Notes under the pieces: model-generated | What the model was told of the DNA's origin: nothing | Database searches by the model: none | The model's input: the letters and a program-made list of their open reading frames with translations, nothing else | Shown here: piece after piece, positions 1 through 64,000 of the stretch | Position numbering within the stretch: position 1 is the first letter of the stretch | How the letters are laid out: every line of letters starts with the position of its first letter | Position numbers and translations under genes: made by a program | DNA from: Candidatus Beckwithbacteria bacterium | Lineage (GTDB): Bacteria > Patescibacteriota > Microgenomatia > UBA1400 > UBA1449 | Direction: 5' to 3' | NCBI GenBank assembly: GCA_012797845.1 | Contig: JAAZOH010000016.1 | Span: forward strand, 7,733-71,732 | Length of the DNA: 64,000 nucleotides

Positions 1-373
1 CAAAAACCGTGACATAGAGCCGCTTGGGATCAAGGCCAATAGTTTGAGTTAAAAACTGCCAAAACCAAGGCAGTTGCTGCGTCTTAAAATAATCACCAAA
101 CGACCAATTACCCAACATTTCAAAGAAAGTGGTATGCCGATTATCACCTACAGCTTCAATATCCTGACTACGAAAACAACGTTGCGAATTAGTAATTCTA
201 ACTCCTAGCGGATGAGTTTGACCAAAAAAATAAGGGATCATCGGCTGCATTCCTGAGCCGGTAAATAGGGTTGTCGGATCGTTTTGAGGAACTAGAGAAG
301 TTGATGGCACGATCACATGTCCCTGGCTTTTAAAAAAATCTAAATAGCTTGATCTGACTTGATCGGCATTCAT
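1..373 (-). CDS. alaS: Alanyl-tRNA synthetase, N-terminal fragment (gene continues beyond window start)
   Basis: Minus-strand translation from ATG at 373 gives MNADQVRSSYLDFFKSQGHVIVPSTSLVPQNDPTTLFTGSGMQPMIPYF... This matches the conserved AlaRS N-terminal motifs (FxxKGH, DPTLLFTxxGM). The ORF is open to position 1. Confidence 0.8.
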   Translation of the reverse strand, partial: MNADQVRSSYLDFFKSQGHVIVPSTSLVPQNDPTTLFTGSGMQPMIPYFFGQTHPLGVRITNSQRCFRSQDIEAVGDNRHTTFFEMLGNWSFGDYFKTQQLPWFWQFLTQTIGLDPKRLYVTVF

Positions 374-393
374 AGCAATATACAAATAGTAAT

Positions 394-484
394 AGTGTCA
401 TTCTGATCACACATTTACGAGAGAAGGGTCTTTTTATTTTAAAAAAGATCCTTCGGCCATACTTCCCTCAGGATGACATAAATA
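394..484 (-). promoter_or_regulatory. Nested palindromic leader element just upstream of alaS: outer stem TGTCATyCTGA/TCAGGATGACA, inner AU-rich hairpin GAAGGGTCTTTTT...AAAAAGATCCTTC
   Basis: Inverted repeats read directly from the sequence. The same motif architecture recurs at 6957-7020 in front of RNase J. Confidence 0.45.
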
Positions 485-591
485 ATGATGAATATATGAT
501 AACACGGAAAATTTATTTACCTCCCCAACTTCCGACCTTTGGATATAGCAATTTCTTTGTTTTTAACAGAACTACTTGGTATTTATTTTGA

Positions 592-834
592 TTACCTTCT
601 TAATTTATCTTCTAATGGTGTGGTTTCTGGAATAATAGGATTTTCACCACTATTTTCTATTTCTTTCCTTAATTCACCTTGTGAATCTCTTAACATATCT
701 CCATTTTCAGAAAGTTCTGTAGATGTACTCATACTACGAGGAAACATGTTCCCTGCCTGCCCTTCTTCTGAACCCTCAGGATAACCTGCTTTTAATCTTA
801 TTACTTTGCTTTCTCCATTATCAATAATTGCCAT
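592..834 (-). CDS. Small hydrophilic hypothetical protein (80 aa)
   Basis: ORF with GGAGGT Shine-Dalgarno 7 nt upstream of the ATG (revcomp of 838-843). Preferred over the overlapping plus-strand ORF 539..784, which lacks an RBS. Confidence 0.3.
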   Translation of the reverse strand: MAIIDNGESKVIRLKAGYPEGSEEGQAGNMFPRSMSTSTELSENGDMLRDSQGELRKEIENSGENPIIPETTPLEDKLRR

Positions 835-937
835 ACTACCTCCTTAATTGACGATTTTATAACTTTATGATAATCATCATAAAGTTATTACTTTAGTTGT
901 ACAAGTTGTAAATTATAAGATTAATCCTGAATTATTA

Positions 938-1363
938 TTATCCCAGTTTTCTCCCTTTACGCATAAAAAACTTTTTTTCTATAGTGGAGGCGGTTTTTTG
1001 CAGCTTTTTCTCCATAGCATCAGCTTGTTTACGAGCTGCTTGAGTTGATTTTTCCAGTTCCTTAAGCTCTTCTTGAAGTTTTTGCTTCACTTCTGGCAGG
1101 TTTTCTTCCACTTGATCTTTAAGCTGTTTAGCTTTAACCACTACTTGCTGGGTCGCTGTGGCCACAGTTTCTTTATTGATATCTAAATCTTCCCACTGCT
1201 TTTTTAGCTCAATCCATAGTTCATCTTTTATTTTCTTGCCTTCATCAGTCCCAAACAGAAAATAGCCAGCTGCGCCCACTACTATTCCTAGAACCATGCC
1301 ATCAAAAAAACCACCACCATGAGGCATCATTGGCTGTTGCTCTGTGTCATTTGCTTTATTCAT
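938..1363 (-). CDS. YtxH-like membrane-anchored coiled-coil protein
   Basis: N-terminal glycine-zipper hydrophobic segment (GMVLGIVVGAAGYFLFG) followed by a long charged coiled-coil, typical of the YtxH/DUF948 stress protein family. Confidence 0.4.
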   Translation of the reverse strand: MNKANDTEQQPMMPHGGGFFDGMVLGIVVGAAGYFLFGTDEGKKIKDELWIELKKQWEDLDINKETVATATQQVVVKAKQLKDQVEENLPEVKQKLQEELKELEKSTQAARKQADAMEKKLQKTASTIEKKFFMRKGRKLG

Positions 1364-1369
1364 AAGTAC

Positions 1370-1654
1370 TTATTCACTTTTTTCACTTTTACCAAAGCGT
1401 TTATCCAGAATTCGGGTGATAGTATTGATAACCGAAGCTCCTTGTTGCATGCCTTGAATCAAATTAGAAAACTTACTAACCGGTCCAGATACTGAAGAAC
1501 TGATGGTTTCCACATCATCCAAAATTCGATTGGTTCGTTTCATGGTTTTACGAGCTTCTTTTAAAACTCGCAGCAATTCAATGCCAACAATAATCAGCAT
1601 GATTGTCAGAGCCGTCACTACGACTGCTAGCAGTATCTGGATAGGGTCTGTCAT
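1370..1654 (-). CDS. DUF948-family small membrane protein
   Basis: Single N-terminal TM (ILLAVVVTALTIMLIIVGIELLRVL) plus a short hydrophilic tail. Adjacent to the YtxH-like gene, as in Firmicutes. Confidence 0.4.
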   Translation of the reverse strand: MTDPIQILLAVVVTALTIMLIIVGIELLRVLKEARKTMKRTNRILDDVETISSSVSGPVSKFSNLIQGMQQGASVINTITRILDKRFGKSEKSE

Positions 1655-1713
1655 ATAGTTCTCCTCTTTTTATTATGTACAATTTTATATCTTCATTGTC
1701 TCGTTTTTACCTC

Positions 1714-2352
1714 CTATTTGTCAACCACATAGACAGGAATAAGAAGTTCGCTTTGTTTACTATTACTATCAATTGCCTTGACAGTAATAGTTTGGTTTCC
1801 AGGTGAAAGTTGTACCGTAGCTTGAAACTCGCCAGTTGGAAAAACTTCTACCACTTGGCTATTAACATAAACACTACTATCAGCCGAAACAAAACCTTTC
1901 ACCGGCACAATTGGACCTTTAACAACTGTGTTTGGTTTTGGCCTAGTCATATCAATACTTGGTGGCAAACTATAGTTACGTAGTTGGAAAAAAATATAGC
2001 CACCAAAACCTAGTAATAAAATTACAATACCCAAAACTACCAACCATTTAGAAGTTACCACCGTTTCTTTATCTAAAGGTTTGGCTAACCCTTTAGGCAT
2101 AATTTTACCTGATTGACTTACTGCAAAATCTCTTCTAAAAATTGCTAAAGCCCGTTGTGGTGATAGGCCTACTACTTTGGCATAAGAAGTAATAAAACCC
2201 TTAGTAAAGGTACTAGCTGGCAGTTTGGTAAAATCATCTGCCTCTAAGGCTTCCAATAAATATGTAGCAATATTAGTTTGTTTACTGACATGCTCAAGAG
2301 TTAGGTTTTTTTTGAGACGCAGAGATTGAAGTAATCGACCAATGCTTTCCAT
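1714..2352 (-). CDS. rodZ: RodZ-like cytoskeleton protein (HTH + TM + C-terminal beta domain)
   Basis: N-terminal XRE-type HTH (LRLKKNLTLEHVSKQTNIATYLLEALE), central TM, C-terminal DUF4115-like region. Confidence 0.5.
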   Translation of the reverse strand: MESIGRLLQSLRLKKNLTLEHVSKQTNIATYLLEALEADDFTKLPASTFTKGFITSYAKVVGLSPQRALAIFRRDFAVSQSGKIMPKGLAKPLDKETVVTSKWLVVLGIVILLLGFGGYIFFQLRNYSLPPSIDMTRPKPNTVVKGPIVPVKGFVSADSSVYVNSQVVEVFPTGEFQATVQLSPGNQTITVKAIDSNSKQSELLIPVYVVDK

Positions 2353-2382
2353 GTTTATCGACCTCTAAATGAAAATTTGCTT

Positions 2383-4560
2383 TTACTGATTTAATTTAGC
2401 TAAAAATTCTTCCGCGTTTTTGATGAGAACTTCCCGAGGTTTAGAACCATCAGGAGCTGAAATAGCTCCAGCCGCATAAAGTTGGTCTAGAATCCGAGCA
2501 GCTCGATTATAGCCAATGGAAAGCTTACGCTGCAGCAGTGAAGCTGAAGCTTTATCATAACCGCAAACAATCCGCACTGCTTCTTCAAAATTTTCATCAA
2601 GATCTTCAGTTCCGCCACCTTCTTCACTGGTTCCCCCACCTTTACTACTTTTACCTTTAAATTTGGAAGTGACTTCTTCAGTGTATTGCACTGGTGCTCC
2701 GCTATTTTTCAAGAAGTCGGTCATATTTTTAATATCACCATCAGTGACATATGCTCCTTGAATTCTTCGAGGCTTGGCTTGATCAGGCGGAATAAAGAGC
2801 ATATCTCCCCGACCTAGCAGTTTTTCAGCTCCTGGCGAATCAAGAATTACCCTCGAATCCATCATAGATGAAACTGAAAAAGCAATCCGGGCTGGGATAT
2901 TGGCTTTGATAAGTCCAGTAATAACATCAACCGAAGGTCGTTGGGTCGCTAAGACTAAATGAATACCAGTAGCCCGAGCCATTTGAGCCAGGCGGTTGAT
3001 ACTATCCTCAACATCGGATGGGGCATAGAGCATAATATCAGCCAGTTCATCAATCACAATCAAAATATAAGGCATAGCCTGAAAACCAGACATTTCATTG
3101 TACGATTCAATATTACGAGCTCCGATTTCAGCAAAGGTTTTATAGCGGCTTTCCATTTCGGCAATAGCCCATTTTAAAGCCGAAACTACTTTTTCCGGCT
3201 CCACAATCACTGGGGTTAGCAAGTGAGGAATCCCATTGTAAGTTGATAACTCAACCCGCTTGGGATCAACCAAAATCATTTTGACATCATTCGGCGTAGA
3301 TCTGAATAAAATGGAGCTTAAAATAGTATTAATACAGACTGATTTACCTGAACCAGTTTGTCCAGCAATCAGCATATGCGGCATTTTTGCAATGTCTAAC
3401 AAAACATGTTTTCCAGATACATCCAGCCCTAAACCAACCAGTAATTTGGCTTTATTGGCTTTCATTTCCCCATCCGCCAAAACAGTTTTTAGAGAGACTA
3501 AGGCTGAACTTAAGTTTGGCACTTCAATCCCGACCAAGGGCCTACCAGGAATAGGGGCTTCGATCCGGATTTGGCCGGTTCGGGCCGCTAAAGCCAGAGC
3601 TAAATCATTAGCCAGCGAAGTAATTTTAGTCAGCTTTGTGCCAGTTGCTAGTTGGATAGCATACTGGGTCACAGTTGGACCAGGGCTAAAATCAACTACT
3701 TTAGCCTGGACTCCAAAGCTTTGTAAAGTTTCCTCAATCACCTGAGCATTGCGCTTAATATCTCCCCGCTCGGCTTTACTATTATTGGCTGATAAAAGTG
3801 ACAGCGGTGGTAATCGCCAAACTTGAGTAGTAGCTCCCGGTACTGGCGGTTTAATTTCTCCTTTACCTTCCTCAGGAGTTGATTTAGTCTCATCAGGAGT
3901 AGTTGGAATAGTTTTTTCTTCTTCTTTATCAAGCAGTGATTCTTGCTCCCAAGATTGTTTATCTGTAGAAGCCTGAGCTAGTTTGTCTTCAAATGATAGT
4001 TCTTCCGCTGGCACGGTAAATAAGTGAACAATATTGAATTTAGATAAAACTGCTTTTAAAAATTTATACATATCAGAAAGAGAAACTTCGAAAAAAACCA
4101 TAAAACCAATAATAAAGCCAAAGAGAAAAATAAAAAACGCTCCTAAATTAGAGATCAAAATAGCTAGACTTTGCCAAAGCTCAACCCCTAAAGATCCAGT
4201 TTGCATCATGCTGACAATAGAAATTGTCAGAATAATACTACCCAAAAATAATGTGGGTCGGGAAAACCAAGCTTGAGGGCGAAACAAAATATTGCCTCCA
4301 AAGATAAGAATAACAGGTACAAAAATCATGCCCCAACCCAGTAAGCTTGAAAAAATTCGTCTAATTGCTTCCAGTAAAGCTCCGTTTTGAAAAAACGATA
4401 AAACAATCAGAATAGCTACAAAATAGAAAACAAGGGCCGCAATTGACCGAACCACTTTAGGATTAAGTTGCAGTTCATTTTGCTGCTGCTTCTTGGATTT
4501 TTTTGAGGATGAGCGTTTTTTGCTACGCTTCTTTTTGGTTTTTTTATTTAGTCCTAGCAT
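2383..4560 (-). CDS. ftsK: DNA translocase FtsK/SpoIIIE
   Basis: N-terminal TM helices, Walker A GQTGSGKS, Walker B LIVIDELAD, C-terminal gamma winged-helix (LLQRKLSIGYNRAARILDQL). Poly-Lys N-terminus. Confidence 0.9.
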   Translation of the reverse strand: MLGLNKKTKKKRSKKRSSSKKSKKQQQNELQLNPKVVRSIAALVFYFVAILIVLSFFQNGALLEAIRRIFSSLLGWGMIFVPVILIFGGNILFRPQAWFSRPTLFLGSIILTISIVSMMQTGSLGVELWQSLAILISNLGAFFIFLFGFIIGFMVFFEVSLSDMYKFLKAVLSKFNIVHLFTVPAEELSFEDKLAQASTDKQSWEQESLLDKEEEKTIPTTPDETKSTPEEGKGEIKPPVPGATTQVWRLPPLSLLSANNSKAERGDIKRNAQVIEETLQSFGVQAKVVDFSPGPTVTQYAIQLATGTKLTKITSLANDLALALAARTGQIRIEAPIPGRPLVGIEVPNLSSALVSLKTVLADGEMKANKAKLLVGLGLDVSGKHVLLDIAKMPHMLIAGQTGSGKSVCINTILSSILFRSTPNDVKMILVDPKRVELSTYNGIPHLLTPVIVEPEKVVSALKWAIAEMESRYKTFAEIGARNIESYNEMSGFQAMPYILIVIDELADIMLYAPSDVEDSINRLAQMARATGIHLVLATQRPSVDVITGLIKANIPARIAFSVSSMMDSRVILDSPGAEKLLGRGDMLFIPPDQAKPRRIQGAYVTDGDIKNMTDFLKNSGAPVQYTEEVTSKFKGKSSKGGGTSEEGGGTEDLDENFEEAVRIVCGYDKASASLLQRKLSIGYNRAARILDQLYAAGAISAPDGSKPREVLIKNAEEFLAKLNQ

Positions 4561-4677
4561 AGGCAGTATTTACCCTTATTTTACACCATAAGATTAACAG
4601 AAATATCTAAAAAGCGAAAGATCGATTCTTTATTTTATTTTAAAAACTCACTTTGGATATGACATAATAAAAGCTAG

Positions 4678-5277
4678 ATGCATAGACTACTTTTTCGCCT
4701 TCTTGCTGGCCAATTTAAATATCCTCGAGGTATTTTAGGTACATATGTTGCTAAAGATATGGCTAAGCTTAATCAAAAGCAAAATCAATGGGTTTTATCT
4801 CTTTTGGATTTACAAAAAGATGATAAGGTTTTAGAAATTGGATTTGGTCCGGGCTTAAATTTACAAAAAATTGCACTTACAAATAAAGTTTGGGGAGTTG
4901 AAATTTCTAAAACCATGCTTCAAATAGCTCAGAAAAAAAATAAAGCTTTGATTGATTCTGGAAAACTTCAACTACAACTAGCTCCAGCTGAACAATTACC
5001 TTTTGTAGCTAATTTTTTTGATACGGTAATCTCTGTTCATGTAATCTACTTCTGGCCAGATTTAGAAAAGGTATTTAGAGAAATTAGAAGAATTTTAAAA
5101 CCTTCTGGTTTGTTTGTTTTATATTTTGTATACCCAACTATTATTTCGGGCTCGCATTTTATTCTAAGAAAGCCTGAAGAAATTATGATTTCTTTGAAAA
5201 AATCTGGTTTTAAAAAAATTACCTTAAAGAGAAAAAGCTTTGGCCATCAAAAAGGATATTGTTTGTTTTGTAGCTAA
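4678..5277 (+). CDS. Class I SAM-dependent methyltransferase
   Basis: Motif I VLEIGFGPGLN and post-I acidic motif; methyltransferase type 11-like. Confidence 0.65.
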   Translation: MHRLLFRLLAGQFKYPRGILGTYVAKDMAKLNQKQNQWVLSLLDLQKDDKVLEIGFGPGLNLQKIALTNKVWGVEISKTMLQIAQKKNKALIDSGKLQLQLAPAEQLPFVANFFDTVISVHVIYFWPDLEKVFREIRRILKPSGLFVLYFVYPTIISGSHFILRKPEEIMISLKKSGFKKITLKRKSFGHQKGYCLFCS

Positions 5278-5288
5278 AAAATCTCAAA

Positions 5289-6965
5289 TTAACTTTTTAC
5301 CAACGTTATCAGCACCAATGGTTCTCGCTGGGTTTCTAAAAACACAAATTTTTCCAGTTCTTCGGTGACTTCATCTCGCTTATCTTTCCAATCTCTGATT
5401 TGCATGCCAGCTAGCAGGTGTTTTTGAGTTTCGTCTGCGATAGCTTCTAAGAGTTCCTGTGATTGTCGGGCAAAGACAAAACCTCGAGTAATGACTTCTG
5501 GTCGGCCTTTAATTTGGTTTTTATTTTGATCAACTGGAATGGCAATGACCATCATACCGCTTTGGGACATTTTTTTGCGGTCAGACAATACTAAAGGTCC
5601 CACATCGCCAATTCCCAAACCATCAACAATAATAGTTTTGAGTTTAATTTTGTTATCAACCCAGATTTTATCTCGGCTAATACCGGCTATCTCTCCATCA
5701 TTAAGTAGTAAAACTTGCTCATCTCGCCAACCCATACCAGTTGCTAGCAACCGGTACTGGGTCATATGCCGGAAAGTTCCCCCGATTGGAATGGTATATT
5801 TCGGCTTTGTTAAAGTTAGCAATAGCCGCAATTCATCAGCTGAAGCATGACCAGACACATGTAAAGTATCTTGGACTTCACGGTAAGACACGGTGGCTCC
5901 TAATTTAGCTAAATTATCCACTGCCCGATACGCATTACGTTCGTTACCTGGAATTGGATCAGCACTAAAGACTACATGATCACCAGTTTTAATAGAAACT
6001 AGCTGATGTTGATTGGTGGCAATTCGCGCTAAAGTGGAACCTATTTGTCCCTGACTGCCAGCCACAATCAAACACAGTTGATTATCTTTAAACTGTTTGA
6101 TCCGACGCTTATTGATAACTACTTTTTCAGGAATTTGTAAAAAGCCAAGCTGTTGAGAAATGCGGATATTTTCTTCAACCGATCGACCGATAAAGGCAAT
6201 TTTGCGGTGATGTTCTACGGCTGCATCAATTGCTTGTTGAATTCGGTGAATATTGGAGGACATCGTGGTCACAATGACTTTACCTTTAACATCTCTGATT
6301 TCCCGACTTAAATTTTCACCCACCTTACTTTCCGACAAAGTGTAACCTTCATTTTCAATCCGTAAACAATCTGATAACAAAGCTAAAACGCCTTTATGGC
6401 CATAGTAGGCAATTTTTTGGACATCAGGTCGATGACCATCAATTGGAGTCCAGTCAAATTTAAAATCACTACCATGATAAATAACTCCTTCTGGAGTCGT
6501 AATAGCTAAGTGCTTGGTATCAGGCACTGAGTGGGTAATGGCAACTGGGTCAATTCCAAAGCTGCCTAATTGTAAAATTTGATCCCGGGGAAAGGTTTGG
6601 ATTTGGGTTTTTAAACCAAATTCTTTAAAATTTTCTTGGGCAAAGCCAGCTGTTAAGGGGCTGGCAAAAACCGGAATATCCATATTAAGCTGTGGCAAAA
6701 TATAGGGCAGTCCGGCAATATGGTCATCATGACCGTGAGTTAAAACGATACCAACAATCGAGTTTTCTTTGCCTTGCAAATAAGAAATGTCGGGGACAAG
6801 TAAATCAGCTCCCAACATTTCTTCTTCTGGAAAGCCAATGCCGCAGTCAACAATCAAGCGCTCTACATTTTGGCCTTCACCATATTCATAGACAAACATG
6901 TTATTGGTCACATGACCAATACCTCCAAGGGGGATAATTCTTAGCATAAGTTTAGTATGTGTCAT
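5289..6965 (-). CDS. rnj: Ribonuclease J (metallo-beta-lactamase/beta-CASP)
   Basis: HGHDDHIAGLPYIL motif, beta-CASP and C-terminal domain. Typical RNase J length of 558 aa. Confidence 0.9.
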   Translation of the reverse strand: MTHTKLMLRIIPLGGIGHVTNNMFVYEYGEGQNVERLIVDCGIGFPEEEMLGADLLVPDISYLQGKENSIVGIVLTHGHDDHIAGLPYILPQLNMDIPVFASPLTAGFAQENFKEFGLKTQIQTFPRDQILQLGSFGIDPVAITHSVPDTKHLAITTPEGVIYHGSDFKFDWTPIDGHRPDVQKIAYYGHKGVLALLSDCLRIENEGYTLSESKVGENLSREIRDVKGKVIVTTMSSNIHRIQQAIDAAVEHHRKIAFIGRSVEENIRISQQLGFLQIPEKVVINKRRIKQFKDNQLCLIVAGSQGQIGSTLARIATNQHQLVSIKTGDHVVFSADPIPGNERNAYRAVDNLAKLGATVSYREVQDTLHVSGHASADELRLLLTLTKPKYTIPIGGTFRHMTQYRLLATGMGWRDEQVLLLNDGEIAGISRDKIWVDNKIKLKTIIVDGLGIGDVGPLVLSDRKKMSQSGMMVIAIPVDQNKNQIKGRPEVITRGFVFARQSQELLEAIADETQKHLLAGMQIRDWKDKRDEVTEELEKFVFLETQREPLVLITLVKS

Positions 6966-7020
6966 CCTGAACGCAGTGAAGGATCTTAAAAGATTCTTCG
7001 CTTTGCTCAGAATGACACAT
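6957..7020 (-). promoter_or_regulatory. Second copy of the nested palindromic leader element; overlaps the rnj start codon
   Basis: ATGTGTCATCCTGAACGCAGTGAAGGATCTTAAAAGATTCTTCGCTTTGCTCAGAATGACACAT. Outer and inner inverted repeats are homologous to those at 394-484. Confidence 0.45.
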
Positions 7021-7102
7021 GATTTATTTAAATTTACTGATTTAGTGTACCATGCAAAACTTAACTTTAACGAGATAAAAATGGAGAAAAAGGTATTGGT
7101 CT

Positions 7103-8188
7103 TTAATAGTCTGGCAAAAAGCCTTTAATATTGGTTTCGTCTAAATGGAAAGTATCTCCTTTGCCAGCTACCACCAAACGGGCTACTCTGTGGACAATTC
7201 GGCGAATAGTTCTTTCTAATGTTCGGATACCGGAATCAAAGCCAAGTGGCCGGACAATTTTTGTCCATAGCTGTTCATCAATATGAACTTGGTCTGGAGT
7301 AAGCCCTGCTTCTTCTATAATTTTTGGCAAAATATATTGTTTACCAATCACAATTTTTTCATCATCAGTATAGGAAGGCATATCAATTACTTCCATTCTG
7401 TCCAGTACTGCCGTAGCTACATTACGGGTATTGTTGGCCGTAGCAATAAATAGCACATCAGATAAATCAAAAGGGTAATCAAGGTAGTGATCAATAAAAC
7501 GGTGATTTTGACCCGGATCTAAAATCTCAACTAGTACCCCCATAATATCGTTGCGGGCTTCTTCAGAAACCCGGTCAATTTCATCAAGCAGAATCACGGG
7601 GTTGCGACTTTGGGCTTGGCGGAGAGCTTTAATAATCTTGCCTGGTTCATTATCAGCATGAAGCCGTGACTGGCCTCGAAGATCAAGAGCCGAGCCCATA
7701 CCACCAAACGGGATCCGGGCATATTTACGACCCATGGCTTCAGATAGTGCTGGTCCAAAAGTAGTTTTCCCAGTTCCGACTAGACCCACTAAAAATAAAA
7801 TTGGTGCCCGGCTGACTTTGTCTTTGTCTCTATTTAATTTCAAAACTGCCATGTACTCCAAAATCCGGTTTTTAACATGATCCATACCGTAGTGGTGTTT
7901 ATCCATAATGTCTTTAGCCCGCTCCAAGTCAAGATTATCTTCAGTTTGATAATTCCAAGGTAGTGATAACACCCATTCTACATAGTGAGAAATTTTTTCA
8001 TATTCTTCACTATAACCACCAAAACGGGCCATTCGTTTGAGCCGTACTAGCATTTCGCGAATTTTATCTTTGAGTTCGTCTGGGATATCAGCTTGTTCGA
8101 CTCTTTCTCGCAGCTGATCAACTTCCTGAAATAGCTCGTCAAAAGCCGCTTGGGTTTGGTTATAAGGAGTTTGGGCAGTTGGTTCCAT
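7103..8188 (-). CDS. Lon-like AAA+ ATPase module lacking the S16 protease domain
   Basis: Aligns with the Lon ATPase region (GxVGTGKT Walker A, LLDEIDRVS Walker B, sensor/lid ending ...HLDETNIKGFLPDY, equivalent to the E. coli Lon residues just before the protease domain). The ORF stops there, followed by a 137-nt non-coding spacer and then rnj. Confidence 0.7.
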   Translation of the reverse strand: MEPTAQTPYNQTQAAFDELFQEVDQLRERVEQADIPDELKDKIREMLVRLKRMARFGGYSEEYEKISHYVEWVLSLPWNYQTEDNLDLERAKDIMDKHHYGMDHVKNRILEYMAVLKLNRDKDKVSRAPILFLVGLVGTGKTTFGPALSEAMGRKYARIPFGGMGSALDLRGQSRLHADNEPGKIIKALRQAQSRNPVILLDEIDRVSEEARNDIMGVLVEILDPGQNHRFIDHYLDYPFDLSDVLFIATANNTRNVATAVLDRMEVIDMPSYTDDEKIVIGKQYILPKIIEEAGLTPDQVHIDEQLWTKIVRPLGFDSGIRTLERTIRRIVHRVARLVVAGKGDTFHLDETNIKGFLPDY

Positions 8189-8193
8189 AGCTA

Positions 8194-8655
8194 CTATTTC
8201 ATTTGTTGTACATTACTTTTCTCACCAATTGTTTTCATAATCCTCTGGCTGCTTTCACTATCGATTCCTGACCATACAGTTTGCGCATCTTCCTGGTCGA
8301 TTACTATATTTCCTACTCCAAATATTTTTTGTAAAAAAGTTTGATTAAAGTCAATGTTGGTAATTTTTGAAAATGGGATAGTGGTTGAAAAAGTACTAAA
8401 AACACCTTTTTTTAAATTCAAGGCACTTGCATCTAAGGCGTATGTCAGATTTTTGTATTCTAGTTTCGCTAAAACATACATAAGCACAATTGGTCCAAAT
8501 AAAAAAAGTAGAGAAATTACTATTCCTATTGCATTTAATTTGTCGGCTGAAAATACTACTAAGGCAAAAAACCCCAAAATCAAACCAATTATAATTCCAA
8601 TAATTAATTTGTTAATAATTCGATATAGTAGTGCTTTACTGTTAAAGTGTTCCAT
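8194..8655 (-). CDS. Membrane protein with bacterial PH (bPH_2/YdbT-like) domain
   Basis: Two N-terminal TM helices followed by a ~80-aa domain with the bPH_2 pattern. Confidence 0.4.
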   Translation of the reverse strand: MEHFNSKALLYRIINKLIIGIIIGLILGFFALVVFSADKLNAIGIVISLLFLFGPIVLMYVLAKLEYKNLTYALDASALNLKKGVFSTFSTTIPFSKITNIDFNQTFLQKIFGVGNIVIDQEDAQTVWSGIDSESSQRIMKTIGEKSNVQQMK

Positions 8656-8721
8656 ATTTTCAAGAAATTTATAATCTCTTTTAGTGTAATTAATTACAGC
8701 TTAAAACTCAATAATAGCCTT

Positions 8722-10194
8722 TTAATGTTCCCAATAGTAATCTCTCCACAGCTCAACCGATAGAGGAATAAATTTTTGAGTTTTATTATCAAAGCCATAG
8801 ATTTCTCGACAGTTAAGTTTATTCCATTCACATGAACCGGCCAGTGTTGCATATATTTCCGGATAACGACAATATACGTTCTCACCTGCTTCATTTTTAC
8901 AAGCTAGCTCAAGCGGTTCTTTTTGGGCCTTTGTCGCCCAAAAGTCAATGGATTTTTGCGGGTTTTCATAAATTCCAAACCATAATCCGGCCTGAAATAG
9001 ACTGGGCTTGGATAGACTACTTATATTTACAATGTATGCCAAACCATGATGGACTAAAAGCAAAATACAAACTCCTATTACTATTTGTTTAACTTGCCGA
9101 TCAACCCATTTTTTATTAAAAATCCAATCCCAGATTAGAGTGAATAAAGTATAAATGCCAACTAAAACTCCAGTGTTACGCCGCATCCCGGGCAAACCGC
9201 TGGGATCACTTGTCATGCTTGATAAAAACAAACTTAAGACCATCACTATAATTGCTGAAAAAATAATGAGACGTTTCTTATCTTTTTGCTGCCAAACCTG
9301 GTAACAAGTGTAAGTAACAAAACCTAAACTGACCAAGGGAAATAGGTAGGAAAAATCACCAGCCGCCACTTCATAGTAATAGCTGGTACCTTTACTCAGT
9401 AAATCCGAAATCAAACCAATAACGTTGTTCCATATATGGGTTAAAGAAAAACTCAGCTGACCTGCTCCCCGAAATAAGCCTCCTCCAGTTTTGGGATCAT
9501 GCCAAAGTACGTTTTTGTTGGTAACTAAACTAATTGCTAATAAAAATGGAATTAAACCACCAATCACTAAAGCTGATAACTGAACCAGTTTTTTTTGCCC
9601 TAATCTGTAAACAATCCAAAAGCCTAAAACAGGAATATAAATAATAAAGGCCGGGTACGAAAGCCAGGTTATCATTGCTATCACTCCAATTCCCAGCAGC
9701 GCTAGCACTGATTGCCACGTTTTTTGAGGCGAGACGTATAAAAGTAGCCAAATTAAAATCGGTAAAACTTGCAGCTCTATTCCAAACTGGGCTTCAAGGC
9801 AGCTGAAAAAAATTAAAGTGGGTGATAAGCCAATTACCAGTAGCGGCAACCAGGCTTTTAGACCTAGTAATTTTTTAAAAACCGCAGCCAAGCTCAAAAG
9901 TGAAAAAAAGGCTATACCCAAACGCAGATACTTGGCAGCAAAAAGGCTGAAGCCAAAGAGTTTATATATACCCAGCAGTGGCAAATACCAACCCAGGTTA
10001 CTAGAAACCCCATCATAGACTAAGCCTTTTTCCAACCAAAAAACGTTGCGGATCGACTCAGCCAACTCTTCATATCTAATTTGATTAAATGAACTAAAGG
10101 TAAAAATAGCTTGCAGTACAAACAGCAGGATCGGTAAAATCCAGTAGCCAATTTCCAAAAGTTCGGGATCAATGTTTGCTTTTTTGCTTTTCAT
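8722..10194 (-). CDS. GT-C fold membrane glycosyltransferase (PMT_2/ArnT-like) with Cys-rich C-terminal domain
   Basis: Around 11 TM helices with an acidic motif in the first loop (RYEELAES). Cys-rich periplasmic C-terminus. Confidence 0.45.
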   Translation of the reverse strand: MKSKKANIDPELLEIGYWILPILLFVLQAIFTFSSFNQIRYEELAESIRNVFWLEKGLVYDGVSSNLGWYLPLLGIYKLFGFSLFAAKYLRLGIAFFSLLSLAAVFKKLLGLKAWLPLLVIGLSPTLIFFSCLEAQFGIELQVLPILIWLLLYVSPQKTWQSVLALLGIGVIAMITWLSYPAFIIYIPVLGFWIVYRLGQKKLVQLSALVIGGLIPFLLAISLVTNKNVLWHDPKTGGGLFRGAGQLSFSLTHIWNNVIGLISDLLSKGTSYYYEVAAGDFSYLFPLVSLGFVTYTCYQVWQQKDKKRLIIFSAIIVMVLSLFLSSMTSDPSGLPGMRRNTGVLVGIYTLFTLIWDWIFNKKWVDRQVKQIVIGVCILLLVHHGLAYIVNISSLSKPSLFQAGLWFGIYENPQKSIDFWATKAQKEPLELACKNEAGENVYCRYPEIYATLAGSCEWNKLNCREIYGFDNKTQKFIPLSVELWRDYYWEH

Positions 10195-12224
10195 TAGTAA
10201 ATTTTTAAATCATTAGTCAGCTCACTGAGCATAATTTCCTGATCTGGTTCTAGTATAGCTGGTAATCTCAGTTGAACATGACGCTCAATTTCCTGGCCAA
10301 ACAAATCATAGGTCGTAAACGCTAAACTCTGGTATTTTTGCTCAAAAGGACTGACTACGTAGCAATCCTGGGAATTTTTTAAAAACAGAACGTAAATTTG
10401 CTTGGGGTAATTTTTGACCGTGGCTAGTTGCAAATTTTTGTTCAAACTTTGCCAATCACAAAGCTTTGGTTGAACTGCCAGTTTATGTAGATCCAAAATT
10501 TGAAGATTATTATTTTCCCAAATTACCAGGTTTTGATATAGGTTTTTATTGGCAGCAATCATGGCTTGTTGCTCTCTGGTTGCCAGCAAATCTTGGTGGA
10601 TAATAACGTAATCAACGGTCAAAGCTTTGAGCTTAGTCAAAGCCGCTTCATCCAAGTTTGCTTCCAAGTTTTCCAGCAGTTTAATATGGTCTGCCGGCAA
10701 ATAGCCGCTGTTGCCGTTGACGGTTTTTTCACCTGTTTGAGTTAGCCAATTTAAGTAATAGTTACTTTCTGAACCCAAGTCATGGATTTTGGTAGGGTAA
10801 TGCAAAACACTCTTGTTGCGTAAAAACTGCAGTTGTTTGTTCGGTAACTGCTTAAGGATATATGAGTTGTCCTGATAGGTTTTAGTGTTCCAGTTCTCCA
10901 AAAGCAGTAAACTAACTACCGCCACGATAAATCCTACTTTCATGACTTTGGCTGGTAAGTACTGCAAAATTATTTTTAGACCATAACCAACTCCTAAAGC
11001 AAACGGTAAGTAAAACAAAAACTGGAAACGGCTAGTAACTCTGATTCCTGAAAGCAAAGGTATAATTTTGCGCAGGTAAAAAAACGGCAGGGGCAGAGCT
11101 GTGCTGGCAAAGCTGTTCCACCACTGACTATACGGCCCAAAGGTCAGGATAAAAGCTAGGCCCAAAACCAGACCAAAAGCTATGTAGGTAGTCTTGCTTT
11201 TAAAGCTAAGCTGTTTAAATTTCCCCAGACTAACTACGAAGGCAATACCAAAAAGTAACATTGGCATAAGGTTTAAAAACATGGTGTGTTCTTCATAGTT
11301 AAAAATACCGTTTTGGTCTTTAGGTGCCCGATACGGGTCCAGCTTTTGAGCTAAGCTGCCGTAGAGCCAGTTTTGGGGATGAGGACTGATCCAATCAATT
11401 AATCTTGCTGAGAAAAAGATGTTTTGCCCTATGGTCCGCTCGATCATTTCCTGGCGGCTAAACTGACCATACGGTTGGTAAATGTAAAAAATTATTGGTA
11501 AAGACAAAAGTATCAGCAAGCTGGTAGTTCCTAGTTTTATTAGGTATTTTTTATCTTTCCATTTTTTCCACAGCAAAGGCGCAATAAATATTGGCAAGAC
11601 TAGCAGGCTAAAACTAAAAAAATATACTGCCGTAAAGCTGCTCAAAATCAAAGTCAGGGTAAAAACTCCTGACCGCTTCCAGCTCGGTTTTTGAATGTAT
11701 TTGTAAGCAGTTAAAAATAGCAAAGGCAGCAAAGCCCTATTGGTAAAATCCAAGTGCTGCGGAAAGTGGGCGTAAAAAAGAGGATTAAAGGTATAAACCA
11801 AACTGGCAATTCCACTGGCAACTTTACTTTTTAAAAAGTACACAAAGGTAACATAGGCTGCCAGCAACGTGCCCACTATAGACACAAATTGCACAAGATT
11901 CATAGCCGTACCTAAGCTGGTAACCAAAGGGTATATGGGCAGCAGGAGCAAACCGTAAAAGAGCCGGTGGTCAGAGTAAGCTAGGGTTAGCGGTTGGGGA
12001 TAAAATTGGTAGCCATTAAAAAAATCAGTCTGGTGAAAAATTTTACCTGTTTTAATAGCGTTTTGCACATACCAGGAAATTGAAGCACTCAAAACGTAAT
12101 CGCCATCATCAGTGTAGTAGCTGAAAATGTGGGTTGAAAAGTTCCAGGTAAAAATGATCGTAACTACAATGGCCAAAACAATTAGAAGTGTGTAATTGGC
12201 AAGTGGCTGAGCTGTCAATTTCAT
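10194..12224 (-). CDS. Large polytopic membrane protein, possible glycosyltransferase (YfhO/PMT-like)
   Basis: 676 aa with more than 12 predicted TM helices and a YYTDDGDY loop motif. Translationally coupled to its neighbours. Confidence 0.35.
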   Translation of the reverse strand: MKLTAQPLANYTLLIVLAIVVTIIFTWNFSTHIFSYYTDDGDYVLSASISWYVQNAIKTGKIFHQTDFFNGYQFYPQPLTLAYSDHRLFYGLLLLPIYPLVTSLGTAMNLVQFVSIVGTLLAAYVTFVYFLKSKVASGIASLVYTFNPLFYAHFPQHLDFTNRALLPLLFLTAYKYIQKPSWKRSGVFTLTLILSSFTAVYFFSFSLLVLPIFIAPLLWKKWKDKKYLIKLGTTSLLILLSLPIIFYIYQPYGQFSRQEMIERTIGQNIFFSARLIDWISPHPQNWLYGSLAQKLDPYRAPKDQNGIFNYEEHTMFLNLMPMLLFGIAFVVSLGKFKQLSFKSKTTYIAFGLVLGLAFILTFGPYSQWWNSFASTALPLPFFYLRKIIPLLSGIRVTSRFQFLFYLPFALGVGYGLKIILQYLPAKVMKVGFIVAVVSLLLLENWNTKTYQDNSYILKQLPNKQLQFLRNKSVLHYPTKIHDLGSESNYYLNWLTQTGEKTVNGNSGYLPADHIKLLENLEANLDEAALTKLKALTVDYVIIHQDLLATREQQAMIAANKNLYQNLVIWENNNLQILDLHKLAVQPKLCDWQSLNKNLQLATVKNYPKQIYVLFLKNSQDCYVVSPFEQKYQSLAFTTYDLFGQEIERHVQLRLPAILEPDQEIMLSELTNDLKIY

Positions 12225-12865
12225 TTTATGATAGTAAGCATGTTATTTAAGCCAAATTGAAAATAGTGGTGCGCAGCTTTTTTTTGATACTCCTTAGGGA
12301 CCAAGTTGAGTAGTGACTTTCTATCAAAGTACTGTTTATGTTCGGCAATCTCTCTTCGGGAAACCAACCCCACCCTGGCTAAAAACTCTAAATAAGGCTG
12401 TAGGGTTTTGGAAGGGGCAGTAAAAATCAGTTTGCCTCCTGGTTTTAGCACCCGAAAACTTTCTGCCAGTAAGTTTTCAGGATTATCAATATGCTCTAAA
12501 AATGCTAGGCCAACTACGTAGTCAAAAGTACTAGTTTTAAACGGCAACTTGCCGTTCAATTTTTGTTTGATAACTTTAACTTGTTTATTAGTATTTTTTA
12601 CTTGTACTAAAGGATCAATTCCCACATATTTACCAATAATATAATTGTGATTTTGTAGCCAAGTAAACAGCTGGCAAGTTGGCCCACAACCTAAATCAAG
12701 TAAAGCTATAGCCTCATCTTGCTTTATTTCATTTGAGGCTTTGCGAAACCGGAAATAACTCAAGATATACTCTGAAATTGGTTTATCCAGCATACACTTA
12801 TTTTTCTTACTGTTGATATTTTGGTAGCAATATTTGCTCAAGACGAGCAGCCACCGTACTATCAT
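12221..12865 (-). CDS. Class I SAM-dependent methyltransferase
   Basis: LDLGCGPT motif I and VLKPGGKLIF motif; overlaps flanking genes (operon). Confidence 0.6.
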   Translation of the reverse strand: MIVRWLLVLSKYCYQNINSKKNKCMLDKPISEYILSYFRFRKASNEIKQDEAIALLDLGCGPTCQLFTWLQNHNYIIGKYVGIDPLVQVKNTNKQVKVIKQKLNGKLPFKTSTFDYVVGLAFLEHIDNPENLLAESFRVLKPGGKLIFTAPSKTLQPYLEFLARVGLVSRREIAEHKQYFDRKSLLNLVPKEYQKKAAHHYFQFGLNNMLTIIK

Positions 12866-14363
12866 ACGCCTTTAAAACTTCCAGTTGGACCTGGCTTTCT
12901 TCGATTTTACCGCGCATGGCCAAAATTTGAATCAAATTAGCCCGAGCCGCCACATCCGAAGAGTTAGTTTCTAACGCTTTAGCAAACTCGTTTTCAGCTC
13001 CTTCCCACAATCTTTTTTGCGCTAAATACTCCCCTAGCTTTTGGTGCAAGTGTTGAGGGTTTTTAAAAACATAGACATAGGCTCTAAGCTGCGGGTAAAA
13101 AGGCAGACTTTGGTACTGGGCAATCTGGGGTTCGAGCTCTTTTTTTGTATACACATAAGTTGGCCCATAATCGCCAGCAATCACCTGTTTGGCTTTAACG
13201 AAACTGAAAAATGAATAGGCAAAAAGCATGTTAGCAATTTGGATGGTAATAAAAATAAAGATGATAAAACTCTGCCATAACTTTGATTTATTAAACTGGA
13301 GGATGTTTTTAAAAGTCAAAGCTAAAAACAAATAAATAAATGGACTTAAGATGACAAAATAGTACATATAAGCAGGTAGTCTCAAAATAAAGTACAAAAC
13401 CGGCACCAAACCAACAATCAGCAGCAGCCAATGCTGTTTTTTATCTTTATAAAGAAGATAAGCTCCCAAAAGAGCCAAAATAAAACTGAGCAAAAATATC
13501 CCACTTATATAGGCAACAACTGGGTACTGCTGTAAAAAGAGCTGATAATCCTGTCCCAGCACATCAGTAAAATTGAGTCCTGTCGCAAACTGCCATGGCC
13601 GAATCAAGTTGGCCAGCTGAAACTGTTTGGGCAGTTTGAGATACTCCCCAAAAGCTAAACAATCCCGACAAAATGGTTGGGAATTTATATTGTAAAAAAA
13701 TAATGGCAAAGCCGGGATAATTCCTAGAGCAAAACCAAGTCCAGCTTGTTGGTAGCCTGGTTTTACTTTGTAGTAGAAAAAAATCCCTCCAATAATTAAT
13801 AGTAAATATAGCCCGGAAAAGTGCAATTGGGTAAGTAATGCCAGGCATAAAAATAACCACAAGTACGCTTTTTTGTTTGGCTTTTTTAAGATTTGAAGTA
13901 AAAAATAGAGAATGGGTAAGACTAAAATGAGAACCAGATCCGGATTCCAGATTTTACGGGAAAATAAAATACTCCATGGTGAGCTGGCCATCCAAACTGA
14001 AGCTACGATTGCCACCAACTTGCCATAATATTTTCTCAGCAGTAAATAAAATAAAACTACTAAAGCCGAGTTAATAAGAGCTATTAAAAAACTGACAAAC
14101 ACCGGGCTACTTGAAAACAAGCTAAGGATCGTAATTATAAAGTAGGATAATGGTGGGTACAGAATCCCAATACTGGAAACTCCGGAATTACTGGCAATAA
14201 ATGGTTTTTGGTAAAAAGAAGCCGCTGAAAGCATGGCCAGGGCTTCGTCGGCTTTAAATTCAATTAGAGATAGGTTAGTCAAGCGAAAAGCTGCTGCCAA
14301 AATGAAAATAAAGCTCGCCCAAAACCATGTATTTTGCCAGAAAGAATCTTTTACTTTTTTCAC
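12807..14363 (-). CDS. GT39/GT83-family (PMT_2/ArnT-like) membrane glycosyltransferase with C-terminal TPR repeats
   Basis: N-terminal polytopic region with FKADEAL acidic loop motif; C-terminal TPR-like helices. Confidence 0.5.
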   Translation of the reverse strand: MKKVKDSFWQNTWFWASFIFILAAAFRLTNLSLIEFKADEALAMLSAASFYQKPFIASNSGVSSIGILYPPLSYFIITILSLFSSSPVFVSFLIALINSALVVLFYLLLRKYYGKLVAIVASVWMASSPWSILFSRKIWNPDLVLILVLPILYFLLQILKKPNKKAYLWLFLCLALLTQLHFSGLYLLLIIGGIFFYYKVKPGYQQAGLGFALGIIPALPLFFYNINSQPFCRDCLAFGEYLKLPKQFQLANLIRPWQFATGLNFTDVLGQDYQLFLQQYPVVAYISGIFLLSFILALLGAYLLYKDKKQHWLLLIVGLVPVLYFILRLPAYMYYFVILSPFIYLFLALTFKNILQFNKSKLWQSFIIFIFITIQIANMLFAYSFFSFVKAKQVIAGDYGPTYVYTKKELEPQIAQYQSLPFYPQLRAYVYVFKNPQHLHQKLGEYLAQKRLWEGAENEFAKALETNSSDVAARANLIQILAMRGKIEESQVQLEVLKAYDSTVAARLEQILLPKYQQ

Positions 14364-14423
14364 TTCTTTATTCTGGCATGAGGAAACAGACAGAGCAAGT
14401 TGAGACTACCTGCTCCGACTAAT

Positions 14424-15362
14424 TTATAGAGAAGTTTTATTATCAAACATTTCTTTTGACTTTTGAAAGTAATGCAACATTTTTTTCTCTTGAGCTTTCG
14501 GATACGGATACTCACATTTTTCAGCTACCACTCTTGCAAGAGATGTAAAAACTTTGACTAGTTTAAAAAATGCATTCCATACATCCTTTGTATTGGCTCC
14601 AGCAAATGTTTCTTTAATATTATTCCAAGTCACATTATCAAGATATTTTGGAAATAATCTTCCATGAACGTTGGTATTAACTGTCCAATTATGTTGACTG
14701 CCTATGTACCATTCAATCATTTTTTCAAAATGACTAAAACGTAAATCAACCTCAAACATATAGTTTGTATAGAATAAATCTTCCCGATATAAATATTTGG
14801 GAATATAGGTAGCATCCCAGAAAAAAGCATTTACCATCTCTAAAAATTCTTGCTGAGTTGGTTTCTGGATAAGATGCTTCGTTTTAGTTGCTTTTGGAAA
14901 ATTTTTTGTAAAACCATCTTTGTCAATAATTACCAAATAACCCAAATCGTAATCAAAAGGAGGTGTGTGGGTATCAGTAGTAATTTGGAAATCAATCCTA
15001 GTTCGGTTTTCAAAAATAACTAATCTGGTTAGCCAATTTTCTCCAAATTCGCTTTCTGGCTTTAAAGGCCATTTAACTAAGATCTTACCAAAAAAAGGTA
15101 ACCAATCATCATTGCGGAAATCATCTAGAGAGTTTACATAAACGACCACATCGTAATCGGAGAATTGATCAACAGTTGCATTTGTGTTATCACTCCGTGA
15201 ACTAGTCAAAACCACCGCTCTGACAACATCATTAAACTTTGCCCATTTTCTAAGTTGATTGACTACTTTATCTGAATTCATGAGAAAAGTATACCAAAAG
15301 TTCAAAAAATAGGAATATAGCTTTGTCGGCATAAAGAAATAGGCTTTAATAGTTTTAAACAA
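14424..15362 (-). CDS. ANT(6)/AadK-family nucleotidyltransferase (aminoglycoside 6-adenylyltransferase-like); true start probably M28 (coordinate 15281)
   Basis: Clear collinear similarity to B. subtilis AadK: RAVVLTSSRSDN ~ RIRLVTLEGSRTN, FSDYDVVVYV ~ FQDYDISYFV, DDWLPFFGKILV ~ DQWLEIFGKRIM, ENWLTRLVIFENRTRIDFQI. Confidence 0.6.
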   Translation of the reverse strand: MFKTIKAYFFMPTKLYSYFLNFWYTFLMNSDKVVNQLRKWAKFNDVVRAVVLTSSRSDNTNATVDQFSDYDVVVYVNSLDDFRNDDWLPFFGKILVKWPLKPESEFGENWLTRLVIFENRTRIDFQITTDTHTPPFDYDLGYLVIIDKDGFTKNFPKATKTKHLIQKPTQQEFLEMVNAFFWDATYIPKYLYREDLFYTNYMFEVDLRFSHFEKMIEWYIGSQHNWTVNTNVHGRLFPKYLDNVTWNNIKETFAGANTKDVWNAFFKLVKVFTSLARVVAEKCEYPYPKAQEKKMLHYFQKSKEMFDNKTSL

Positions 15363-15384
15363 GTAAAGGAAAGTGGATAGAGAA

Positions 15385-15447
15385 CCCCCTTACTCCCTCT
15401 TTTCAAGGGGGACAAAAACAAAAGCCCCGATTGCTCGGGGCTTTTCT
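15385..15447 (-). terminator. Tandem hairpins downstream of pnp (CCCCCTT...AAGGGGG and GCCCCGA-TTGC-TCGGGGC with flanking T-runs on both strands); probably a bidirectional terminator
   Basis: GC-rich stems followed by a U-run on the minus strand (TTTGTTTTTG) and on the plus strand (TTTT). Confidence 0.65.
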
Positions 15448-15520
15448 AGTTACTAGTTACAAACTTTTAGTTACCTGTCCGCAATCGCTAAAGCGATAGC
15501 TTTTGCAGGCGGGCCAAATC

Positions 15521-18016
15521 TTACCGGTCATTCCAATCAGCCATGGTTTTAGGCGTAGAAGTGGTTTTTTCCCGTCTACTACTACTTTGATTTGAGTAGC
15601 GGTTTTGTGAAAAATCACGGCGTTCACCACTTCGTTGATCTCTTCGACCAAAATCACGGCGATTACCACCGGAACGGAATCCGCCCCGATCGCTACCACC
15701 AGATCTAAAACCACCTCGATCACTGCCGCCTGACCTAAAGCCTCCACCAGAACGACCACCACGATCGCCTCGGTCGCCGCCGCCATTACCATTTCGCTGT
15801 TTAGCTTTTTCAATATCTTCTCCAAACAGCATTGATAATCTCACTCTACCCATTTCGTCCATATCATCAACTCGGACTTTGACCTTATCTCCTTCAGCTA
15901 CTACCTGATGAGGATCAGACACATAGTCGGCTGACATTTTAGATACATGGACTAGACCTTCCCGTCCGGGCAAATACTCTACAAAAGCTCCAAAATCAGT
16001 GATCTTAACTACAGTAGCAGCTTCAAAAACTTCACCAACCTGGATTTCGCGGGTAATACCTTCAATCCAGTCGGCGGCTTTTTGGACTGCTTCTGGGTCA
16101 ACGGCAGTAACTACCACTCGACCTTCATCGTTGATATCAACTTCAGCTCCGGTAGTTTCAATGATGTTACGGATGATCTTGCCACCTGAACCAATAACTT
16201 CGCCAATTTGTTCCTTTTTGATGTGTAAAACTTTGATCTTGGGTGCAAATTGAGAAACTTGCTGCCGAGGTTCGGCAATAATTTTAGCCATTTCATCCAG
16301 AATAAAGAGTCTGGCTTTTTTAGCTGCATCCAAAGCTTTGGTCAAAAGCTCGGTAGTTACCCCAGTGACTTTGATATCCATTTGGATAGCGGTAATACCA
16401 TCTCTAGTACCAGTCACTTTAAAATCCATATCACCAATATGATCTTCTAGACCTTGAATATCGGTTAAAACCACATATTCGCCTTCAGTAATTGGTTTAT
16501 TCTCGTCTTTAACCATCAGACCCATAGCAATGCCGGCTACCGGTTTTTTGATAGGTACTCCGGCATCCATTAGAGATAAGGTTGAACCACAGGTCGAAGC
16601 CATGGAGGTTGAACCATTGGAAGATACACATTCTGAAACCACTCGAATCGCATAAGGAAAGTCATCTTCATCTGGTAAAACCGGAATTAAAGCCCGTTCA
16701 GCCAAAGCCCCATGCCCAATTTCCCTACGGGAAGGGGAACCAATCCGGCCAGTTTCACCAACCGAGTAAGGAGGCATATTGTAGTGATGAATGTAGCGTT
16801 TTTGGATTTCCTGATCCATCAACTCAATAGTTTGACCAAAACTGGGTGAACCCAGAGTAGTTAAGGTTAAAGCTTGGGTTTCACCTCGTTTAAACATCCC
16901 GCTACCATGAGTCCGGGGGATCATCCCAACATCAATAGTTAAAGGCCTAATTTGATCCATCTTACGACCATCTAGTCTCACTTGAGTATCAATGATTTTA
17001 TTTCGAGCCGCTTGTTTAAAGAGTTTGTCTAAATAATCTTTTAGCTCATTTTTGCGGCTATCAGGGTAAGTTTCATGAATCGTTTCCGCAATTTCATACA
17101 GAGGTTCTTTATTGATCTTGCCAGCAGCTTCAGATTTAAGCAGCTCTTCAATAACTGGTTTGGCCTGTTTTTGCAGTTCATCAGTAATTGCTTTATCCAA
17201 AGGTTCAGATTCTGCTAGCTCCATTCTGGGTTTGCCTACTTCTTTTACCAGCTCTTCAATAGCTGTAATAATTTCTAGATTTTGGGTTTTAGCAAAATCT
17301 AAAGCTCCTACCATTTGGTCTTCAGAAACTTCTTTAGCCCCAGCTTCAACCATTACGATGGCATCTTTAGAAGAAGACACAATCAGATCCATAGCTGAGC
17401 TTTCCCGTTCTTCATAGGTTGGATATGCCAAGTATTTACCATCTTTATCCATACCAACTCGAATACCGCCAATAGGTCCATTCCAGGGTAGACCGGAAAT
17501 TGATAGGGCAGCTGAAACTGCACAAATACTTAAAACATCAACTTCATTTTGCTCATCAGTAGATAGAGGAGTAATTACTACTTGAACCTCATTACTAAAA
17601 TTATGAGCAAATAAGGGCCGGATGGAGCGGTCAATGACTCGACCAGTTAAAATTGATTCATCAGAAGGTCGGCCTTCGCGTTTAACCCAACGGGAACCTT
17701 TGATTTTTCCACCAGCATAAAGTTTTTCTTGAAACTCAACTTGCAGGGGAAAATAGCCTAAATCTTCACGAGCTCCACCACCTACTACTGTTGCTAGTAC
17801 CATAGAATCACCGATCCGAGCAACCACAGCAGCAGTAGCTTGACCAGCAAAGCGGCCAATTTCAAAGGTAATTTCCTTACCCATAATTGTGGCTTTTTTA
17901 GTCACAAATTCATTTGTTTTGTTCATAACAATTTGCTTATTGTATCTTGGAGAAAATAGTTGAGAAGAAGTAACAATAAACAGTCGTGAAGGTTTATTCT
18001 TATTCCCTCTCAACAT
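15521..18016 (-). CDS. pnp: Polynucleotide phosphorylase with a ~90-aa Arg/Gly-rich (RGG/FRSGG repeat) C-terminal tail; probable true start MNKTNEF at 17926
   Basis: Two RNase PH domains, KH (IGEVIGSGGKIIRNI) and S1 domains. The tail reads GGGDRGDRGGRSGGGFRSGGSDRGGFRSGGSDRGGFRSGG... Confidence 0.9.
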   Translation of the reverse strand: MLRGNKNKPSRLFIVTSSQLFSPRYNKQIVMNKTNEFVTKKATIMGKEITFEIGRFAGQATAAVVARIGDSMVLATVVGGGAREDLGYFPLQVEFQEKLYAGGKIKGSRWVKREGRPSDESILTGRVIDRSIRPLFAHNFSNEVQVVITPLSTDEQNEVDVLSICAVSAALSISGLPWNGPIGGIRVGMDKDGKYLAYPTYEERESSAMDLIVSSSKDAIVMVEAGAKEVSEDQMVGALDFAKTQNLEIITAIEELVKEVGKPRMELAESEPLDKAITDELQKQAKPVIEELLKSEAAGKINKEPLYEIAETIHETYPDSRKNELKDYLDKLFKQAARNKIIDTQVRLDGRKMDQIRPLTIDVGMIPRTHGSGMFKRGETQALTLTTLGSPSFGQTIELMDQEIQKRYIHHYNMPPYSVGETGRIGSPSRREIGHGALAERALIPVLPDEDDFPYAIRVVSECVSSNGSTSMASTCGSTLSLMDAGVPIKKPVAGIAMGLMVKDENKPITEGEYVVLTDIQGLEDHIGDMDFKVTGTRDGITAIQMDIKVTGVTTELLTKALDAAKKARLFILDEMAKIIAEPRQQVSQFAPKIKVLHIKKEQIGEVIGSGGKIIRNIIETTGAEVDINDEGRVVVTAVDPEAVQKAADWIEGITREIQVGEVFEAATVVKITDFGAFVEYLPGREGLVHVSKMSADYVSDPHQVVAEGDKVKVRVDDMDEMGRVRLSMLFGEDIEKAKQRNGNGGGDRGDRGGRSGGGFRSGGSDRGGFRSGGSDRGGFRSGGNRRDFGRRDQRSGERRDFSQNRYSNQSSSRREKTTSTPKTMADWNDR

Positions 18017-18081
18017 TGTCCTTTAAATATATTTTTCCAAGTAAAATAAGGCTTTTTTTAAATAATTAATAACGTACAAAT

Positions 18082-18099
18082 ATCTACTATATGGTAGAT
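18082..18099 (-). promoter_or_regulatory. Hairpin ATCTAC-TATATG-GTAGAT in the rpsO-pnp intergenic leader
   Basis: 6-bp perfect stem in the pnp 5' UTR. The position is analogous to the RNase III-processed pnp leader hairpin of other bacteria. Confidence 0.3.
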
Positions 18100-18154
18100 A
18101 TACATTTTTATAAATTTTGAAATGCAGGTATCAAATAACTATATTTGAAGTCTA

Positions 18155-18424
18155 TTAGTTCTTCAATTTCAATTTTTTCAAAATATCTTTGTAGCGGGCA
18201 TTTTCTTTGACACTAAGGTAGTTTAGGAGTCTGCGCCGCTTACTTACCATAGAAAGTAAACCTTTGCGGGAATGAACATCTTTACGATGCTGTTTCAAAT
18301 GGTCAGTTAGACTTTTGATTTGGTGAGTTAACAGGGCAATCTGAACTTCAGGACTACCGGTATCACCATCTTTGATAGCAAATTTTTTAATGATTTTTTG
18401 TTTTTCGTCAACTGGTAAAGACAT
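18155..18424 (-). CDS. rpsO: 30S ribosomal protein S15
   Basis: 89 aa; [39 protein letters not shown] is the canonical S15 signature. Confidence 0.9.
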
Positions 18425-18515
18425 AAAAATAATTTAAAACTTACACAAATAACCTTACAACTCTTGCTATTTTATCAGGAAAATCTAAAAATGCAATCTC
18501 GATGAAAATAACTAT

Positions 18516-19028
18516 CTAAATCTGTTCTTCCTCCAAACTTGTTATCACATCACTCAAGGCAATTTGATCAGCAAATTTTCCTGATATCCAACACAAGATA
18601 GTATCAGAGCGACTATTGGAGTTTTTCATGAGAATCAGGCAATGAGATAGAAAACTTGACATTTCATGGTCATCAGACAAATTAGCCCATATATTTTCTT
18701 TTAAAGTTGGGTGAGGACTTAAGCAATAAACAAGCTCCTTTTCACCGATAATACCATAAGGATAAAGTCCTTTAGTTTCTTTCACTGGTAAAGGCAAACA
18801 TAGGATTTCTTTTTGACCCTCAATTTCTCTCAAAATAAAAATTATAGAATAAGGAAAACTATCAGTTCCTAATTTTTCAAAAATTTTCTTAATTTCACTA
18901 CTATCTATATCAGATTGCCCCAATAACCATTCTTCAATTTTTTTTAACCTATCAGATAGTTGCTCTAATCCTTCTCCTTGTTCGTTGGAAAAAGCTGCAA
19001 CCATGTCTTTTTTTGCTTCTTGTGACAT
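18516..19028 (-). CDS. Hypothetical protein (170 aa) in the nusA-infB-rpsO-pnp neighbourhood
   Basis: ORF with no recognisable motif. It sits where rbfA/truB usually lie but resembles neither. Confidence 0.35.
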   Translation of the reverse strand: MSQEAKKDMVAAFSNEQGEGLEQLSDRLKKIEEWLLGQSDIDSSEIKKIFEKLGTDSFPYSIIFILREIEGQKEILCLPLPVKETKGLYPYGIIGEKELVYCLSPHPTLKENIWANLSDDHEMSSFLSHCLILMKNSNSRSDTILCWISGKFADQIALSDVITSLEEEQI

Positions 19029-19030
19029 AT

Positions 19031-20059
19031 TTATACCTGTCCACCCCTATAAATCTTAGGTTCAAACCAATCTTGCTGAGGTGTTTCACTGTCTTGATCA
19101 CTTGATTCTTGACTAGCTTGACTGGGTGTTTGATTAGTAGTTTGTGGTTCTGGTACTACCGGCATTTGTGAAGCTGTTTGGTTTTGAACTGGGTTTTGAA
19201 CTTGTGGAAAGGGTGCTTGCACTACTGGTTGAGTAGTTGGAGTACTAAAACTACTTTGTGGAACTTGAACCTGAGCTGGAGCAGGGGAGCTCAAATGATT
19301 TCGCTTTCCCCCAACTCGCATGCACCAGGCAATTGCTGAAAAGGTATTGGCTGTAGCTTTGTAAGTAAAATTATTGGTAGCAGCCTCAATGGCAGCTAGT
19401 AGATTAGTCGCAATATCAGGATTAATCCTAATTTTAGCTGTCCGTAGCAAACTAACCATCAACTCAGCTAGGCTTGAAGCTTCCGGATCATATAGTTTTA
19501 TATTGCCAAGGTTAGGAACCTGACCATTTATACTAAAACTAATACTGTCCCGATCAGCAAATAGAGTTGGTTCTTGAGTAATCAGCTCACCAATTTGGTT
19601 GGTGCTACTCATACCCATAGTGATAATTAGATCAGCATCAATGCCTCGATAAGAAAATTCAACATCTTTTTTCTCAAGTCTTTCTATACCTTCCTTCATT
19701 TCAATGCTCAAATTGAACTTACTATTTTCATTATCAGAAGAAACTTTTTCCACATTGTCATACTCCGTATTTAAAGTAATGACTAAGTTTTTAGAGCCGG
19801 ATTTTTTAGCAATACTACCTACTCCATAAAGCCTTTGATAGGCTACTGTCACGTCCCCGCTGGAAACAATTGAGACTGATTTGCTCTTTTTACTTTCCCC
19901 ATCTAGTTGGTTAAAGCCGTCTTTAAGGCTTAAATACAAAGCCAAACCAGTAGCTACACTATCAACACTTAGCTGCTGAGGTAGAAGAATGAGAATAGAT
20001 TTGGCTTTAGCAATTTTTTGAGCAGTTTGAGAAAAGGGGAGTTGGTTTTGAGCTGACAT
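19031..20059 (-). CDS. DHH/DHHA1-like (NrnA-like) protein with degenerate catalytic motifs and a Q/P-rich C-terminal tail
   Basis: N-terminal ILILLPQQLSVDSVATGLALYL resembles the DHH motif I region but lacks the DHH residues. It lies downstream of infB, as nrnA does in Actinobacteria. The last ~90 aa are PQ-rich low complexity. Confidence 0.3.
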   Translation of the reverse strand: MSAQNQLPFSQTAQKIAKAKSILILLPQQLSVDSVATGLALYLSLKDGFNQLDGESKKSKSVSIVSSGDVTVAYQRLYGVGSIAKKSGSKNLVITLNTEYDNVEKVSSDNENSKFNLSIEMKEGIERLEKKDVEFSYRGIDADLIITMGMSSTNQIGELITQEPTLFADRDSISFSINGQVPNLGNIKLYDPEASSLAELMVSLLRTAKIRINPDIATNLLAAIEAATNNFTYKATANTFSAIAWCMRVGGKRNHLSSPAPAQVQVPQSSFSTPTTQPVVQAPFPQVQNPVQNQTASQMPVVPEPQTTNQTPSQASQESSDQDSETPQQDWFEPKIYRGGQV

Positions 20060-20119
20060 GATCTATAAGATTTGAGCAGGGAGATAATTTAATAGTCCCT
20101 TTATTATACGCAAAACTGG

Positions 20120-21604
20120 CTAGTCGTCAATAATTTTATAGGACACAACTTGGTCACCAATTTTAAAGCTTAAATCAGGACGGAAAACTAAAGCTACCTC
20201 CTGCCCTTTTTTAGCTTCGGTTTCATCTTTGCGTTCAACTTGCAAAGCTCCAATCCGAGGTTCAGCTACAATCTGCTCCCCTCTTATAATCCGAACTTTT
20301 TCCGAACGAACAATTTTACCTTCAAGCACTTTACAGCCAGCAATATGGCTACCTTTGATTTTAAATTCAGCAATCACCTCAGCTTTGCCTAGAACTTCTT
20401 CATTGATAGTCGGTTCTAAAAGCTTCAAAACTCGTGCTTGTAAATCCTCAAGCAAATGATAAATGATGTCAAAGGTTTCGATTTTGACCTTTTCCATTTC
20501 AGCCAGTTTTTTAACTAAAGTAGGAACTTTAACATGAAAGCCGATGAGGCGTGCTTCCGTTGATTGAGCGAGTAGTACATCTGATTCGTTAATATCCCCT
20601 ACTCCGTGACCAACCAATTCAATTTCCTCAGTTAAATTAGCAGTAATAGCTTCCAGTGTTCCGGCCTGGTCGGCTTTAATAATAATCTTAAGTCGTTTCT
20701 GCTCTTCGTTTTTGCTTTCTTCTGGAACAAGTTCTGTGGTTCCAGTTTCTGACTGAGCAGTCTCATGCTCTTGAGATTTGGCAGTGACTAACTCTCCAGT
20801 ATCTAAAACGTGTTTAAAGCCCAAAAGCTGGATTGGCTGGCTAATAGTAGCCTTTTTGACCTGTTCATTATTTGGAGTGATAAGACAGCGAACTTTAGTT
20901 TCTTGATTTTTACAAAAAACTGTTTGACCAACTACAATTTCGCCACTGCGAATAAGCAGATTAGCCACTACACCTTTTTTTGAGTCTAAAAATGAATCTA
21001 AAACTACAGCTTTTAAGTCTTGAGTATCAGGTGAAATCTCTTGAAGCTCCCAAATCAGTTCAATCATTTCCAGTAGTTGATCAATGCCTTGTTTAGCTTT
21101 AGCCGAAATTGGAACTGCCACAATATCGCCACCATACCCTTCGACAAAGATTTCTTGTTCGGCTAACTGGGCTTTGACCATTTCTAGGCTAGCTTCTGGC
21201 AAATCTACCTTATTAATAGCCACAACAAAAGGAATTTGAGCTTTTTTAATATGGGCAATAGCTTCTTTAGTTTGGGGTTTGACCCCATCATTGGCTGCCA
21301 CTACTAAAATAGCAATATCGGCAACTTGGGCTCCACGACTACGCATTTTAGAAAAAGCTTCATGGCCTGGGGTATCAATGAAGGTAATAATGGAACTAGG
21401 ATCATTGGCTCGCAGTTGGGTTTGATAAGCTCCAATATGCTGGGTAATGCCACCGGCTTCAGAAGCAGTCACATTAGATTCCCGGATAGCATCCAAAAGG
21501 GTGGTTTTGCCATGATCAACATGACCTAACACTACCACTACTGGTGGATGTTTTTTTTGAGATTGAGCTGGAGTAGTTTTTTTCTTAGCCAAGACTATGA
21601 TCAT
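20120..21604 (-). CDS. infB: Translation initiation factor IF-2 (short form lacking N-terminal domains)
   Basis: G domain [24 protein letters not shown]. Only 494 aa. Confidence 0.9.
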
Positions 21605-21623
21605 TCCGGACTTGATCCGGAAT
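21603..21623 (-). promoter_or_regulatory. Perfect 8-bp hairpin ATTCCGGA-CTTGA-TCCGGAAT in the nusA-infB spacer
   Basis: Read directly from the sequence; intercistronic position. Confidence 0.3.
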
Positions 21624-21691
21624 CCTGTTATAGCAATATTGGCTGCAAGGATTCTGAAACAAGCTCAAAATGACAGTTTAATTTATCAAAA

Positions 21692-22924
21692 CTATGCTTC
21701 ACTTTCAGTTTTATCTTCTTTTTTGTCTTCTTTAGCTTTTGTTGCTTTAGCTTCAGTTTTTGCTTCTTTTTTGGTCTTTTTTGTTGTTTTTTCCTGCTCA
21801 TCATCTGAACTTTCTTTTTCCTTAGCTTCTTCAGCTTTTTTAGCCTCAGCCATTTTTTTCTTTTCAGATTCGGTCAATGTGCCACCTGGACCTTTGATAT
21901 CAATTTTATAGCCGGTCAGCTTAGCGGCTAGTCGAACGTTTTGACCATCTCGGCCAATAGCTAAAGAGAGTTGGTCTTCAGGCACAGTCACAACTGCTGA
22001 TTTGTCTTTTTCATTAAGTTCAATTTGCAGATTTTCAGCCGGAGCCAAGGCAGCAGTCAAAAATCGGATTGGATCGTCAGAATATTGAATAATATCAATT
22101 TTTTCACGGTTAAGCTCATCAATAACAGTCTGGACTCGAACTCCTTTTTGGCCCACACAGGAACCAACTGGATCAACACCAGATTGAGCTGAAAATACAG
22201 CTAGTTTGGTCCGACCCCCAGCTTCTCGGGCAATAGTACGGATTTCAACAGCTCCAGAAGCTACCTCTGGTACTTCCCGCTCAAAGAGTTTAGCTACCAG
22301 TTCGGAAGCAGCCCTGGAGACAATAATTTGTCGACCTTTCATGGTTTCTCGGATATCTTGGATATAAAACGTCATGCGTTTATTGAGTGTGTAATGTTCA
22401 CCAGGAATTTGTTCTTGAGGAGGCATTTGAGCCTGACCGCGACCAATATCAACAATGACAAATTGGCCATCATGACGTAATACCATACCAGAAACTAGCG
22501 TGCCAATCCGATCTTGATATTCTTTCAAAATAGCATCTTTTTCAGCTTCGCGGATTTTTTGTAAAATAACCTGCTTGGCAGTCTGAGAAGCAATCCGGCC
22601 AAAACCAGGAGGCGTCACTTCTTCTTGTTTGGTTTCATCATAAGCAGCTTCGACTTCAGGAGCTCCTTCTTCTGGCTCTTCTACTGTTTCTTCTTCTGTC
22701 TCAAGTTTTGGATAACGGAAAATTTTAGCTTCGCCATTATCAGGATCGATTTGAGCTTTATAAACATACGCTTCATCTAAACCATAGTCTTTACGATATG
22801 CTGCTAAAATTGCTGATTCAATAGTAGCAATAACAATTGCTGGCTCAATGCCCCTTTCACTACAGATTTGATTTAAAGCTGAAGCAAATTCGGTTCGAGC
22901 AGTCAAAACATTTTGAGTAGCCAT
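21692..22924 (-). CDS. nusA: Transcription termination/antitermination factor NusA with Lys/Glu-rich C-terminal tail
   Basis: N-terminal domain, S1 and two KH domains; ~80-aa K/E/A-rich tail. Confidence 0.9.
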   Translation of the reverse strand: MATQNVLTARTEFASALNQICSERGIEPAIVIATIESAILAAYRKDYGLDEAYVYKAQIDPDNGEAKIFRYPKLETEEETVEEPEEGAPEVEAAYDETKQEEVTPPGFGRIASQTAKQVILQKIREAEKDAILKEYQDRIGTLVSGMVLRHDGQFVIVDIGRGQAQMPPQEQIPGEHYTLNKRMTFYIQDIRETMKGRQIIVSRAASELVAKLFEREVPEVASGAVEIRTIAREAGGRTKLAVFSAQSGVDPVGSCVGQKGVRVQTVIDELNREKIDIIQYSDDPIRFLTAALAPAENLQIELNEKDKSAVVTVPEDQLSLAIGRDGQNVRLAAKLTGYKIDIKGPGGTLTESEKKKMAEAKKAEEAKEKESSDDEQEKTTKKTKKEAKTEAKATKAKEDKKEDKTESEA

Positions 22925-22964
22925 AATTTTTGTAGAGACAATTTTTAGATTGTATCTACCCTAG

Positions 22965-22992
22965 ATATACAAAAAGGTGGACAGCTCCACCT
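22965..22992 (-). terminator. Rho-independent terminator (AGGTGGAGCTGTCCACCT + TTTTTGTATA on minus strand) between the MiaB-like gene and nusA
   Basis: 7-bp GC-rich stem with 4-nt loop followed by a U-run. Confidence 0.6.
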
Positions 22993-23037
22993 TAAACAAA
23001 TAACTTCGTAACAATAAGGAAATTATAGCAGTATCTT

Positions 23038-24291
23038 TCAGCTTAAGCAAATTTTAAAGATTTGATTTCTTTTCAAGTTAGGATTTGAAATTTGGAATTT
23101 TATATAGTTATCACTCCATCCCACCCATTCTCCTTGTTTATTTTTCGCTTCAATTAAAACTCCCAATGTCTGGTTGATAAATTGTTTTCTAAAATTTTCT
23201 TCTAATTGCTTGCTTAAATCCCGTAATTTTTTGGCTCTAGCTAGCTTAGTTTTTTTAAAAACCTCTCCCCATTTTTTTTCCTTTTGCCCAGCTAAGGTTC
23301 CTGGTCGGTTTGAATAAGGAAAAACGTGGATTTTACTAAAACCAATTTCTTGTATGTTTTGTAAGCTTTCCATAAAATCTTGATCTGTTTCACCAGGAAA
23401 ACCCACAATCACATCAGTAGTAATACTAACACCTGGAATAGCTTTTTTAACCTGAGCAACTGTTTTTTTAAATTGTTTAATAGTGTAATGCCGGTTCATT
23501 CGCTTAAGCGTTTGATCACAGGCTGATTGTAAGGAAATGTGGAAGTGCCGGCACAGCCGGCCATTTTTAACATTACTAACTACATTTTGACTATAAAGGT
23601 CTAAAAAGTCTTTAGTAAAAACTTCCGGGTAAACTGAACCTAACCTAATTCGCTCAACTGAAGTCTCGGTTAAAACTTGTTTGAGCAGATCTGTCAGTAT
23701 TGCTTTGCCATCTTGGTATTGGGAAATATCAATTCCGGTTAAAACTACTTCTTTAACGCTTTGCTTCTGGGCAGTTTTGATTTGTCGAACTACCTGAGAA
23801 ACCGGTACGCTTTGGCTGCGGCCGCGCAAATAGGGAATCAAACAGTAACTACAAAATTTGTTGCAACCGGTTTGGATTTTGATAAAAGCCCGACCCGAAG
23901 CCTCATACATTAAACTGTCTGTAATTTTTTGAATTGCTGGATAATTTTCCTTTGATAAAAATGACAAAATAAGATCAACTGTTTTATCTTTATTTTTATT
24001 AGTAATAAGTAGGTCAATTGGTAAATCAATTATTTTCTTATGAAATTTTTAGTTATCTACCCAGCAACCACAAGCTACTATAAAAGCTTTTGGATATAGT
24101 TTTTTTGCCTTGCGTACATATTGTCTAATTTGCTGCTCAGCCCGAGCTGTGACTGCACAGGTATTTACAATTACTAAATCTGGTATTTCATTTTTAGCTA
24201 ATGAAAAACCTTGCTCCTGAAGCTGCCTGGCAATTTCTGTACTTTCCGCAATATTAAGCCGACACCCAAAAGTTTTGATAATAAATTTCAT
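23038..24291 (-). pseudogene. MiaB/RimO-family radical-SAM methylthiotransferase interrupted by one in-frame TAA (N-terminal MTTase domain 24049..24291; radical SAM + TRAM 23038..24048)
   Basis: The 80-aa ORF has the MTTase N-domain motifs (TFGCRLN, NTCAVT, ACGCW). The downstream ORF is in the SAME frame, open from 24048, and carries CNKFCSYC radical-SAM and TRAM domains. A single TAA at 24049-24051 separates them. Confidence 0.6.
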
Positions 24292-24329
24292 GGGGAAATT
24301 GTAACAAAAGCCAGGTTATAATACTGCTT

Positions 24330-25010
24330 ATGAAACAGCTCATGTTATTTGATATCGACCAAACCATTTTTGATGGCTACACTATTTTTCCTCTTACCAA
24401 GGCTCAATTTCAGGACAAATTTATTGATTTTAAAACCATGGAGCTTTTTACTCAAGATCTGGCCGAATATAAAGTAGGGCTGTATGATTATGAAAAGTTT
24501 GTAGCTGTGCTTTTAGATCATTGGGCTAAGGGTTTAGCTGGTCAATCGTATCAGGCAGTCTTTGATCATAGCTTTAGTTTTTTTAAAAAACATAAAAAAC
24601 ATTTCTTTAGTTATTTTAGTAAAGTTGTCAAAAATTGTAGCCAAACTCACGATATCTTTTTAGTAACTGGTGAACCTGACTTTCTGGCTGCCAGCATTGC
24701 TAAAATGTTTAATGTTAAAGGTTACTTAGCTTCCCAATTTGAGCTTAATCAACAAGGTCTCTTTACTGGTAAAGTCAGTCAGTATCTAGCTACTAAAAAA
24801 GATAAAAAAGAGGCTTTAGATGGATTGTTTCAGAAATACTCTTTCAAAAACTCATATGCTTTCGGTGATTCCGAAGCTGATATTCAAATGCTGTCTTTGG
24901 TTGAACATCCTATTTGCGTCAATCCTGGTGCTGATTTGGAAAAAATAGCTCTTAAAAAAGCCTGGTCAGTGATTGATCCGGAAACATTTGATGTTTCGAT
25001 ATTAAAATAA
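24330..25010 (+). CDS. HAD-superfamily hydrolase, subfamily IB (PSPase-like)
   Basis: Motif I FDIDQT at the N-terminus, motif III K, motif IV GDSEAD. Confidence 0.65.
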   Translation: MKQLMLFDIDQTIFDGYTIFPLTKAQFQDKFIDFKTMELFTQDLAEYKVGLYDYEKFVAVLLDHWAKGLAGQSYQAVFDHSFSFFKKHKKHFFSYFSKVVKNCSQTHDIFLVTGEPDFLAASIAKMFNVKGYLASQFELNQQGLFTGKVSQYLATKKDKKEALDGLFQKYSFKNSYAFGDSEADIQMLSLVEHPICVNPGADLEKIALKKAWSVIDPETFDVSILK

Positions 25011-26018
25011 ATGTCTTGATAAGTATTCCACTCCCTTACCGGGTTTTAAAGTTACCACTTTCTTTACTCCTTGGAGTTTATTCAAACGTTGTTTAATTTT
25101 AGAAACATTTTTTTCCAAAGCTAAAATTTTGATTTGTGGTCCTGCATCAATCGTAAAATAAGCTTCTAAGCCTTCGTCCCGCCAATTTTGAACTTGATGT
25201 ATTAGCTCGACTGTTTCGGGTAGCCAATAAATAATAGACGGTTTGGTAGTTAACATTAATGCGTGTAGTTTTAGTGCATTATGTTCAGAAATTTCTCCCA
25301 TTTTAGTAAAATTTTTAGCTTTGATAGCTTGTTTTATTTCCTTTAAATCCTGTTCAACAGTTGCAAGCCAACAAGGATAAAACGGACAGGTAGCTACGGT
25401 TTGTTTCATGCCAGCTCGAGTTTTAAGCTCTTTTTTCTTGGTACTAACTACTACCGTTAACATACACAACTGAGGCCAATAGTTCTCATCATAAAGTTGA
25501 ACTGCATAACTATCACTGCCATCTGCTTTTGAGCCTTTTTGCCACTCCACAAAACCACCCAAAATACTTCGACAAGAAGATCCTGAACCTTGACGGCTTA
25601 AAATTGAGAGCTGTTTAGAGTTTAAATTTAACCCAGCTGCTTTAGCTGAAGCGGCTGCCAGTGCTGCAGCTCCTGAAGCTGAAGAAGCCAGTCCGGCTTG
25701 AGTTTCAACTTCGTTTTGGGAAACTACCTTGGCTTTTAATTTGATTTTTGCTAGTTTACGAGCTAGATTTAGTTGACCAATCACTCGATCATATTCTTCT
25801 CCTTCTTTAAATTCCTGACCATCAAGTGTAAAAATGTCTCGTTTATAGCTAGAGTTAAATTCAACAGTTGTGGTTGAACCGTACTGGTCCCAAGTAATCG
25901 CTAAGTTACTATTTTGAGGCAGGATTAAGGTTTCATCTCGTTTACCCCAATACTTAACCAAAGCCATGCTAATATTGGCATGAGCAGTGGCTTTTAGATG
26001 TTTTTTCATAGTTTGCAT
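25002..26018 (-). CDS. mvaD: Diphosphomevalonate decarboxylase
   Basis: ALVKYWGKRD N-terminal signature, GHMP-kinase-like ATP loop (GLASSASGAAALAAA). Confidence 0.85.
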   Translation of the reverse strand: MQTMKKHLKATAHANISMALVKYWGKRDETLILPQNSNLAITWDQYGSTTTVEFNSSYKRDIFTLDGQEFKEGEEYDRVIGQLNLARKLAKIKLKAKVVSQNEVETQAGLASSASGAAALAAASAKAAGLNLNSKQLSILSRQGSGSSCRSILGGFVEWQKGSKADGSDSYAVQLYDENYWPQLCMLTVVVSTKKKELKTRAGMKQTVATCPFYPCWLATVEQDLKEIKQAIKAKNFTKMGEISEHNALKLHALMLTTKPSIIYWLPETVELIHQVQNWRDEGLEAYFTIDAGPQIKILALEKNVSKIKQRLNKLQGVKKVVTLKPGKGVEYLSRHLF

Positions 26019-26024
26019 ATGTAA

Positions 26025-27008
26025 TTAATTACTTTTCTCATCAATACTAACTCCTTTGGCTCCAGTTTCGACTGGTACCAATGTTCCTCCTGCTTCTACT
26101 AAACGTTGCTCAATTACATGTTTATGGCCATTGGCAGACATAACAATTAAGCAATCTCCTCCACCTGATCCAGAGAGTTTAGCTCCTTCAGCCCCATGCA
26201 AAATTGAGGTCACACAAAGTTTGTGCAAAATGTCGGTACTTACTCCTAGATCATGAAGAATTTTTTGGTTTTTATTAAATAGCTCTCCTAATTCTTCCCA
26301 CCGTTTGGTTTCAATTAAATCTCTAGCTTTTTTTACCAGTTTAGTAATAAGATCAAAACGACTGTTAACATAATTGGGTTTAAGAGTCCGCATTTTGGCT
26401 AATTTTTTAACAATGGTAGCCGTGTCAGCTTTAACACCAGAATAAACTACAATAAGAGGAAGTTTTTTAATTTCTAAAGGTTCGATAACTTTACCACCAG
26501 TTTCAAAATATAAAGTCCCACCCCAAATGGCTGCAGCTACATCAAAACCAGACCCTACACCCTGCACTTCAAGTACAGCTTGGTATGCAATTTCAAAAAT
26601 TTCTTGATTGCTTAATTTTAGATTGAAAAGTTCGGAAATACCTTTGGCCGTACAGACACTCACTGCTGAAGAGCTACCTAAACCATATTTAGATGAAAAG
26701 CCATTTCTAGTCCGAATTGAAAGCCCAGAATTAAGTTTGTATTTTTCGTATAAAATTTGCAATACTGCTTCAATAAATTGAACTCCTCGAGGCAGTTTCT
26801 TAGACGGTTTAAAATCAGTGATAGAACGCTTGTAGTTTTTGATTTCCACTTCTGGAGCATTAATAGTCAAAGTTGGAACTTTAGTGGTTTTAATTTGTAC
26901 ATGAACCCGAGAATCGACTGCTGTTACTAAACAAGGTCGATCATAAACCACACTATGTTCGCCCAGCAGCATTAATTTCCCTGGAGCCGAAACGGTAATT
27001 TTAGCCAT
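26025..27008 (-). CDS. GHMP kinase, mevalonate/phosphomevalonate kinase-like (candidate phosphomevalonate kinase)
   Basis: APGKLMLLGEHSVVY N-terminal motif, GLGSSSA P-loop, C-terminal SGSGGGDC resembling bacterial PMK SGAGGGDC. Confidence 0.55.
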   Translation of the reverse strand: MAKITVSAPGKLMLLGEHSVVYDRPCLVTAVDSRVHVQIKTTKVPTLTINAPEVEIKNYKRSITDFKPSKKLPRGVQFIEAVLQILYEKYKLNSGLSIRTRNGFSSKYGLGSSSAVSVCTAKGISELFNLKLSNQEIFEIAYQAVLEVQGVGSGFDVAAAIWGGTLYFETGGKVIEPLEIKKLPLIVVYSGVKADTATIVKKLAKMRTLKPNYVNSRFDLITKLVKKARDLIETKRWEELGELFNKNQKILHDLGVSTDILHKLCVTSILHGAEGAKLSGSGGGDCLIVMSANGHKHVIEQRLVEAGGTLVPVETGAKGVSIDEKSN

Positions 27009-27017
27009 AAAATCTCC

Positions 27018-28109
27018 TTAGTGTTTGGTAATAGGGTTTGCCCTTTCGATGCGCAAACCTTCACTACCAAGCGTGGTAGTAAAAGTTGCTAGTTTATGTT
27101 TTTGACAAATTTCTGTAATTTTTGTTTTATCCTTGTGGTAAGCCAGTACAATACCTGAACCTTTTTTGGCTCCGCCGCCGCCACAAATCTTGGCAGCTCC
27201 TCCTGCTTTTTGGATTTGGGCAATAAGTGTTTGAGCTGTTAGCGAGACCACCCCAATTTTTTCTAAATTAATTTCACCCTGGTTGATGAGTTTTTTGACC
27301 GTCACTTCATCTCCATCATGCAAAGCAGTAAGAAGCTGACGACTCACTTCTTCTTGATCTTTTAAAAATTTGGTAAATAAAGCAGGTTTTTTCTGGGAAA
27401 ATAATTTAACCTTATGAACCATTTCTCCAGTTGATTCCGCTGGCTTACCTGTATGTATCAAAATAAAATTTTGAGCTAGTTTTTTAGGGATAGCAAAGTT
27501 AATTGGAGTGATAGTTTTTAAAATCGAGATTTCCTTGCGGTACCACAAAAGTCCTCCAAAACAGGTGATGGCTGTATCAGCTCCAGACGGATTGCCATGC
27601 ATATGTTTTTCAATTGTATGGGCAATAGAGCTAATCACCGTTTTATCAAGCGGTAAACCAAGAGTTGCAGTCAAGGCTCCAGTAGTAGCCACAGCCAAAG
27701 CTGCCGAAGAACCCAAACCAGAACCAGTCTCTAAATCAGAATCAATAGTGAGAGTAAAACCGTTTTTGAGCTGTTTGCGGTAAAATGCAAACGTTTCAAT
27801 GATGGCAATTTTGACATAAGTCAGCTCCGTACTACGACTAAAATCAAGGTATTTAATTTGATTGTCCTGCTCAAATTGTTTTAAGTTTTTTCGAGCTTTT
27901 TGAGTTGAAACTACCATTTGATTAATTGAAGTCTCCTCAGAAAGATTGAGTTTTTTATCTATTAAAACAATCTTATTGTCATTAGTGGGTGTGATTGTAA
28001 CTTGGAGCCTTTTATCAATGGCCGCTAACAAAGCCGGTTTGCCATACACCACACTATGTTCACCCATCAGAATAATTTTGCCTGGTACCGAAACAGTTAT
28101 GCTTTTCAT
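27018..28109 (-). CDS. mvk: Mevalonate kinase (GHMP kinase); start set at the ATG overlapping the upstream stop (ATGA); the ORF track extends to 28175
   Basis: VPGKIILMGEHSVVYGKPAL, GLGSSAALAVA P-loop, C-terminal ICGGGGAKKGSG. Confidence 0.65.
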   Translation of the reverse strand: MKSITVSVPGKIILMGEHSVVYGKPALLAAIDKRLQVTITPTNDNKIVLIDKKLNLSEETSINQMVVSTQKARKNLKQFEQDNQIKYLDFSRSTELTYVKIAIIETFAFYRKQLKNGFTLTIDSDLETGSGLGSSAALAVATTGALTATLGLPLDKTVISSIAHTIEKHMHGNPSGADTAITCFGGLLWYRKEISILKTITPINFAIPKKLAQNFILIHTGKPAESTGEMVHKVKLFSQKKPALFTKFLKDQEEVSRQLLTALHDGDEVTVKKLINQGEINLEKIGVVSLTAQTLIAQIQKAGGAAKICGGGGAKKGSGIVLAYHKDKTKITEICQKHKLATFTTTLGSEGLRIERANPITKH

Positions 28110-29173
28110 ATTGTTAGTAAGGTTTCTAATAATGTAGGATTTGCTTGTAATTTTTGAATAGCTAGTTCTGCCCAAAAGGCAATATCTTGGTGTTTTTGGC
28201 TAAATTGCAAAAGCTGATCCCAAGAAAGCCATTGATAATTACTAAGCTCATTTTTATCTGGAACAATTGCACCAGAATATTTGGCTATCATCAAATAATT
28301 ATGTTCATTTTCCGCTAAAGCTTTTGTCCATTGTTTTTGGTAGTTATAAGTTAGTAAAGGCGTAAAATTGGCAATGGTAATGCCAAGTTCCTGTTTGACA
28401 CGGCGCTGGCAAGCTTTAGTAATATCTTCTCCAAACCAAGGATGTGAAGAAAAACTCATATCCCAATACTGCGGCCACAGTGGTTTAAACTCTGATCTTT
28501 TGGTGAGTAAAATTTGCTGGTGATCATTGACAATAATGGCAGTAAAAGCCCGGTGATGCTGACCTACTCCCTGGTGAGCTGCATATTTTTCAATCTGGCC
28601 TAATTCCTGATCATGCTCATCAACCAAAATCAGTAACTCCTGAAGCTTGGCAAGAATTGTTTTATCTTCTAAAGCTTTAGCCAAACAGGGGGTTACTTTT
28701 ATATCTCCTTGTTGGTATTTTTTCAAAATATCGCTCAAAAAGTACCACTGCCCTCCAGCCACTTCATCTGTATTAAAATTAAAATCACCCTCAAAATTAG
28801 CTTTGTAAACAGTGACTAGCTCTGCTTCACGCTGCGTTTGATAAGAGACTGTACCGATTTGTACAAATTGATCTTTAGGGACAATAACTCCCAATTCTTC
28901 TTGAGTTTCCCGATCCACAGTATCTAGGTAATTCGAGCCAGCATCAACATGGCCTGAAGCCGAAAAAACCCAATAACCAGGGTACAGATCTTTACTTAAG
29001 CTTCGATGTTGTAAAAATATCTGGCCTTTTTGATTAAGAAGAAAAACTACAGCTGCCCGATGTCTTAACTTGGGATTTTGATGACACTCTCCCCTAGTAG
29101 CTTGACCAATCACTTGGTCATGTTGGTCAACAAGGTCAAATAGTTCTGATTGTTTGTCAGTAGTTTGAATCAT
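28106..29173 (-). CDS. Tandem-duplicated Nudix protein, isopentenyl-diphosphate isomerase type 1-like
   Basis: Two IDI-like Nudix halves (HRAAVVFLLNQKGQIFLQHRSLSKDLYPGYW... and HRAFTAIIVNDHQQILLTKRSEFKPLWPQYW...). The catalytic Cys position is Ser in both (SASGH / SFSSH). Confidence 0.55.
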   Translation of the reverse strand: MIQTTDKQSELFDLVDQHDQVIGQATRGECHQNPKLRHRAAVVFLLNQKGQIFLQHRSLSKDLYPGYWVFSASGHVDAGSNYLDTVDRETQEELGVIVPKDQFVQIGTVSYQTQREAELVTVYKANFEGDFNFNTDEVAGGQWYFLSDILKKYQQGDIKVTPCLAKALEDKTILAKLQELLILVDEHDQELGQIEKYAAHQGVGQHHRAFTAIIVNDHQQILLTKRSEFKPLWPQYWDMSFSSHPWFGEDITKACQRRVKQELGITIANFTPLLTYNYQKQWTKALAENEHNYLMIAKYSGAIVPDKNELSNYQWLSWDQLLQFSQKHQDIAFWAELAIQKLQANPTLLETLLTI

Positions 29174-29448
29174 AGTAATTCTTGGGCTAGTTGAAATTTA
29201 ATGCCGTATGGTATCAAATCTTTGGGGCCTACGCTTGATAAGATGCGAACTACTCCGACTACTTGGTCTCCGATTTTGGGTTCTAATAGAGTCGCTGCAA
29301 TAGGCGCTGTTATTTTCTTGCTACCCAAGTCAACAATCCCAATCCATTGTTTATTAGCTTGATTATGAGTAATGCTCATAATAATGCCTTTTTTACCTAA
29401 GAGTTCATGTTGCTGCTTTGCTTTACGCCAATATAGTGCTGGTTCCAT
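29170..29448 (-). CDS. DUF35-like OB-fold protein (thiolase/HMGCS scaffold homologue) lacking the N-terminal zinc ribbon
   Basis: 92 aa with the GKKGIIMSITH...WIGIVDL...IGDQVVGVV pattern of DUF35 OB folds. Directly downstream of the thiolase and HMG-CoA synthase genes, as in the archaeal operon. Confidence 0.45.
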   Translation of the reverse strand: MEPALYWRKAKQQHELLGKKGIIMSITHNQANKQWIGIVDLGSKKITAPIAATLLEPKIGDQVVGVVRILSSVGPKDLIPYGIKFQLAQELL

Positions 29449-29453
29449 AGGTT

Positions 29454-30608
29454 TTAACGGATTAAAACATGGACCACAGCTGTGCCCCCTGTTCCTCCCA
29501 CATTATGAGTAACTGCCACCAGGGCTTCATCAACTTGGCGTTGGCCAGCTACTTGACGCAGTTGAGTAGTAGCTTCTACGATTTGTTTTACACCAGTTGC
29601 TCCCAAGGGGTGGCCACAGGCTTTCAAGCCACCAGAAGTATTGATAGGTTGTTTTCCTCCTAACCAGGTTTCTTGCTTGGTGATATGGCCATACGCTTCG
29701 CCTTGTCTATAAAGCCCTAAATCTTCCATGGCTACAATTTCGGCAATGGTAAAACAATCATGAACTTCAACACAATTAATATCAGCAGCAGTAATACCAG
29801 CCTGGGCGTAGGCAGTTTTGGCAGCTTGTTTACTGGCTGATAAGCTGGTTAAACTTTGGCGGCTGGCCAGCGATAAGCTGTCTTGGGCTTGAGCTGAACC
29901 ATTGATATAGACTCCATTTTTGAGCTGTTTTTTCTTAGCCCAGGAAGGAGCCGCCAAAAATACGGCTGCTGCCCCATCGCTAATAGGCGAACAGTCCAAA
30001 ACTTTGAGCGGGTCAGCTACTTTTGAACTTTTAATCACTTGCTCTAAACTAATTTGATTTTGAAAATGAGCCTTTTGGTTTAAATAACCATGGTAGTGAT
30101 TTTTGACGGCTACTTGAGCCAAATCAGCTTCGCTAGCCCCAAATTTGGCAATATAAGCCTGAGCTATCAAAGCATAAAGTCCTGGAAAATTAAGACCTGC
30201 TAAGTACTCATCTTGATCCGCCGCTGCCATGATGGCTTGGCTAATCTGCTCACTATCAGCATCCGTCATTTTCTCTACTCCTATTACTAAAGCATTGGCA
30301 ATAGCTCCACTAGCAATGGCCTGAACAGCTTGGAAAACCGCCATTCCTCCCGAAGCACAAGCTCCTTCAACCCGAGTCACCGGAGCACTAATACCAAGCT
30401 CCTGAGCTAGCTGCGCTCCTAAATGTTTTTGCCCAAAGCCATTACCACCCAGCATGTTACCTATATACACAGCTTCAACTGAAGCAGTTGTAGCTCCAGC
30501 ATCAGCCAAACACCCTATAGCTGCCTCATGCATCAGATCAGTTAAACTTTGATCCCACAGTTCCCCAAATTGCGTTTGGTAGGCTCCACAGACTGCGACT
30601 TTGTTCAT
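29454..30608 (-). CDS. Acetoacetyl-CoA thiolase, archaeal/SCP2-type
   Basis: EGACASGGMAV catalytic Cys region, C-terminal GHPLGATG and NVGGTGG motifs. 384 aa. Confidence 0.8.
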   Translation of the reverse strand: MNKVAVCGAYQTQFGELWDQSLTDLMHEAAIGCLADAGATTASVEAVYIGNMLGGNGFGQKHLGAQLAQELGISAPVTRVEGACASGGMAVFQAVQAIASGAIANALVIGVEKMTDADSEQISQAIMAAADQDEYLAGLNFPGLYALIAQAYIAKFGASEADLAQVAVKNHYHGYLNQKAHFQNQISLEQVIKSSKVADPLKVLDCSPISDGAAAVFLAAPSWAKKKQLKNGVYINGSAQAQDSLSLASRQSLTSLSASKQAAKTAYAQAGITAADINCVEVHDCFTIAEIVAMEDLGLYRQGEAYGHITKQETWLGGKQPINTSGGLKACGHPLGATGVKQIVEATTQLRQVAGQRQVDEALVAVTHNVGGTGGTAVVHVLIR

Positions 30609-31660
30609 AGATTTCTTTCTAGTATGCCCATTGCTTGTAAATACTGGTCATAACTTAGTTGCTTAGTTTGGTTAATTTGTTTTGTAAAAGCTTCTTGTTC
30701 CTGCTTGGTTCCATTTTTAAGAACGTTAAACCAGATGATATCTGAACCTGCTCCTGAACCATAGGAGGCCAGCAGAATGTTTTGGCCTTTTTTGGCAAAA
30801 GCTAATGTCCGGCACAGACCCAGTAGCGATGAGGCTGAATAAGGATTGCCAATATCTTTGACCGTAAAACCAGCCTCAAGCTGTTTGGAGTTGATTTTGA
30901 GTTTTTGGGCTAATTTCAGAGGAAATTTACCATTGGGCATATGAAAAACAATGTGATCAAAGTCGTCTAGTTTGGCTTTAGTTTTTTGCAAAAAATAAGC
31001 CAAGTTGCTTTCGATATGGTGGAAATAGCCTGGTTCACCACTAAAACGACCGGCATGTTGGGGAAAAATCTGCTCTGGACGGCGCCAAAAATCAGGCGTG
31101 TCAGTGGCATAAGAAGAGGTCGCTACCACTTTGGCTCGACCTGGTCGGCAGCCAATAATGAGGGCTACAGCGGCACTGGCAGCCGCGTATTCTAAAACGT
31201 CACTGGGTTGGCTTTGGGCTTTATCGCTGCCGATAATCAGGGCAGCTTTAATCATTTGAGCTTCGACTAAACCACTGCCAATTTGTAAACCACTGGTTCC
31301 AGCTTTGCAGGCAAATTCCAAGTCTGCACAAAAGTAATGAGGTGATAATCCTAACCAGGAAGCCACAATACTACCCGAAGGTTTGACCGCATAAGGATGG
31401 GATTCACTACCCATCAACACTGCTCCAATTTGATTTTTGGCATAATTTGAGCCAGCTAAAGCCCGACCAGCTGCCATGATAGCCATCGTAATGGCATCTT
31501 CATCCCAGTTTGCTATCGACTTTTGATAAAGTCCTAAAGAGCTACTAATACTAGCTCCATCTTCCTGATAAGTTTGAGCAATAGTATCGACTGTAATTCG
31601 GCCCGAAGGAATATAGCTGGCAATTGTATCTAGATAAACGTGTTGTAATTTCTTAATCAT
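30605..31660 (-). CDS. mvaS: HMG-CoA synthase, short archaeal-type
   Basis: 351 aa, catalytic Cys in FCADLEFACKAGTSGL, GSGAGSD C-terminal motif. 4-nt overlap with thiolase. Confidence 0.8.
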   Translation of the reverse strand: MIKKLQHVYLDTIASYIPSGRITVDTIAQTYQEDGASISSSLGLYQKSIANWDEDAITMAIMAAGRALAGSNYAKNQIGAVLMGSESHPYAVKPSGSIVASWLGLSPHYFCADLEFACKAGTSGLQIGSGLVEAQMIKAALIIGSDKAQSQPSDVLEYAAASAAVALIIGCRPGRAKVVATSSYATDTPDFWRRPEQIFPQHAGRFSGEPGYFHHIESNLAYFLQKTKAKLDDFDHIVFHMPNGKFPLKLAQKLKINSKQLEAGFTVKDIGNPYSASSLLGLCRTLAFAKKGQNILLASYGSGAGSDIIWFNVLKNGTKQEQEAFTKQINQTKQLSYDQYLQAMGILERNL

Positions 31661-32801
31661 GTTTCCCTCTGCCTAAACTTTGGTGAGCACAAGCCAGTTG
31701 GTTACTAGCTAAAGCTGCAGTCAAAGATAATTCTCCTGCCAAAACCACAGCCCCAATAATTTCAGCCAAATATGAAGCACTACCTGTAAAAGGCTTATCA
31801 ATTCCTAAAATAGTCAAGGCCTCCTGCTGAGTGGGCAAATGAGTTCCTCCACCCACGGTACCCACCATAAGACTGGGCAGGTAAACTGAAAAATAAAGCT
31901 TATCTCCATCTAGTTCCGCACTGGTTACACCCAGACTACCTTCAACTATATGAGCTAAATCCTGACCAGTTGCCAGATAGGTAGCCGCAACGATATTGGC
32001 AAAATGGCCGTTATAGCCTAAAGAGCCGTGCAGAGCCGAACCCAAAAGCTGTTTTGATTGCACAGTTTCCACTATGTTTTGTGGTGAGGTTTTTAAAACT
32101 GTTTCGACAATTTCTTTGGCAATAATAGTTTCAGCCCAGACTTTTTTGCCTCGACCTGATAAAAATGTTGACCAAGCTGGTTTTTTATCAACACAAGCAT
32201 TGCCTGATAAAATTGTGGTCACTTCAAATTTTTTGCTGATAAAATCTAACATTGCCTGAGTGGCCATGGTAACCATATTCATACCCATAGCTTCGGCCGT
32301 ATCAAAACTAAAACGCAGATACAGATGTTTGCCAGCCAGCTGGTATTGCCAGTTTTGTAAGGCAAGATGTGACTCGGTTTCATGAGCCAAGGTTTTCAGT
32401 TCTTCCCAATGCGTATCAATAAAAGCAATAATTTGTCTACCTTGAGCAATGTTGGTGAGTTTGAGGTGAGGACCTCTGGAAGCCCCCACATTTTCATGAA
32501 AACTGGTAATACCACCAGACAAACGAGTCGCTTTTAAACCTCGATTAATACTGGCAAGCAAAGCTCCTTCGGTAGTTGCCAAAGGAATATCCAGCTCTTT
32601 TTGCCCAAACTGATCTGAGTTTAAAAGGAGTGGACCAGCTATTCCCATCGGTACTTGAGCAATACCAATCATTTGCTCGCAGTTGCGATTTTGAGCTAAG
32701 TTTAAGTCAATAACTGCTCCGCCAATGTGGGGTAGTTTTTTTGATAACTTAGTTTCTAGACTAGCTCGTCTATCTTGAGGATTTATAGTAGTACGGTTCA
32801 T
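31653..32801 (-). CDS. hmgA: HMG-CoA reductase, class I catalytic domain
   Basis: VPMGIAGPL, TTEGALLAS, EAMGMNMV, GNACVDKKP, GTVGGGT motifs. Confidence 0.85.
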   Translation of the reverse strand: MNRTTINPQDRRASLETKLSKKLPHIGGAVIDLNLAQNRNCEQMIGIAQVPMGIAGPLLLNSDQFGQKELDIPLATTEGALLASINRGLKATRLSGGITSFHENVGASRGPHLKLTNIAQGRQIIAFIDTHWEELKTLAHETESHLALQNWQYQLAGKHLYLRFSFDTAEAMGMNMVTMATQAMLDFISKKFEVTTILSGNACVDKKPAWSTFLSGRGKKVWAETIIAKEIVETVLKTSPQNIVETVQSKQLLGSALHGSLGYNGHFANIVAATYLATGQDLAHIVEGSLGVTSAELDGDKLYFSVYLPSLMVGTVGGGTHLPTQQEALTILGIDKPFTGSASYLAEIIGAVVLAGELSLTAALASNQLACAHQSLGRGKHD

Positions 32802-33175
32802 TTACTTTTTTTGATCTTAATAACTTGCCATAGCCAAAATCCTAAATAGAGAAAGCTCAGAAAAGACAGGAGTAAAACCAGACTAATCGAGGCTTTAGTT
32901 AAAAAACCCCATTGCCCTGGCGGTGCATCAATGAGTCTGCGACCAAGCCAAATAGTTGCTAAACCACCAGCAAACACATAGGCTGGAAAACCAAAAATTA
33001 AAATAATTTGCGAAAAATCCTGTTCCCGAAACATAGCTCGCACCGTCTGGAACGGATGTGTAACTAGTCCCAACCAGTTGCGGACAAAAAGATAGCCTTC
33101 TTTAATAGAAAGTAAAATGGAGTATTTAACTATCCTGGTCGAAGTAGCTTGACTGGTAAAGATAAGCTTTAGCAA
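32798..33175 (-). CDS. Small membrane protein, candidate anti-sigma factor
   Basis: Three hydrophobic segments; overlaps the 3' end of the ECF sigma gene. Confidence 0.3.
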   Translation of the reverse strand: MLKLIFTSQATSTRIVKYSILLSIKEGYLFVRNWLGLVTHPFQTVRAMFREQDFSQIILIFGFPAYVFAGGLATIWLGRRLIDAPPGQWGFLTKASISLVLLLSFLSFLYLGFWLWQVIKIKKSK

Positions 33176-33692
33176 AGGCTAAACGGGCTCGAGACAATCT
33201 CGATTCTGCAGCTTTATAACTGATCTGTAGCTGGGCAGCAATAGCATGCACGCTCAAACCTTCCATATATCTTAGTCGTAAAATCTTAGCATTTCCTTCG
33301 CTCAGTTTTTTAAAGGTGGCAAAAATCTTAAGTTTTGCCTCTTTTTCTTCTAAAGCCAGTTGTGGTCCCAAAGCTTTATCAACAATTTGCTCTAAAAATG
33401 GGAATTTGGAAAACAGCAAAGTTTTAATCTTTTTACGCCGGTAGTAATCAACCAACTCGTGATGGGCAATAGCTCTGACCCAGGTTTTGAAACTGCTTTG
33501 ACCTTTATAGGTAGGCAAGCTATCAAAAACAGCTAAGATAGTATCTTGAATTATTTCTTCTCTATCTCGGCTGTTGCTGATTTTATGATCAAAATACGTA
33601 GCTAAATACGGTTTTAATTTTCGGTAAAATTGCAGCACAGAGCGTGGTTTTTCCAAAATGACATTGGTAAGTTGCTGCTCATTAAATTCCAT
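33126..33692 (-). CDS. ECF-type RNA polymerase sigma-70 family factor
   Basis: Region 2 (IIQDTILAVFDSL...FKTWVRAIAHHELVDYYRRKK) and region 4 HTH (LRYMEGLSVHAIAAQLQISYKAAESRLSRARLAF). Confidence 0.7.
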   Translation of the reverse strand: MEFNEQQLTNVILEKPRSVLQFYRKLKPYLATYFDHKISNSRDREEIIQDTILAVFDSLPTYKGQSSFKTWVRAIAHHELVDYYRRKKIKTLLFSKFPFLEQIVDKALGPQLALEEKEAKLKIFATFKKLSEGNAKILRLRYMEGLSVHAIAAQLQISYKAAESRLSRARLAFAKAYLYQSSYFDQDS

Positions 33693-33693
33693 A

Positions 33694-34740
33694 TTATTTA
33701 TTTCTACTTAGCATAAATTCTAACAAATTTTTCAGCGTATCCTGATGCTTTTTATTATCTGTGAGTTCTGGGATGAGTTTCAACCCTTCTTCAAAATAGT
33801 CTTGAGCTTGAGACTGAGCCGCTTCTACTACTTTATATGTTCGCATGAATTGTTTAATAGTAGCAATATTTTGGTCGTTACGAACTTTTTTTGCAAATAA
33901 TCTTTCAAAAGTTTTTTTATCAGCCTCTTTAAGTTTTTGGTATAAAATTTCAATAAGAACCGTCCACTTAGCTTCTCTAATATCACCACTATTAGTTTTA
34001 CCAGTTTGGCTTTCATCACCAAAACTACCAATAATATCATCCTGGATTTGGAAAATCCGACCTAAGCATTGACCATATTGCTCTAATGTTGCCAGCCACT
34101 TTTTGTCTTGTTGTCCCGCTAGTATTGCCCCCAACATCAGCGGTAAAACTCCCGAATAGCTGACCGTTTTAAAATCATGGATATATTGGGCCGAGCTTTG
34201 CTTGGCAGCAAGTGATATATATGGTGTACTCATATCCCAACCTTGCCCCCAACCGACTTCTACAGCCTTTTTGAAAAAATAGTTTAAAGCTTTGATTTTT
34301 ACATCTGGTTCAAAATTGGTGTGTTCTAAAGCTAAGGGAGCTAAGTAAAAACCAATGTTGGCCGTATTAAAAGCCATGCTATAACCATAATGCAAAGGTT
34401 TATCTTGGGCCCACTGTATATGAATAGTCGGCTGACCACGTCTTACCTCATCATTATCATAAACATCATCAGCAATCAGTCCTGCGGTCTGGAGTAGCTC
34501 CACCATCATCGAAGCTTTATAGATACAAGCTTGACGTTTACCTCCTGATAAATGATACGCTAAAACAACTAATGCTCCTCGAAACTGCTTGCCTTTAGGA
34601 TAAAGCTCTACAAATTTTTCTAAAATTTGCTCTGGAATAACTCCTGTTTGTTTAGCTTGTTTTTGCCAAGAGCTAAAAAAATTTTGCCAATATGGTTTAA
34701 CTTTACTTTGATAGTCTTGCAGAAAATCTTCAATTTGCAT
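33694..34740 (-). CDS. trans-Isoprenyl (polyprenyl) diphosphate synthase
   Basis: First DDxxD (LIADDVYDND) and second (FQIQDDIIGSFGD) aspartate-rich motifs. Confidence 0.8.
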   Translation of the reverse strand: MQIEDFLQDYQSKVKPYWQNFFSSWQKQAKQTGVIPEQILEKFVELYPKGKQFRGALVVLAYHLSGGKRQACIYKASMMVELLQTAGLIADDVYDNDEVRRGQPTIHIQWAQDKPLHYGYSMAFNTANIGFYLAPLALEHTNFEPDVKIKALNYFFKKAVEVGWGQGWDMSTPYISLAAKQSSAQYIHDFKTVSYSGVLPLMLGAILAGQQDKKWLATLEQYGQCLGRIFQIQDDIIGSFGDESQTGKTNSGDIREAKWTVLIEILYQKLKEADKKTFERLFAKKVRNDQNIATIKQFMRTYKVVEAAQSQAQDYFEEGLKLIPELTDNKKHQDTLKNLLEFMLSRNK

Positions 34741-34759
34741 ATGCTGATTGTATCAGGCC

Positions 34760-34768
34760 TGGTATAAT
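34760..34768 (+). promoter_or_regulatory. Extended -10 (TGGTATAAT) candidate promoter for the pilin-like gene array
   Basis: TGnTATAAT consensus 36 nt upstream of the first pilin-like ATG; no good -35. Confidence 0.3.
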
Positions 34769-34803
34769 TGGTATAGTAAAATTGTTTAAAATAACTTTAT
34801 TAT

Positions 34804-35133
34804 ATGTTTCAAGTAAATATCGGTGAAAAGTTTATTTTAGGTGAAGGAGGGGTAGGCATAGGAACCAGCAATAGTGGCTATGACACCCTGGGTATAGTGA
34901 TATCAAATTTAGTTCCTAATATTTTAGTTATTGCTAATATTATTTTGTTTTTCTTTATTTTATTTGGTGGATTTACTATCATTACAAATGCCGGCAATCC
35001 TGACAAGCAAGCTGAAGGAACCAAAACATTAACTTGGGCTTTTGTTGGTTTTTTGATTATTTTTGGAGCTTATTGGATTATGCAAATTCTTAAAATCATT
35101 ACTGGCTTTGATTTACTTAATAGCCAATTGTAA
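34804..35133 (+). CDS. VirB2/TrbC-like pilin family protein, paralogue 1
   Basis: Two hydrophobic helices flanking the conserved loop GGFTIITNAGNPDKQAEGTKTLTWAFVGF. All 7 paralogues share GG(F/I)xW(I/T)TSxGDxxK...A(K/R)xx(I/T)xxAxxGL. Confidence 0.5.
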   Translation: MFQVNIGEKFILGEGGVGIGTSNSGYDTLGIVISNLVPNILVIANIILFFFILFGGFTIITNAGNPDKQAEGTKTLTWAFVGFLIIFGAYWIMQILKIITGFDLLNSQL

Positions 35134-35142
35134 AATATACGT

Positions 35143-35505
35143 ATGTTACTTTCACCATTAATCGGTCAATTTACTCCGCCTCCTCAATTTAAAGGACTTT
35201 TAAACCCGAATGGATACGCAGCTGATCCAAGTGGTTTGATCATGCTTATTAGTAATTTGGTTAAATTTTTTATCATTCTGGGTGGTTTAGCTGCATTTGT
35301 CAATTTTCTATTGGCTGGTTTTCAATATATTACCCAAGGAGACAAACCGGATGAACTTTCCCGAATTCATACTAAAATGTATATGTCGATTATTGGCTTA
35401 GTAGTCATGGTAAGCGCAGTAGTATTAACTGGAATTATCAGCTTTATTTTATATGGCGATCCAAGTTTTATTTTAAACCCACAGGTATATGGACCAAATC
35501 CATAA
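35143..35505 (+). CDS. VirB2/TrbC-like pilin family protein, paralogue 2 (divergent)
   Basis: Same two-helix topology; loop AGFQYITQGDKPDELSRIHTKMYMSIIGL. Confidence 0.45.
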   Translation: MLLSPLIGQFTPPPQFKGLLNPNGYAADPSGLIMLISNLVKFFIILGGLAAFVNFLLAGFQYITQGDKPDELSRIHTKMYMSIIGLVVMVSAVVLTGIISFILYGDPSFILNPQVYGPNP

Positions 35506-35511
35506 AAAGGT

Positions 35512-35961
35512 ATGAAATATCTAAAACAAATTTCAATATTTTTTGTTTTACCAATACTATTATTTTTATTGAGCACAACTGCTTTAGCTCAGTACGCCAC
35601 TCCTTTAAATCCTGGCAAGGGTCTTGATGGTGGCATTGGTCCTTATAATGTCCCCATTGGTTCGGGTGATATAGCTTATCTATCAAAATTGGAGTCAATT
35701 TTTTCCATAGTAGTCAGTTTTATGACTATTTTGACTGGCTTATTTTTTATTATTCATTTTGTAATTGGTGGGTTTACCTGGTCTACAGCTGGTGGAGATA
35801 GTCAAAAAGTAGAAACAGCTAAAACTAAAATGACTAATGCTGCTATTGGGTTGATTATTGTAATTGCCTCTTATTCGATTATTTATATTATTGGCAAAGT
35901 ACTTGGTTTGGATATACTTAATGTTGGCAGTTTGATTTATACATATTTACGTCCTAGTTAA
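35512..35961 (+). CDS. VirB2/TrbC-like pilin family protein, paralogue 3
   Basis: Signal peptide ending ALAQ, then GGFTWSTAGGDSQKVETAKTKMTNAAIGLII. Confidence 0.5.
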   Translation: MKYLKQISIFFVLPILLFLLSTTALAQYATPLNPGKGLDGGIGPYNVPIGSGDIAYLSKLESIFSIVVSFMTILTGLFFIIHFVIGGFTWSTAGGDSQKVETAKTKMTNAAIGLIIVIASYSIIYIIGKVLGLDILNVGSLIYTYLRPS

Positions 35962-35966
35962 TATTT

Positions 35967-36326
35967 ATGGCTTTTTTGCAATTTATCCAGATTCCTGGTC
36001 TTTCAGGTATTAAAAATAGCGTTATCAATTCCAGTGAAGGAACGTATAGCGGAGTTGATAATTCAAGTCCTTTAGCTGCCCTGATTGCTAGATTGTGGTT
36101 AGTAGCTGTTATCCTAGGCTCACTGGCTGTAATATTATTTCTAGTCATGGGAGCCATAGATTGGATTTCGAGCGATGGAGATCCTGAAAAAATTAAAAAG
36201 GCTCGTAATAAAATCGTTGATGCTGTTGTTGGTTTGGGAATATTAGTAGCTTCGTTTGCTATTGTGAAATTTTTAGAATGGATATTTGGATTTGATATAT
36301 TAAATATTTCTTGGCCAACTCCATGA
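35967..36326 (+). CDS. VirB2/TrbC-like pilin family protein, paralogue 4
   Basis: MGAIDWISSDGDPEKIKKARNKIVDAVVGLGIL. Confidence 0.5.
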   Translation: MAFLQFIQIPGLSGIKNSVINSSEGTYSGVDNSSPLAALIARLWLVAVILGSLAVILFLVMGAIDWISSDGDPEKIKKARNKIVDAVVGLGILVASFAIVKFLEWIFGFDILNISWPTP

Positions 36327-36784
36327 AAATTAAAACCCTAATCATTTCATGTATTGCTGCTTTTTTTGCCTTTCTTTTTCAAAGTGAGCTGGTTTTTGCT
36401 CAGGTAAACACCGATATTGGTTCAGCTGTATCCCAACATGGATTTTTTAAAGATAATATCGGTACTTTTATTACACAAATCATTAATACTGGTCTTATTT
36501 TAGGTGCTATTCTTTGTCTGTTTTATCTTATTATTGGAGCTATTGAATGGATTACCTCTGAAGGTGATCAAAATAAAAATGAATCAGCTCGAAAAAGAAT
36601 TACTGCTGCAGTAGTCGGTTTAGGGGTTATGGCTTGTATTTATGCCTTATGGGTCTTAGTATTGTATTTCTTTGGTATTGATAAGATTTCTAATTTTAAT
36701 ATTGGCAGTAATCTAAAACACAATTTTTCAAATGTAAGTTCACTATTGAATCATGATGGGATTAGTTATCCTGGTTCTTGCTAA
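36323..36784 (+). CDS. VirB2/TrbC-like pilin family protein, paralogue 5 (start at the ATG overlapping the upstream stop; ORF track gives TTG at 36311)
   Basis: Signal peptide ending VFAQ, then IGAIEWITSEGDQNKNESARKRITAAVVGLGVM. Confidence 0.5.
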   Translation: MKIKTLIISCIAAFFAFLFQSELVFAQVNTDIGSAVSQHGFFKDNIGTFITQIINTGLILGAILCLFYLIIGAIEWITSEGDQNKNESARKRITAAVVGLGVMACIYALWVLVLYFFGIDKISNFNIGSNLKHNFSNVSSLLNHDGISYPGSC

Positions 36785-36920
36785 TCTCTGATAACTTTTA
36801 GGAGTTAGTGTGAATAAATATCTCTCTTGACTTAGCAAAATCTTAAAGTCATAGTATAATAATAGTAAGATAGAATATAAAAAGTATTATTAATATTTTA
36901 ATAAATAATTTACAATTCTT

Positions 36921-37331
36921 TTGAAAGGCGGTGACAGTATGAAACAAGTTACACAAAAAATCATTCAAGCAGCATTGACAGCTGGTGCTGTTATTTTCAC
37001 TACTGTCAGCCCAATACTGGCTCAGGGGAACATAACCATCGAGGAGCCCACTGGTGGAGTTAAAGATTTTGGAAAACTCTTATCTGCTGGTATTCAAACT
37101 GCTATTATTCTTGCAGCCATTCTAACCTTTGCTTTCTTGATTTGGGGAGGTATTCAATGGATTACATCCGGAGGCGATAAAGCTGCTTATGAAGCTGCAA
37201 GAGGTCGAATTACTGCAGCTTTAGTAGGGCTTGCTATTGTAGCCGCAGCTTGGGCTGTTATGAAACTAGTTGGTTATTTCTTTGGAGTTAACGTTTTTGA
37301 TTTTGAAATTCCAACTGCATCAGGAAGTTAG
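36921..37331 (+). CDS. VirB2/TrbC-like pilin family protein, paralogue 6; candidate major subunit (own RBS GGCGGTGA and own terminator)
   Basis: Signal peptide ending ILAQ, then WGGIQWITSGGDKAAYEAARGRITAALVGLAIV. Preceded by a 137-nt AT-rich spacer and followed by a strong terminator. Confidence 0.55.
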   Translation: MKGGDSMKQVTQKIIQAALTAGAVIFTTVSPILAQGNITIEEPTGGVKDFGKLLSAGIQTAIILAAILTFAFLIWGGIQWITSGGDKAAYEAARGRITAALVGLAIVAAAWAVMKLVGYFFGVNVFDFEIPTASGS

Positions 37332-37353
37332 TTTATTCTAAATGCATAAATTT

Positions 37354-37385
37354 AAAAACCCGGCTTTGCCGGGTTTTTTGTTGCG
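37354..37385 (+). terminator. Rho-independent terminator AAAAACCCGGC-TTTG-GCCGGGTTTTTTG
   Basis: Perfect 6-bp GC stem (CCCGGC/GCCGGG) with T6 tail, immediately after pilin paralogue 6. Confidence 0.75.
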
Positions 37386-37418
37386 TTAATATAACTATCA
37401 TGAGAAAATAGTGAATAT

Positions 37419-37844
37419 ATGAAATTGAGCAAAACTCTACTAGCTTCTCCTTTTTTTATTACTTACTTTTTACTGTTCACTGCTAGTGAGGCTTTTGCTC
37501 AATCTAATTGGTATAGCTCCCAAGATGGTAGTAAACCAGCTACCTTTAAAGATTTAGAAATTGTCTTTAGTAATATTTTAGGTTTATTTATTCCTTTGGC
37601 TGGAGCCGCTGTTTTTATTATGATCATTATTGGTGGATTTACCTATATGACTTCTGGCGGCAATCCCGAAGCAAATGCTAAAGCAGGAACCACTTTAACC
37701 TGGGCAGTAGTCGGACTTTTATTTCTTTTAGGTGGTTGGTTTATCCTCCGTTTTATTAGCAACTTTACTGGTGTTGATGTGACTATCTTTACTATTCCTG
37801 CTCCCGCTTCAACCCCTAATCCTTATAGTCAGATGGGTTTTTAG
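37419..37844 (+). CDS. VirB2/TrbC-like pilin family protein, paralogue 7
   Basis: Signal peptide ending AFAQ, then IGGFTYMTSGGNPEANAKAGTTLTWAVVGLLFL (closest to paralogue 1). Confidence 0.5.
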   Translation: MKLSKTLLASPFFITYFLLFTASEAFAQSNWYSSQDGSKPATFKDLEIVFSNILGLFIPLAGAAVFIMIIIGGFTYMTSGGNPEANAKAGTTLTWAVVGLLFLLGGWFILRFISNFTGVDVTIFTIPAPASTPNPYSQMGF

Positions 37845-37902
37845 TTTTTTATCTTAGATACTTCCCTCTACTCTAAGCTTTCTCTCTTGTTATAATGTAG
37901 AT

Positions 37903-40900
37903 ATGTTACCTTTCCACAAATTACTGGTATTTAACCCATGCCTACACCCTAGTCGGAAACTTCTTGTAATCCTTTTTTTTATTGCAATTTTATTAACTTA
38001 TCTACAAATCATTTATCCTCAATTAGCAAGAGCTATTGATCCAAATGTGGATTTTTTCAACACACATGAATTTACTCAAGTTACTAATGCATCTTTATCA
38101 CTCTATGATCACCCAGGGACAAGCGAAGGTCATCCCCTAGACAGTCAGGCTCCTCAACTTACAGGTCTTCTTGAAGGAAATACTTCCCCATCAGTTACTT
38201 CTGTATACCAAACTACTCCTATTACTGGAGTTGACTATGACAGTTCCTGGGCTAATAATCGTCTTCCAGGGGTTGGAGCTACAGTAGCTGGTTTTAGTAG
38301 TCAAAGCGGACAATCGGTTCAAGTGCCACCATCAGGCTACGATATTGGTGAGGGACGAACTGCTACTATTCTTTATTATGATAATAATAGTGTAACTATT
38401 AATTACGGCAATGTTGGAGAGTTCCAGACAGGATATACTATTCATATTTCTGGAATCCAAGCTAATTCAGAATTATTGGCTTCATATCAACAAGCTGTAG
38501 CTGAGGGGAAATTACTTGCAGTATCTGCTTTTCAAGAGCTAGGAACTGCTCTAAGCTCAGAAGTGCTAGTTGCAATTAGAGACACTGGAGCTCTAATGGA
38601 TCCTCGTTGGCTTGGGGATTGGTGGCAGTACGTTTATGATCCACTTGATCCATTAAATCCAAAACTTCTTGACCCAACAAAGCCTCCTTTACCAAAATTA
38701 GACAATCAATGTACTGTAGGTGATTCTTTACCACCTGATGGCATACTGCGCCCAAATCCTTGTCAAAACTGTACATTATTAGTACCAGATCCTACTAACT
38801 CTTGCGCTACTCAACCAGTTTTACAAAAAACAGGTACCTGGGGCTGTGGTGAACAGGCTTATCGTTGCGAAGGCGAAAATGATGAAGGTGGACTTGATCA
38901 TGATGGTGATTATGTTTTTCTTAAAGATTGGGCAGCAGTGTTTAAAATTAATACTAAAAATACTACGAAGGTTCCTTTTGCTGGTTATCGTAATATCGAA
39001 AAAAAAGATGAAAGATCGACTAATCTTAACAATTATTTACGTGATTATTTTGAAGGCACATTACTTTATGATCGAATTGATGAAAAAAATCCAATCAGTT
39101 TTTCAAATGCTGAGGATATACGAAATTTAAATCTAGAAGCTGGTGTTTTTAGAAAATTAGCTCCTACCTATGTTCAGGACGAACTAAGAAAAGCTATGAT
39201 TAAAAAGAGATATAACTATGAAATTACTAACTGCCAGCAAGGTCCAAATAAAGATACTTGTGCGGATGGAAAAAGCACTAGATATTACAAAACAATGAAT
39301 GAATGGCTGGCTAAAGCAAAACCTTGGCCAGATGGATATTATCCACCAACTTCACCAGATTACCAAGAATGCAATACTATTACTGAGTATTGGGCTGTTT
39401 TTAATTGTGTTAATCAGGCTGATCAAACATACGCTAATGCATATAAAAATTGGTCTGATACTCCTTGGGGTTTACTTTGGTCTTATATTCCTCTTTTTAC
39501 AAGAGAAGACGCTCCAGGCTCAGTTACTTTGACTATTGAACATAAACCAGGGGAACTAGAAACTGCCGGGGTTGGATCAAATAAAGGAAAGTATGCTGCT
39601 GAATTCCCTATGGCTTTCCCTCATTTAGCTGGCTTATATGAAGCTTCTCTTAACTTAAATAAATTACTATTACCAACTATGTTGCAAGATAAGATAGCTA
39701 GTAATAACAGCTCCTCTTCTTTGGTTAGTAAACCTAGCCAAAATATACTTCTAGCTCAGGCCCAAACTTTGGATGACACTATTGGATCAGAGATGTATTT
39801 AGCACAAGCTAGTTCAGATAATACTACTGAACCTGTACCAGAAACCTGGTACCAAACTTCAACTGGTTTGCGACCCAATGAAGATGGTACTACTAGTTGG
39901 TTTTTTGATCTAACTAAAAATAATAATTTTGCTGATGAAGGTAGTTATGATATGGTCCATATGGAGTTTTTTGTTTATGTTAATGGTGAACAAGTAGCAG
40001 CGTATCATGATAGTCCTAGTGTCGAACAAGGGCTTCATTACTCTGAACATATTCCAGATTCTATACAGTTGACACCTGGCGAACAACTCGAAGTTTCTGT
40101 TTTTATTAACAATGGAGCTCAAGCTATCAATGCTATTAAAGAAGATATAGTAGGCAAAACTTTTATTTCAAATTGTACTGTCCAGACTGATGGCAGTATT
40201 GCTTGTGACGGGGTATTGATGAAAATACCAGAACCTCAACAAACCAATTGTCGTAAAAATGGTTCGAGTATAGATAAAAATTGTTCTGGAAATGATCCGA
40301 TTTCTGATTATAATCCAAACGATGAAGTTTGCTGTAATGCTACTGCCAAAGCTACTATAGAAGATTATAAAATTTTTGTGAGTGAAGGTACTTACAAAGG
40401 TGCTTGTGTATGCCCAGCTAGCAACCCGGATTGTGACCTAGATGGAGGAGGTTCAGAATTAATGACTCGACAAGTTGAAGTTAGGCTAAAAATTCCTTAT
40501 TTAGAAAAAATCTATGCTTTAACAACAGGCTCTGAAGCAGGGGTTTTTAATATCTTCCGACCTCAAAATTTTTCAGAATATCCAGACAATGATGCTTTAT
40601 CTGGTATTACCTATGAGCTTGTATCAGGAGATGGAGTTAGTATTGTTCCTGATAGCGGCAATCTTTATTACCCTTATTTAGGTGGAATCCAGGAAACCAA
40701 AAAGTGTCTATCTGAACAGTTTTTGGTTCCTAGAGAACTCCAAAATGGGCAGGAGCAGTGTGGTTTTTGGTCATGGAATCGATATTTAGGAAGTACATCA
40801 GCCTTAGATTTATTGACCAAAGGCTGCACGTCTATGGAAGGCACAATTGATTATCGAAATTCTACTGGTTTTAATAAAGAATCTATAAGAGCTAATGGTT

Positions 40901-41292
40901 TGACTAGAATTAATGCTAATGGCTATTGGAGTTCTGATGAATTTACTAAGAATTTTGATATGGTTTACGATTCTGCGATAGCAGCTGGCTGGAATCCTGC
41001 GTTCGTAGTTGCTCTATGGATCGAGGAATCAGGAGGTTCAGCAGTTACTGCTTGGGATTTAGGATGCAAATATGGCAAAACTAGTACTGGTAGCATGTTA
41101 ATGCCTAAAAATAATATTGCCCTACAGCTTGAATGTTTATTTGAAAAAGACTATGCTACTTTGCCTTGGGAAGAATTTGCACTCACTTATGCCGAAGGTG
41201 CCAGAGAAGGTCGGCAGGATCCGGACAAATTTTGTAATAATCCTAATTTTCCAGGAGGGATTATCAGCGTCTATGAAGCACTAGTTAAATAG
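37903..41292 (+). CDS. Large (1129 aa) Cys-rich secreted/surface protein; C-terminal ~150 aa have a lytic-transglycosylase-like Glu motif (VVALWIEESGGSAVTAWDLG)
   Basis: N-terminal signal/anchor (LLVILFFIAILLTYLQIIYPQLARA), more than 25 Cys in the CxxC/C-x-C spacing typical of extracellular domains. The C-terminal motif is only suggestive. Confidence 0.5.
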   Translation: MLPFHKLLVFNPCLHPSRKLLVILFFIAILLTYLQIIYPQLARAIDPNVDFFNTHEFTQVTNASLSLYDHPGTSEGHPLDSQAPQLTGLLEGNTSPSVTSVYQTTPITGVDYDSSWANNRLPGVGATVAGFSSQSGQSVQVPPSGYDIGEGRTATILYYDNNSVTINYGNVGEFQTGYTIHISGIQANSELLASYQQAVAEGKLLAVSAFQELGTALSSEVLVAIRDTGALMDPRWLGDWWQYVYDPLDPLNPKLLDPTKPPLPKLDNQCTVGDSLPPDGILRPNPCQNCTLLVPDPTNSCATQPVLQKTGTWGCGEQAYRCEGENDEGGLDHDGDYVFLKDWAAVFKINTKNTTKVPFAGYRNIEKKDERSTNLNNYLRDYFEGTLLYDRIDEKNPISFSNAEDIRNLNLEAGVFRKLAPTYVQDELRKAMIKKRYNYEITNCQQGPNKDTCADGKSTRYYKTMNEWLAKAKPWPDGYYPPTSPDYQECNTITEYWAVFNCVNQADQTYANAYKNWSDTPWGLLWSYIPLFTREDAPGSVTLTIEHKPGELETAGVGSNKGKYAAEFPMAFPHLAGLYEASLNLNKLLLPTMLQDKIASNNSSSSLVSKPSQNILLAQAQTLDDTIGSEMYLAQASSDNTTEPVPETWYQTSTGLRPNEDGTTSWFFDLTKNNNFADEGSYDMVHMEFFVYVNGEQVAAYHDSPSVEQGLHYSEHIPDSIQLTPGEQLEVSVFINNGAQAINAIKEDIVGKTFISNCTVQTDGSIACDGVLMKIPEPQQTNCRKNGSSIDKNCSGNDPISDYNPNDEVCCNATAKATIEDYKIFVSEGTYKGACVCPASNPDCDLDGGGSELMTRQVEVRLKIPYLEKIYALTTGSEAGVFNIFRPQNFSEYPDNDALSGITYELVSGDGVSIVPDSGNLYYPYLGGIQETKKCLSEQFLVPRELQNGQEQCGFWSWNRYLGSTSALDLLTKGCTSMEGTIDYRNSTGFNKESIRANGLTRINANGYWSSDEFTKNFDMVYDSAIAAGWNPAFVVALWIEESGGSAVTAWDLGCKYGKTSTGSMLMPKNNIALQLECLFEKDYATLPWEEFALTYAEGAREGRQDPDKFCNNPNFPGGIISVYEALVK

Positions 41293-41352
41293 TAGTTCTG
41301 GTTGTTTGTAAGCATTGGCTGTTGTATCATATATCTAACCTTGTAAGCTTAT

Positions 41353-43254
41353 ATGTCTTTATCTTTCTCAGAAAAAATACTATCTTTATTTTTTTCTATT
41401 ATTGTCGGTATAGGATTATTAGTTTCTGTTGCTCCTGCTATAGCAAGAGCTCAAGAAGGACAAGCTTGTAGTGATACCAGTCCTTGTCCTAGTGGTTATG
41501 AATGTGCTGGAGATAATACTTGCACATATGAAGGTAATCCTTACAAGGATATGTCTCACATGGAACATACTGGAGCTCCTTGTACTCCAAACTCTGACGG
41601 GACAACAGGAACCAGTTGTCCTACTGGATATTACTGTGCATTAGTTGATGGGGAAGGTAAATGTGAAAGTAGTTATTACGCCTCTTATGATCAAGAAACT
41701 GCTGCTTCTTTACAAAATAATGCTGCTTCCCAATGGAACAACTATTGGCTTGATCAGAATAAATTAAGTTATGACACAGAAGCTTTTGGGAGTACAAGCA
41801 TAGGTGATTCCCAATTTGCAAGACGACAATACAGACTAACTATCAATGCAATTACATCAGAAATTGTTGGGCCAGAACCTGAAGTAACATTAGCTTTTGG
41901 TTTACCAGAGGATTCTGGAGCTATTGGAGCTTTTACAAAAGGTGTTACTTTTATGGCTTCTAAACCGCCAGTCAAAACTAGTGCCTATTTAGCTGATCTG
42001 GGCAGACAAATGAATTTAGTCACTCCAGCTTATGCTCAGGGTACTGGTTTTCAGGCTTTAGAACCAGTGTTGGAATTATGGAAGGCTTTTCGTAATATCT
42101 CTTACGTGGGGTTTGTTCTCATATTTGTAGTTATTGGGTTTATGATTATGTTTAGAGCTAAAATTGGTCAACAAGCAGCGCTCACTATTCAACAAGCTCT
42201 ACCCCAAATTGTCATTACCTTGCTTTTAGTTACATTTTCATATGCTATTGCTGCTTTTATGATTGATTTAATTTTCTTTCTGATTTACTTAGCAGTGGGA
42301 GCTTTTGAAGCTTTTGGGATTTTAAATGCACCTAGTTCATCAAACTATGTTAATGTTGTTGAAAATATCTTTTTTGAGAAAAACATTTTGACTATTGCAC
42401 TTCAAGACTTACTATCTTGGGGGACTGATCAAGCTGCAGGAAGTGCCTCATATGCTTTAGGAGACATGATCCAACAAGCTTTTCCAGGTATTATTGGTTC
42501 AGGCCTAGCTTTCATTAGTGCTCCCTTAGGCTATCTTATAATAGCAGTAGCAATTTTAATTGCTGTTTTTAAGCTTTTCTTCCAGTTACTTATGGCCTAC
42601 ATTGGTTTGGTATTTAGTGTTATTTTTGCTCCTATGATCTTACTCTTCAATGCTATTCCTGGTAGTGATAGTTTTGGTAAATGGATTAAAGGTTTGCTAG
42701 CTAATGCTTTAGTTTTCCCAGTTACTGCCGTAATGATTCTGATAGCTGGAGCATTGACTAATAGTCAAAAATTTGGAATTGCTGACGATATTGGCTATCA
42801 ATTTAGTGGTACTACTAAAGTCTTAGGAGTACCTTTTATTAGTGGTGGTTTTGACACTAATGCTATCCAAGCTCTCATTGGTATTGGGGTCTTGATGATG
42901 CTACCTAAAGTAGTTGAGCTAGTCCAAAAATCCCTTGGTGTTGAGGGTGGTTTGGCTGGCATGATGGGTTCTATTGCCGAACCTTTGTCTGGAGGAGCTG
43001 GCCGAGTCTTTGGAACTGCTGGTATGCTAGGTGGAGCTGGGTATCGAGCTGCTACTACTGGCAGCGAAATCGGTAGAGCAGAAGCCATGTATGGACCAAA
43101 TGTTTATGAAAGAGGTTTAAGTAATACACTTAGACATATGCTGGGAATGGGTATGAAAGTTAAACCTGGATTTGTAAATCAACGATGGAATTCGGGAAGT
43201 GGTACTACAGATACCGGAAATGGAACAGGTACGAGAACAGGAACTACTAGTTAA
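41353..43254 (+). CDS. Polytopic membrane protein with Cys-rich N-terminal ectodomain and Gly-rich C-terminus; VirB6/TrbL-like candidate
   Basis: Signal peptide (AIARAQE), ectodomain with ~10 Cys, then 6 or more TM helices (FVLIFVVIGFMIMF, IVITLLLVTFSYAIAAFMIDLIFFLIYLAV, LIIAVAILIAVFKLFFQLLMAYIGLVFSVIFAPMILLF...). Confidence 0.4.
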   Translation: MSLSFSEKILSLFFSIIVGIGLLVSVAPAIARAQEGQACSDTSPCPSGYECAGDNTCTYEGNPYKDMSHMEHTGAPCTPNSDGTTGTSCPTGYYCALVDGEGKCESSYYASYDQETAASLQNNAASQWNNYWLDQNKLSYDTEAFGSTSIGDSQFARRQYRLTINAITSEIVGPEPEVTLAFGLPEDSGAIGAFTKGVTFMASKPPVKTSAYLADLGRQMNLVTPAYAQGTGFQALEPVLELWKAFRNISYVGFVLIFVVIGFMIMFRAKIGQQAALTIQQALPQIVITLLLVTFSYAIAAFMIDLIFFLIYLAVGAFEAFGILNAPSSSNYVNVVENIFFEKNILTIALQDLLSWGTDQAAGSASYALGDMIQQAFPGIIGSGLAFISAPLGYLIIAVAILIAVFKLFFQLLMAYIGLVFSVIFAPMILLFNAIPGSDSFGKWIKGLLANALVFPVTAVMILIAGALTNSQKFGIADDIGYQFSGTTKVLGVPFISGGFDTNAIQALIGIGVLMMLPKVVELVQKSLGVEGGLAGMMGSIAEPLSGGAGRVFGTAGMLGGAGYRAATTGSEIGRAEAMYGPNVYERGLSNTLRHMLGMGMKVKPGFVNQRWNSGSGTTDTGNGTGTRTGTTS

Positions 43255-43320
43255 TCTTTCTAGATTTCAAACAAACACATTCTATACTTTATATTTTTAT
43301 ATCCTTGAATTTTAAGTATT

Positions 43321-46275
43321 TTATTTATCTGCAGGTTTATTAAGTACTGAAACTTTAAACCATTTACGCAAGAAGTCAATCAGACCAAGTCCCAATTCAA
43401 AATTTCCTTCAAATCTGATATGTCGCAAGTATTTTCCTTCATTCGGCAACATGCCAATATCATTATTGTCCAAGATTTTATCTATCAAAGGTAGGACTCT
43501 TTGTTCAAATTCTTCAGCATTAGCTACCATACCGTCTTTTTCAAAAGCTTTAGCCATGGTCTCAAAATAACGACCACCCACCACCCGAGCCCCGTGATAT
43601 TGCCTACCAGGACAATAGCCTCTGTCTCCATTTTCATCCACATAATTCTTGGGGATATATTTAATCTTCCTAATTGGAGTATTGCTTGGACCAATAATAA
43701 GGTTTCCATCTTTATTGTCATTAACTCTAACTTCTCGATATCCATAACGTTTTTGCAAAACCTCCCACCGTTTTTTAGCAGCTTCAAGCGCCTGCTCTTC
43801 GCTTAAATTAGGGTCTCTTTCTCTATTTATCTCTACAAGTTCTTTAAGAAAATCTTCTTTACTATAATGTTGTTCGACAAAATTCCCACCTTCTCTTTTC
43901 AAATCTGCCACCCAACATTCTGTTCGTATTCCCATCTGGTAGGCTTGAGCAATCATTTCTTCTTGAGCAAATTCTTCCATCCATTTATTGTTTCTAAAAC
44001 CCATTACCCCTTTAGCTTTCAGCTCTCCTGTAGCTTGACTGGTTTTTTTGGCTGCATTTTCAATAACAGCCAGTTTGAGATCTTTCTCACTTTCAATCTT
44101 TCCGGTTAAACCCTCATTATCCATAACTTGGTTATGATAGCCATTAACTACCTCGTATGAATCATTTGCTGCTGCTGTGTAACTAGCATGAGATTCTAGG
44201 ACTTTGTGTTGAAGGGACTCATTCCAGGCTAAAGAATCAAAAAATAGCAGATGTCTTTGCTGCAATTGTTTTATCTGCCTTAAACCTTCAAAGCCTTTGG
44301 TTCTATTGGCATCAAATACTACTGTTTCTTCAATTCGTTGTAACTTGGCAAAAGCTGGGCCAAAGTCAATATGGGCTATAGCGTCTTTTTCATCCTGCGT
44401 CCAGGATTCAAAACCAGCAATTACTTCCTGAAGTGATTTAAAATCTGCACGTTGGACAAAATTGCTTTCATTACCTTTTACTATTACTTTTCCATGCTCA
44501 TCTTTCTTTGTTCTGCGAAGAATTAACCACTTATCTGCTAATTCTTCCCAGTTATCTTCACTAAAATCTAAACTAGTTCCATTTCCTCGCCATTGAGTTG
44601 ATTCACCTTTTACTCCTGATTTGCCATCTTTCCCCATTCCAAAAGCAATCAAACTTTCTATTTCTTCTAAGTGGGGCATAATACCTTGGCGGGTTAATTT
44701 TTGTAGAAGCACTTCTTTTGCACTTGGTTTACCCCGTCTCGCAGCTTCTTTATCAGCTGCCTTATATGCTTCTGTTTCCCAGTTAATATAAGTCATCTCA
44801 GGCAACATCATCGCTCCGGAAGCTCCTTCGCTAGACATTGGTCCCCAACCAATCAATCTTTGCACTCGACGTAGCATCTCTGGCGAATTCTTATAAACCC
44901 GTTCAAATCCCGCTGGAATCACACCTTTTCTAGAAGCTGAATAGGTCTCTCGAGCTCCCATTAAGGGATCGTGTCGATAGTTTTCAAACTGGATATTCCA
45001 TAAATTCCAAGCAGATTCATATACTCCCCAAAGTGCCCCTGTCATTAATCCTCTTAGGTCCTGGCGTTTTTCAGGCGCCAACTCTTTAACTGAAATTCTT
45101 TTACCAAAACCAAAGTCGTACAAATTGGTATCAATGATAACCGCATCCTTAGGTAGACCTTCTCCTTGATCATTTACTAATCGATGTTCAAACAAATCGT
45201 CAAAAATTGCTGCTCTGACTTTATTGTAACCGATATCCTTAGGATGACCATTTTCATCAAGCAGTGAACCTTTCCAATTTTCACCCGGACTTTCAGTCAA
45301 GATCCTATAGGCTGTGTCCGGGTCATCAAGTAAATCTTTATAGTGGTCAATTCTGATAGTGCCTCGATATGTTTGTTCCCGACCATTCCTATCTACAGCT
45401 GTAACCTCTACCTCAGGTGCTATCTCATGCAAACCTTCAAAAAGCTTAATGCCAGGATTACCTAAAATTGAAGACATCGCTTTGATATCTTTTTGGGTCA
45501 TTGCTTGTCCAGCTTTTCGGATAAAATCACCTGCCAACCACATTGAGCCCTGTTCTGAGCTCAGTTGGTTGGAGCTTAGGATCATCTGTAAGGCTTGATG
45601 CTCGATATGAGAACCTGATTTTAAAACTTCCAGATGTAGCAGGGATAAAACTTGCCCAATTCGTTTTTGTTGTTTTGTCGGATCTATAGTTCCATCTGGA
45701 TTCCTAGGATTGGGCAAATAATCACTTAATGCTTTATCAAGTTCATCGTATTTTTCTTGTAGTTCACCTGTGACAGCTTTTAGTTGGTCAAGTCGCATTT
45801 TTTTCCACAAATCAGTCTGAAACCCTCCCATACCATTCTCCCCATTACCTAGTTCAATTAATTTTTGAAGCTGTTCTAAACTTTGCGCTTGTCGCATTTG
45901 CTCTGTTTCTTCTTCGCTAAGATTGATTGTTCCTTCTTCTCGTTCCAACTCTGTAAGTCTTTTTTCAATTGCTCGAATAGCTGGTTTATTTTCTACTCCT
46001 TCTACATTGATTAGTTTTAAATTGAGAGCAACTGCTAATTGAAAAATGATTAAACGACGACGTAATTCTTTTTGTGGAGTGTGTTCTTGAACTAAAAACT
46101 GATAATACATATCAGCTTGCATTTGTTCATCTCTGTTTAAAATAGTATTTTCTTCTTCTTGTTGATTTTGGCGTAGTTCATTTTGGGGATTACGTTCCTG
46201 GTCCTGATCACGACGTGGACGCCGTTCTCGTCTGTTTCTTCTTTGGTTGCGTTCATTTTCTGGATCTGAAGGCAT
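43321..46275 (-). CDS. 984-aa soluble protein of unknown function with an Arg-rich basic N-terminus (RRNRRERRPRRD) and long coiled-coil segments
   Basis: Long uninterrupted ORF; no catalytic motif recognised by eye. Confidence 0.45.
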   Translation of the reverse strand: MPSDPENERNQRRNRRERRPRRDQDQERNPQNELRQNQQEEENTILNRDEQMQADMYYQFLVQEHTPQKELRRRLIIFQLAVALNLKLINVEGVENKPAIRAIEKRLTELEREEGTINLSEEETEQMRQAQSLEQLQKLIELGNGENGMGGFQTDLWKKMRLDQLKAVTGELQEKYDELDKALSDYLPNPRNPDGTIDPTKQQKRIGQVLSLLHLEVLKSGSHIEHQALQMILSSNQLSSEQGSMWLAGDFIRKAGQAMTQKDIKAMSSILGNPGIKLFEGLHEIAPEVEVTAVDRNGREQTYRGTIRIDHYKDLLDDPDTAYRILTESPGENWKGSLLDENGHPKDIGYNKVRAAIFDDLFEHRLVNDQGEGLPKDAVIIDTNLYDFGFGKRISVKELAPEKRQDLRGLMTGALWGVYESAWNLWNIQFENYRHDPLMGARETYSASRKGVIPAGFERVYKNSPEMLRRVQRLIGWGPMSSEGASGAMMLPEMTYINWETEAYKAADKEAARRGKPSAKEVLLQKLTRQGIMPHLEEIESLIAFGMGKDGKSGVKGESTQWRGNGTSLDFSEDNWEELADKWLILRRTKKDEHGKVIVKGNESNFVQRADFKSLQEVIAGFESWTQDEKDAIAHIDFGPAFAKLQRIEETVVFDANRTKGFEGLRQIKQLQQRHLLFFDSLAWNESLQHKVLESHASYTAAANDSYEVVNGYHNQVMDNEGLTGKIESEKDLKLAVIENAAKKTSQATGELKAKGVMGFRNNKWMEEFAQEEMIAQAYQMGIRTECWVADLKREGGNFVEQHYSKEDFLKELVEINRERDPNLSEEQALEAAKKRWEVLQKRYGYREVRVNDNKDGNLIIGPSNTPIRKIKYIPKNYVDENGDRGYCPGRQYHGARVVGGRYFETMAKAFEKDGMVANAEEFEQRVLPLIDKILDNNDIGMLPNEGKYLRHIRFEGNFELGLGLIDFLRKWFKVSVLNKPADK

Positions 46276-46327
46276 ATATGATTAGTAGTTTTTTATTAGC
46301 TGTATTATACCAAATTTTATAGGATAA

Positions 46328-46356
46328 TTTAAATCTCTTGACACCATAAAGTGTTT
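46328..46356 (+). promoter_or_regulatory. Candidate sigma70-like promoter TTGACA-17-TATTGT
   Basis: Perfect -35 with 17-nt spacer and 4/6 -10, located ~125 nt upstream of the 46480 ORF. Confidence 0.3.
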
Positions 46357-46479
46357 GCGTTATTGTGGTTCTATTCTATCTTATCAAAGGCATTCTGAGA
46401 AGTTAGAATTTTTAAAAATAAAACAGGTGAATGAGGTAAAAATCCTCAGCTGTGCCGCAACCGTGAAAATCCCTTTTGT

Positions 46480-47835
46480 TTGATTAAAAATCAAAGCATT
46501 ATTAGGGAGGCAGCCGGAACCCTGTTATCTGAGGCTCCATTTTACAGGCGAGCTACCTGTAGAAGCCGTACCGCATTGTCATTTGCCATTGAGCAGTCTC
46601 CAACAATTACTCAAGAAAAAATACGTATCCCTCCTGAATTGATCATTGGCTTATTTCCAAGATTTTCTTCTGATCAACTACTAACACAAGATCGGCGTGA
46701 CCCATTTTTAACTCCAGAGCTTGTAGCTTATTTTAATCAAAGTCGCAATCAATTTGTGATAGAGCAAGATATTGGTCAAACCAGTTTAGAACAGGAAGCA
46801 CAGCTGGTGGCTCAGTTACGAGAACATGTTTTAGGTCAACCATTACTTACCAAGTGTACGATCTGTTTTCGAGATAACCAGCTTTTTTTTAATAACCATG
46901 CTGAATCTTTTGTTCACCAAACACTCACCAGCATTCATCCAAATAGTATTTTCAAAAGAATAGAGCCGTACTGGCTACGAAAATTTGGCTATATCCCTAC
47001 TAGTCAACAATTGGAATTCGTTACTAGCAATCCTGATATATTCAGAAGCTTAATATCTGATGATGTATATTATCAAACTAAACTAGGGCTTGAATGGGCT
47101 GAGTTTACCGGTATTTTAAGACTACAGCAACAGTTGGCCACTATTGGAGATGGTCAACGGATTGTTGAGTTTAGTCCTGGCTCAGCCAAACTAAGACCTA
47201 CTCCAATTATTCATCATTGGGTCCGAATATATGAAAAACAAGGAGAACAAATTATAGCAACCTATGTTCGCAGTGATGTTTCCGATGAGGAATTTATCAA
47301 AGCATATGTTCAATTTGCTCAACCAAATCCCATATATACAACGGTTCAGGATATTGTCAGTCACCCGATTGTAACTACTGCTAATCCTGAACAAATCTTA
47401 GCAGCTCTTCATATCAATCAAGACTCCCAATTTTTAGAGCTGTATGATCGGGCCTTGGCTGACCTTAAAGTTCAAACTACCTTACGGACAACATTAGAAT
47501 TGATGAAGCAAAAAGTTGGCCTTCCTCAGATTATTAGCTCCAAAGCTCAGCTTGAACAAGAAGTACTTAAAACCTTTAATAAATTATTCAGACAATACCT
47601 TGAAGAGCATGGCTCTTCTACAACCGAACTAAAGAATAATTTTATTAAGAGTGCTTTAAAATTTTTAGGTCGTGGTGGTGGCTGTGGTCTGGCTGGGCTC
47701 TTAGAATCATTTGTGCCTGGTTTCCCTTGTCCTCGCTGTGGGGGTTGGATTAAAATGGGCAGTGGCGATGCTTGCCCTAGCTGCGGCTATACTAAAAATG
47801 AACACGCAGCAGTTAGTGGGGAGAGGTGCGGGTAA
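46480..47835 (+). CDS. 451-aa protein of unknown function with C-terminal double CxxC zinc-ribbon (CPRCG...CPSCG)
   Basis: ORF begins with TTG. C-terminal GGGCGLAGLLESFVPGFPCPRCGGWIKMGSGDACPSCGY. Confidence 0.45.
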   Translation: MIKNQSIIREAAGTLLSEAPFYRRATCRSRTALSFAIEQSPTITQEKIRIPPELIIGLFPRFSSDQLLTQDRRDPFLTPELVAYFNQSRNQFVIEQDIGQTSLEQEAQLVAQLREHVLGQPLLTKCTICFRDNQLFFNNHAESFVHQTLTSIHPNSIFKRIEPYWLRKFGYIPTSQQLEFVTSNPDIFRSLISDDVYYQTKLGLEWAEFTGILRLQQQLATIGDGQRIVEFSPGSAKLRPTPIIHHWVRIYEKQGEQIIATYVRSDVSDEEFIKAYVQFAQPNPIYTTVQDIVSHPIVTTANPEQILAALHINQDSQFLELYDRALADLKVQTTLRTTLELMKQKVGLPQIISSKAQLEQEVLKTFNKLFRQYLEEHGSSTTELKNNFIKSALKFLGRGGGCGLAGLLESFVPGFPCPRCGGWIKMGSGDACPSCGYTKNEHAAVSGERCG

Positions 47836-47895
47836 TTGTTTTTAAATTAGATTTTAAATGAGATAGCTCTAGCTTTTAATATAAAAATGTTTTTT

Positions 47896-50800
47896 TTAAC
47901 TTTTTTCATTCTTATAGTCTATTAAATCTCTTTTTAATTTTTCAATGTCTGTAATTTTTACTTCTCTAACTAACATATTATCAGAGTTTCTTCTTTCAAT
48001 AACTGTAAAATTTATTCCTAGAAAATTATTCAATATTCTTTTAACAATTGGAGAGTCGGGTGTATAACCATACACTCCTATAATAGCATTAATATCATCT
48101 TCTAAATGTTCAATACTAAGAGAATCTACATCTTCTGACAAAAGATTTTCAGTAGCTAACCAATTAATATCTCTAATATTATCCCTCGATGCAAAATCAC
48201 TCCATTGATGTACAATGGCAGAATTGCGTCTTCTTCTATCTCGATCTGGATCGGCACCATTATAAGAAGTATAGTAACTCAAACCTCTTCTTGGATTTGT
48301 TATTATCGAAGCTCCTCCAATATATCCTATAGGATAAGTTTTATTTGTGAGTGTTCCATCTGCTTTTTTTCTAGCCTCTTTGATCATATTGCCTAATTCT
48401 ACATCCTGAGCCACATCTGTTTCGGTATTATAACCACCCACAGCAGCATAAATAGAAGATTTTATGGCAAAATTAGCACCAGAAGAACCAACTATTTTTC
48501 TCTGTTTATCATGTCTGGCTACAGCTTCAAGAAATTGATAAAAACGATTAGCAACATGAAAACCGGGGTATTTGATATAAGCTTCTGGATTCCATTCAAT
48601 TTTTCCAAGAGCTCCATCTTGATGTTTTTTAGATGGGTTGTCAAAATTATTAATAATTGAACTAACATAGCTCCTAGAAATAAGTTCTGCATCCGCATCA
48701 TTTGCAACTAATAGGAGATCATTATTTAATGGGTTATCCCGTTTTTGCGAACGTAATAATGCCATGTCTGATACATATTTAGAAATAACCCCCATATTAG
48801 GCCTTTTTTCTGGAAATATTTTCTCGATTACTCTAATTTTTACCTCTGGATGATCTCTTTTGAATCTTTCTACTTCATCCTTAGTTTTGTCTGGAGTAGA
48901 ACTTGACGGTCTATTTAAAAATAATATTATTTCAAAATCATTAGGATTTAATTCATCCCCAGCTAGATCTGTTTGATCTGCATATTGAAGAAGAGTATTA
49001 TATATGTTTTCCCCTTCTTGATGCGAGGCTGCAGCAATACAAATAGCCACTCTACACGAATTACTCATTGGTTCATTTATTGCCGAATCCATATTATTAA
49101 GCTCTTCCAGATAACTTCTTTCTTGTTGTCTAAAATACCATCCTATTTCTTGGTTGGGATTCAGGATAATTTCTGGATTCCTACTTAACCTAGGAGAACG
49201 TCTTGATTTATAAAAATCCTTTCTTTCTTGACTAACTTCATAACCTTGATAATAAATTAACAAGTCTTTTCTCAGCAAATCTTCTAGTGGATATCTCCAT
49301 TCTAATGGTGTCGGGATAAGTGGAGCAGATTCAAAAGGTGGAGTTAGTTCAAATGCAGTTGGCAGTTTGGCTTCCAAATTAAATACTTCTTGAACTGCTG
49401 ATTCACCATGAGGTATCGCAGTCAAAATGGTTTCACCTGGAGTTTCTGCTGTAGTTCTGATAGTTTCCAATCCCTTACCAACTACGGTTGATAAAATTGT
49501 TCTCCTCCCATCAGCTTGACGGTGGGCAATTTCCAAAAAAGCTGCTTCTAAAGAAACTTTATTATCAACTACTTTAATAAGTTGACTTAGATCTGTTCCG
49601 GGAGGAACTATAAGATGGCCATCTGGAGACATTTGAGCTACTATCACTTCTTTGGCTCCTTTAAATGGAGTAAATAAAACTTCAAAATTTTGATAGATTC
49701 GACTCCCATCAGGCTTGGTGATAATATCCCCAGCCAATCGCGCGTATTCTGGATCAATTGAGCTATCCCAATTTAGTCCTCCTTCGGGTACTAAATTAGA
49801 TACCATTTTGGACATATCCACCTCTGCTGAACCATCTTTAAGAGCATGAAAGTAGGTTAAGAGTTCTTTACCATCTGCTCCAACCAATTTTCCTGCTTCG
49901 TTATAGTGCATTGGAGTATTATTGAAATGCCATAATAATTTTTTAGCTTTATCAATAGTTTGTCCAAGTCCTCTAAAATGGTCTAAAACTGGAGCATCTT
50001 TACTTACAATCTGACCTGATCCCGGAGTTTGATCCAAGTGAGTAGTAAAATCAACTCGATCTAATACCTGATGGGCTTGTCCAAGATCAATACCTGGATT
50101 ATCTTTTGGCAAAAAAGTAAGGGATCCATCACCAGCAATAGTCCCATGAAGAGAAATCCGTGGACCGTGCCAAGCTGTTCCTGGTTGAATAATAACATCA
50201 TGACCATTAACGGTCATAGTTAGCCCTGCTTTCATTCCTTCTGCTGAACCAAAAGTTTTAGTACCTCCAGCTGTAACTACTTCTTTGACTTTTTCTAAAA
50301 GCGATGGAGTATTTACAGTAGTTTTTTCAATCACTCCTACTCCAAAACCACGATTTTTCAAAATATCATGAAGAGAAGAAAGCTTTGATTGATCTCCAGT
50401 AAACTGCAGGGATTCACCTGTTAGTTTACTTACGCCAATATTATCACCACTGTAGGCATCGGCTACAAAAACCTGCTGCCCATGGTTGAGATCAAGATTG
50501 AGCCGTAAACCTTCATGTTCAAAAACCGTAGACTGACCCTGAGCCGCAGCTTCCCGAACTTGTTCTTGAAGTGAATGAGAGACTGTTTCAGTTTTACCCC
50601 AACTACCAATAATATCTTTGACGGAGACCGGTAAATTTTCTGGATTACCGGAAATGATCAGCTTGCCATTTGGTTGTGAAAATATTTTTGGTAAACCAGT
50701 CAAAGGTTGATTGGTAGTAGTATCAACTAAAGTGAGTGAGTGATCAGGGTTTATCAGTGCTTTGACATGTTCACCAAAGTTCATTTCTCCACCACTACCA

Positions 50801-53253
50801 CTTTGTTGATATAACTCAGCTAAACTAGCAATATTAGGTCCTTGGGGCCGATCACCAATATGTAACCAGCTTTCTACTGCCGTTTGACCTGTTCCACCAA
50901 GATGAATACCAGCACTATCCAAACCTCTAGCAGCTAAAGCAATTCCCTCCTGAGAGAGAATACCACCAACTAAAGCTGTAGCTCCTCCAAATGCTCCAGC
51001 TTTAACCGCTTGCCCAAGTCGATAGCTATTGAAAGCTTTATCTTTTTCTTCCTTAGTTTCTGAATATCTTTGCATCAGTTCTTGTTCTGCTATATCCAGC
51101 TCTCTAGTAATTTGAGCTGTAGCTTCAGCTCTTTTTTGTTCAAGAGTTTTATTGGGATCGATATCTTGAGCTATACGCGCTTCAATCAATTGTTGTTTAG
51201 CTTCAACTACCACTTTAACCAGTTCAAGTCGCTGTGAAGCTGTTGAGTAGCGACCAACTTCTGGAGTATTAGTATCAAAAGAAATTAAATCAGTTTTAGT
51301 TTCAATGCCAAAGTTGATCCTGGCATTAATTTCAGCAGCTTTTTTAAGCAGAGCCTCTCGATGTTCTTGCTCACTTAAATCTTGACTAATTAAAGCATCC
51401 ATTTGACCTAATAAGCCTTTAGCAGTAACCCGAACCTTATCCTCATCAAGCATATTACTAAATTCATTAAGCCTATCTCTTCGAGGAGTAGGTGTGTCTC
51501 CAGGGTAAAATCCAGCTGCGCTTTCTAGTTCTTGCATTTCTCTGTCGTTTTTAAGATCGGTCCAACGCCGTAATCCAGCAAACACTGCTCCAGTTGTAGC
51601 TCCTATAGCCAGTCCAATTCCAGGTACTTTAGCTGCCAAACCTGAAGCGCTACTACCTGCTCTTAATACTGAACGCACCCCACCACTAGCTAATCCTGAT
51701 ATAACTCCAATTGCTAAAGGATTAGCTAGCCAACCTCTAAATTTACCTGACTTAGTCCAATTCATGTAGCGTTCAATTTTACTAAAGTCAGCATCAGTAC
51801 TTGTTGCCATAAAAGCTCGACCAAATTGAATAGTCAACATATCATCAAGTCGACCTAAAACATCATGACCAGCTTCTTGCCATCCCTTGACTTCCTCAGC
51901 TATGTCTTTAATATTGGCCGCTATAAAATCAGAGTTTTTAACATAATCAGGAATATCATCTATAGCTTTAATACTTTCAACTAGTTCTTCAACTTTTTGA
52001 TCAAGTTCTTCAGGTCTAATGTTTCCTTGAGCATATTCAGAAATCAAGCCTTGTATACCTTGTTGGACTTCATTACTTAGATTAACTTCTGCCGTTTCTC
52101 CAGAAAAAGTTTTTACCTCATCTCTTCCTATCATCCCAAATCGTTCTAATGTAGACCGAGACTGAGTTTCAGCCAACCTTTTACCTTGATTAATTTCTCT
52201 AGCTGCCCCAGTCACATCATCAAGTTCTAAAAATTGATGGCCAGCTGTAATTTGAGCTGCCATTAATTCTTGAGTTTTTTTAGTTACAAAATAACGCTCA
52301 AATAATTTGAATCTGATATTGGGTATTGATTTAAGAGCAGCTAAAGGCATTTCATACCACTTTTTAGCTCTTTCGCCCCGCATTTTGTTATGTGTCCAGC
52401 GTAGCGCTGCTTCATAAGCTTGGCGTTTAGCATCATGACTGGTATCAACCAGAGACACTACTAATTTTTCCGGAGGAACAACTGGTTCAGTTACTGTTGG
52501 TGGAACTGGAATGGTTACGGCAGCAGAATCATCTTCATCTCCATTTTCTTCTGGTTCATCTGAATCTCTGCTCGACTCAGGTGGCTCTACAACAATGGGA
52601 GATTCTGGATCTGGGTTATCAGATCTAACTGGTCTTGGTTCAGTTGGAGGATACACCATCCAACGGGAAAGTAAAATTTTATGAGCTTCTATTTTACTTG
52701 GACCAGTAAAATTACCATCTAAACCTCTTTCTACTACTCCCATAGGATCATTAAGTTCCTCCATTTCTTCCAGTTCTTTGACTGCCCGTGCTTCAATTAA
52801 GCTATGTTGCCATGCTTCAGGTAAACTTCCATAACTTTTAAGTTGTTTTTTACCACCACTTGTTAAAGTTCGATAAATCGTATGTAGCCATTCCAATCTT
52901 TCTGGGTTTGGAGTTGCTTTTATCGACTCTCTTTGAATTTCGTTTAAAGTAGTTAATAAAATTTGAGTAACTTGAATTCCTTCGTTATATCGCTTTTTTC
53001 TACCATCATTAGTTTGAACTTCAATCCGCACACCACTAGTTCTTCTTTGTTTAAGCTGCTCACCTCTTTTTTTATTCAATGCTATTTCATATTTAACTTC
53101 ACTAGTCTGTTCACTTGTTGGTAGCTCTTCCAATAATTGTCTACCTTTCTCCAACGCCCAAAAGACTTCTTCTCTTGTAGGCTGATACTCTTGATTACTT
53201 TCAACAGCTCGATTGATTTCAGCATGCTGGTTAGGAGATAAGATTTCAACCAT
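47896..53253 (-). CDS. Giant (1785 aa) multidomain protein with Gly/Ala-rich hydrophobic segments, long coiled coils, and a C-terminal GT-A fold glycosyltransferase-like domain with DxD motif
   Basis: The C-terminal 390 aa read CRVAICIAAASHQEGENIYNTLLQYADQ...FEIILFLNRP ... LLLVANDADAELI ... AAVGGYNTETDVAQDVELG. This is the GT-A/GT2 pattern (Rossmann beta1, DxD, second acidic motif). Mid-protein segments GVISGLASGGVRSVLRAGSSASGLAAKVPGIGLAIGATTGAVFAGL and AGAFGGATALVGGILSQEGIALAARGL are glycine-zipper-like. Confidence 0.6.
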   Translation of the reverse strand: MVEILSPNQHAEINRAVESNQEYQPTREEVFWALEKGRQLLEELPTSEQTSEVKYEIALNKKRGEQLKQRRTSGVRIEVQTNDGRKKRYNEGIQVTQILLTTLNEIQRESIKATPNPERLEWLHTIYRTLTSGGKKQLKSYGSLPEAWQHSLIEARAVKELEEMEELNDPMGVVERGLDGNFTGPSKIEAHKILLSRWMVYPPTEPRPVRSDNPDPESPIVVEPPESSRDSDEPEENGDEDDSAAVTIPVPPTVTEPVVPPEKLVVSLVDTSHDAKRQAYEAALRWTHNKMRGERAKKWYEMPLAALKSIPNIRFKLFERYFVTKKTQELMAAQITAGHQFLELDDVTGAAREINQGKRLAETQSRSTLERFGMIGRDEVKTFSGETAEVNLSNEVQQGIQGLISEYAQGNIRPEELDQKVEELVESIKAIDDIPDYVKNSDFIAANIKDIAEEVKGWQEAGHDVLGRLDDMLTIQFGRAFMATSTDADFSKIERYMNWTKSGKFRGWLANPLAIGVISGLASGGVRSVLRAGSSASGLAAKVPGIGLAIGATTGAVFAGLRRWTDLKNDREMQELESAAGFYPGDTPTPRRDRLNEFSNMLDEDKVRVTAKGLLGQMDALISQDLSEQEHREALLKKAAEINARINFGIETKTDLISFDTNTPEVGRYSTASQRLELVKVVVEAKQQLIEARIAQDIDPNKTLEQKRAEATAQITRELDIAEQELMQRYSETKEEKDKAFNSYRLGQAVKAGAFGGATALVGGILSQEGIALAARGLDSAGIHLGGTGQTAVESWLHIGDRPQGPNIASLAELYQQSGSGGEMNFGEHVKALINPDHSLTLVDTTTNQPLTGLPKIFSQPNGKLIISGNPENLPVSVKDIIGSWGKTETVSHSLQEQVREAAAQGQSTVFEHEGLRLNLDLNHGQQVFVADAYSGDNIGVSKLTGESLQFTGDQSKLSSLHDILKNRGFGVGVIEKTTVNTPSLLEKVKEVVTAGGTKTFGSAEGMKAGLTMTVNGHDVIIQPGTAWHGPRISLHGTIAGDGSLTFLPKDNPGIDLGQAHQVLDRVDFTTHLDQTPGSGQIVSKDAPVLDHFRGLGQTIDKAKKLLWHFNNTPMHYNEAGKLVGADGKELLTYFHALKDGSAEVDMSKMVSNLVPEGGLNWDSSIDPEYARLAGDIITKPDGSRIYQNFEVLFTPFKGAKEVIVAQMSPDGHLIVPPGTDLSQLIKVVDNKVSLEAAFLEIAHRQADGRRTILSTVVGKGLETIRTTAETPGETILTAIPHGESAVQEVFNLEAKLPTAFELTPPFESAPLIPTPLEWRYPLEDLLRKDLLIYYQGYEVSQERKDFYKSRRSPRLSRNPEIILNPNQEIGWYFRQQERSYLEELNNMDSAINEPMSNSCRVAICIAAASHQEGENIYNTLLQYADQTDLAGDELNPNDFEIILFLNRPSSSTPDKTKDEVERFKRDHPEVKIRVIEKIFPEKRPNMGVISKYVSDMALLRSQKRDNPLNNDLLLVANDADAELISRSYVSSIINNFDNPSKKHQDGALGKIEWNPEAYIKYPGFHVANRFYQFLEAVARHDKQRKIVGSSGANFAIKSSIYAAVGGYNTETDVAQDVELGNMIKEARKKADGTLTNKTYPIGYIGGASIITNPRRGLSYYTSYNGADPDRDRRRRNSAIVHQWSDFASRDNIRDINWLATENLLSEDVDSLSIEHLEDDINAIIGVYGYTPDSPIVKRILNNFLGINFTVIERRNSDNMLVREVKITDIEKLKRDLIDYKNEKS
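47899..49065 (-). other. GT-A (DxD) glycosyltransferase-like domain at the C-terminus of the 1785-aa protein
   Basis: Motifs listed above; coordinates approximate (last ~388 codons). Confidence 0.45.
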
Positions 53254-53256
53254 ATC

Positions 53257-53667
53257 TTAGTTTGCTGAAGAATTTTGTGACATAGACTGAGGCTCAGATT
53301 TTGTTTCTTGGATATCACTTAAAAAGAAATTGCGAAAATCCATAAAACTCTGGGCAAATACCTCTTTAGCATTGGGGATTTTTTCAGTGATAAACTGTTC
53401 CATTTCCTGTTTACCTTTACCGGATTGAACTAGTTCAATAAATTGATCAACTTGCTCTGGCTGCATGTTTTCGATAGCATCAGCTATGATTTTTTTCTCA
53501 AGTCTGGCATATAAATCTCCAATCATGGCAGCTTTAAGATCATCAGTCAAAACCATACCCGCATCCTCGAGTAATTGATTAAGAAAAGCCTCAATATCTG
53601 ATGGGATTTGTTCTACAGGTGAACTAGCTTGGGTATGACTAGTATTTTGATCGTTAGTATCATTCAT
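53257..53667 (-). CDS. Small acidic protein (136 aa) immediately upstream of and translationally adjacent to the 1785-aa gene; chaperone/adaptor candidate
   Basis: A 3-nt gap to the giant gene and acidic composition. Function is inferred only from size, charge and position. Confidence 0.4.
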   Translation of the reverse strand: MNDTNDQNTSHTQASSPVEQIPSDIEAFLNQLLEDAGMVLTDDLKAAMIGDLYARLEKKIIADAIENMQPEQVDQFIELVQSGKGKQEMEQFITEKIPNAKEVFAQSFMDFRNFFLSDIQETKSEPQSMSQNSSAN

Positions 53668-53715
53668 AAAAAGCCTCCTTTATACTAGAATAGTATAAAG
53701 ATAAAAATAAAGTCA

Positions 53716-54459
53716 ATGACTTCTGTTATCAAAATTATTTCCAGTATATTGCAAAACATTGGTTTGATATCAATGTATTGGTTAGTGTTTTTATGTCTTA
53801 TACAACTATTACTTTTATATCTACTCACAAGATATTATTTAGGAAGTTTATACCGATTTTTTTTATTAATTACTAAGTCATCGAATTGGGCTATGAGGTT
53901 TTCAGCTGTTTTTTTATTACCAGGTACTGTTATCCACGAACTATCTCACTATTTAGTAGCAGAAATTCTTCAAGTTCGTACAGGAAACATTAATTTATAT
54001 CCTGCTAAAAATGAGGAGGGTAAATTACGCCTTGGCAGTGTAGCTATTGCTCAAACCGATCCATTTCGGAAAATTTTAATTGGTACTGCGCCATTATGGA
54101 CAGGCTTGGGTATAATAGCTGCTCTAATATATATCATTGTAGATAAAATACCGCCACTTTTTTTCTTGATTCTGATTTTCACTGCTATTTTTTTAATTGC
54201 TAGTACTATGTTCTCTTCCAAAAAAGATCTGACCGATATGTTTGTCCCTACTTTTTTACTTTTTATTATTTGGCTGTTTTTATACCTGACTAAAACTGCT
54301 TTACCTGAAGCAGTTATCACTTTTTTTTCTCATATACTCATTAGCCTCAACTTAGGCTTATTGGTTACGCTTGCCATTTATCTTATATTTTTATGTTTGC
54401 TTTATATGGCAACTCGTTTATTCAGTCTGATTTTAAAAAGAAAAATTATTACCAAATAA
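53716..54459 (+). CDS. Polytopic membrane protein with HExxH zinc-binding motif (HELSHYLVAE); putative membrane metallopeptidase (DUF3267-like)
   Basis: HExxH embedded after the second TM helix; 5-6 TM helices. Confidence 0.45.
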   Translation: MTSVIKIISSILQNIGLISMYWLVFLCLIQLLLLYLLTRYYLGSLYRFFLLITKSSNWAMRFSAVFLLPGTVIHELSHYLVAEILQVRTGNINLYPAKNEEGKLRLGSVAIAQTDPFRKILIGTAPLWTGLGIIAALIYIIVDKIPPLFFLILIFTAIFLIASTMFSSKKDLTDMFVPTFLLFIIWLFLYLTKTALPEAVITFFSHILISLNLGLLVTLAIYLIFLCLLYMATRLFSLILKRKIITK

Positions 54460-54505
54460 ATCACATGCAAATGACTACCTCTACTTCTCTTGATACAATA
54501 AGTCT

Positions 54506-57241
54506 ATGGTAGACTCTTCTCCACAATTGCAATTACGTGATCAGGCTCAAGCTCGAGCTTTAATTACCCTACTACTCTCTGATCAGAAAGAACCTTTTAC
54601 TATCAATACTCAGCCGTATTCTAGACAGCAATGCTTAGAGGCTTTGCAGGCATATTTAACATCAACCTTAGAAAGACAATGGACTATAGATCAACTTGAT
54701 AATGCCACTGAACTTTCAAAGATTGAAGCCGAATTAGAGGCTTCTTATGAAGAAGAAATTGAAGCTCCAAGTCTGCCTCAAAATTTACAAGAATTGATTC
54801 ATTTTCAAAAAGAAGCAGCTGAACGCAGACAAACTTTGGCAGCCCATAAAGATCTTGACTTAGCTCACATCTCAGTTAAACAAAATGTGGCTTTAGCTCA
54901 AAAATATCGAGAACTACTCGAAAAAGCTAAAGCTTTTAGTCAGGATTCCAGTAATTTAAAAACTGAGGTTGAAACACAAACGATTCAAGAGCGATTGGGC
55001 CGTCAATCAGAAATTGGTAAAGAACTACAAGACAGTTCACTTGCCTATGGTACGCAAATTGCCTTAGAAGAAATCGGTGAACAACTAGTTCGATCAACTG
55101 ATCCAAAGCAAGCCACCATAAATGATCAAGCTGTAAGTTCCAAAATAGCCCTAGATCCTAGAATGGGAACACAAGCAACTAATCCGGTTTTGTATCAAGA
55201 AATACGCAAAACTATTAATCGGCTCAATGAAAACCCTCAACAAAAAAAGCAATTTAGAGATGCCTATATACTTCATAAAGCGGCTCTAGCTGCTACCACC
55301 CCAACCTATACTCAGCTTATCGATGTGTTTGAAGGCGAGGGCCATATGTCAAGAGCTCAAGCTCGACATGCTATGAGTTATTTTACGACTCTAATTGAAA
55401 GTGGTGTGGTCTATAATCAAGCTTTTTTTGAAGCCGGTGAGAGAGCCAGTTCTGGTTTTCAAAGACTAGTTTCGCAAAAATATTACCGTAACCCTAGTTT
55501 ATACAGCCATCTCTTTAGAGGTTTAGAGCAATATCAGCAATACCGCCCAGGCGTACGTAACAATCAAGGTATTATCAATTCTCAAACTGAGCTAACTAGT
55601 CAAGTTGGCAAAGGTGAAAGTACTATCACTTTAGATCAGCTCACAGAAATGATTAATAGGGGATTAGCTCCAGGAGAAGAAGTTTCTCCCACCCAAGTTT
55701 TAGTCCATTTTATGGGTGGCCAAGATGTATTTTATGCAAGTAGTCAAACATTGATTGACAGCCTAGATTCTAATGAAGAACAAAAGAAGCTTCGTTCTTT
55801 CTTATTAGATCAGCAAACTGACTTTACCAATAGTTCTCATAGAATTAGCCAATCAATTACTCATCAAGGTGGTTTTATATCTCAATTTTCTTCCAGTTTC
55901 AAACCGGTCGAACGCCATCAATTTTCGGCTTTTTCACTACTCACTGTTACTGCTTCCAGTATGGCTACAACTGGTTTTGCTTTTGCTACCCACACTGATA
56001 CCAGCAGTTTTAATCTTTTTAGAAATACTAATAATTTTTTAAACAACTCTTTATCTGGTAGATTAGTCAACTATGGCATGGGTAAGGTAGGTGAATGGGC
56101 TCTTGGAGCCGCAGCTTCCACTGGTCTTAAAAAAACTTTTGGTAAGTTAGCAGTTGGTGGCTTAACTAAATTGGCAGGAGCTTTGGGAGTTAATATCATA
56201 CCAGTTGTTGGTCAAGCTGTGTCCGCAGTCATGCTAGCCAAACAAATAGTCGACATTGCCGAACAGCTTCCGGTTGTAGGAAAGGCAGTAGGTTTCGGAA
56301 AGAGATTTTGGTGGGTCTTACCTGCAACTTTACTAGCTGGATTAATTGCTCTTATTGCTAAATTACTCAACTTAATTCTTTCTATTGCTGGGACTGTTGG
56401 ACCTCCAATGCTTATTTTAGGATTAGCAACTGCTAATCCTCTTTTAATAATTCCTGGTCTTGCTTTGACTGTGATTGGTCACTGGCCTACTATTAGTAAG
56501 TTTTTTAGTAATCTTTTTCAGGGTGCTAATAATCTTGGTACTAAGGTTTTAAATCTCTTTGGGGCAGGGGCTTCTGAAGCTGCTAGTGGCGGCATGTTCC
56601 CTGCTTTTGTTCATGCCCCGCTTATAGCTGTGGGGGCAGTTGGTATAACCACAACTTTTTTGTATATCAACCTTATTTCAGCATTTCGATTACCTCCATT
56701 TGATACATTACAAGATGTCTATAATAAAATTGATAATTTAACCCAGTTTGAGCCAGGTATGCCTGAATGTTGGCCAGTTAGCGGGTATGTCACCCAAGGT
56801 ATGAATACTGGAGATAGCCATACTGGAGTGGTGCTTAATTCTATCGATATTGGCGGTAACGATGGAGCAGATGTTCACGCAACTCACAATGGAGTAGTAG
56901 TAGAAGCCGGATGGAATAGTACTGGCTATGGAAAACTGGTTCGGATTGAGGGTACAACTGGAGGACTTCCTTTTACAACCTATTATGCTCATCTTGAAAC
57001 TATCACTGTAAACGAAGGAGCTACAGTTAAAAAAGGCCAAGTTATCGGCACAGTTGATAGTACCGGTAATTCTGAAGGCCCACATTTACATTATGAATTG
57101 CGAGGTTTGGGTTCAATAGCGGATACTATTTTACTGTCCGGATGCATCGATGAAGCAAGTGCTGATAGAATTGAAAACGGAAAGTGTATTGGCCAAGCAA
57201 GCTGTAATTTTACTATTAGTCAAATTGTCCAACCAGAATGA
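54506..57241 (+). CDS. 911-aa protein: N-terminal coiled-coil region, central hydrophobic segments, C-terminal M23 (LytM/lysostaphin-type) peptidase domain
   Basis: M23 signature HTGVVLNSIDIGG (HxxxD) ... YYAHLE ... GPHLHYELR (HxH) in the last ~160 aa. Confidence 0.7.
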   Translation: MVDSSPQLQLRDQAQARALITLLLSDQKEPFTINTQPYSRQQCLEALQAYLTSTLERQWTIDQLDNATELSKIEAELEASYEEEIEAPSLPQNLQELIHFQKEAAERRQTLAAHKDLDLAHISVKQNVALAQKYRELLEKAKAFSQDSSNLKTEVETQTIQERLGRQSEIGKELQDSSLAYGTQIALEEIGEQLVRSTDPKQATINDQAVSSKIALDPRMGTQATNPVLYQEIRKTINRLNENPQQKKQFRDAYILHKAALAATTPTYTQLIDVFEGEGHMSRAQARHAMSYFTTLIESGVVYNQAFFEAGERASSGFQRLVSQKYYRNPSLYSHLFRGLEQYQQYRPGVRNNQGIINSQTELTSQVGKGESTITLDQLTEMINRGLAPGEEVSPTQVLVHFMGGQDVFYASSQTLIDSLDSNEEQKKLRSFLLDQQTDFTNSSHRISQSITHQGGFISQFSSSFKPVERHQFSAFSLLTVTASSMATTGFAFATHTDTSSFNLFRNTNNFLNNSLSGRLVNYGMGKVGEWALGAAASTGLKKTFGKLAVGGLTKLAGALGVNIIPVVGQAVSAVMLAKQIVDIAEQLPVVGKAVGFGKRFWWVLPATLLAGLIALIAKLLNLILSIAGTVGPPMLILGLATANPLLIIPGLALTVIGHWPTISKFFSNLFQGANNLGTKVLNLFGAGASEAASGGMFPAFVHAPLIAVGAVGITTTFLYINLISAFRLPPFDTLQDVYNKIDNLTQFEPGMPECWPVSGYVTQGMNTGDSHTGVVLNSIDIGGNDGADVHATHNGVVVEAGWNSTGYGKLVRIEGTTGGLPFTTYYAHLETITVNEGATVKKGQVIGTVDSTGNSEGPHLHYELRGLGSIADTILLSGCIDEASADRIENGKCIGQASCNFTISQIVQPE
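56758..57238 (+). other. M23 peptidase domain
   Basis: HxxxD and HxH zinc-ligand motifs with the conserved spacing. Confidence 0.65.
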
Positions 57242-58248
57242 AAAAAAAATATATCTTTATACTTATAATAGCTCTTGTAATTATAGTTATTGTTGGGATT
57301 ATATTAGCTTGGCAAAAACAAACTAATCAAATTGCAGTTAATACCCTTCCTAAACCTTCAGTTAAACCTACTACCACTCAACTTAATCTTACATATCAAT
57401 ATGTAGGTGAACTGCCAACATTTAACAAGCAAATTACAATTTACAGTACTGGGAAAGACGAAGCATTTTCATCACAGGAAATTCAGGAATATGGTCAAAA
57501 ATTTGGTTTTACCAACAGTTCAAAGCAGTTACAAGATATTTCTGGTATTGTGTATTCTTTCAAACAAAATGATTTGTCATTGAGCATATTTTCAAACCCA
57601 CCTTCATTATCATACCGTAATTTTACTTCTCCAGGTTCAAACAAGCTTAGTCAAAAAGATTTGGTTGCTAAAGCCCAGGAGTTCTTGGATACCGCTCAAA
57701 TAATAGGTAAACAGGTTATGTTAAGCACTCCCTATTTACAACCAATTGCTGGTAGTCAAACTGGAGAAGGTCTTTTAAAAACAACGATGGATCAAGCTAG
57801 TTATGTAGAAATAAACTATAATTTAGTTCTTGATAAGCTGCCAATTATCCCTAAAGACCGTCAAAGTTATCCAATTACATTGCTACTCAATTTGGATGGA
57901 AGTATTCGCAAGGCTAGTCTAACAATTTTTACTAAAGAACTTTCTTCTCTTGGTAAAGTCACACCTGCAGAACCAGCAGCTGCCCTTCAGGCTATTAATG
58001 CTGGTGGTGGTTTACTAAGTAAATTTAGCAACCCCAACCAAGCTTATACTGAAATTGATAGCAATATGATTTCTACAGCTACTCTTAGGTCGTTGGAATT
58101 GGTTTATTTGTATGATTATGATACAAATACTCTCCAACCCTACTATCGTTTTTCCGGAACTGCAAATACCACAAGTGCTGAATTGATTGAAATTGAAGTG
58201 TTAATTACTGCCTTACCACAGGAGGTCTTTCAACAAGAAAACAATTAG
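57238..58248 (+). CDS. Bitopic membrane protein (336 aa), unknown function; start overlaps upstream stop (ATGA)
   Basis: N-terminal TM (IFILIIALVIIVIVGIILAW) followed by a Ser/Thr/Asn-rich extracytoplasmic domain. Confidence 0.45.
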   Translation: MKKKYIFILIIALVIIVIVGIILAWQKQTNQIAVNTLPKPSVKPTTTQLNLTYQYVGELPTFNKQITIYSTGKDEAFSSQEIQEYGQKFGFTNSSKQLQDISGIVYSFKQNDLSLSIFSNPPSLSYRNFTSPGSNKLSQKDLVAKAQEFLDTAQIIGKQVMLSTPYLQPIAGSQTGEGLLKTTMDQASYVEINYNLVLDKLPIIPKDRQSYPITLLLNLDGSIRKASLTIFTKELSSLGKVTPAEPAAALQAINAGGGLLSKFSNPNQAYTEIDSNMISTATLRSLELVYLYDYDTNTLQPYYRFSGTANTTSAELIEIEVLITALPQEVFQQENN

Positions 58249-58320
58249 TGGAATCGGAAGGACTCGAACCTTCAACCACCAAGGTATAAGCTTGGAGCTC
58301 TACCATTGAGCTACGATTCC
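58249..58320 (-). tRNA. tRNA with anticodon UAU (tRNA-Ile2-like, reads AUA)
   Basis: Cloverleaf folded by hand: acceptor GGAATCG/CGATTCC, D-arm GCTC-AATGGTA-GAGC, anticodon arm CCAAG-CTTATAC-CTTGG, T-arm GAAGG-TTCGAGT-CCTTC. 72 nt, CCA not encoded. Confidence 0.7.
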
Positions 58321-58386
58321 AATTAGCAACAGGGGAATTATACCAAGGAAGTGGCTCTATTGTGAAATAGCACAGAAGTAAAGAGA

Positions 58387-60717
58387 TTATAATCTGGCCC
58401 GCTGGGCAATTTCTGCTCCTACTAAATCCGCATCTTTACCATATTTAAGTCGGGATAACTGAGTAATCATTTCAGCTAGTTGTTTGTTGCGCATTTTATT
58501 GTAGACCTCCATATTTTTAGTTAGATCTAGAGTAAACGGAGGAACAGGCTCATTATTAACAATAGTTTTAATAATTAAATTGTATCGTTCAATATTGATA
58601 AGATCTGTTTCGGTAAAGGTAGGCTGAAATTCATGCTGGAGATAATTGGCATCAGTTACCCCAACTCGGAAAGAAGCAATCGTACCCACATTACCAAAAA
58701 TAGCATTTTTTACCTCATCTTCTATTTGACCAATAAATTGATTAGCTACTACTAGGTTCAGATGGTATTTCCGAGCTTCAGATAAGATCTGGGCAAAGTC
58801 GGGGGTAGCAAAATTTTGAAACTCATCAACATAGAGATAAAAATCTGGCCGTTGTTCTTCAGGTACATCTTGCCTGCTCATCGCTGCGATCAGAATTTTT
58901 GGCACCAAAACCAAGCCTAAAAAATTAGAATTTTCTTCGCCGATCCGGCCTTTAGCTAAGTTGATAAGAAGGATTTTACGCTCATCCATGACCTTGCGAA
59001 AATCAAAAGCTGAATGGCTTTGGCCAATAATATTTCGCATCATTTTATCCGTCACGAAGCGGCCGAATTTAGAGGCAATGTAGTCTAAAACTTCAGATTT
59101 ATGAAAGTCAGAGGTTTGGGCAATCTGGTCAGTCCAGTATCGCCTGACCATTGGATCTTTGACTTTGGGCAGCAGTTCTTGGACATATTTTGGATCGGTT
59201 AAAATACGCACTACTTCTACAAAAGAAGCTCCATCTTCTACCATGACAGTCAACATAGCATTACGGATAGCATGTTCAAATCGAGGCCCAATAATACCTG
59301 TTTTATGCGGGTCATAGAGTTTATACATTAGACCAATAATAGCTGAAGCAATAAAGTGTTGTTGTTGCTCAGTTTTAGCTTCCATAATGTTCATACCCAA
59401 AGGCCGATCTAAATCTGCAGGATTAAAGTAAATCACGTCTTCTGCTCGCTCCGGGGGAATCATTTCCAATAGCTTTTCAACTGTATCATGAGGGTCAATA
59501 AAACAAACTCCACGACCAGCTCTAATATCTTGCAAAATAAGATCAGTCAACATTTCTGATTTCCCAGTCCCAGTTTTTCCAATGATGTACATATGACGTT
59601 GTCTATCTATATCTTGAATATAGACTGGTCTTGAGCTACCCCGAGCTATATTTTTCCCAAGATAAGTGCCTGAACTAGCAATTCCGGCTGGAGCTGGCAT
59701 CCGCTTAGCTGAAAGCCAATAGATGTGTGGAGTTTCTACGCTTTTGTTTGGTAAGTGGAAAAGGGTAGCTAATTCTTCTGAAGATAAAACTGATTTACCA
59801 TCAAAAAGTGGCTGGTAGCGGTAAATAAAATCAATCATAAAAAAGTATTTAAATAAGTGCCATTTGGGAGTTCTTAAAGTATTTAAATCAGAAGCAAACT
59901 GTTTGAATGTCCCTACAATATTTTTTAAATGCATTTTAGCCCTAGGCATATCTGGAGCTGAAACCACAACTCTAATAGTGGTTTCAAAGCCAGGTTTAGA
60001 ACACTTATTTTCAATAGCATCATAAGTCTTTGGATCAATATTGTACTTAGCTTTTTCTGGATCAGATTCATTCTTTTTGGTTCGCGATATATAACCTTTA
60101 CCCATATGACTCCATTTCGGTCCAGTAGGTGCAATAATAATTTGTACAACTGCTCCTTCATCATCTCCCATCTTAGCCAACGCTGAAGTGATAGAAGACA
60201 ATGGGTCTGTTGGTAAGTCTTTATAAACTTTAAGGGGATTGTAATTGCTTGATTTGAGATAAAGATTATCAAAAGCCACTTTACCTTTTTCTGTAAAAAT
60301 ATTATATTCATCTATTTCACGAATATCGGCTCCGGGATATGCTCCATAAAGCTGTTTTTCCACCAAGTCTTGCAAATGACTAGGCACGGCTACATAAAAT
60401 TTAATCTCTTCTTTTTTGGCTACAATTTCAAAAGACAAATGGTCTTGGGCAGACAACCAGGCTTTAAAACCAATTTTAAAAATTGAATGCAATGAAGCAA
60501 ACATTTGTTCAGCTGCGTCAATTTTGGTTTCATTTTCCCGAGGTACACGTATCTGTAATAAAACCATGTCCAATGATACTTCTTCTCTTTTTCTGAATTT
60601 TAAAAGTAGAATCAGCACATACCCTACTCCAGCTATGCCTCCAATTGCTAGTAAACCAATAATAAGTACTACTGCAAAATACTGAATTTGAGATAAGAAA
60701 GTTGCAAGATCTGCCAT
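58387..60717 (-). CDS. Membrane-anchored VirB4/TraC-like (FtsK/HerA-superfamily) secretion ATPase
   Basis: N-terminal TM hairpin (FAVVLIIGLLAIGGIAGVGYVLILLL), Walker A YIIGKTGTGKSE near residue ~385, Walker B LYVDEFQNFAT. Size (776 aa) and motif placement are VirB4-like. Confidence 0.55.
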   Translation of the reverse strand: MADLATFLSQIQYFAVVLIIGLLAIGGIAGVGYVLILLLKFRKREEVSLDMVLLQIRVPRENETKIDAAEQMFASLHSIFKIGFKAWLSAQDHLSFEIVAKKEEIKFYVAVPSHLQDLVEKQLYGAYPGADIREIDEYNIFTEKGKVAFDNLYLKSSNYNPLKVYKDLPTDPLSSITSALAKMGDDEGAVVQIIIAPTGPKWSHMGKGYISRTKKNESDPEKAKYNIDPKTYDAIENKCSKPGFETTIRVVVSAPDMPRAKMHLKNIVGTFKQFASDLNTLRTPKWHLFKYFFMIDFIYRYQPLFDGKSVLSSEELATLFHLPNKSVETPHIYWLSAKRMPAPAGIASSGTYLGKNIARGSSRPVYIQDIDRQRHMYIIGKTGTGKSEMLTDLILQDIRAGRGVCFIDPHDTVEKLLEMIPPERAEDVIYFNPADLDRPLGMNIMEAKTEQQQHFIASAIIGLMYKLYDPHKTGIIGPRFEHAIRNAMLTVMVEDGASFVEVVRILTDPKYVQELLPKVKDPMVRRYWTDQIAQTSDFHKSEVLDYIASKFGRFVTDKMMRNIIGQSHSAFDFRKVMDERKILLINLAKGRIGEENSNFLGLVLVPKILIAAMSRQDVPEEQRPDFYLYVDEFQNFATPDFAQILSEARKYHLNLVVANQFIGQIEDEVKNAIFGNVGTIASFRVGVTDANYLQHEFQPTFTETDLINIERYNLIIKTIVNNEPVPPFTLDLTKNMEVYNKMRNKQLAEMITQLSRLKYGKDADLVGAEIAQRARL

Positions 60718-60754
60718 AACAAACTAATACCCAAGTTTTAGAATCATCATATTA

Positions 60755-60773
60755 GGTACTATTTTATAGTACC
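60755..60773. promoter_or_regulatory. Perfect palindrome GGTACTAT-TTT-ATAGTACC 38 nt upstream of the VirB4-like gene start; operator candidate
   Basis: 8-bp inverted repeat with 3-nt spacer, read directly from the sequence. Confidence 0.3.
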
Positions 60774-60801
60774 ATTCTTGGTAAGAAAGAAGAATTGCTA
60801 T

Positions 60802-61407
60802 TTATTCCTGCTTAAAAAATACTCGTCCCGGATAGAGCAAAATATTACGATGACACCACTCTGCCAACCACCGCACTGAATCAGCTACTTTATGATGAAA
60901 AGCTTTTTCTATTTCTTCTTCTGATACTGGTAAAGTAATATTGGGTTTAGAAATTTGAGTAGCTTGAACCAGCAAGTCTCCATATTCATCTTCCACCGGC
61001 TTTGGTAAAGTAATGGTTTGAGGATTGGGAGTAGGTTTGACAAATTCGGCTATTTCCCCACTCGGTTCAAAATCAGCTTGAACTTCCCGGATTGGAACCC
61101 GCTCTGGGCTAGGGGTGCCAACCTGTTCATCTTGACGTTCTTTGTCCCGGGTTTGTGTAATTTGATTGGTTGTATCATCTGAAGCATCATCAGAAAACTG
61201 GCTAGTTTGTTGGCCAAGTAATGATTGTAAGCTTGGTCGCACTTGAGTAGTGCTTTGCTTTTGTTGTGCTTGTTGTTGTATTGTATGAAGTTTGTCTTCT
61301 TCGCTTTGCTTAGTCTGGGCTTCTAGTGTGGCAATCTCATCCTGAAGTTGATGAGTAATTTGAACCACTTGTTGATCATCTGGAATTTGAGCAGTTGGAT
61401 CATCCAT
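60802..61407 (-). CDS. Gln/Thr-rich low-complexity protein (201 aa), unknown function
   Basis: ORF upstream of and co-oriented with the VirB4-like gene. The N-terminal half is Q-rich; the C-terminal 60 aa are globular. Confidence 0.35.
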   Translation of the reverse strand: MDDPTAQIPDDQQVVQITHQLQDEIATLEAQTKQSEEDKLHTIQQQAQQKQSTTQVRPSLQSLLGQQTSQFSDDASDDTTNQITQTRDKERQDEQVGTPSPERVPIREVQADFEPSGEIAEFVKPTPNPQTITLPKPVEDEYGDLLVQATQISKPNITLPVSEEEIEKAFHHKVADSVRWLAEWCHRNILLYPGRVFFKQE

Positions 61408-61419
61408 ACTTTTATGATA

Positions 61420-61992
61420 TCAAAAATCTAAACCTTCTAAAGCTGGAATTCCCTGATCATAGGGATGTTTTACTTTTTTCATGTCTGTCACCAAATCAGC
61501 CAACGTAATAATATCTGAATGAGCATTGCGACCAGTGAGAACCAGGTGAGTTTTTTTTCGTAAGCCAATCAATTCTTTAACGCTTTTTAAGCTAATCAGC
61601 TTTTCATACAAAGCATTGTTAATCTCATCACAAATCAGCACGTCATATTTTTGCATCTTTAAAATTTCTTGAGCTTTTGTCAACGCTGCATCAGCCGCTA
61701 GTTTATGTTCTTCTTCACTAACCTTGTCAACAATGACAGCACCTGTTTTTAACCTTTTAGTTCTTAATTTTAAGTTCTTAGTTTTTAGATGAAAGCCCTT
61801 GCCCAATAAAAATACATCAATAGGTAAAAGTTTGACTATATTACTCTCACAAGTCTGCCAGGAAGCTTGTTTATACCAAGCTACCCAAGCAACTTTTAAG
61901 TTGGCACAACAGGCTCGTAAAGCTACCCCTAAAGCAGCTGAGGTTTTGCCTTTACCATCACCAGTAAAAATATATAGGAGACCTTGCTTCAT
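61420..61992 (-). CDS. ATP:cob(I)alamin adenosyltransferase, CobA/BtuR family
   Basis: P-loop FTGDGKGKTSAALGVALRA and conserved C-terminal VKHPYDQGI ... GLDF, aligning with BtuR. Confidence 0.65.
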   Translation of the reverse strand: MKQGLLYIFTGDGKGKTSAALGVALRACCANLKVAWVAWYKQASWQTCESNIVKLLPIDVFLLGKGFHLKTKNLKLRTKRLKTGAVIVDKVSEEEHKLAADAALTKAQEILKMQKYDVLICDEINNALYEKLISLKSVKELIGLRKKTHLVLTGRNAHSDIITLADLVTDMKKVKHPYDQGIPALEGLDF

Positions 61993-62004
61993 ATAAGATA
62001 TGAT

Positions 62005-62673
62005 TTAATCTTTATATCCAGTTTCTTGCAAAACTTTATCTTGCCAAGCTGATTGTAACACTACCCCAAACTGCTCAAGAAAATCAGCAGTCTTGGCAAG
62101 TGGCAAACCAACCACGCTAGTATAACTACCTTCAATAGTGTCAAAAAGTTCATCTTTCATATCCTGGATACTATATGAACCAGCATGGTCTAGTAAAAAT
62201 TCTTGAGCCGACCACTTGTCAATAAATTTTTTAGAAAGATTTTTAAAGGTCATATGGCTCAACTCAAAATCAGTTCCAAAATGACTTGAAGTACTTTGTA
62301 ACACGCATAAACCGGTATACACCTGATGAGTTTTACCGCTGAGAAATGATAAGGTTTGAGCAATTTCAGCTTTATCTTTTGGCTTGCCAATGATTTGCCA
62401 GGTCTCATTAATAACTGTAGCACTGGGTAAAACTTGACTGGTATCGGCAATAGCCACAATTGTATCAGCGGCAATAATAATAGAGTTAGGCACTTTTTCA
62501 CCGCCAGCTTTAGCCTTAGCTAAGCTAAGTTTTACAACCAATTCTTCTGGGTTTCTAGCTAGTTTAGCAAAAGCAGTTTCATTGATTTGACTAGGTTTGA
62601 TTTCAAAATCTTTTATGAGCCAAGATAGTAATTTTTGGCGGCGTTTTGAAGCTGAAGCTAAGATAATATTCAT
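62005..62673 (-). CDS. maf: Maf-family nucleoside triphosphate pyrophosphatase
   Basis: ILASASKRRQKLL N-terminal motif and the conserved acidic core. Confidence 0.75.
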   Translation of the reverse strand: MNIILASASKRRQKLLSWLIKDFEIKPSQINETAFAKLARNPEELVVKLSLAKAKAGGEKVPNSIIIAADTIVAIADTSQVLPSATVINETWQIIGKPKDKAEIAQTLSFLSGKTHQVYTGLCVLQSTSSHFGTDFELSHMTFKNLSKKFIDKWSAQEFLLDHAGSYSIQDMKDELFDTIEGSYTSVVGLPLAKTADFLEQFGVVLQSAWQDKVLQETGYKD

Positions 62674-64000
62674 AATGTAAAGATATACATATAATCCTGA
62701 TTTTTTAACTTAAGAGTTTTGATATATCGACTAGGCCAGTCAATTTGTTTTGCTAATGTGGCTAAAATCTGATCCGGTTTTTCCAAACTATTACTTATAA
62801 CATAGATTGCATCTAAATGGTCATAGTCATTGGCAGGAGCAACTTGAGTGTTAGCTATATCAAAAAAATAACGGTACGGCAGGGCCATATATTCCCCATC
62901 TGGTTTTATAGAAATAAGGTTATATTTTTGACCACTACTTTGCATGTCAATTTCCCAAGCTAAATTTTTAAAATCCTGAATTTGCCAGGTCAGTGGTTTT
63001 AAAAAGTTGTAAGCTGGCCATTGTAAAAAGATAAAGCCTACTACTATTGACAAAACATATATAGATTTTACTTTTTTAAAGTAGCAATCAACTACCAAGC
63101 CAATTAGTAGAAACGGCAAAAAGTACATAAAGCTAAAGTAGTGTTGGGCAGTTTTCGGCAGCAAGCTCAAACCTAAAACTCCAAAGAGATAGTAAAAAAC
63201 ACTTAAATACCAAATTTTGGTTTTGGAAGACTTAGCTGCCAAAATAAGCAGGCCAGCCGAAACCAGGGAACTTAGCCAGTTAGTTTGGGTAAAGCCCAGC
63301 AGGCCAGCCAGGCTTTGGCTAAAAACTCGGAACAGGTGACCGGCAAAACCCTGCATACCCAAGCTAACCGTTGTCCCGGAAAATTGCAGCAGCAGCTGTA
63401 TGTTCGGTAGACCGTTAATTAACTCAGAATAAATAAACGACGATAAAACGAGCAAAAAAAGACCTAAACTTTGCAAGCCTGGTTTGAGTAATTTATAAAG
63501 TTTTTTGTCCTTCTTAATAGCTAACCATAACACAACAGCTATAGCTGGAATTATAAAAATAGAACTATAATGCAGTTGTAAACAAATACCCAAAAGCAAT
63601 CCTATCCAAGGCAAGACTTTGAAGTTTTTGTTTTGAAGAAGTTGCCATAGGCAGTAAAACAGTAGCAAAGCAAATAGTGGCAAAATATTGGGTTGCCAGG
63701 CAAAACGGGCATGATTTAGGATCGGTGCTGAAAAAGCATATAGACTTGTAATCAGCAAAGTGGTGGTTTTATTAAAAATTTTTTGGCTAAAAAAATATAA
63801 AAAACCAATTGTGACCAGGCTTAACACAATTGTAAAATAGGTCATTCCTAATGGATTAAAATTTGCTAACCAAAGAGCTGGTGCCATCAGGTAGTAGTAA
63901 AACGGACCAAGGTGGATATTTCCTAAAGAACTAGTTGGACCAAGTAAGGGGAAATGGCCTTGAAAAAGATACCAGATAGCATAGCTGTCCCTAGCTTCAT
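62670..64000 (-). CDS. GT-C fold (PMT_2/ArnT-like) membrane glycosyltransferase, N-terminus beyond window end
   Basis: The reading frame is open to position 64000 upstream of the annotated ATG (...EARDSYAIWYLFQGHFPLLGPTSSLGNIHLGPFYYYLMAPALW...). It is polytopic and paralogous to the 8.7-14.4 kb genes. Confidence 0.45.
   Translation of the reverse strand, partial: EARDSYAIWYLFQGHFPLLGPTSSLGNIHLGPFYYYLMAPALWLANFNPLGMTYFTIVLSLVTIGFLYFFSQKIFNKTTTLLITSLYAFSAPILNHARFAWQPNILPLFALLLFYCLWQLLQNKNFKVLPWIGLLLGICLQLHYSSIFIIPAIAVVLWLAIKKDKKLYKLLKPGLQSLGLFLLVLSSFIYSELINGLPNIQLLLQFSGTTVSLGMQGFAGHLFRVFSQSLAGLLGFTQTNWLSSLVSAGLLILAAKSSKTKIWYLSVFYYLFGVLGLSLLPKTAQHYFSFMYFLPFLLIGLVVDCYFKKVKSIYVLSIVVGFIFLQWPAYNFLKPLTWQIQDFKNLAWEIDMQSSGQKYNLISIKPDGEYMALPYRYFFDIANTQVAPANDYDHLDAIYVISNSLEKPDQILATLAKQIDWPSRYIKTLKLKNQDYMYIFTL

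Follow-up and report, generated by a model that had tools for sequence, protein, structure and literature searches.

A stand-alone LonA-type AAA+ ATPase from a conserved protease-less family of Patescibacteria

Introduction

In current classifications, every Lon is a single chain in which the protease domain follows the ATPase domain (PMC9569914), and LonB, LonBA and LonC all bear the protease domain (PMC9569914, PMC3391209, PMC13069640). LonA (S16 subfamily A), which includes E. coli Lon, B. subtilis LonA and human LONP1, combines a LON/PUA N-domain and a long coiled coil with the AAA+ module and an S16 Ser-Lys protease domain. Two residues of its pore loops, Tyr397 and Trp431, touch the substrate and are needed for degradation (PMC8503904). 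LonB has a membrane anchor inserted in its AAA+ module, and LonBA is without the LonA N-region. LonC (for example, of Meiothermus taiwanensis) pairs a retained protease with an inactive ATPase that bears a helical-hairpin insertion. It works in part as a chaperone and is thus a precedent within the superfamily for a Lon relative that gave up one activity.

Single AAA+ modules that are not fused to a protease are found in ClpX/ClpP and HslU/HslV of the HCLR clade. ClpX and HslU have conserved aromatic pore loops and known peptidases, which are often encoded next to them. To our knowledge, an aromatic pore-loop residue is used by all AAA+ unfoldases studied. One of the closest known counterparts of the gene presented here is an engineered one, the protease truncation of E. 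coli Lon (residues ~235-584) solved as 6n2i. Here we describe lonAAA, a natural gene with nearly identical limits that is under selection and has signatures of its own.

Results

The gene lies on a window of 64 kb, which is the whole stretch of DNA that was analysed. Its features are collected in Table 1. The lonAAA product is the ATP-driven Lon motor alone, without the cutting domain.

Table 1. Position of lonAAA, its sequence motifs and the neighbouring features in the window.
Feature	Position	Strand	Remarks
lonAAA, stand-alone LonA-type AAA+ ATPase	7103..8188	minus	361 aa, ATG start, stop codon included
N-terminal three-helix region, aa 9-75	7964..8164	minus	alignment to LonA 253-330; AlphaFold helices H9-32, H37-53, H59-75
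AAA+ alpha/beta subdomain, aa 88-270	7379..7927	minus	Pfam AAA 132-268; model secondary structure
Walker A GLVGTGKTT, aa 135-143	7760..7786	minus	Lys141; alignment
Pore-loop 1 variant LRGQSRLHADNEPG, aa 170-183	7640..7681	minus	His177 replaces LonA Tyr398; acidic loop
Walker B VILLDEIDR, aa 198-206	7571..7597	minus	Asp202, Glu203 invariant
Pore-loop 2 variant VSEEARNDI, aa 207-215	7544..7570	minus	Ala211 where LonA has Trp/Phe/Met
Sensor-1 region FIATANNT, aa 247-254	7427..7450	minus	Asn252, Asn253 invariant
Arg-finger region VLDRMEV, aa 261-267	7388..7408	minus	Arg264 invariant, equals E. coli Arg484
AAA+ alpha (lid) subdomain, aa 271-349	7142..7378	minus	Pfam Lon_lid 292-343; PDB alpha-domain matches 4git, 1x37, 1qzm
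Sensor-2 region GIRTLER, aa 320-326	7211..7231	minus	Arg322 invariant, equals E. coli Arg542
Conserved C-terminus NIKGFLPDY	7106..7132	minus	family motif [FY]LPx[YW] at extreme C-terminus
64-nt imperfect palindrome/hairpin, 31+31 nt arms	6957..7020	minus	in lonAAA-rnj spacer
rnj (RNase J), conserved downstream neighbour	5289..6965	minus	true start may be ATG at 6947
ftsK, same block, downstream of rnj	2383..4560	minus	conserved member
bPH_2-domain membrane protein, 153 aa	8194..8655	minus	ends 5 nt upstream of lonAAA
pnp (PNPase), ancestral direct upstream neighbour	15521..18016	minus	six-gene insertion 8194-15362 before lonAAA

The ORF is collinear with LonA residues ~244-579, covering the three-helix bundle (NTD3H), the AAA+ alpha/beta subdomain and the lid at 37-41% identity. 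In a tblastn search, E. coli Lon 244-576 aligned to window positions 8143-7145 with 38% identity. Pfam found AAA at residues 132-268 (E 1.4e-16) and Lon_lid at 292-343 (E 1.6e-08), with no other substantial match. Residues 22-342 correspond to positions 253-567 of 795 in the NCBIfam model for Lon, TIGR00763, with a score of 332.9 bits that falls below the 608-bit cut-off for full Lon; likewise, NF008053 was matched with 262.5 bits at a cut-off of 891. The top solved structures are LonA throughout (E 1e-77 to 1e-64), B. subtilis LonA 3m6a matching at E 2e-77 and the E. coli AAA+ module 6n2i aligning to residues 17-343. The AlphaFold model (pLDDT 87.4, pTM 0.81) has the LonA fold at a TM of about 0.8, with query-normalised values of 0.78-0.86 against LonA AAA+ modules and a target-normalised TM of 0.88 against 6n2i. 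Pfam, TIGR00763, the LonA structures and the AlphaFold superposition thus agree with the first-pass annotation, which had read the ORF as a Lon AAA+ module including its lid.

According to the LonA domain scheme (PMC9569914), the three N-terminal helices represent the end of the LonA coiled coil and the NTD3H part of the LonA-specific HI(CC) subdomain. The AAA+ module of lonAAA follows this NTD3H, and Walker B comes after Walker A without an insertion, which is the A-type arrangement. The membrane anchor of LonB is absent, as is a protease domain, and no LonB model was among the NCBIfam matches. lonAAA is the opposite of LonC, in that the Walker A Lys, the Walker B Asp-Glu, the sensors and the Arg finger are present and the ATPase looks alive, while the protease domain is missing.

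Both ends of the protein had been placed correctly from the letters alone. The alignment opens at about E. coli Lon residue 240, which leaves out the PUA-like N-domain along with most of the coiled coil, and Pfam gave no match in lonAAA to the LON substrate-binding domain PF02190. At the other end, the C-terminal NIKGFLPDY pairs with the E. coli linker NLHDYLGVQ immediately ahead of the protease domain, so that the ORF stops at the point where S16 would start; the S16 Ser-Lys domain itself, Lon_C (PF05362), had no Pfam match in lonAAA.

Walker A and B, sensor 1, the Arg finger, sensor 2 and the pre-sensor-1 hairpin region of LonA are all kept. No substitution of Lys141, Asp202, Glu203, Asn252/253, Arg264 or Arg322 occurs in 30 diverse family members, and 30 members with 60-75% identity to lonAAA have 84 invariant columns. 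As the residues that bind and hydrolyse ATP and signal between subunits are intact, lonAAA is expected to be an active ATPase. Within Walker A, lonAAA reads GLVG (GL[VAQ]G in the family) where LonA has GPPG.

The pore loops differ more strongly from those of LonA. For pore-loop 1, the RTY[IV]G[AS]M of LonA is replaced by RLH[PA]DNE in the lonAAA family, and lonAAA itself reads QSRLHADNE in place of the aromatic RRTY[IV]G. This variant is itself conserved: the best 120 homologs follow the pattern QSRLH[PA]D[NAS]E, with QSRLH in 115 of them and QSKLH in the other 5. Across the clades of the family, the position of the LonA Tyr is taken by H, F, R, N, E, Q or S, and it is non-aromatic in several sister clades. 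Pore-loop 2 is without the aromatic or hydrophobic residue of LonA, which is Trp, Phe or Met, in the family as in lonAAA. The unfoldase suggested at first pass has to be qualified, as the pore-loop aromatic is exchanged for His here. A polypeptide might nevertheless be gripped by this His (by Phe in some clades), and threading is thus possible in the lonAAA clade.

The last residue of the protein is aromatic in 104 of the best 120 homologs, whereas several clades are missing the C-terminal aromatic. The fixed aromatic C-terminus resembles docking tails and, judged by this likeness, would favour a partner ring.

A protease domain was searched for both near the gene and in related loci; of the genome that contains lonAAA, the 64 kb of the window and flanks of up to 10 kb were covered. 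Queries with the E. coli S16 domain and N-domain against the 64-kb window (tblastn) returned only noise (E >= 0.4), and profile HMMs for the two domains, built from E. coli Lon and 80 LonA relatives of a Woesebacterial LonA, matched none of the six-frame ORFs of at least 50 aa in the window. Across all frames of the window and of 78 other loci, tblastn and HMMs detected neither domain. The next gene downstream encodes RNase J, in line with the first-pass statement that no protease ORF follows. Among 81 related loci, the only S16 matches were complete LonA genes (L043, L054, L060), and no conserved peptidase neighbour of lonAAA was detected. A canonical LonA of 812-824 aa, with RRTYVGAMPG and S16, lies 7-9 kb from the lonAAA relative in L043, L054, L060 and L208. 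The presence of a complete LonA beside a lonAAA relative in these four loci identifies the latter as a paralog and not as half of a split Lon. The proposal of a separately encoded protease partner accordingly finds little support.

The spacer between lonAAA and rnj measures 137 nt when the RNase J ORF is taken from its first ATG, and 155 nt should the second ATG at 6947 be the start. It had been described as non-coding and occupied by a structured element. The 64-nt palindrome within it is real (dG -33.7 kcal/mol, z = -8.7) and belongs to a repeat motif whose copies are widely dispersed. Its 3' arm, however, runs into the first RNase J ATG, and the whole 137-nt spacer folds only weakly (z = -1.7), so that significance is confined to the palindrome. 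A terminator scan showed the palindrome to be without a T-tail, and promoter-like sites were no commoner than in shuffled sequence. Rfam, run on the whole window, matched only a tRNA at 58249-58320 and nothing in the spacer.

lonAAA is a typical member of an unnamed protease-less family of LonA-like AAA+ proteins under strong purifying selection (dN/dS 0.02-0.09). It is 60-76% identical to the listed family members and shows all the traits of the family, which are a length of about 350 aa, AAA and Lon_lid as the only domains, a GL[VAQ]GxGKT[TS] Walker A, and a pore-loop 1 that ends in [PL][DE]x[EQ]PG without Tyr. The best 120 homologs are all 347-375 aa long and of the same domain architecture. 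At least 120 clusters show this constant length, and relatives are present in at least 587 species genomes. Where family members are longer, the extensions are low-complexity tails rich in Q, P and S, with no Pfam domain. The family is old and so far almost exclusive to Patescibacteria, the ultra-small bacteria of the CPR. Literature searches for protease-less Lon, and for Lon in connection with CPR, Patescibacteria or Microgenomates, yielded no description of it.

A neighbour-joining tree built on the AAA+ module unites the protease-less proteins as a monophyletic group (100/100 bootstraps). The LonA of Patescibacteria form their own clade inside LonA (99/100 bootstraps), and the protease-less group, including lonAAA, falls outside all sampled LonA, those of Patescibacteria included. 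In this tree without LonB or LonC outgroups, the deep placement of the group could be inflated by rapid evolution after domain loss.

In Microgenomates, the gene is part of a block of the order nusA-infB-rpsO-pnp-lonAAA-(udg)-rnj-ftsK, and its conserved neighbours are nusA, infB, rpsO, pnp, udg, rnj, ftsK and an HTH_25 gene. The window shows the same order on the minus strand (pnp, lonAAA, rnj, ftsK). PNPase is encoded at most three genes upstream in 48 of 68 loci and directly adjacent in 39 (median gap 53 nt); RNase J follows within four genes in 56 of the 68 and directly in 27 (median gap 20 nt). Several of the lonAAA-rnj junctions measure -7 to +3 nt, which suggests translational coupling. 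Even in a member of only 39% identity, pnp upstream and ftsK downstream are still kept. The adjoining bPH_2 gene was considered as a conserved partner and rejected, being lineage-specific and absent from the other loci. The setting is one of housekeeping genes and not a defence island, and PADLOC gave only generic AAA matches of at most 27.5 bits, with no indication of an anti-phage (BrxL-type) system. Other clades of the family have unrelated gene contexts; among the distant members, one has M16 and M23 peptidases nearby, and two lie close to groES/groEL.

Discussion

We posit that lonAAA probably encodes a functional stand-alone LonA-type ATPase that works as a protease-independent, oligomeric remodeller or chaperone. 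An old Patescibacterial family would have shed the substrate-binding domain at the N-terminus as well as the S16 protease domain; in some relatives, canonical LonA is present beside it. The product may assemble into a ring or spiral, because the invariant, trans-acting Arg finger makes sense only at a subunit interface. When AAA+ fragments of LonA are produced in the laboratory on their own, lacking the protease domain, they form oligomers poorly, and ring formation by the lonAAA product is for this reason not guaranteed. ATP may be spent on remodelling or holding client macromolecules without degrading them, as a chaperone or as an assembly or disassembly factor. The protein is probably no classical processive polypeptide threader, since the loop is acidic and the family as a whole has not conserved the pore-loop-1 aromatic. 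As the operon in Microgenomates places lonAAA between the genes for PNPase and RNase J, its clients would first be sought in the housekeeping machinery of RNA decay and translation. The chaperone-like ATPase of the first-pass annotation is thereby kept as the best, though inferred, reading.

A bolder form of this reading appears possible but unlikely. LonAAA might then constitute a new functional class, a protease-free Lon motor whose ring, with an acidic and non-aromatic pore, serves as an ATP-dependent chaperone or remodeller of basic or ribonucleoprotein clients, possibly of the PNPase/RNase J machinery, and which is the sole Lon-type protein in most Microgenomates. If this were true, a protease-free Lon motor would represent chaperone activity separated from proteolysis in nature.

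LonAAA may alternatively be the unfoldase ring of a two-component AAA+ protease, comparable to ClpX-ClpP and HslU-HslV, whose peptidase (an orphan S16, ClpP, HslV or a PDZ-S16 YlbL-like enzyme) is encoded elsewhere and to which the aromatic C-terminal tail would dock. HslU and the proteasomal ATPases are known to dock via C-terminal tails, and the terminal [FY]LPx[YW] motif, together with a protein end precisely where LonA runs on into its protease domain, would suit such a function. We nevertheless consider it rather improbable. ClpX and HslU have conserved aromatic pore loops and known peptidases, whereas in the lonAAA family the threading aromatic is not family-wide, the C-terminal aromatic is lost in several clades, the 81 loci yielded no conserved nearby peptidase and only complete LonA as S16 matches, and the distant members stand beside unrelated genes.

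A similarly low probability is assigned to a role as an RNA-metabolism ATPase, in which co-transcribed LonAAA would assemble, remodel or regulate an RNA-decay complex or ribonucleoprotein clients together with PNPase and/or RNase J. The frequent proximity of both genes, their tight junctions with lonAAA and the pnp/ftsK order kept in a distant member speak for it, and the acidic pore loop might suit basic clients, although it is ill-suited to binding RNA itself. However, the entire nusA-infB-rpsO-pnp...rnj-ftsK block is conserved housekeeping synteny, and a similar pnp...rnj-ftsK order is found in Actinobacteria and Firmicutes; the adjacency to pnp and rnj may therefore be inherited and not functional. 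Moreover, the contexts in other family clades are unrelated, and in the window six unrelated genes part pnp from lonAAA and a palindromic insertion parts lonAAA from rnj.

A decaying LonA remnant, that is, a pseudogene or non-functional leftover once the protease domain was lost, had also been proposed. Two of the three LonA regions are indeed missing, the score lies under the NCBIfam cut-off for Lon and both pore loops are changed, but this reading is effectively refuted and very improbable given the low dN/dS, the invariance of every catalytic ATPase residue and of 84 columns, the constant length across clusters and species, and the conservation of the changed pore loop itself. Least probable of all is a sequencing or assembly artefact, a frameshift or chimeric join that stripped the protease domain from an ordinary lon, which is conceivable a priori in any metagenome-assembled genome. 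Comparison refutes it: the identical 361-aa ORF with the same neighbours was recovered by two independent assemblies of the sample, no S16-like sequence occurs in any frame downstream or across the 64 kb, and hundreds of orthologs with the same architecture stop at the same residue.

The large and strongly conserved LonAAA family breaks the rule of ATPase and protease on one chain, and offers a natural experiment on the Lon motor without proteolysis that bears on the debated chaperone function of Lon. The gene is widespread in the reduced genomes of Patescibacteria, where genes that are kept are likely to be important. In databases, members of the family are named 'AAA family ATPase' or 'ATP-dependent Lon protease'; the latter, a JGI label on many members, is a wrong name.

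Domain architecture of LonAAA

Pfam searches placed an AAA domain at residues 132-268 and the Lon-specific lid at residues 292-343 of LonAAA, and detected neither Lon_C nor the LON N-domain. Against TIGR00763, the NCBIfam Lon equivalog, residues 22-342 matched model positions 253-567 of 795 with 333 bits, far below the cut-off of 608 bits for a complete Lon, and no LonB model was among the NCBIfam matches. All strong matches to solved structures were LonA, with 3m6a of B. subtilis on top (E 2e-77); 6n2i, an engineered E. coli Lon AAA+ fragment with nearly the same boundaries, was among the best. Window positions 8143-7145 align with residues 244-576 of E. coli Lon at 38% identity (tblastn). 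An AlphaFold model computed from a 30-sequence family alignment (pLDDT 87.4, pTM 0.81) consists of three N-terminal helices, an alpha/beta subdomain and the lid, and superposes on LonA AAA+ modules with a query TM of 0.78-0.86 and on 6n2i with a target TM of 0.88. In the terms of PMC9569914, LonAAA comprises the AAA+ module and, ahead of it, the NTD3H portion of the LonA-specific HI(CC) subdomain, and it ends with the linker that in LonA leads into the protease domain. These data bear out the first-pass annotation, which had described a collinear Lon AAA+ module including the lid that lacks most of the N-domain and stops at the S16 boundary.

With E. coli S16 and N-domain queries, tblastn returned nothing above noise across the 64-kb window (E of at least 0.4). 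Profile HMMs for S16, the N-domain and the AAA+ module were built from E. coli Lon and 80 LonA proteins related to the Woesebacterial LonA and run against every six-frame ORF of at least 50 aa; the AAA+ HMM matched the lonAAA ORF alone, and the S16 and N-domain HMMs had zero matches. The gene downstream of lonAAA encodes RNase J, in agreement with the earlier claim that no protease-domain ORF follows. LonAAA is without a protease in cis or nearby.

In a set of 5.8 billion proteins, the 120 best homologs all measure 347-375 aa and contain AAA and Lon_lid only. Those that are named belong to Beckwithbacteria or the 'Patescibacteria group', and they are annotated as 'AAA family ATPase' or, wrongly, as 'ATP-dependent Lon protease'. 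When each GTDB species was represented by a single genome, at least 587 genomes contained a relative; the named carriers include Beckwith-, Woese-, Collier-, Gottesman-, Ames-, Chisholm- and Shapirobacteria, Kazan and others. The window's lonAAA is an ordinary member of an unstudied family. In a representative library at 50% identity, family members extend down to about 39% identity and span 343-669 aa, the extra length consisting of low-complexity Q/P/S-rich stretches that contain no additional domain.

Motor residues, substrate-contacting loops and proposed function

Within an alignment of 30 members (60-75% identical to LonAAA), 84 columns are invariant, including Walker A Lys141, Walker B Asp202-Glu203, sensor-1 Asn252/253, Arg-finger Arg264 and sensor-2 Arg322. 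LonAAA is a LonA-type AAA+ module that carries all residues required for ATP binding, hydrolysis and inter-subunit communication. It descends from the LonA motor and probably works in a similar way.

The family is nevertheless set apart from LonA by its Walker A motif (GL[VAQ]GxGKT[TS] versus GPPGVGKTS), pore-loop 1 (LRGQSRLH[PA]D[NAS]EPG versus IRGHRRTY[IV]G[AS]MPG) and pore-loop 2 (VSEEARxDI versus MSSD[WFM]RGDP). Degradation by LonA depends on the Tyr of pore-loop 1 and the Trp of pore-loop 2, both of which touch the translocating substrate (PMC8503904). The Tyr position holds His in all 120 close homologs and F, R, N, E, Q or S in more distant protease-less clades, which retain the acidic loop end [PL]D[AN]EPG. 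A conserved aromatic paddle is thus not a property of the family, and this speaks against classical processive threading as a mechanism common to its members. The substrate-contacting loops of LonAAA differ from those of every characterised Lon. The C-terminus of the family is likewise fixed as [FY]LPx[YW]; 104 of the 120 homologs end in an aromatic residue, LonA has none at this position, and the motif could serve in docking or capping.

Reviews ascribe both an ATPase and a protease domain to every Lon (PMC9569914). LonAAA has no S16 domain, no N-domain, no pore-loop Tyr and a sub-threshold equivalog score, and it carries none of the insertions that define LonB and LonC. LonC, with a retained protease and a dead ATPase (PMC3391209, PMC13069640), is its mirror image, since in LonAAA the ATPase residues are intact and the protease is gone. 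A full-text literature search of incomplete coverage returned no account of a protease-less Lon family. We regard the family as a conserved, mechanistically intriguing oddity of reduced genomes that overturns no established principle.

We posit that LonAAA is, with reasonable probability, a protease-independent ATPase. It would oligomerise, since a conserved Arg finger that acts in trans points to a composite active site, and it would spend ATP on binding and remodelling clients that it does not degrade, probably not as a classical threader.

Gene neighbourhood

Genes of 81 related loci and the window were called, clustered and assigned to Pfam families. The conserved Microgenomates block reads nusA, infB, an unknown gene (~300 aa), rpsO, pnp, lonAAA, udg in many loci, rnj, ftsK and an HTH_25/RodZ-like gene. 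The window keeps this order with two differences: six unrelated genes (~7.2 kb) separate pnp and lonAAA, an adjacent pair in most relatives, and the lonAAA-rnj spacer measures 137-155 nt where most other loci have almost none. The bPH_2 gene of the insertion ends 5 nt before lonAAA.

Features of the window and their conservation in related loci
Feature	Position	Strand	Details
ftsK	2383-4560	minus	
rnj (RNase J)	5289-6965	minus	at most 4 genes downstream of lonAAA in 56/68 loci; directly adjacent in 27, median gap then 20 nt, some overlapping
Imperfect palindrome	6957-7020		lonAAA-rnj spacer; 31+31 nt, 81% complementary
lonAAA C-terminal motif	7106-7120	minus	[FY]LPx[YW]
lonAAA	ATG at 8188, stop 7103-7105	minus	ORF call, 361 aa
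Inserted genes	8194-15362		adenylyltransferase-like, PMT_2 glycosyltransferase, methyltransferase, two large membrane proteins (no Pfam match), bPH_2 membrane protein
pnp (PNPase)	15521-18016	minus	at most 3 genes upstream of lonAAA in 48/68 loci; directly adjacent in 39, median gap then 53 nt
tRNA gene	58249-58320	minus	

The udg gene encodes a uracil-DNA glycosylase family protein of ~210 aa (cluster c11, loci L020-L082; e.g. L053, about 11100-11740). It lies directly downstream of lonAAA in 18 loci and is missing from that position in the window. Many GTDB records with the Patescibacterial block (L004, L006, L007, L018, L021, L044, L079 and others) are titled 'uncultured Pseudomonadales', 'Gammaproteobacteria', 'Bathyarchaeia archaeon' or 'Spirochaetia' and are probably mislabelled or contaminated bins.

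LonAAA might instead be a docking unfoldase that serves a peptidase encoded elsewhere. We consider this unlikely, as no peptidase is a conserved neighbour of lonAAA in the 81 loci and the window. A dedicated partnership with PNPase or RNase J is favoured by the position of pnp upstream in 48 and of rnj downstream in 56 of 68 loci, a linkage suggestive of a role in RNA metabolism. However, it may be inherited housekeeping synteny, and some distant members occupy unrelated contexts, so that such a partnership is doubtful. The order pnp...rnj-ftsK also exists in Actinobacteria and Firmicutes. In one distant member (39% identity) the gene has kept its place between pnp and ftsK; others sit beside peptidases of the M16 and M23 families, close to groES/groEL or in unrelated surroundings.

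The first-pass annotation had considered a remnant and named a frameshift or assembly error as what would refute a stand-alone module. Orthologous lonAAA pairs have dN/dS of 0.02-0.09, evidence of strong purifying selection that, together with the invariant ATPase residues, makes a remnant very improbable. A frameshift or assembly artefact is rejected with near certainty by the 120 like-sized homologs of identical architecture, the at least 587 genomes, and two independent assemblies of the same sample with an identical 361-aa product and the same neighbours.

Relation to LonA

At least some Woesebacteria-like genomes carry both LonA and LonAAA as paralogs: in four loci (L043, L054, L060, L208), a full-length LonA of 812-824 aa with N-domain, RRTYVGAMPG pore loop and S16 domain lies 7-9 kb from lonAAA. 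LonAAA is therefore not a split Lon. At L054:820-3328, LonA is broken into two overlapping ORFs, with S16 and AAA in one frame and the N-domain in the other, next to an intact lonAAA; the break reflects either a sequencing frameshift or decay of LonA.

LonA is present among Patescibacteria, and a search with the Woesebacterial LonA gave about 33 clusters at 60% identity or more, the remainder lying at or below 56%. In a rough neighbour-joining tree of the AAA+ module (65 sequences, 337 columns, LonB and LonC outgroups left out), all protease-less proteins formed one group (100/100 bootstraps) and Patescibacterial LonA a clade inside LonA (99/100). Rough as it is, the tree indicates an old separate lineage rather than a recent truncation of the resident lon gene.

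The representative library search was headed by putative giant Lon-like proteins of 990-3865 aa (P0121-P0128, P0144, P0153) that combine an S16 domain with two to four Lon-type AAA+ stretches, of which two or three Walker A motifs are seen. The pore loop reads HNRTW in several of these and in other multi-module matches that ranked below them.

A dispersed palindrome downstream of lonAAA

The structured element proposed for the 137-nt spacer is real, in the form of a palindrome (dG -33.7 kcal/mol, z = -8.7) that occurs once in the window; its 3' arm, however, overlaps the first RNase J ATG (6965, inside the stem). RNase J may start at the second ATG (6947), which gives MLRIIPLGG, compared with MIRIIPLGG in the closest ortholog. 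The palindrome has no T-tail and is therefore no canonical intrinsic terminator. No Rfam family matches it, and the tRNA gene is the sole Rfam match in the window at the gathering threshold.

The arm motif GTCATYCTGARCNNAGYGAAGRATC is found in metagenome stretches of diverse environments, at least 120 in number (L084-L163 among them), where inverted pairs are frequent, and once after ftsK in L047 (19292-19316). This makes the palindrome one copy of a palindromic repeat that is widely dispersed and not specific to lonAAA; it may be REP-like, MITE-like or regulatory in nature. The same spacer of the closest ortholog locus (L003, 11158-11264) holds a different, longer hairpin (dG -55.5, z = -8.9). 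On metagenome contig L091 (383-539), five tandem copies of the 25-nt motif follow a 33-nt period, an array-like arrangement unlike the usual inverted pair.

Follow-up and report, generated by a model that had tools for sequence, protein, structure and literature searches.

A complex of thiolase, HMG-CoA synthase (HMGCS) and DUF35 protein in archaea was reportedly described by Vögeli et al. in 2018 (structures 6ESQ/6ET9). Homologous HMGS-like, thiolase-like and DUF35 subunits, as in the trio studied here, make up PhlABC of Pseudomonas and MucABC of Streptococcus, dodecameric Friedel-Crafts acyltransferases (PMC6392133, PMC12960953) that are neofunctionalised, a change marked by an HMGS-like subunit without the E-C-H-N tetrad and a thiolase-like subunit without the HDxF motif (PMC12960953). 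An SCP2-type thiolase with a DUF35 partner is also found in BbsAB (benzoylsuccinyl-CoA thiolase) and in Ltp2-ChsH2 DUF35, both without an HMGCS partner and with a ribbon-bearing DUF35. A mevalonate operon was found in most Microgenomates by Hoshino & Gaucher (2018), with AACT and HMGS forming an archaeal/CPR clade (PMC6107057).

The window analysed here, a stretch of 64,000 nucleotides from Candidatus Beckwithbacteria (CPR/Microgenomates; GCA_012797845.1, contig JAAZOH010000016.1, positions 7,733-71,732 of the forward strand), carries the same operon in the same lineage as the CPR pathway of Hoshino & Gaucher (PMC6107057). The initial annotation had drawn attention to three adjacent genes, encoding a 351-aa HMGCS, an SCP2-type thiolase and a 92-aa protein, and all three were found as open reading frames on the minus strand (Table 1), each with a chain of the archaeal complex as the best solved-structure match of its product. 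The 92-aa protein resembles archaeal DUF35 in having a W-R helix at its N terminus, an OB barrel and a YGxKF strand at its C terminus. Unlike the archaeal complex, it lacks the rubredoxin-like Cys4 zinc ribbon of about 31 residues, the β1-β2 loop is about eight residues shorter in its sub-lineage, the trio belongs to a complete, bacterial-style operon for the mevalonate pathway, with MVK, a second GHMP kinase, MDD and IDI-1, and the host is a CPR bacterium. Similarity of the two enzymes of the trio to PhlA (8.5e-42) and PhlC (4e-22) was much weaker than to 6ESQ, and the two systems have diverged in opposite directions: in PhlABC/MucABC the catalytic motifs were lost and the ribbon was kept, whereas in the CPR trio the motifs are intact and the ribbon was lost. 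The family profile of the 92-aa protein matched the DUF35 partners in BbsAB and Ltp2-ChsH2 much more weakly (5e-05 to 2e-02) than that of the archaeal complex (9e-21).

Table 1. Genes of the isoprenoid block in the window, in order of transcription.
Feature	Coordinates	Strand	Basis
Polyprenyl (isoprenyl diphosphate) synthase	33694..34740	-	PF00348, E=3e-45; opens the isoprenoid block on this strand
ECF-type sigma factor	33126..33692	-	ORF between prenyl synthase and HMGR
125-aa predicted membrane protein	32798..33175	-	ORF; without Pfam match
Class I (NADPH-type) HMG-CoA reductase (HMGR)	31653..32801	-	PF00368, E=2e-107; TIGR00533
Archaeal-type HMG-CoA synthase, 351 aa	30605..31660	-	6esq_I match; NF003274
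Archaeal-type (SCP2-like) acetoacetyl-CoA thiolase, 384 aa	29454..30608	-	6esq_A match; NF004720
Zinc-ribbon-less DUF35 homologue, 92 aa, 0 Cys	29170..29448	-	Family profile; AF2/Foldseek
Tandem double-Nudix protein	28106..29173	-	PF00293 x2
GHMP kinase, mevalonate-kinase-like	27018..28175	-	TIGR00549, 194 bits (cut-off 163); TTG start probably placed too far upstream
Second GHMP kinase, candidate phosphomevalonate kinase	26025..27008	-	GHMP_kinases_N and C
Diphosphomevalonate decarboxylase	25002..26018	-	TIGR01240, 309 bits (cut-off 171); PF22700, PF18376

The trio sits within a complete mevalonate operon. The operon was compared with 78 related loci from species-level genomes, collected by a locus search with the A3 alignment, which is more homogeneous than the 76-sequence alignment used for the family profile. 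In about a dozen of these loci the stretch retrieved includes a polyprenyl synthase gene as well. In related locus L001, Sigma70_r2/r4 domains were found at the position equivalent to that of the sigma factor, with a 119-aa ORF at the place of the 125-aa membrane protein, which is possibly a candidate anti-sigma partner. The HMG-CoA reductase scored 360 bits with TIGR00533, compared with 41 bits for TIGR00532 (degradative NAD type). The double-Nudix protein joins a YfcD-like N-terminal half to a C-terminal half that corresponds to a type 1 IPP isomerase (NF002995, IDI, 228 bits for residues 178-347). A mevalonate-kinase-like gene directly follows the DUF35 gene in most related loci. The second GHMP kinase gave an MVK-like score and a PMK score under the cut-off; its operon position and the pathway of Hoshino & Gaucher (PMC6107057) suggest a phosphomevalonate kinase. 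The genes are closely packed, with an overlap of 8 nt between HMGR and HMGCS and of 4 nt between HMGCS and thiolase, a spacing of 5 nt from the thiolase stop to the ATG of the 92-aa gene, and an overlap of the stop of the latter with the next ATG (ATGA); such overlapping or near-abutting junctions fit coupled translation. The order HMGR-HMGCS-thiolase-short DUF35 was kept in every related locus covering these genes.

Both enzymes of the trio are archaeal-type and retain every catalytic residue, as judged from their sequences. The best PDB match of the HMGCS was 6esq_I (5e-80), compared with 5e-21 for bacterial MvaS, with bit scores of 272 for the archaeal enzyme and 69-79 for MvaS of S. aureus and E. 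faecalis. Its score with NF003274 was 391 bits (cut-off 244) and that with the bacterial TIGR01835 was 133 bits (cut-off 360), so that an MvaS-type enzyme is not indicated by either the model or the best structural relatives, which are archaeal. The thiolase likewise matched 6esq_A best (1e-81) and exceeded the cut-off of NF004720 (471 bits; cut-off 420), and the archaeal affinity that the initial annotation had proposed for the two enzymes was thereby borne out. The catalytic tetrad of the HMGCS (E86/C118/H240/N272) was invariant in 68 of the 68 CPR loci in which it was counted, and the thiolase motifs C84-A-S86, H283-D-C-F286 and G-H333 were invariant in 73 of 73 loci.

The relationship of the 92-aa protein to DUF35 was visible at the family level only. 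The protein alone gave no Pfam or NCBIfam match; the Pfam search proposed in the initial annotation would thus be negative in spite of a real homology. In a phmmer search of the PDB it reached 6esq_E with E=1.1, tied with a spurious SH3 match; single-sequence methods are therefore insufficient in this case, and the claim that this ORF matches the DUF35 pattern does not hold for the protein taken by itself. The claim does hold for its family: among 76 cluster representatives of about 90-105 aa, 59 matched PF01796, and the profile built from all 76 had its best match, with E=9e-21, in 6esq_E (the DUF35 chain of the archaeal complex), followed by ChsH2-DUF35, PhlB and BbsA, all of them thiolase partners (5e-05 or weaker). 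A leave-out profile of 67 PF01796-positive CPR homologues, made without the 92-aa protein and the two relatives nearest to it, was scanned against all stop-to-stop segments of 40 codons or more in the six frames of the window, 479 in number, and the 92-aa ORF was its sole match (E=7e-11). Agreement of this order greatly exceeds what chance would give. The AF2 model (pLDDT 89) consists of an N-terminal helix (residues 3-16) and a five-stranded OB barrel, and its top Foldseek matches in the PDB were the 6esq DUF35 chains (1e-5), followed by BbsA and a PhlB-family subunit. W7 and R8 of the helix are invariant and align with SWRHMKERY of 6esq_E, and the barrel ends in Y81-G-I-K-F85; both motifs, W-R and Y-G-x-K(-F), are (nearly) invariant and common to the short form and canonical DUF35. 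The 92-aa protein is thus a real DUF35 OB-fold relative. Its gene adjoins an SCP2-type thiolase gene in the related loci too, except in one that ends before the thiolase. The closer relatives carry only the name "OB-fold domain-containing protein".

The absence of the zinc ribbon, also noted in the initial annotation, was confirmed and amounts to a clean deletion that leaves the helix at the N terminus and the barrel in place. The protein has no cysteine, and when it is aligned with P0030 and P0073, two canonical relatives, the segment holding their CxxC...CxxC falls precisely in the only gap, which spans about 31 residues. The spacing from the helix to the first strand was 12 residues in 73 of the 76 cluster representatives, and in the Beckwithbacteria-like sub-lineage the β1-β2 loop is in addition shorter by about eight residues. 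An in-frame TAA 15 nt ahead of the ATG closes the frame and leaves no room there for a ribbon, which ruled out a mis-called start concealing one; a separate ribbon ORF was also ruled out, since the only two CxxC...CxxC motifs of the window lie far from the operon. The short DUF35 was not missing from orthologous operons but was found at the same position and with uniform length in all 78 related loci, without a ribbon in any of them. A database search returned 364 homologues of the short form at E <=1e-5, and among the 120 listed almost all had 99-105 aa. The dN/dS value was 0.14 for the short DUF35, 0.05 for the thiolase and 0.17 for the Nudix gene. The short form is conserved, syntenic, under purifying selection and not degenerate, and of the two options given in the initial annotation, a minimal scaffold variant or a degenerate copy, these results and the motifs common to canonical DUF35 favour the first and contradict the second.

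The short DUF35, reduced to helix and OB barrel, probably serves as the partner of the thiolase and the HMGCS, a reading to which a probability of roughly 0.7 is assigned on the grounds of homology, synteny and gene packing. The 92-aa protein would be translated in step with both enzymes from the tightly packed operon and would sit between thiolase dimers and HMGCS dimers; such binding would keep the thiolase soluble and place both active sites round one common CoA site. The unfavourable condensation to acetoacetyl-CoA would be pulled forward by the formation of HMG-CoA, and the product would feed the complete mevalonate pathway encoded alongside. Physical complex formation, channeling and the dispensability of the ribbon for both are predictions from sequence. 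In PhlB, buried contacts are formed by the N-terminal segment and the OB loops (PMC6392133), and these parts are retained in the 92-aa protein, except for the shortened β1-β2 loop. This loop closes the active-site cavity in PhlB, and in 6ESQ all three subunits were reported to contribute residues to the contacts with bound CoA (PMC6392133), so the sub-lineage of the window may have an altered common CoA site. Every DUF35 partner named among the top structure matches and in the cited papers has a zinc ribbon, and no precedent for its dispensability was found there. On balance we favour the view that the ribbon is dispensable and that a "helix + OB" scaffold of 90-100 residues suffices for a working thiolase/HMGCS channeling complex in Microgenomates; the loss of the cavity-closing loop in the Beckwithbacteria-like sub-lineage may further alter the CoA chamber or the stoichiometry.

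The short protein could instead serve the thiolase alone, keeping it soluble or stable in the manner of BbsA with BbsB and ChsH2-DUF35 with Ltp2, with no bridging to HMGCS and with the CPR enzymes working without a fused CoA site. The matches of the family profile to the two-component thiolase partners 6ok1_B and 7pxp_A, the Foldseek match to 7pyt_A and the position of the gene directly after that of the thiolase are consistent with such a role, and the loss of both the ribbon and the cavity-closing loop could reflect one lost interface (PMC6392133). Nevertheless, it is considered unlikely, given that the DUF35 of the three-component archaeal complex was far the best match (9e-21, against 5e-05 or weaker for the others), that the order HMGCS-thiolase-DUF35 was invariant in the loci covering all three genes and that the W-R helix is kept, the corresponding segment of PhlB touching both enzymes.

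Horizontal transfer, raised in the initial annotation, is very improbable as a recent acquisition of the trio from an archaeon. The far higher scores of the enzymes on archaeal than on bacterial models and the slightly raised G+C of the operon core (0.41-0.44, compared with 0.35-0.41 in the flanks) would agree with it, but the whole operon, short DUF35 included, has kept its synteny in Microgenomates of the Gottesman-, Roizman- and Beckwithbacteria types and in others, and identities to the window proteins of 39-53% for HMGCS and 44-67% for thiolase across these genomes argue for a long vertical history. The AACT, HMGS and HMGR trees are moreover congruent with the CPR species tree (Hoshino & Gaucher 2018, PMC6107057), and all occurrences of the ribbon-less form among the homologues listed and the 78 loci were in CPR-type operons. 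A search with the canonical relative P0073 returned nine proteins, whose genes stand in HMGCS-thiolase-DUF35 trios that are not part of a full operon. Either a DRG-type GTPase or an AsnC regulator lies nearby, suggesting that these closest ribbon-bearing trios, which share the gene order of the window, come from archaea. The other origin offered in the initial annotation, an ancient shared module, had already been published in 2018, as had the archaeal-type AACT and HMGS of the CPR operon (PMC6107057).

A functionless DUF35 remnant, with which the missing Pfam and NCBIfam matches, the loss of one of two canonical domains and the lack of cysteine would agree, is effectively refuted by the number, synteny and uniform length of the ribbon-less homologues, the dN/dS value, the invariant residues common to canonical DUF35 and the confident predicted fold. 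A small OB-fold protein unrelated to the thiolase is just as improbable: nucleic-acid binding is common among OB folds, ribosomal and SSB OB proteins appeared among the lower Foldseek matches, and one DUF35 protein, Trf (Sso2509) of Sulfolobus, was reported as a translation recovery factor (PMC6996347), but linkage with thiolase and HMGCS was strict in all loci, and the specific sequence and structure matches were thiolase partners, other OB matches having E >=0.01.

The term DUF35 has no occurrence in the paper of Hoshino & Gaucher (PMC6107057), which describes neither the fourth, conserved gene nor the absence of its ribbon, and a search of a literature library found no paper linking DUF35 with CPR or Patescibacteria; some papers that came up seem, by their titles, to concern other DUF numbers starting with 35. 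The conserved ribbon-less DUF35 scaffold thus seems undescribed, as a modest variant of a known system. For annotation, a fixed member of the operon in this lineage has a 92-aa form that is yet missed by Pfam and NCBIfam. The thiolase/HMGCS/DUF35 complex is the means by which archaea get past the unfavourable reaction that opens the mevalonate pathway, and if a ribbon-less DUF35 supports the same complex, the ribbon lies outside the functional core. A minimal DUF35 scaffold would then comprise about 90-100 residues, which would be useful for pathway engineering and would reveal the surfaces that truly hold the complex together. The loss of the ribbon is a derived character of the CPR/archaeal mevalonate module and could serve to trace the history of that module.

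The 92-aa protein encoded downstream of the thiolase was found to be a DUF35 homologue, visible only by profile methods. The DUF35 match predicted in the initial annotation was obtained at the level of the family; a search with the protein alone gave no Pfam or NCBIfam match, and its phmmer comparison with 6esq_E, the DUF35 chain of the archaeal thiolase/HMG-CoA synthase (HMGCS)/DUF35 complex, was marginal (E = 1.1). A sequence identical to that of the 92-aa protein (100%) is annotated as hypothetical in a Candidatus Beckwithbacteria MAG, which places the host within the CPR/Microgenomates bacteria. With a three-sequence profile, HMMER retrieved 87 clusters, almost all of 84–111 aa, from a full search of 1.8 billion cluster representatives. 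PF01796, the DUF35 OB domain, was matched individually by 59 of the 76 aligned family members, and the joint profile of these 76 matched 6esq_E at 9e-21. A non-circular profile, built from 67 PF01796-positive homologues after exclusion of the 92-aa protein and the two sequences closest to it, matched the 92-aa ORF alone (E = 7e-11) among the 479 stop-to-stop segments (40 codons or more) in the six frames of the window. The AlphaFold2 model (70-sequence alignment, pLDDT 89, pTM 0.76) presented a helix at residues 3–16 followed by five strands, and Foldseek against the PDB ranked the three 6esq DUF35 chains on top (E ~1e-5, 29% identity), followed by BbsA and a PhlB-family subunit, with generic OB proteins lower.

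The rubredoxin-like zinc ribbon of canonical DUF35 proteins (PF12172) is cleanly excised from this short form. The absence of the ribbon, already noted from the sequence, was confirmed by the lack of any cysteine and by alignment with two canonical relatives, P0030 (136 aa) and P0073 (138 aa; PF12172 plus PF01796, adjoining a thiolase), against which the short proteins showed a single gap of ~31 residues exactly at the canonical C-x2-C...C-x2-C. Short and canonical proteins share the N-terminal 'W-R' helix (compare 'SWRHMKERY' in 6esq_E), the first OB strand 'G-K-I-x-S-x-T' and the C-terminal 'I-x-Y-G-x-K-F'. With R8 and G21 spaced 12 residues apart in 73 of 76 representatives, the excision is uniform across the family. 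Upstream extension of the ORF is blocked by an in-frame TAA 15 nt ahead of the ATG; neither a second DUF35-like segment anywhere in the window nor an ORF resembling the ribbon in the neighborhood of the operon was found. HMGCS and thiolase, which can be aligned with the archaeal chains over nearly their whole length, contain no extra domain able to replace the ribbon. The OB beta1-beta2 loop (residues about 28–35) is ~8 residues shorter in the sub-lineage to which the window protein belongs (23 of the 76 representatives; alignments A2 and A4); the corresponding long loop of PhlB closes the active-site cavity (PMC6392133).

The gene is surrounded by a long, tightly packed block of isoprenoid genes, opening with a polyprenyl synthase and closing with diphosphomevalonate decarboxylase (MDD). 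An 8-nt overlap joins HMG-CoA reductase (HMGR) to HMGCS and a 4-nt overlap joins HMGCS to thiolase, while the thiolase stop and the ATG of the 92-aa gene are 5 nt apart and the stop of the latter overlaps the next ATG. ORF calls and a residue count bore out the coordinates, lengths and zero cysteines first reported.

Genes of the isoprenoid block in the window
Feature	Position	Strand	Assigned by
Polyprenyl synthase	33694-34740	-	Pfam/NCBIfam
ECF-type sigma factor	33126-33692	-	
Small membrane protein, 125 aa, without Pfam match	32798-33175	-	
HMG-CoA reductase	31653-32801	-	Pfam/NCBIfam
HMG-CoA synthase, 351 aa	30605-31660	-	Pfam/NCBIfam
Thiolase, 384 aa	29454-30608	-	Pfam/NCBIfam
92-aa ORF (DUF35 homologue)	29170-29448	-	Profile methods
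Tandem Nudix/IDI protein, 355 aa	28106-29173	-	Pfam/NCBIfam
GHMP kinase	27018-28175	-	Pfam/NCBIfam
Second GHMP kinase	26025-27008	-	Pfam/NCBIfam
Diphosphomevalonate decarboxylase	25002-26018	-	Pfam/NCBIfam

The Nudix/IDI protein combines a C-terminal type 1 IPP isomerase with a YfcD-like N-terminal half; in most related loci the gene is single (165–209 aa) and located elsewhere, and the double-Nudix fusion also occurs in locus L079. The sigma factor and the 125-aa membrane protein between polyprenyl synthase and HMGR, an arrangement also present in the metagenome contig L001, may be a sigma/anti-sigma pair controlling the isoprenoid operon. In L001, MDD is followed by an amino-acid-kinase-family gene (8244-9050, +), probably isopentenyl phosphate kinase, which is absent from the window operon, where two GHMP kinases and MDD are found. 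This corresponds to the mix of bacterial and archaeal routes already discussed for the CPR mevalonate pathway (PMC6107057).

The archaeal character claimed for the two enzymes was upheld. For HMGCS, the nearest solved structure was 6esq_I, the HMGCS chain of Methanothermococcus thermolithotrophicus (5e-80, 272 bits), compared with 147 bits for PhlA and 69–79 bits for bacterial MvaS enzymes; the protein passed NCBIfam NF003274 (391 bits, cut-off 244) and failed the bacterial model TIGR01835 (133 bits, cut-off 360). Similarly, the thiolase was closest to the thiolase chain 6esq_A (1e-81) and passed NF004720 (471 bits, cut-off 420). The E-C-H-N tetrad of HMGCS (E86, C118, H240, N272) and the thiolase CxS, HDxF and GH motifs (C84, S86, H283-D-C-F286, H333) are all intact, and the catalytic residues are invariant in related CPR loci (68 for HMGCS, 73 for thiolase), in contrast to the repurposed PhlABC/MucABC acyltransferases, of which the loss of these motifs is a mark (PMC12960953).

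A scan of species-representative genomes gave 77 loci, from Gottesmanbacteria, Roizmanbacteria, Microgenomates and 'Patescibacteria group' MAGs, or 78 with L001. The order HMGR-HMGCS-thiolase-DUF35 was kept wherever a locus spans these genes, followed in most loci by a mevalonate-kinase-like GHMP kinase, a second GHMP kinase and MDD. The small gene was found in 78/78 loci, with a modal length of 99–100 aa (longer ORF calls being artefacts of upstream in-frame starts), and a CxxC...CxxC ribbon in none. In a word-indexed database, 364 homologues were retrieved (E <=1e-5); the 120 listed carried PF01796 only, and those with a source name appear as 'OB-fold domain-containing protein', 'uncharacterized OB-fold protein' or 'hypothetical protein'. 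Against the closest relative, L079 (86% amino-acid identity), dN/dS was 0.14 for the 92-aa gene, 0.05 for thiolase and 0.17 for the Nudix gene, at a dS of ~0.3–0.5. The 92-aa gene is thus conserved and under selection; of the two options offered initially, a minimal variant or a degenerate copy, the second is contradicted by these values and a short conserved form is favored. Identity to the window proteins was ~30% for DUF35, 43% for HMGCS and 50% for thiolase, showing that the putative scaffold evolves faster than the enzymes, as is usual for a non-catalytic subunit. Many TPA MAGs with the CPR-type operon (within L005–L076) are titled 'uncultured Gammaproteobacteria', probably a placeholder or error, as operon structure and contig sizes (L022: 803,983 bp) are Patescibacteria-like.

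Judged from homology, gene order and gene packing, HMGCS, thiolase and short DUF35 would most likely assemble into a CPR counterpart of the archaeal complex. In the latter, DUF35 joins the HMGS and thiolase units, and, expressed alone, the thiolase is insoluble and HMGCS inactive (PMC12960953); bound CoA touches residues of all three proteins (PMC6392133). The main rival reading is that the reduced DUF35 serves the thiolase only, as in BbsAB or Ltp2-ChsH2; the joint family profile does match the thiolase-partner proteins ChsH2-DUF35, PhlB and BbsA, but more weakly than 6esq_E. In a CPR three-protein complex, the short DUF35 would act as a scaffold without ribbon. In PhlABC, the DUF35 subunit makes its buried contacts through the N-terminal segment and OB-domain loops (PMC6392133), and the N-terminal helix and OB barrel are both kept in the CPR protein, which fits such a role.

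Regarding origin, the mevalonate pathway occurs in most Microgenomates, CPR AACT and HMGS belong to a joint archaeal/CPR clade far from bacterial thiolase II and MvaS, and early-enzyme trees match the CPR species tree (Hoshino & Gaucher 2018, PMC6107057). In agreement with that study, operon synteny extends over divergent Microgenomates; since no strong compositional break was observed at the operon either, recent horizontal transfer of the trio appears unlikely. Of the earlier alternative, horizontal acquisition or an ancient shared module, recent acquisition is therefore disfavored, and the question had already been discussed in print (PMC6107057). Among ribbon-bearing DUF35 proteins, those closest to the short form occur in HMGCS-thiolase-DUF35 trios outside a full operon, and neighbor genes suggest that these trios are archaeal; ribbon loss therefore appears to be a derived CPR trait. 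In L081 (138-961, +) and L082, a MaoC-like dehydratase comes after the ribbon-bearing P0030, recalling the archaeal ketothiolase/DUF35 context of fatty-acid synthesis (bioRxiv 10.1101/2024.07.05.601840).

The operon is flanked by seven tandem small membrane proteins (34804-37844, +), all matching PF18895 (T4SS pilin), followed by ORFs of 1129 and 633 aa (37903-43254, +) without Pfam matches; pilin genes also flank the L001 operon. On the other side, two minus-strand ORFs ~80 nt apart, an 80-aa N-terminal part (24049-24291) and a 309-aa part with CxxxCxxC (23038-23967), look from their translations like a split MiaB/MtaB-type methylthiotransferase, which could result from a frameshift, pseudogenization or an assembly error.

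Overall, the initial observation was confirmed and its interpretation partly supported. The ribbon-less, operon-fixed DUF35 of Microgenomates seems undescribed so far, because DUF35 is unmentioned in PMC6107057, a search of the accessible literature gave no paper linking it with CPR or Patescibacteria, and in a 2026 survey of 1,030 bacterial HMGS/ACAT/DUF35 clusters DUF35 is given as a ribbon-plus-OB protein. It is nevertheless a modest variation on a well-understood system, and its closer relatives are already labelled as OB-fold proteins in databases.

Follow-up and report, generated by a model that had tools for sequence, protein, structure and literature searches.

The window analysed here is a stretch of 64 kb whose proteins match NCBI entries from a Candidatus Beckwithbacteria bacterium, and it represents the chromosome of this member of the Microgenomatia (Patescibacteria). 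It contains an array of small pilin-like genes followed by genes for large membrane and secreted proteins, which raises the question whether the locus is a conjugative element, a self-contained secretion or filament system, or one part of a larger apparatus. We read the region between 34.8 and 58.2 kb as the envelope half of a chromosomal Patescibacteria-type T4SS of Candidatus Beckwithbacteria, with a probability of about 0.78.

Genomic setting

All ORFs listed in the first-pass annotation are present at the coordinates that it gave (Table 1). Housekeeping genes occupy both flanks of the T4SS block, among them core genes for the mevalonate pathway, NusA, IF-2, PNPase, Maf and ribonucleotide reductase, and the composition is uniform over the whole window (37.9% GC). 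Relaxase, integrase and replication genes are missing from the 64 kb, as had been noted before, and also from about 10 kb past the right end, and the block is therefore not a conjugative plasmid or ICE, in agreement with the earlier view. An ordinary conjugative element, that is an ICE or plasmid remnant with its relaxase and other transfer genes just outside the window, would fit the T4SS-type genes, the coupling-protein homologue and the tRNA gene that abuts the block, but it is highly improbable given the missing genes, the core genes in the flanks and the even composition. The first-pass annotation had kept open that a relaxase and VirD4 lie just beyond the window; no relaxase was found out to about 10 kb on the right, and the VirD4-type homologue lies inside. 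Of the junctions only that of the inserted cassette was examined, and it has no flanking repeats. In the comparison with relatives that had been proposed, the block shows synteny and vertical conservation across families of Microgenomatia, in most cases next to dnaA. An ECF-type sigma factor is encoded upstream of the pilin array also in two related loci (L005 and L006), and it might regulate the array.

Table 1. Features of the T4SS-related block and its immediate neighbours.
Feature	Position	Strand	Remarks
Membrane ORF, 125 aa	32798-33175		After the ECF-type sigma factor
ECF-type sigma factor	33126..33692	-	Sigma70_r2, Sigma70_r4_2 and Sigma70_ECF matches; neighbour of pilin array
Pilin P1, VirB2/TrbC-like, 109 aa	34804..35133	+	PF18895 35 bits
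Pilin P2, 120 aa	35143..35505	+	PF18895 35.4 bits; positional orthologues in relatives
Pilin P3, 149 aa	35512..35961	+	PF18895 34.6 bits; signal peptide
Pilin P4, 119 aa	35967..36326	+	PF18895 32.6 bits
Pilin P5, 157 aa from TTG start	36311..36784	+	PF18895 33.5 bits; signal peptide
Pilin P6, 136 aa	36921..37331	+	PF18895 30.2 bits; signal peptide
Pilin P7, 141 aa	37419..37844	+	PF18895 35.5 bits; TrbC E 6.5e-4; signal peptide
1129-aa protein	37903..41292	+	One N-terminal hydrophobic segment (anchor or signal); 26 Cys
C-terminal domain of 1129-aa protein, residues 1014-1128	about 40942-41286		Candidate lysozyme/SLT-position domain
VirB6/TrbL-like polytopic membrane protein, 633 aa	41353..43254	+	Cys-rich N-terminal ectodomain
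984-aa protein, highly charged, cytoplasmic-type	43321..46275	-	Conserved slot convergent to VirB6
451-aa protein	46480..47835	+	C-terminal CxxC...CxxC cluster (zinc-ribbon-like), from sequence
Two-gene cassette, DUF5663 protein then giant	47896..53667	-	
1785-aa giant	47896-53253	-	GT-A-like C-terminal domain; invariant DxD, weak GT2 matches
DUF5663 protein, 136 aa	53257-53667	-	DUF5663 E 8.9e-7
Polytopic membrane protein, 247 aa	53716..54459	+	HELSH (HExxH) motif; about five hydrophobic segments
911-aa protein, C-terminal M23 peptidoglycan peptidase	54506..57241	+	Peptidase_M23 E 3.4e-26
336-aa protein	57238..58248	+	N-terminal TM anchor, extracytoplasmic body; after hydrolase gene
tRNA-Ile (anticodon TAT)	58248..58320	-	ARAGORN; Rfam tRNA 74.6 bits
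776-aa membrane-anchored ATPase	58387..60717	-	VirD4/TraG-type coupling-protein homologue; DUF8128 N-domain
201-aa acidic protein	60802..61407	-	Upstream of ATPase; conserved small partner

The pilin array

The seven VirB2/TrbC-like pilin paralogues claimed earlier are genuine family members: all seven small ORFs between 34804 and 37844 on the plus strand exceed the gathering cut-off of Pfam PF18895 (T4SS_pilin, 26.6 bits) with scores of 30.2-35.5 bits, and P7 in addition matches TrbC. They have in common a VirB2-like layout with two hydrophobic segments, which holds for P6 if a third, N-terminal segment is read as the signal peptide, and a signal peptide ending AxA-Q is found in four or five of them. 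The window holds no further pilin ORFs outside the array. The orthologue of P1 is the first pilin in five other loci (L005, L006, L015, L035 and L058), and that of P7 is the last pilin of the array in relatives. The paralogues are ancient and stand in a fixed order, which is the same across Microgenomatia and constitutes a small addition to what is known of the system.

The large secreted protein, VirB6 and the convergent gene

The 1129-aa protein is presumably extracytoplasmic. Its syntenic orthologues in L005 (32% identity over 966 aa), L006 and L015 are likewise flanked by the pilins on one side and VirB6 on the other. Pfam and PDB sequence searches gave no match for it. The C-terminal domain of this Cys-rich protein recurs in proteins of 416-447 aa encoded directly after VirB4, of which one is a CHAP fusion, and probably acts on the cell wall.

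The 633-aa protein, earlier described as polytopic and VirB6/TrbL-like, indeed has the VirB6 fold, with DotA and TrwI/VirB6 as the best matches among solved structures. VirB6 has been found scarce in Microgenomatia in a survey (PMC12102498); the VirB6 proteins of this group are extremely divergent and are therefore reported as scarce in HMM surveys. Convergent to this gene is that of the 984-aa protein, which has neither signal peptide nor TM segment and only three relatives among 1.84 billion representatives, one of them also convergent to a VirB6-like gene. The slot holds a large ORF in 48 of 49 loci, and a large, charged, fast-diverging protein in this position is another small addition to the known system. 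The 451-aa protein that follows gave no match in a family search, and its orthologue in L005 is found at the same position with 25% identity.

Wall hydrolase and neighbouring membrane proteins

The 247-aa protein has the HELSH motif and hydrophobic segments of the proposed membrane HExxH peptidase, and a family search gave no match. An orthologue with 35% identity is present in L005, and in L059 the orthologue adjoins the pilins. The M23 peptidoglycan hydrolase domain of the 911-aa membrane protein was recovered by the Pfam search. The protein consists of a cytoplasmic N-domain of about 550 aa, four TM segments at 557-715 and, after these, the M23 domain at residues 778-869, and this membrane-anchored protein fills the VirB1 (cell-wall hydrolase) role. 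M23 proteins occur in 27 of 80 Microgenomatia loci that were chosen by a PrgI query; the gene is located after VirB4 in most displayed loci and before PrgI in Chisholmbacteria (L011), and other lineages have a CHAP or C39-like domain in place of M23. The 336-aa anchored protein is present in 12 of the 80 loci, and its C-terminus is weakly similar to a 354-aa protein after M23 in Chisholmbacteria.

An inserted cassette

The giant proteins of 1129, 984 and 1785 aa are all present, but the last does not belong to the system as had been supposed; together with its DUF5663 partner it is a separate inserted cassette and not a core part of the apparatus. L005 has no such cassette between its 454-aa and 243-aa genes, in L007 the pair is found among housekeeping genes, and no flanking repeats were found around it. 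When the 8,000 candidates that share words with the giant were scored out of a database of 5.8 billion proteins, only six partial homologues came up. The glycosyltransferase-like C-terminus proposed for it is weakly supported at the sequence level, by an invariant D1519-x-D1521 and by marginal GT2 matches (E about 0.02-0.05) in two to three of seven homologues.

The coupling-type ATPase

The first-pass annotation called the 776-aa protein, the only ATPase of the locus, a membrane-anchored VirB4-like ATPase, saw no VirD4-type coupling ATPase and described a minimal set of ATPases that lacks a coupling protein. The reverse holds, with a coupling-type ATPase in the locus and VirB4 absent: the protein passes the Pfam cut-offs of the coupling-protein families TrwB_AAD_bind and TraG-D_C and gives no match to CagE_TrbE_VirB, and its assignment as a VirB4 was rejected on these grounds. 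The C-terminal region of the 201-aa protein is conserved with small ORFs that precede the ATPase in L002 and L004 (E 2e-13 to 4e-25).

A homologue of the ATPase with 76% identity (P0016) is encoded on the 35,813-bp contig of L005 together with the T4SS block of the nearest relative; 34 of the 80 loci have the coupling-type ATPase at most 10 kb from PrgI, and where the gene order was examined it is placed between VirB6 and PrgI. The gene stands alone among housekeeping genes, with T4SS genes not nearby, in three ATPase loci that are closely related (L002-L004). This makes it uncertain whether the ATPase is functionally linked to the apparatus, the more so as the t4cp homologue of Southlakia is reported to be non-essential (PMC12102498).

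The VirB4-PrgI-TrsD module in relatives

No VirB4-, VirB3/PrgI- or TrsD-like proteins are encoded in the window, and the assignment to a full system therefore rests on relatives. These have a genuine VirB4 of 631-650 aa (P-loop_TraG 1e-29, AAA_10), whose profile matches the VirB4 structure 4ag5 at 4e-65. VirB4, PrgI and the TrsD-like gene occur together in 77-79 of the 80 loci, a near-universal co-occurrence that is partly by construction since the loci were chosen by PrgI, and they adjoin dnaN-dnaA in 59. Synteny of the T4SS block is seen across this set; the pilins, the large secreted protein, VirB6 and the convergent large protein are syntenic in a Beckwithbacteria relative and in Chisholmbacteria, where the hydrolase and the anchored protein are also found. 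Chisholm- and Gottesmanbacteria have the VirB4 module and the pilin block in one contiguous stretch, and in one Beckwithbacteria genome the two lie apart. The Beckwithbacteria locus L025, one of the 59, has the module next to dnaN-dnaA, with pilins and VirB6 absent within 10 kb; its GC content is 32.6%, against 37.9% in the window, so it probably belongs to another species. As VirB4, PrgI/VirB3 and the TrsD-like gene are found elsewhere in related genomes, the window is part of a split system, and by analogy this energising module should be located next to dnaN-dnaA elsewhere in the present genome.

These data bear on the alternative of a minimal system for secretion or filaments that is complete in itself, in which the 776-aa ATPase would be the sole motor for pilin assembly or export without a VirB4. 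The ATPase is a neighbour of the block in the window as well as in the nearest relative, which would agree with such a system, as would its position relative to VirB6 and PrgI. But contiguous loci also have the genuine VirB4 module, among T4SS ATPases VirB4 alone is universal and is the one linked to pilus formation (PMC12102498), and the ATPase stands alone in L002-L004, all of which makes such a system quite improbable. Of the dedicated delivery or filament system suggested at first, the T4SS-related chromosomal envelope apparatus stands, and the self-contained minimal set does not.

Possible function

In a split T4SS of this kind, VirB4 with VirB3 would pull the pilins out of the membrane, and the pilins would build a pilus or conduit on the VirB6 platform that would cross the wall through a hole made by the hydrolases. 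The apparatus would serve host-cell contact and exchange and not plasmid transfer, because there is no relaxase and the homologous system of Southlakia, a T4SS with pilin array and no recognisable relaxase, is essential for epibiotic growth (PMC10633639). An import machine like archaeal Ced or Helicobacter ComB, with VirB2-like pilins, a VirB6-like channel and HerA/VirB4-family ATPases taking up host DNA or other macromolecules instead of exporting them, is unlikely. In its favour, Patescibacteria do not synthesise nucleotides, amino acids or lipids, the T4SS is essential for epibiotic growth (PMC10633639), uptake through T4SS and pilus has been speculated on in a review (PMC12857230), the relaxase is absent, and the ATPase has weak NCBIfam matches to CedB and CedD (E 3e-5 and 7e-5). 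These matches, however, fall far short of the cut-offs and hardly extend past the P-loop, the full-length proteins most closely related to the ATPase are encoded in conjugation clusters beside relaxase-type genes, and sequence cannot tell the direction of transport.

Comparison with known systems

The locus is not a textbook T4SS, as was said at first, but the combination has already been described as the Patescibacteria T4SS (PMC10633639, PMC12102498, PMC12857230), and relaxase-less chromosomal T4SSs with 2-11 VirB2-like pilins have been published (Wang 2023; Quinonero-Coronel 2025). The locus adds a further case, of which the window has one half, to this known and interesting non-conjugative T4SS-like machine of the ultra-small Patescibacteria, which descends from conjugation systems of monoderm bacteria. 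According to the survey, the VirB4 of Patescibacteria forms a clade within MPF-FATA, virB4 is located near dnaA, the relaxase is absent, and there are 2-11 VirB2 genes per array, especially in Microgenomatia (PMC12102498).

Among the closest known systems are those of this clade, represented by Southlakia epibionticum SEML1_0006-0019 (PMC10633639) and the surveyed T4SSs (PMC12102498). They share with the present locus the chromosomal location in a monoderm, the lack of a relaxase, an array of sequence-divergent VirB2-like pilins (seven here), a VirB6 homologue, peptidase-type (M23) and probable lysozyme-type wall hydrolases and, in relatives of the locus, VirB4, PrgI and TrsD near dnaA-dnaN. 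The present locus differs in being split, with the pilin/VirB6/hydrolase half and a coupling-type ATPase and no VirB4, VirB3 or TrsD, in a VirB6 so divergent that it was recognised by fold, and in the extra DUF5663-plus-giant cassette.

[quoted passage not shown] They lack VirB2 pilins, have a relaxase and oriT and reside on mobile elements, whereas the present locus, with its seven pilins, lacks a relaxase and has a fixed place in the chromosome. The 776-aa ATPase resembles the VirD4/TraG/TrwB/DotL coupling proteins in its two family matches and its N-terminal membrane anchor, and full-length homologues on Bacillus and Streptomycetaceae plasmids adjoin relaxase-type genes and a separate VirB4. 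Unlike these it has no relaxase partner, its anchor and ATPase domain are separated by an N-terminal DUF8128 domain of about 300 aa, and with 68-80% identity among many MAGs it is conserved in the manner of a housekeeping gene. The archaeal Ced import system shares small VirB2-like pilins, a polytopic membrane protein, a HerA/VirB4-superfamily ATPase and the lack of a relaxase, but the similarity to CedB/CedD is marginal, and the gene set and phylogenetic affinity of the locus are those of bacterial MPF-FATA systems.

Genomic setting of the locus

The secretion locus lies between housekeeping genes in a Candidatus Beckwithbacteria (Microgenomatia, Patescibacteria) MAG, whose window proteins include NMC35875.1 and NMC35883.1 in NCBI. 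The left flank carries core genes for FtsK, RNase J, a Lon-like AAA protein, PNPase, IF-2 and NusA, together with a mevalonate-pathway cluster, an ECF sigma factor and a polyprenyl synthetase, and the right flank has genes for a corrinoid adenosyltransferase, Maf and a PMT_2 glycosyltransferase, with ribonucleotide reductase genes past the end of the window. Base composition is even along the window, at about 38% GC. Pfam searches of the 64 kb, and of about 10 kb beyond its right end, matched nothing of the relaxase, integrase or replication-protein type. The first-pass annotation had likewise found none of these genes and argued against a conjugative plasmid or ICE, and on the gene content, the housekeeping flanks and the uniform composition both statements hold. 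The locus shares its chromosomal location without a relaxase with type IV secretion systems (T4SS) of the Patescibacteria type.

The mevalonate pathway is complete, in a bacterium, and its cluster encodes thiolase, an HMG-CoA synthase-like protein, HMG-CoA reductase, two GHMP kinases, diphosphomevalonate decarboxylase and a double-NUDIX (IDI-like) protein, followed by the polyprenyl synthetase. A streptomycin adenylyltransferase-family protein is also encoded on this patescibacterial chromosome, and four ORFs without any Pfam match lie amid well-annotated housekeeping genes. The tRNA-Ile gene, abutting the stop codon of the 336-aa ORF, has the anticodon TAT (UAU), whereas in most bacteria this role falls to a CAU tRNA modified with lysidine. 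The ribonucleotide reductase gene of a relative (L002/L003) is split by an intein with a LAGLIDADG endonuclease, and three separate RNR-like ORFs are found in the window's own genome to the right of the window (L001).

Coordinates of features in the window and in related loci (strand where recorded)
Feature	Sequence	Position	Strand	Detail
Four ORFs	Window	8722-12224 and 18516-20059	-	490, 676, 170, 342 aa
Streptomycin adenylyltransferase family	Window	14424-15362	-	PF04439, E 3e-65
Mevalonate cluster	Window	25002-32801	-	
ECF-type sigma factor and 125-aa membrane ORF	Window	32798-33692	-	
ECF-type sigma factor	L005	1163-1738		
ECF-type sigma factor	L006	3451-4005		
Polyprenyl synthetase	Window	33694-34740		
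Pilins P1-P7	Window	34804-37844		
Large anchored protein	Window	37903-41292		1129 aa
VirB6-like protein	Window	41353-43254		633 aa
Slot protein	Window	43321-46275		984 aa
DUF5663-giant pair	Window	47896-53667	-	1785-aa giant
DUF5663-giant pair	L007	8268-13565		
tRNA-Ile	Window	58248-58320	-	
Coupling-type ATPase	Window	58387-60717		776 aa
XerC/D-like recombinase	L002	12431-13291		
XerC/D-like recombinase	L004	12488-13354		
Intein-split ribonucleotide reductase	L002/L003	433-3357		
Double-length VirB4 ORF	L016	5325-8909		
Double-length VirB4 ORF	L021	11851-15549		
Double-length VirB4 ORF	L035	12266-15964		

Pilins, VirB6 and peptidases

All ORFs of the first-pass annotation were found where it had placed them, and its seven VirB2-like pilins are encoded by seven tandem ORFs that all score above the gathering threshold of Pfam T4SS_pilin (PF18895). 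They have the VirB2-type layout of two hydrophobic helices and a short connecting loop with an SGGDP-K-like motif, but the identity of the paralogues to the first one is only 20-28%, and a profile built from the seven found no additional copy in the window. By best-hit analysis the pilins of a Beckwith relative (L005) pair one-to-one with P1-P7 and keep their order, and those of Chisholmbacteria (L006) nearly do. The pattern P1-P2-P3-(P4)-(P5)-P6-P7 recurs in several further Microgenomatia loci, being complete in L015, L035 and L058 and present from P2 on in L021 and L082, and the four-gene arrays of other lineages resemble P7/P6 derivatives. We conclude that the paralogues are old and form a fixed set, and that the array did not arise by recent amplification. 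Antigenic variation of the pilins has been raised as an idea (PMC12102498), but distinct structural roles would fit the conserved order better. An ECF-type sigma factor is encoded just upstream of the array in three genomes and may regulate the pilin operon, and the 125-aa membrane ORF that follows it in the window could be an anti-sigma factor.

The polytopic 633-aa protein with a Cys-rich N-terminal ectodomain, which had been proposed to be VirB6-like, has itself no Pfam match, and among its 35 homologues TrbL/VirB6 is the sole recurring family (four of 35, best E 2e-5). Its AlphaFold model has a mean pLDDT of 69.6, rising above 85 in most of the membrane core, and the top seven Foldseek matches of this model are all TrwI/VirB6 chains, with modest TM-scores. 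The profile of the family found no match in PDB sequences, nor did tblastn against plasmids with the window protein and its TrbL-positive homologue P0148. We regard the protein as a probable VirB6 homologue, with moderate confidence.

The M23 domain noted in the 911-aa protein is present (E 3.4e-26) at the C-terminus, behind four membrane segments, and in other lineages a CHAP or C39-like domain takes its place. The HExxH motif ascribed to the 247-aa membrane protein is likewise there, as HELSH. Pfam and NCBIfam gave nothing significant for the 1129-, 984-, 451-, 1785-, 247-, 336- and 201-aa proteins, and the three giants (1129, 984 and 1785 aa) had no match in a PDB sequence search.

The 776-aa ATPase is a coupling-protein homologue

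This ATPase had been described as VirB4-like, and a VirD4-type coupling ATPase as missing. Both statements have to be revised, since the protein scores above the Pfam thresholds for TrwB_AAD_bind and TraG-D_C, has no VirB4-family match (neither CagE_TrbE_VirB nor P-loop_TraG), and is itself a homologue of the coupling proteins. It reaches only 19.9 bits against TIGR00929, which has a cut-off of 643, and its NCBIfam matches are all far under cut-off, with TraD-type coupling proteins leading. The public annotation gives an N-terminal DUF8128, and the nucleotide-binding domain is combined with an N-terminal membrane anchor as in coupling proteins. A profile of 29 homologues found DotL and TrwB among solved structures and not VirB4, and in hhalign the profile of the genuine Microgenomatia VirB4 matched the window ATPase in the P-loop (Walker A) region alone. 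Full-length homologues (85-92% coverage) are located on archaeal and Gram-positive plasmids, and in a Bacillus plasmid and an Embleya plasmid the homologue adjoins a gene of the 'replication-relaxation family'. In each cluster the VirB4-like ATP-binding protein is encoded by a gene of its own, and PrgI is encoded on the Embleya plasmid as well. This context, together with the distinct genuine VirB4 of Microgenomatia (below), is decisive, and the 776-aa protein is thus a coupling-protein homologue and not the VirB4. No relaxase partner for it is found within the window.

The VirB4 module and the split locus

The genuine Microgenomatia VirB4 was recovered by a genome scan with a Chisholmbacteria PrgI fragment. 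It has 631-650 aa and matches P-loop_TraG (1e-29), AAA_10 and, weakly, CagE_TrbE_VirB, its profile matches the Thermoanaerobacter VirB4 structure 4ag5 at 4e-65 and TrwK at 2e-7, and the Beckwith- and Chisholmbacteria proteins are 70% identical. Tblastn and phmmer with this VirB4 found no VirB4-like ORF in the window, and PrgI/VirB3 and TrsD-like proteins had no match there. In 80 species-representative Microgenomatia loci anchored on PrgI, with features counted within 10 kb, a TrsD-like protein is present in 79, VirB4 in 77, dnaN in 60, dnaA in 58, a VirB6-like protein in 49, pilins in 37, the DUF8128 coupling-type ATPase in 34 and an M23 protein in 27.

In three relatives (L002-L004) the ATPase stands by itself amid housekeeping genes, after Maf, CobA and a small conserved ORF, as if unrelated to the T4SS. 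That impression is softened by its proximity to PrgI in the 34 loci, and wherever gene order was examined among these the ATPase is inside the T4SS locus. In L002 and L004 a XerC/D-like tyrosine recombinase is encoded about 100 bp after the ATPase, followed by DivIC, and the same position in the window is taken by the tRNA-Ile and the T4SS block, which hints at a rearrangement breakpoint.

Relatives keep the synteny of the block, both in L005 and L006 and in many of the 80 loci (L011-L090). L005 and the Chisholmbacteria loci (L006/L011) share the order ECF sigma factor (with or without the polyprenyl synthetase), seven pilins, large secreted protein, VirB6 and convergent large protein, followed in L005 by a 451-aa-like and a HExxH protein and in Chisholmbacteria by an M23 hydrolase and a small anchored protein; the L005 sequence, which has no M23 match, ends inside the gene after the HExxH protein. 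In Chisholmbacteria the block continues directly into PrgI, TrsD-like and VirB4, and then dnaN and dnaA on the opposite strand. The usual Gottesmanbacteria order is pilins, VirB6, giant(-), NadE(-), NadD(-), coupling protein-like(-), PrgI, TrsD, VirB4, hydrolase, small protein, dnaN(-), dnaA(-). A dedicated operon of ATPase and giant was rejected, as the intervening genes in Gottesmanbacteria resemble those for nicotinate-nucleotide adenylyltransferase (NadD) and NAD synthetase (NadE), judged by sequence only. In several lineages, including the Beckwithbacteria MAG L025, PrgI-TrsD-VirB4 is located beside dnaN-dnaA with pilins and VirB6 not nearby. We therefore take the window to be most probably the other half of a split T4SS locus, with the coupling-type ATPase still attached. 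GC content and tetranucleotide comparison suggest that L025 is not the genome of the window.

Some Microgenomatia loci (L016, L021 and L035) have a VirB4 ORF of about 1,190-1,230 aa, around twice the usual 630-660, which suggests a fusion or insertion, possibly an intein. Records titled 'uncultured Gammaproteobacteria bacterium' (L015, L016, L018, L021, L022 and many of L011-L090) carry typical Microgenomatia T4SS loci, with PrgI-TrsD-VirB4 adjoining dnaN-dnaA plus pilin arrays, and their taxonomic labels look wrong.

The giant proteins

The giants are not a single class. The 1129-aa protein belongs to the conserved, syntenic part of the locus and has 26 Cys and an N-terminal anchor. Its C-terminal 115 residues are found again in 416-447-aa proteins encoded directly after VirB4, one of them fused to CHAP. 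This fusion mirrors the SLT-plus-CHAP design of Gram-positive VirB1-type hydrolases, and we infer that the C-terminal domain is probably a lysozyme-type wall-cutting domain.

The 984-aa protein has three relatives only among 1.84 billion representative proteins. It fills a highly conserved slot, since in 48 of 49 loci VirB6 has a convergent ORF of 554-1423 aa as its immediate downstream neighbour. The slot proteins are Cys-poor with 27-35% D/E/K/R and no signal peptide, and about 31 of 54 have a hydrophobic segment near the C-terminus, mostly 24-43 residues from the end. They form 20 BLAST clusters that profile iteration scarcely joins; an attempt to unite them by HMM iteration reached 2 further sequences and no more.

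The 1785-aa giant is paired with an upstream DUF5663 gene, and such a pair is found amid housekeeping genes in another genome (L007) and is absent at the equivalent position of L005. The two genes are an inserted cassette and not part of the core locus, and no flanking repeats of mobile-element type were found around the insertion. In Patescibacteria, DUF5663 and a giant orphan of 1349-1785 aa recur together as a cassette of two genes. A glycine-rich hydrophobic stretch is conserved in the giant, and its C-terminal domain contains a DxD, in which D1519 and D1521 are invariant across seven homologues. This domain, called glycosyltransferase-like in the first-pass annotation, is a candidate for a GT-A fold. 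GT2-family matches are below threshold (E 0.02-0.05) in two or three of the seven, with none for the window protein itself, and one homologue has an APH kinase domain.

Proposed function and comparison with known systems

From T4SS biology and the genetics of Southlakia (PMC10633639), VirB4 with VirB3 would pull pilins out of the membrane and VirB6 would be the platform on which they assemble, while the M23 hydrolase and the probable lysozyme domain would open the wall, and the assembled structure would mediate contact and exchange with the host cell. Transport could be protein export, possibly with recruitment by the coupling ATPase, or import of host macromolecules.

Two core features of the Microgenomatia T4SS may so far have gone unrecognised. 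One would be a fixed complement of about seven pilin paralogues that cannot replace one another and keep their gene order, which, if true, would imply a heteromeric filament or stalk and not antigenic variation. The other would be a large, highly charged, very fast-evolving and often tail-anchored cytoplasmic protein encoded convergently to VirB6. In the boldest version the DUF8128 ATPase would recognise the slot giants and the DUF5663-linked GT-A-like giant as substrates to be sent into host bacteria; we give this reading as a whole a probability of about 0.15.

Chromosomal T4SS without relaxase have been published for Patescibacteria (PMC10633639, PMC12102498), and arrays of 2-11 VirB2-like pilins, especially common in Microgenomatia, and a VirB4 near dnaA are also known (PMC12102498), as are M23-containing hydrolases and coupling-protein homologues mostly distant from virB4. 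No T4SS before that of Patescibacteria had been shown to be essential for the bacterium that carries it. The window locus is a rediscovery of this published system in a new genome, and not a new kind of system. As a clean Microgenomatia example it makes modest additions to the known system, namely a divergent VirB6, largely missed by HMM surveys and recognised by fold, evidence for seven pilins as ancient paralogues in conserved order, a DUF8128 coupling-type ATPase frequently embedded in the Microgenomatia loci, and a conserved slot with a fast-diverging giant protein.
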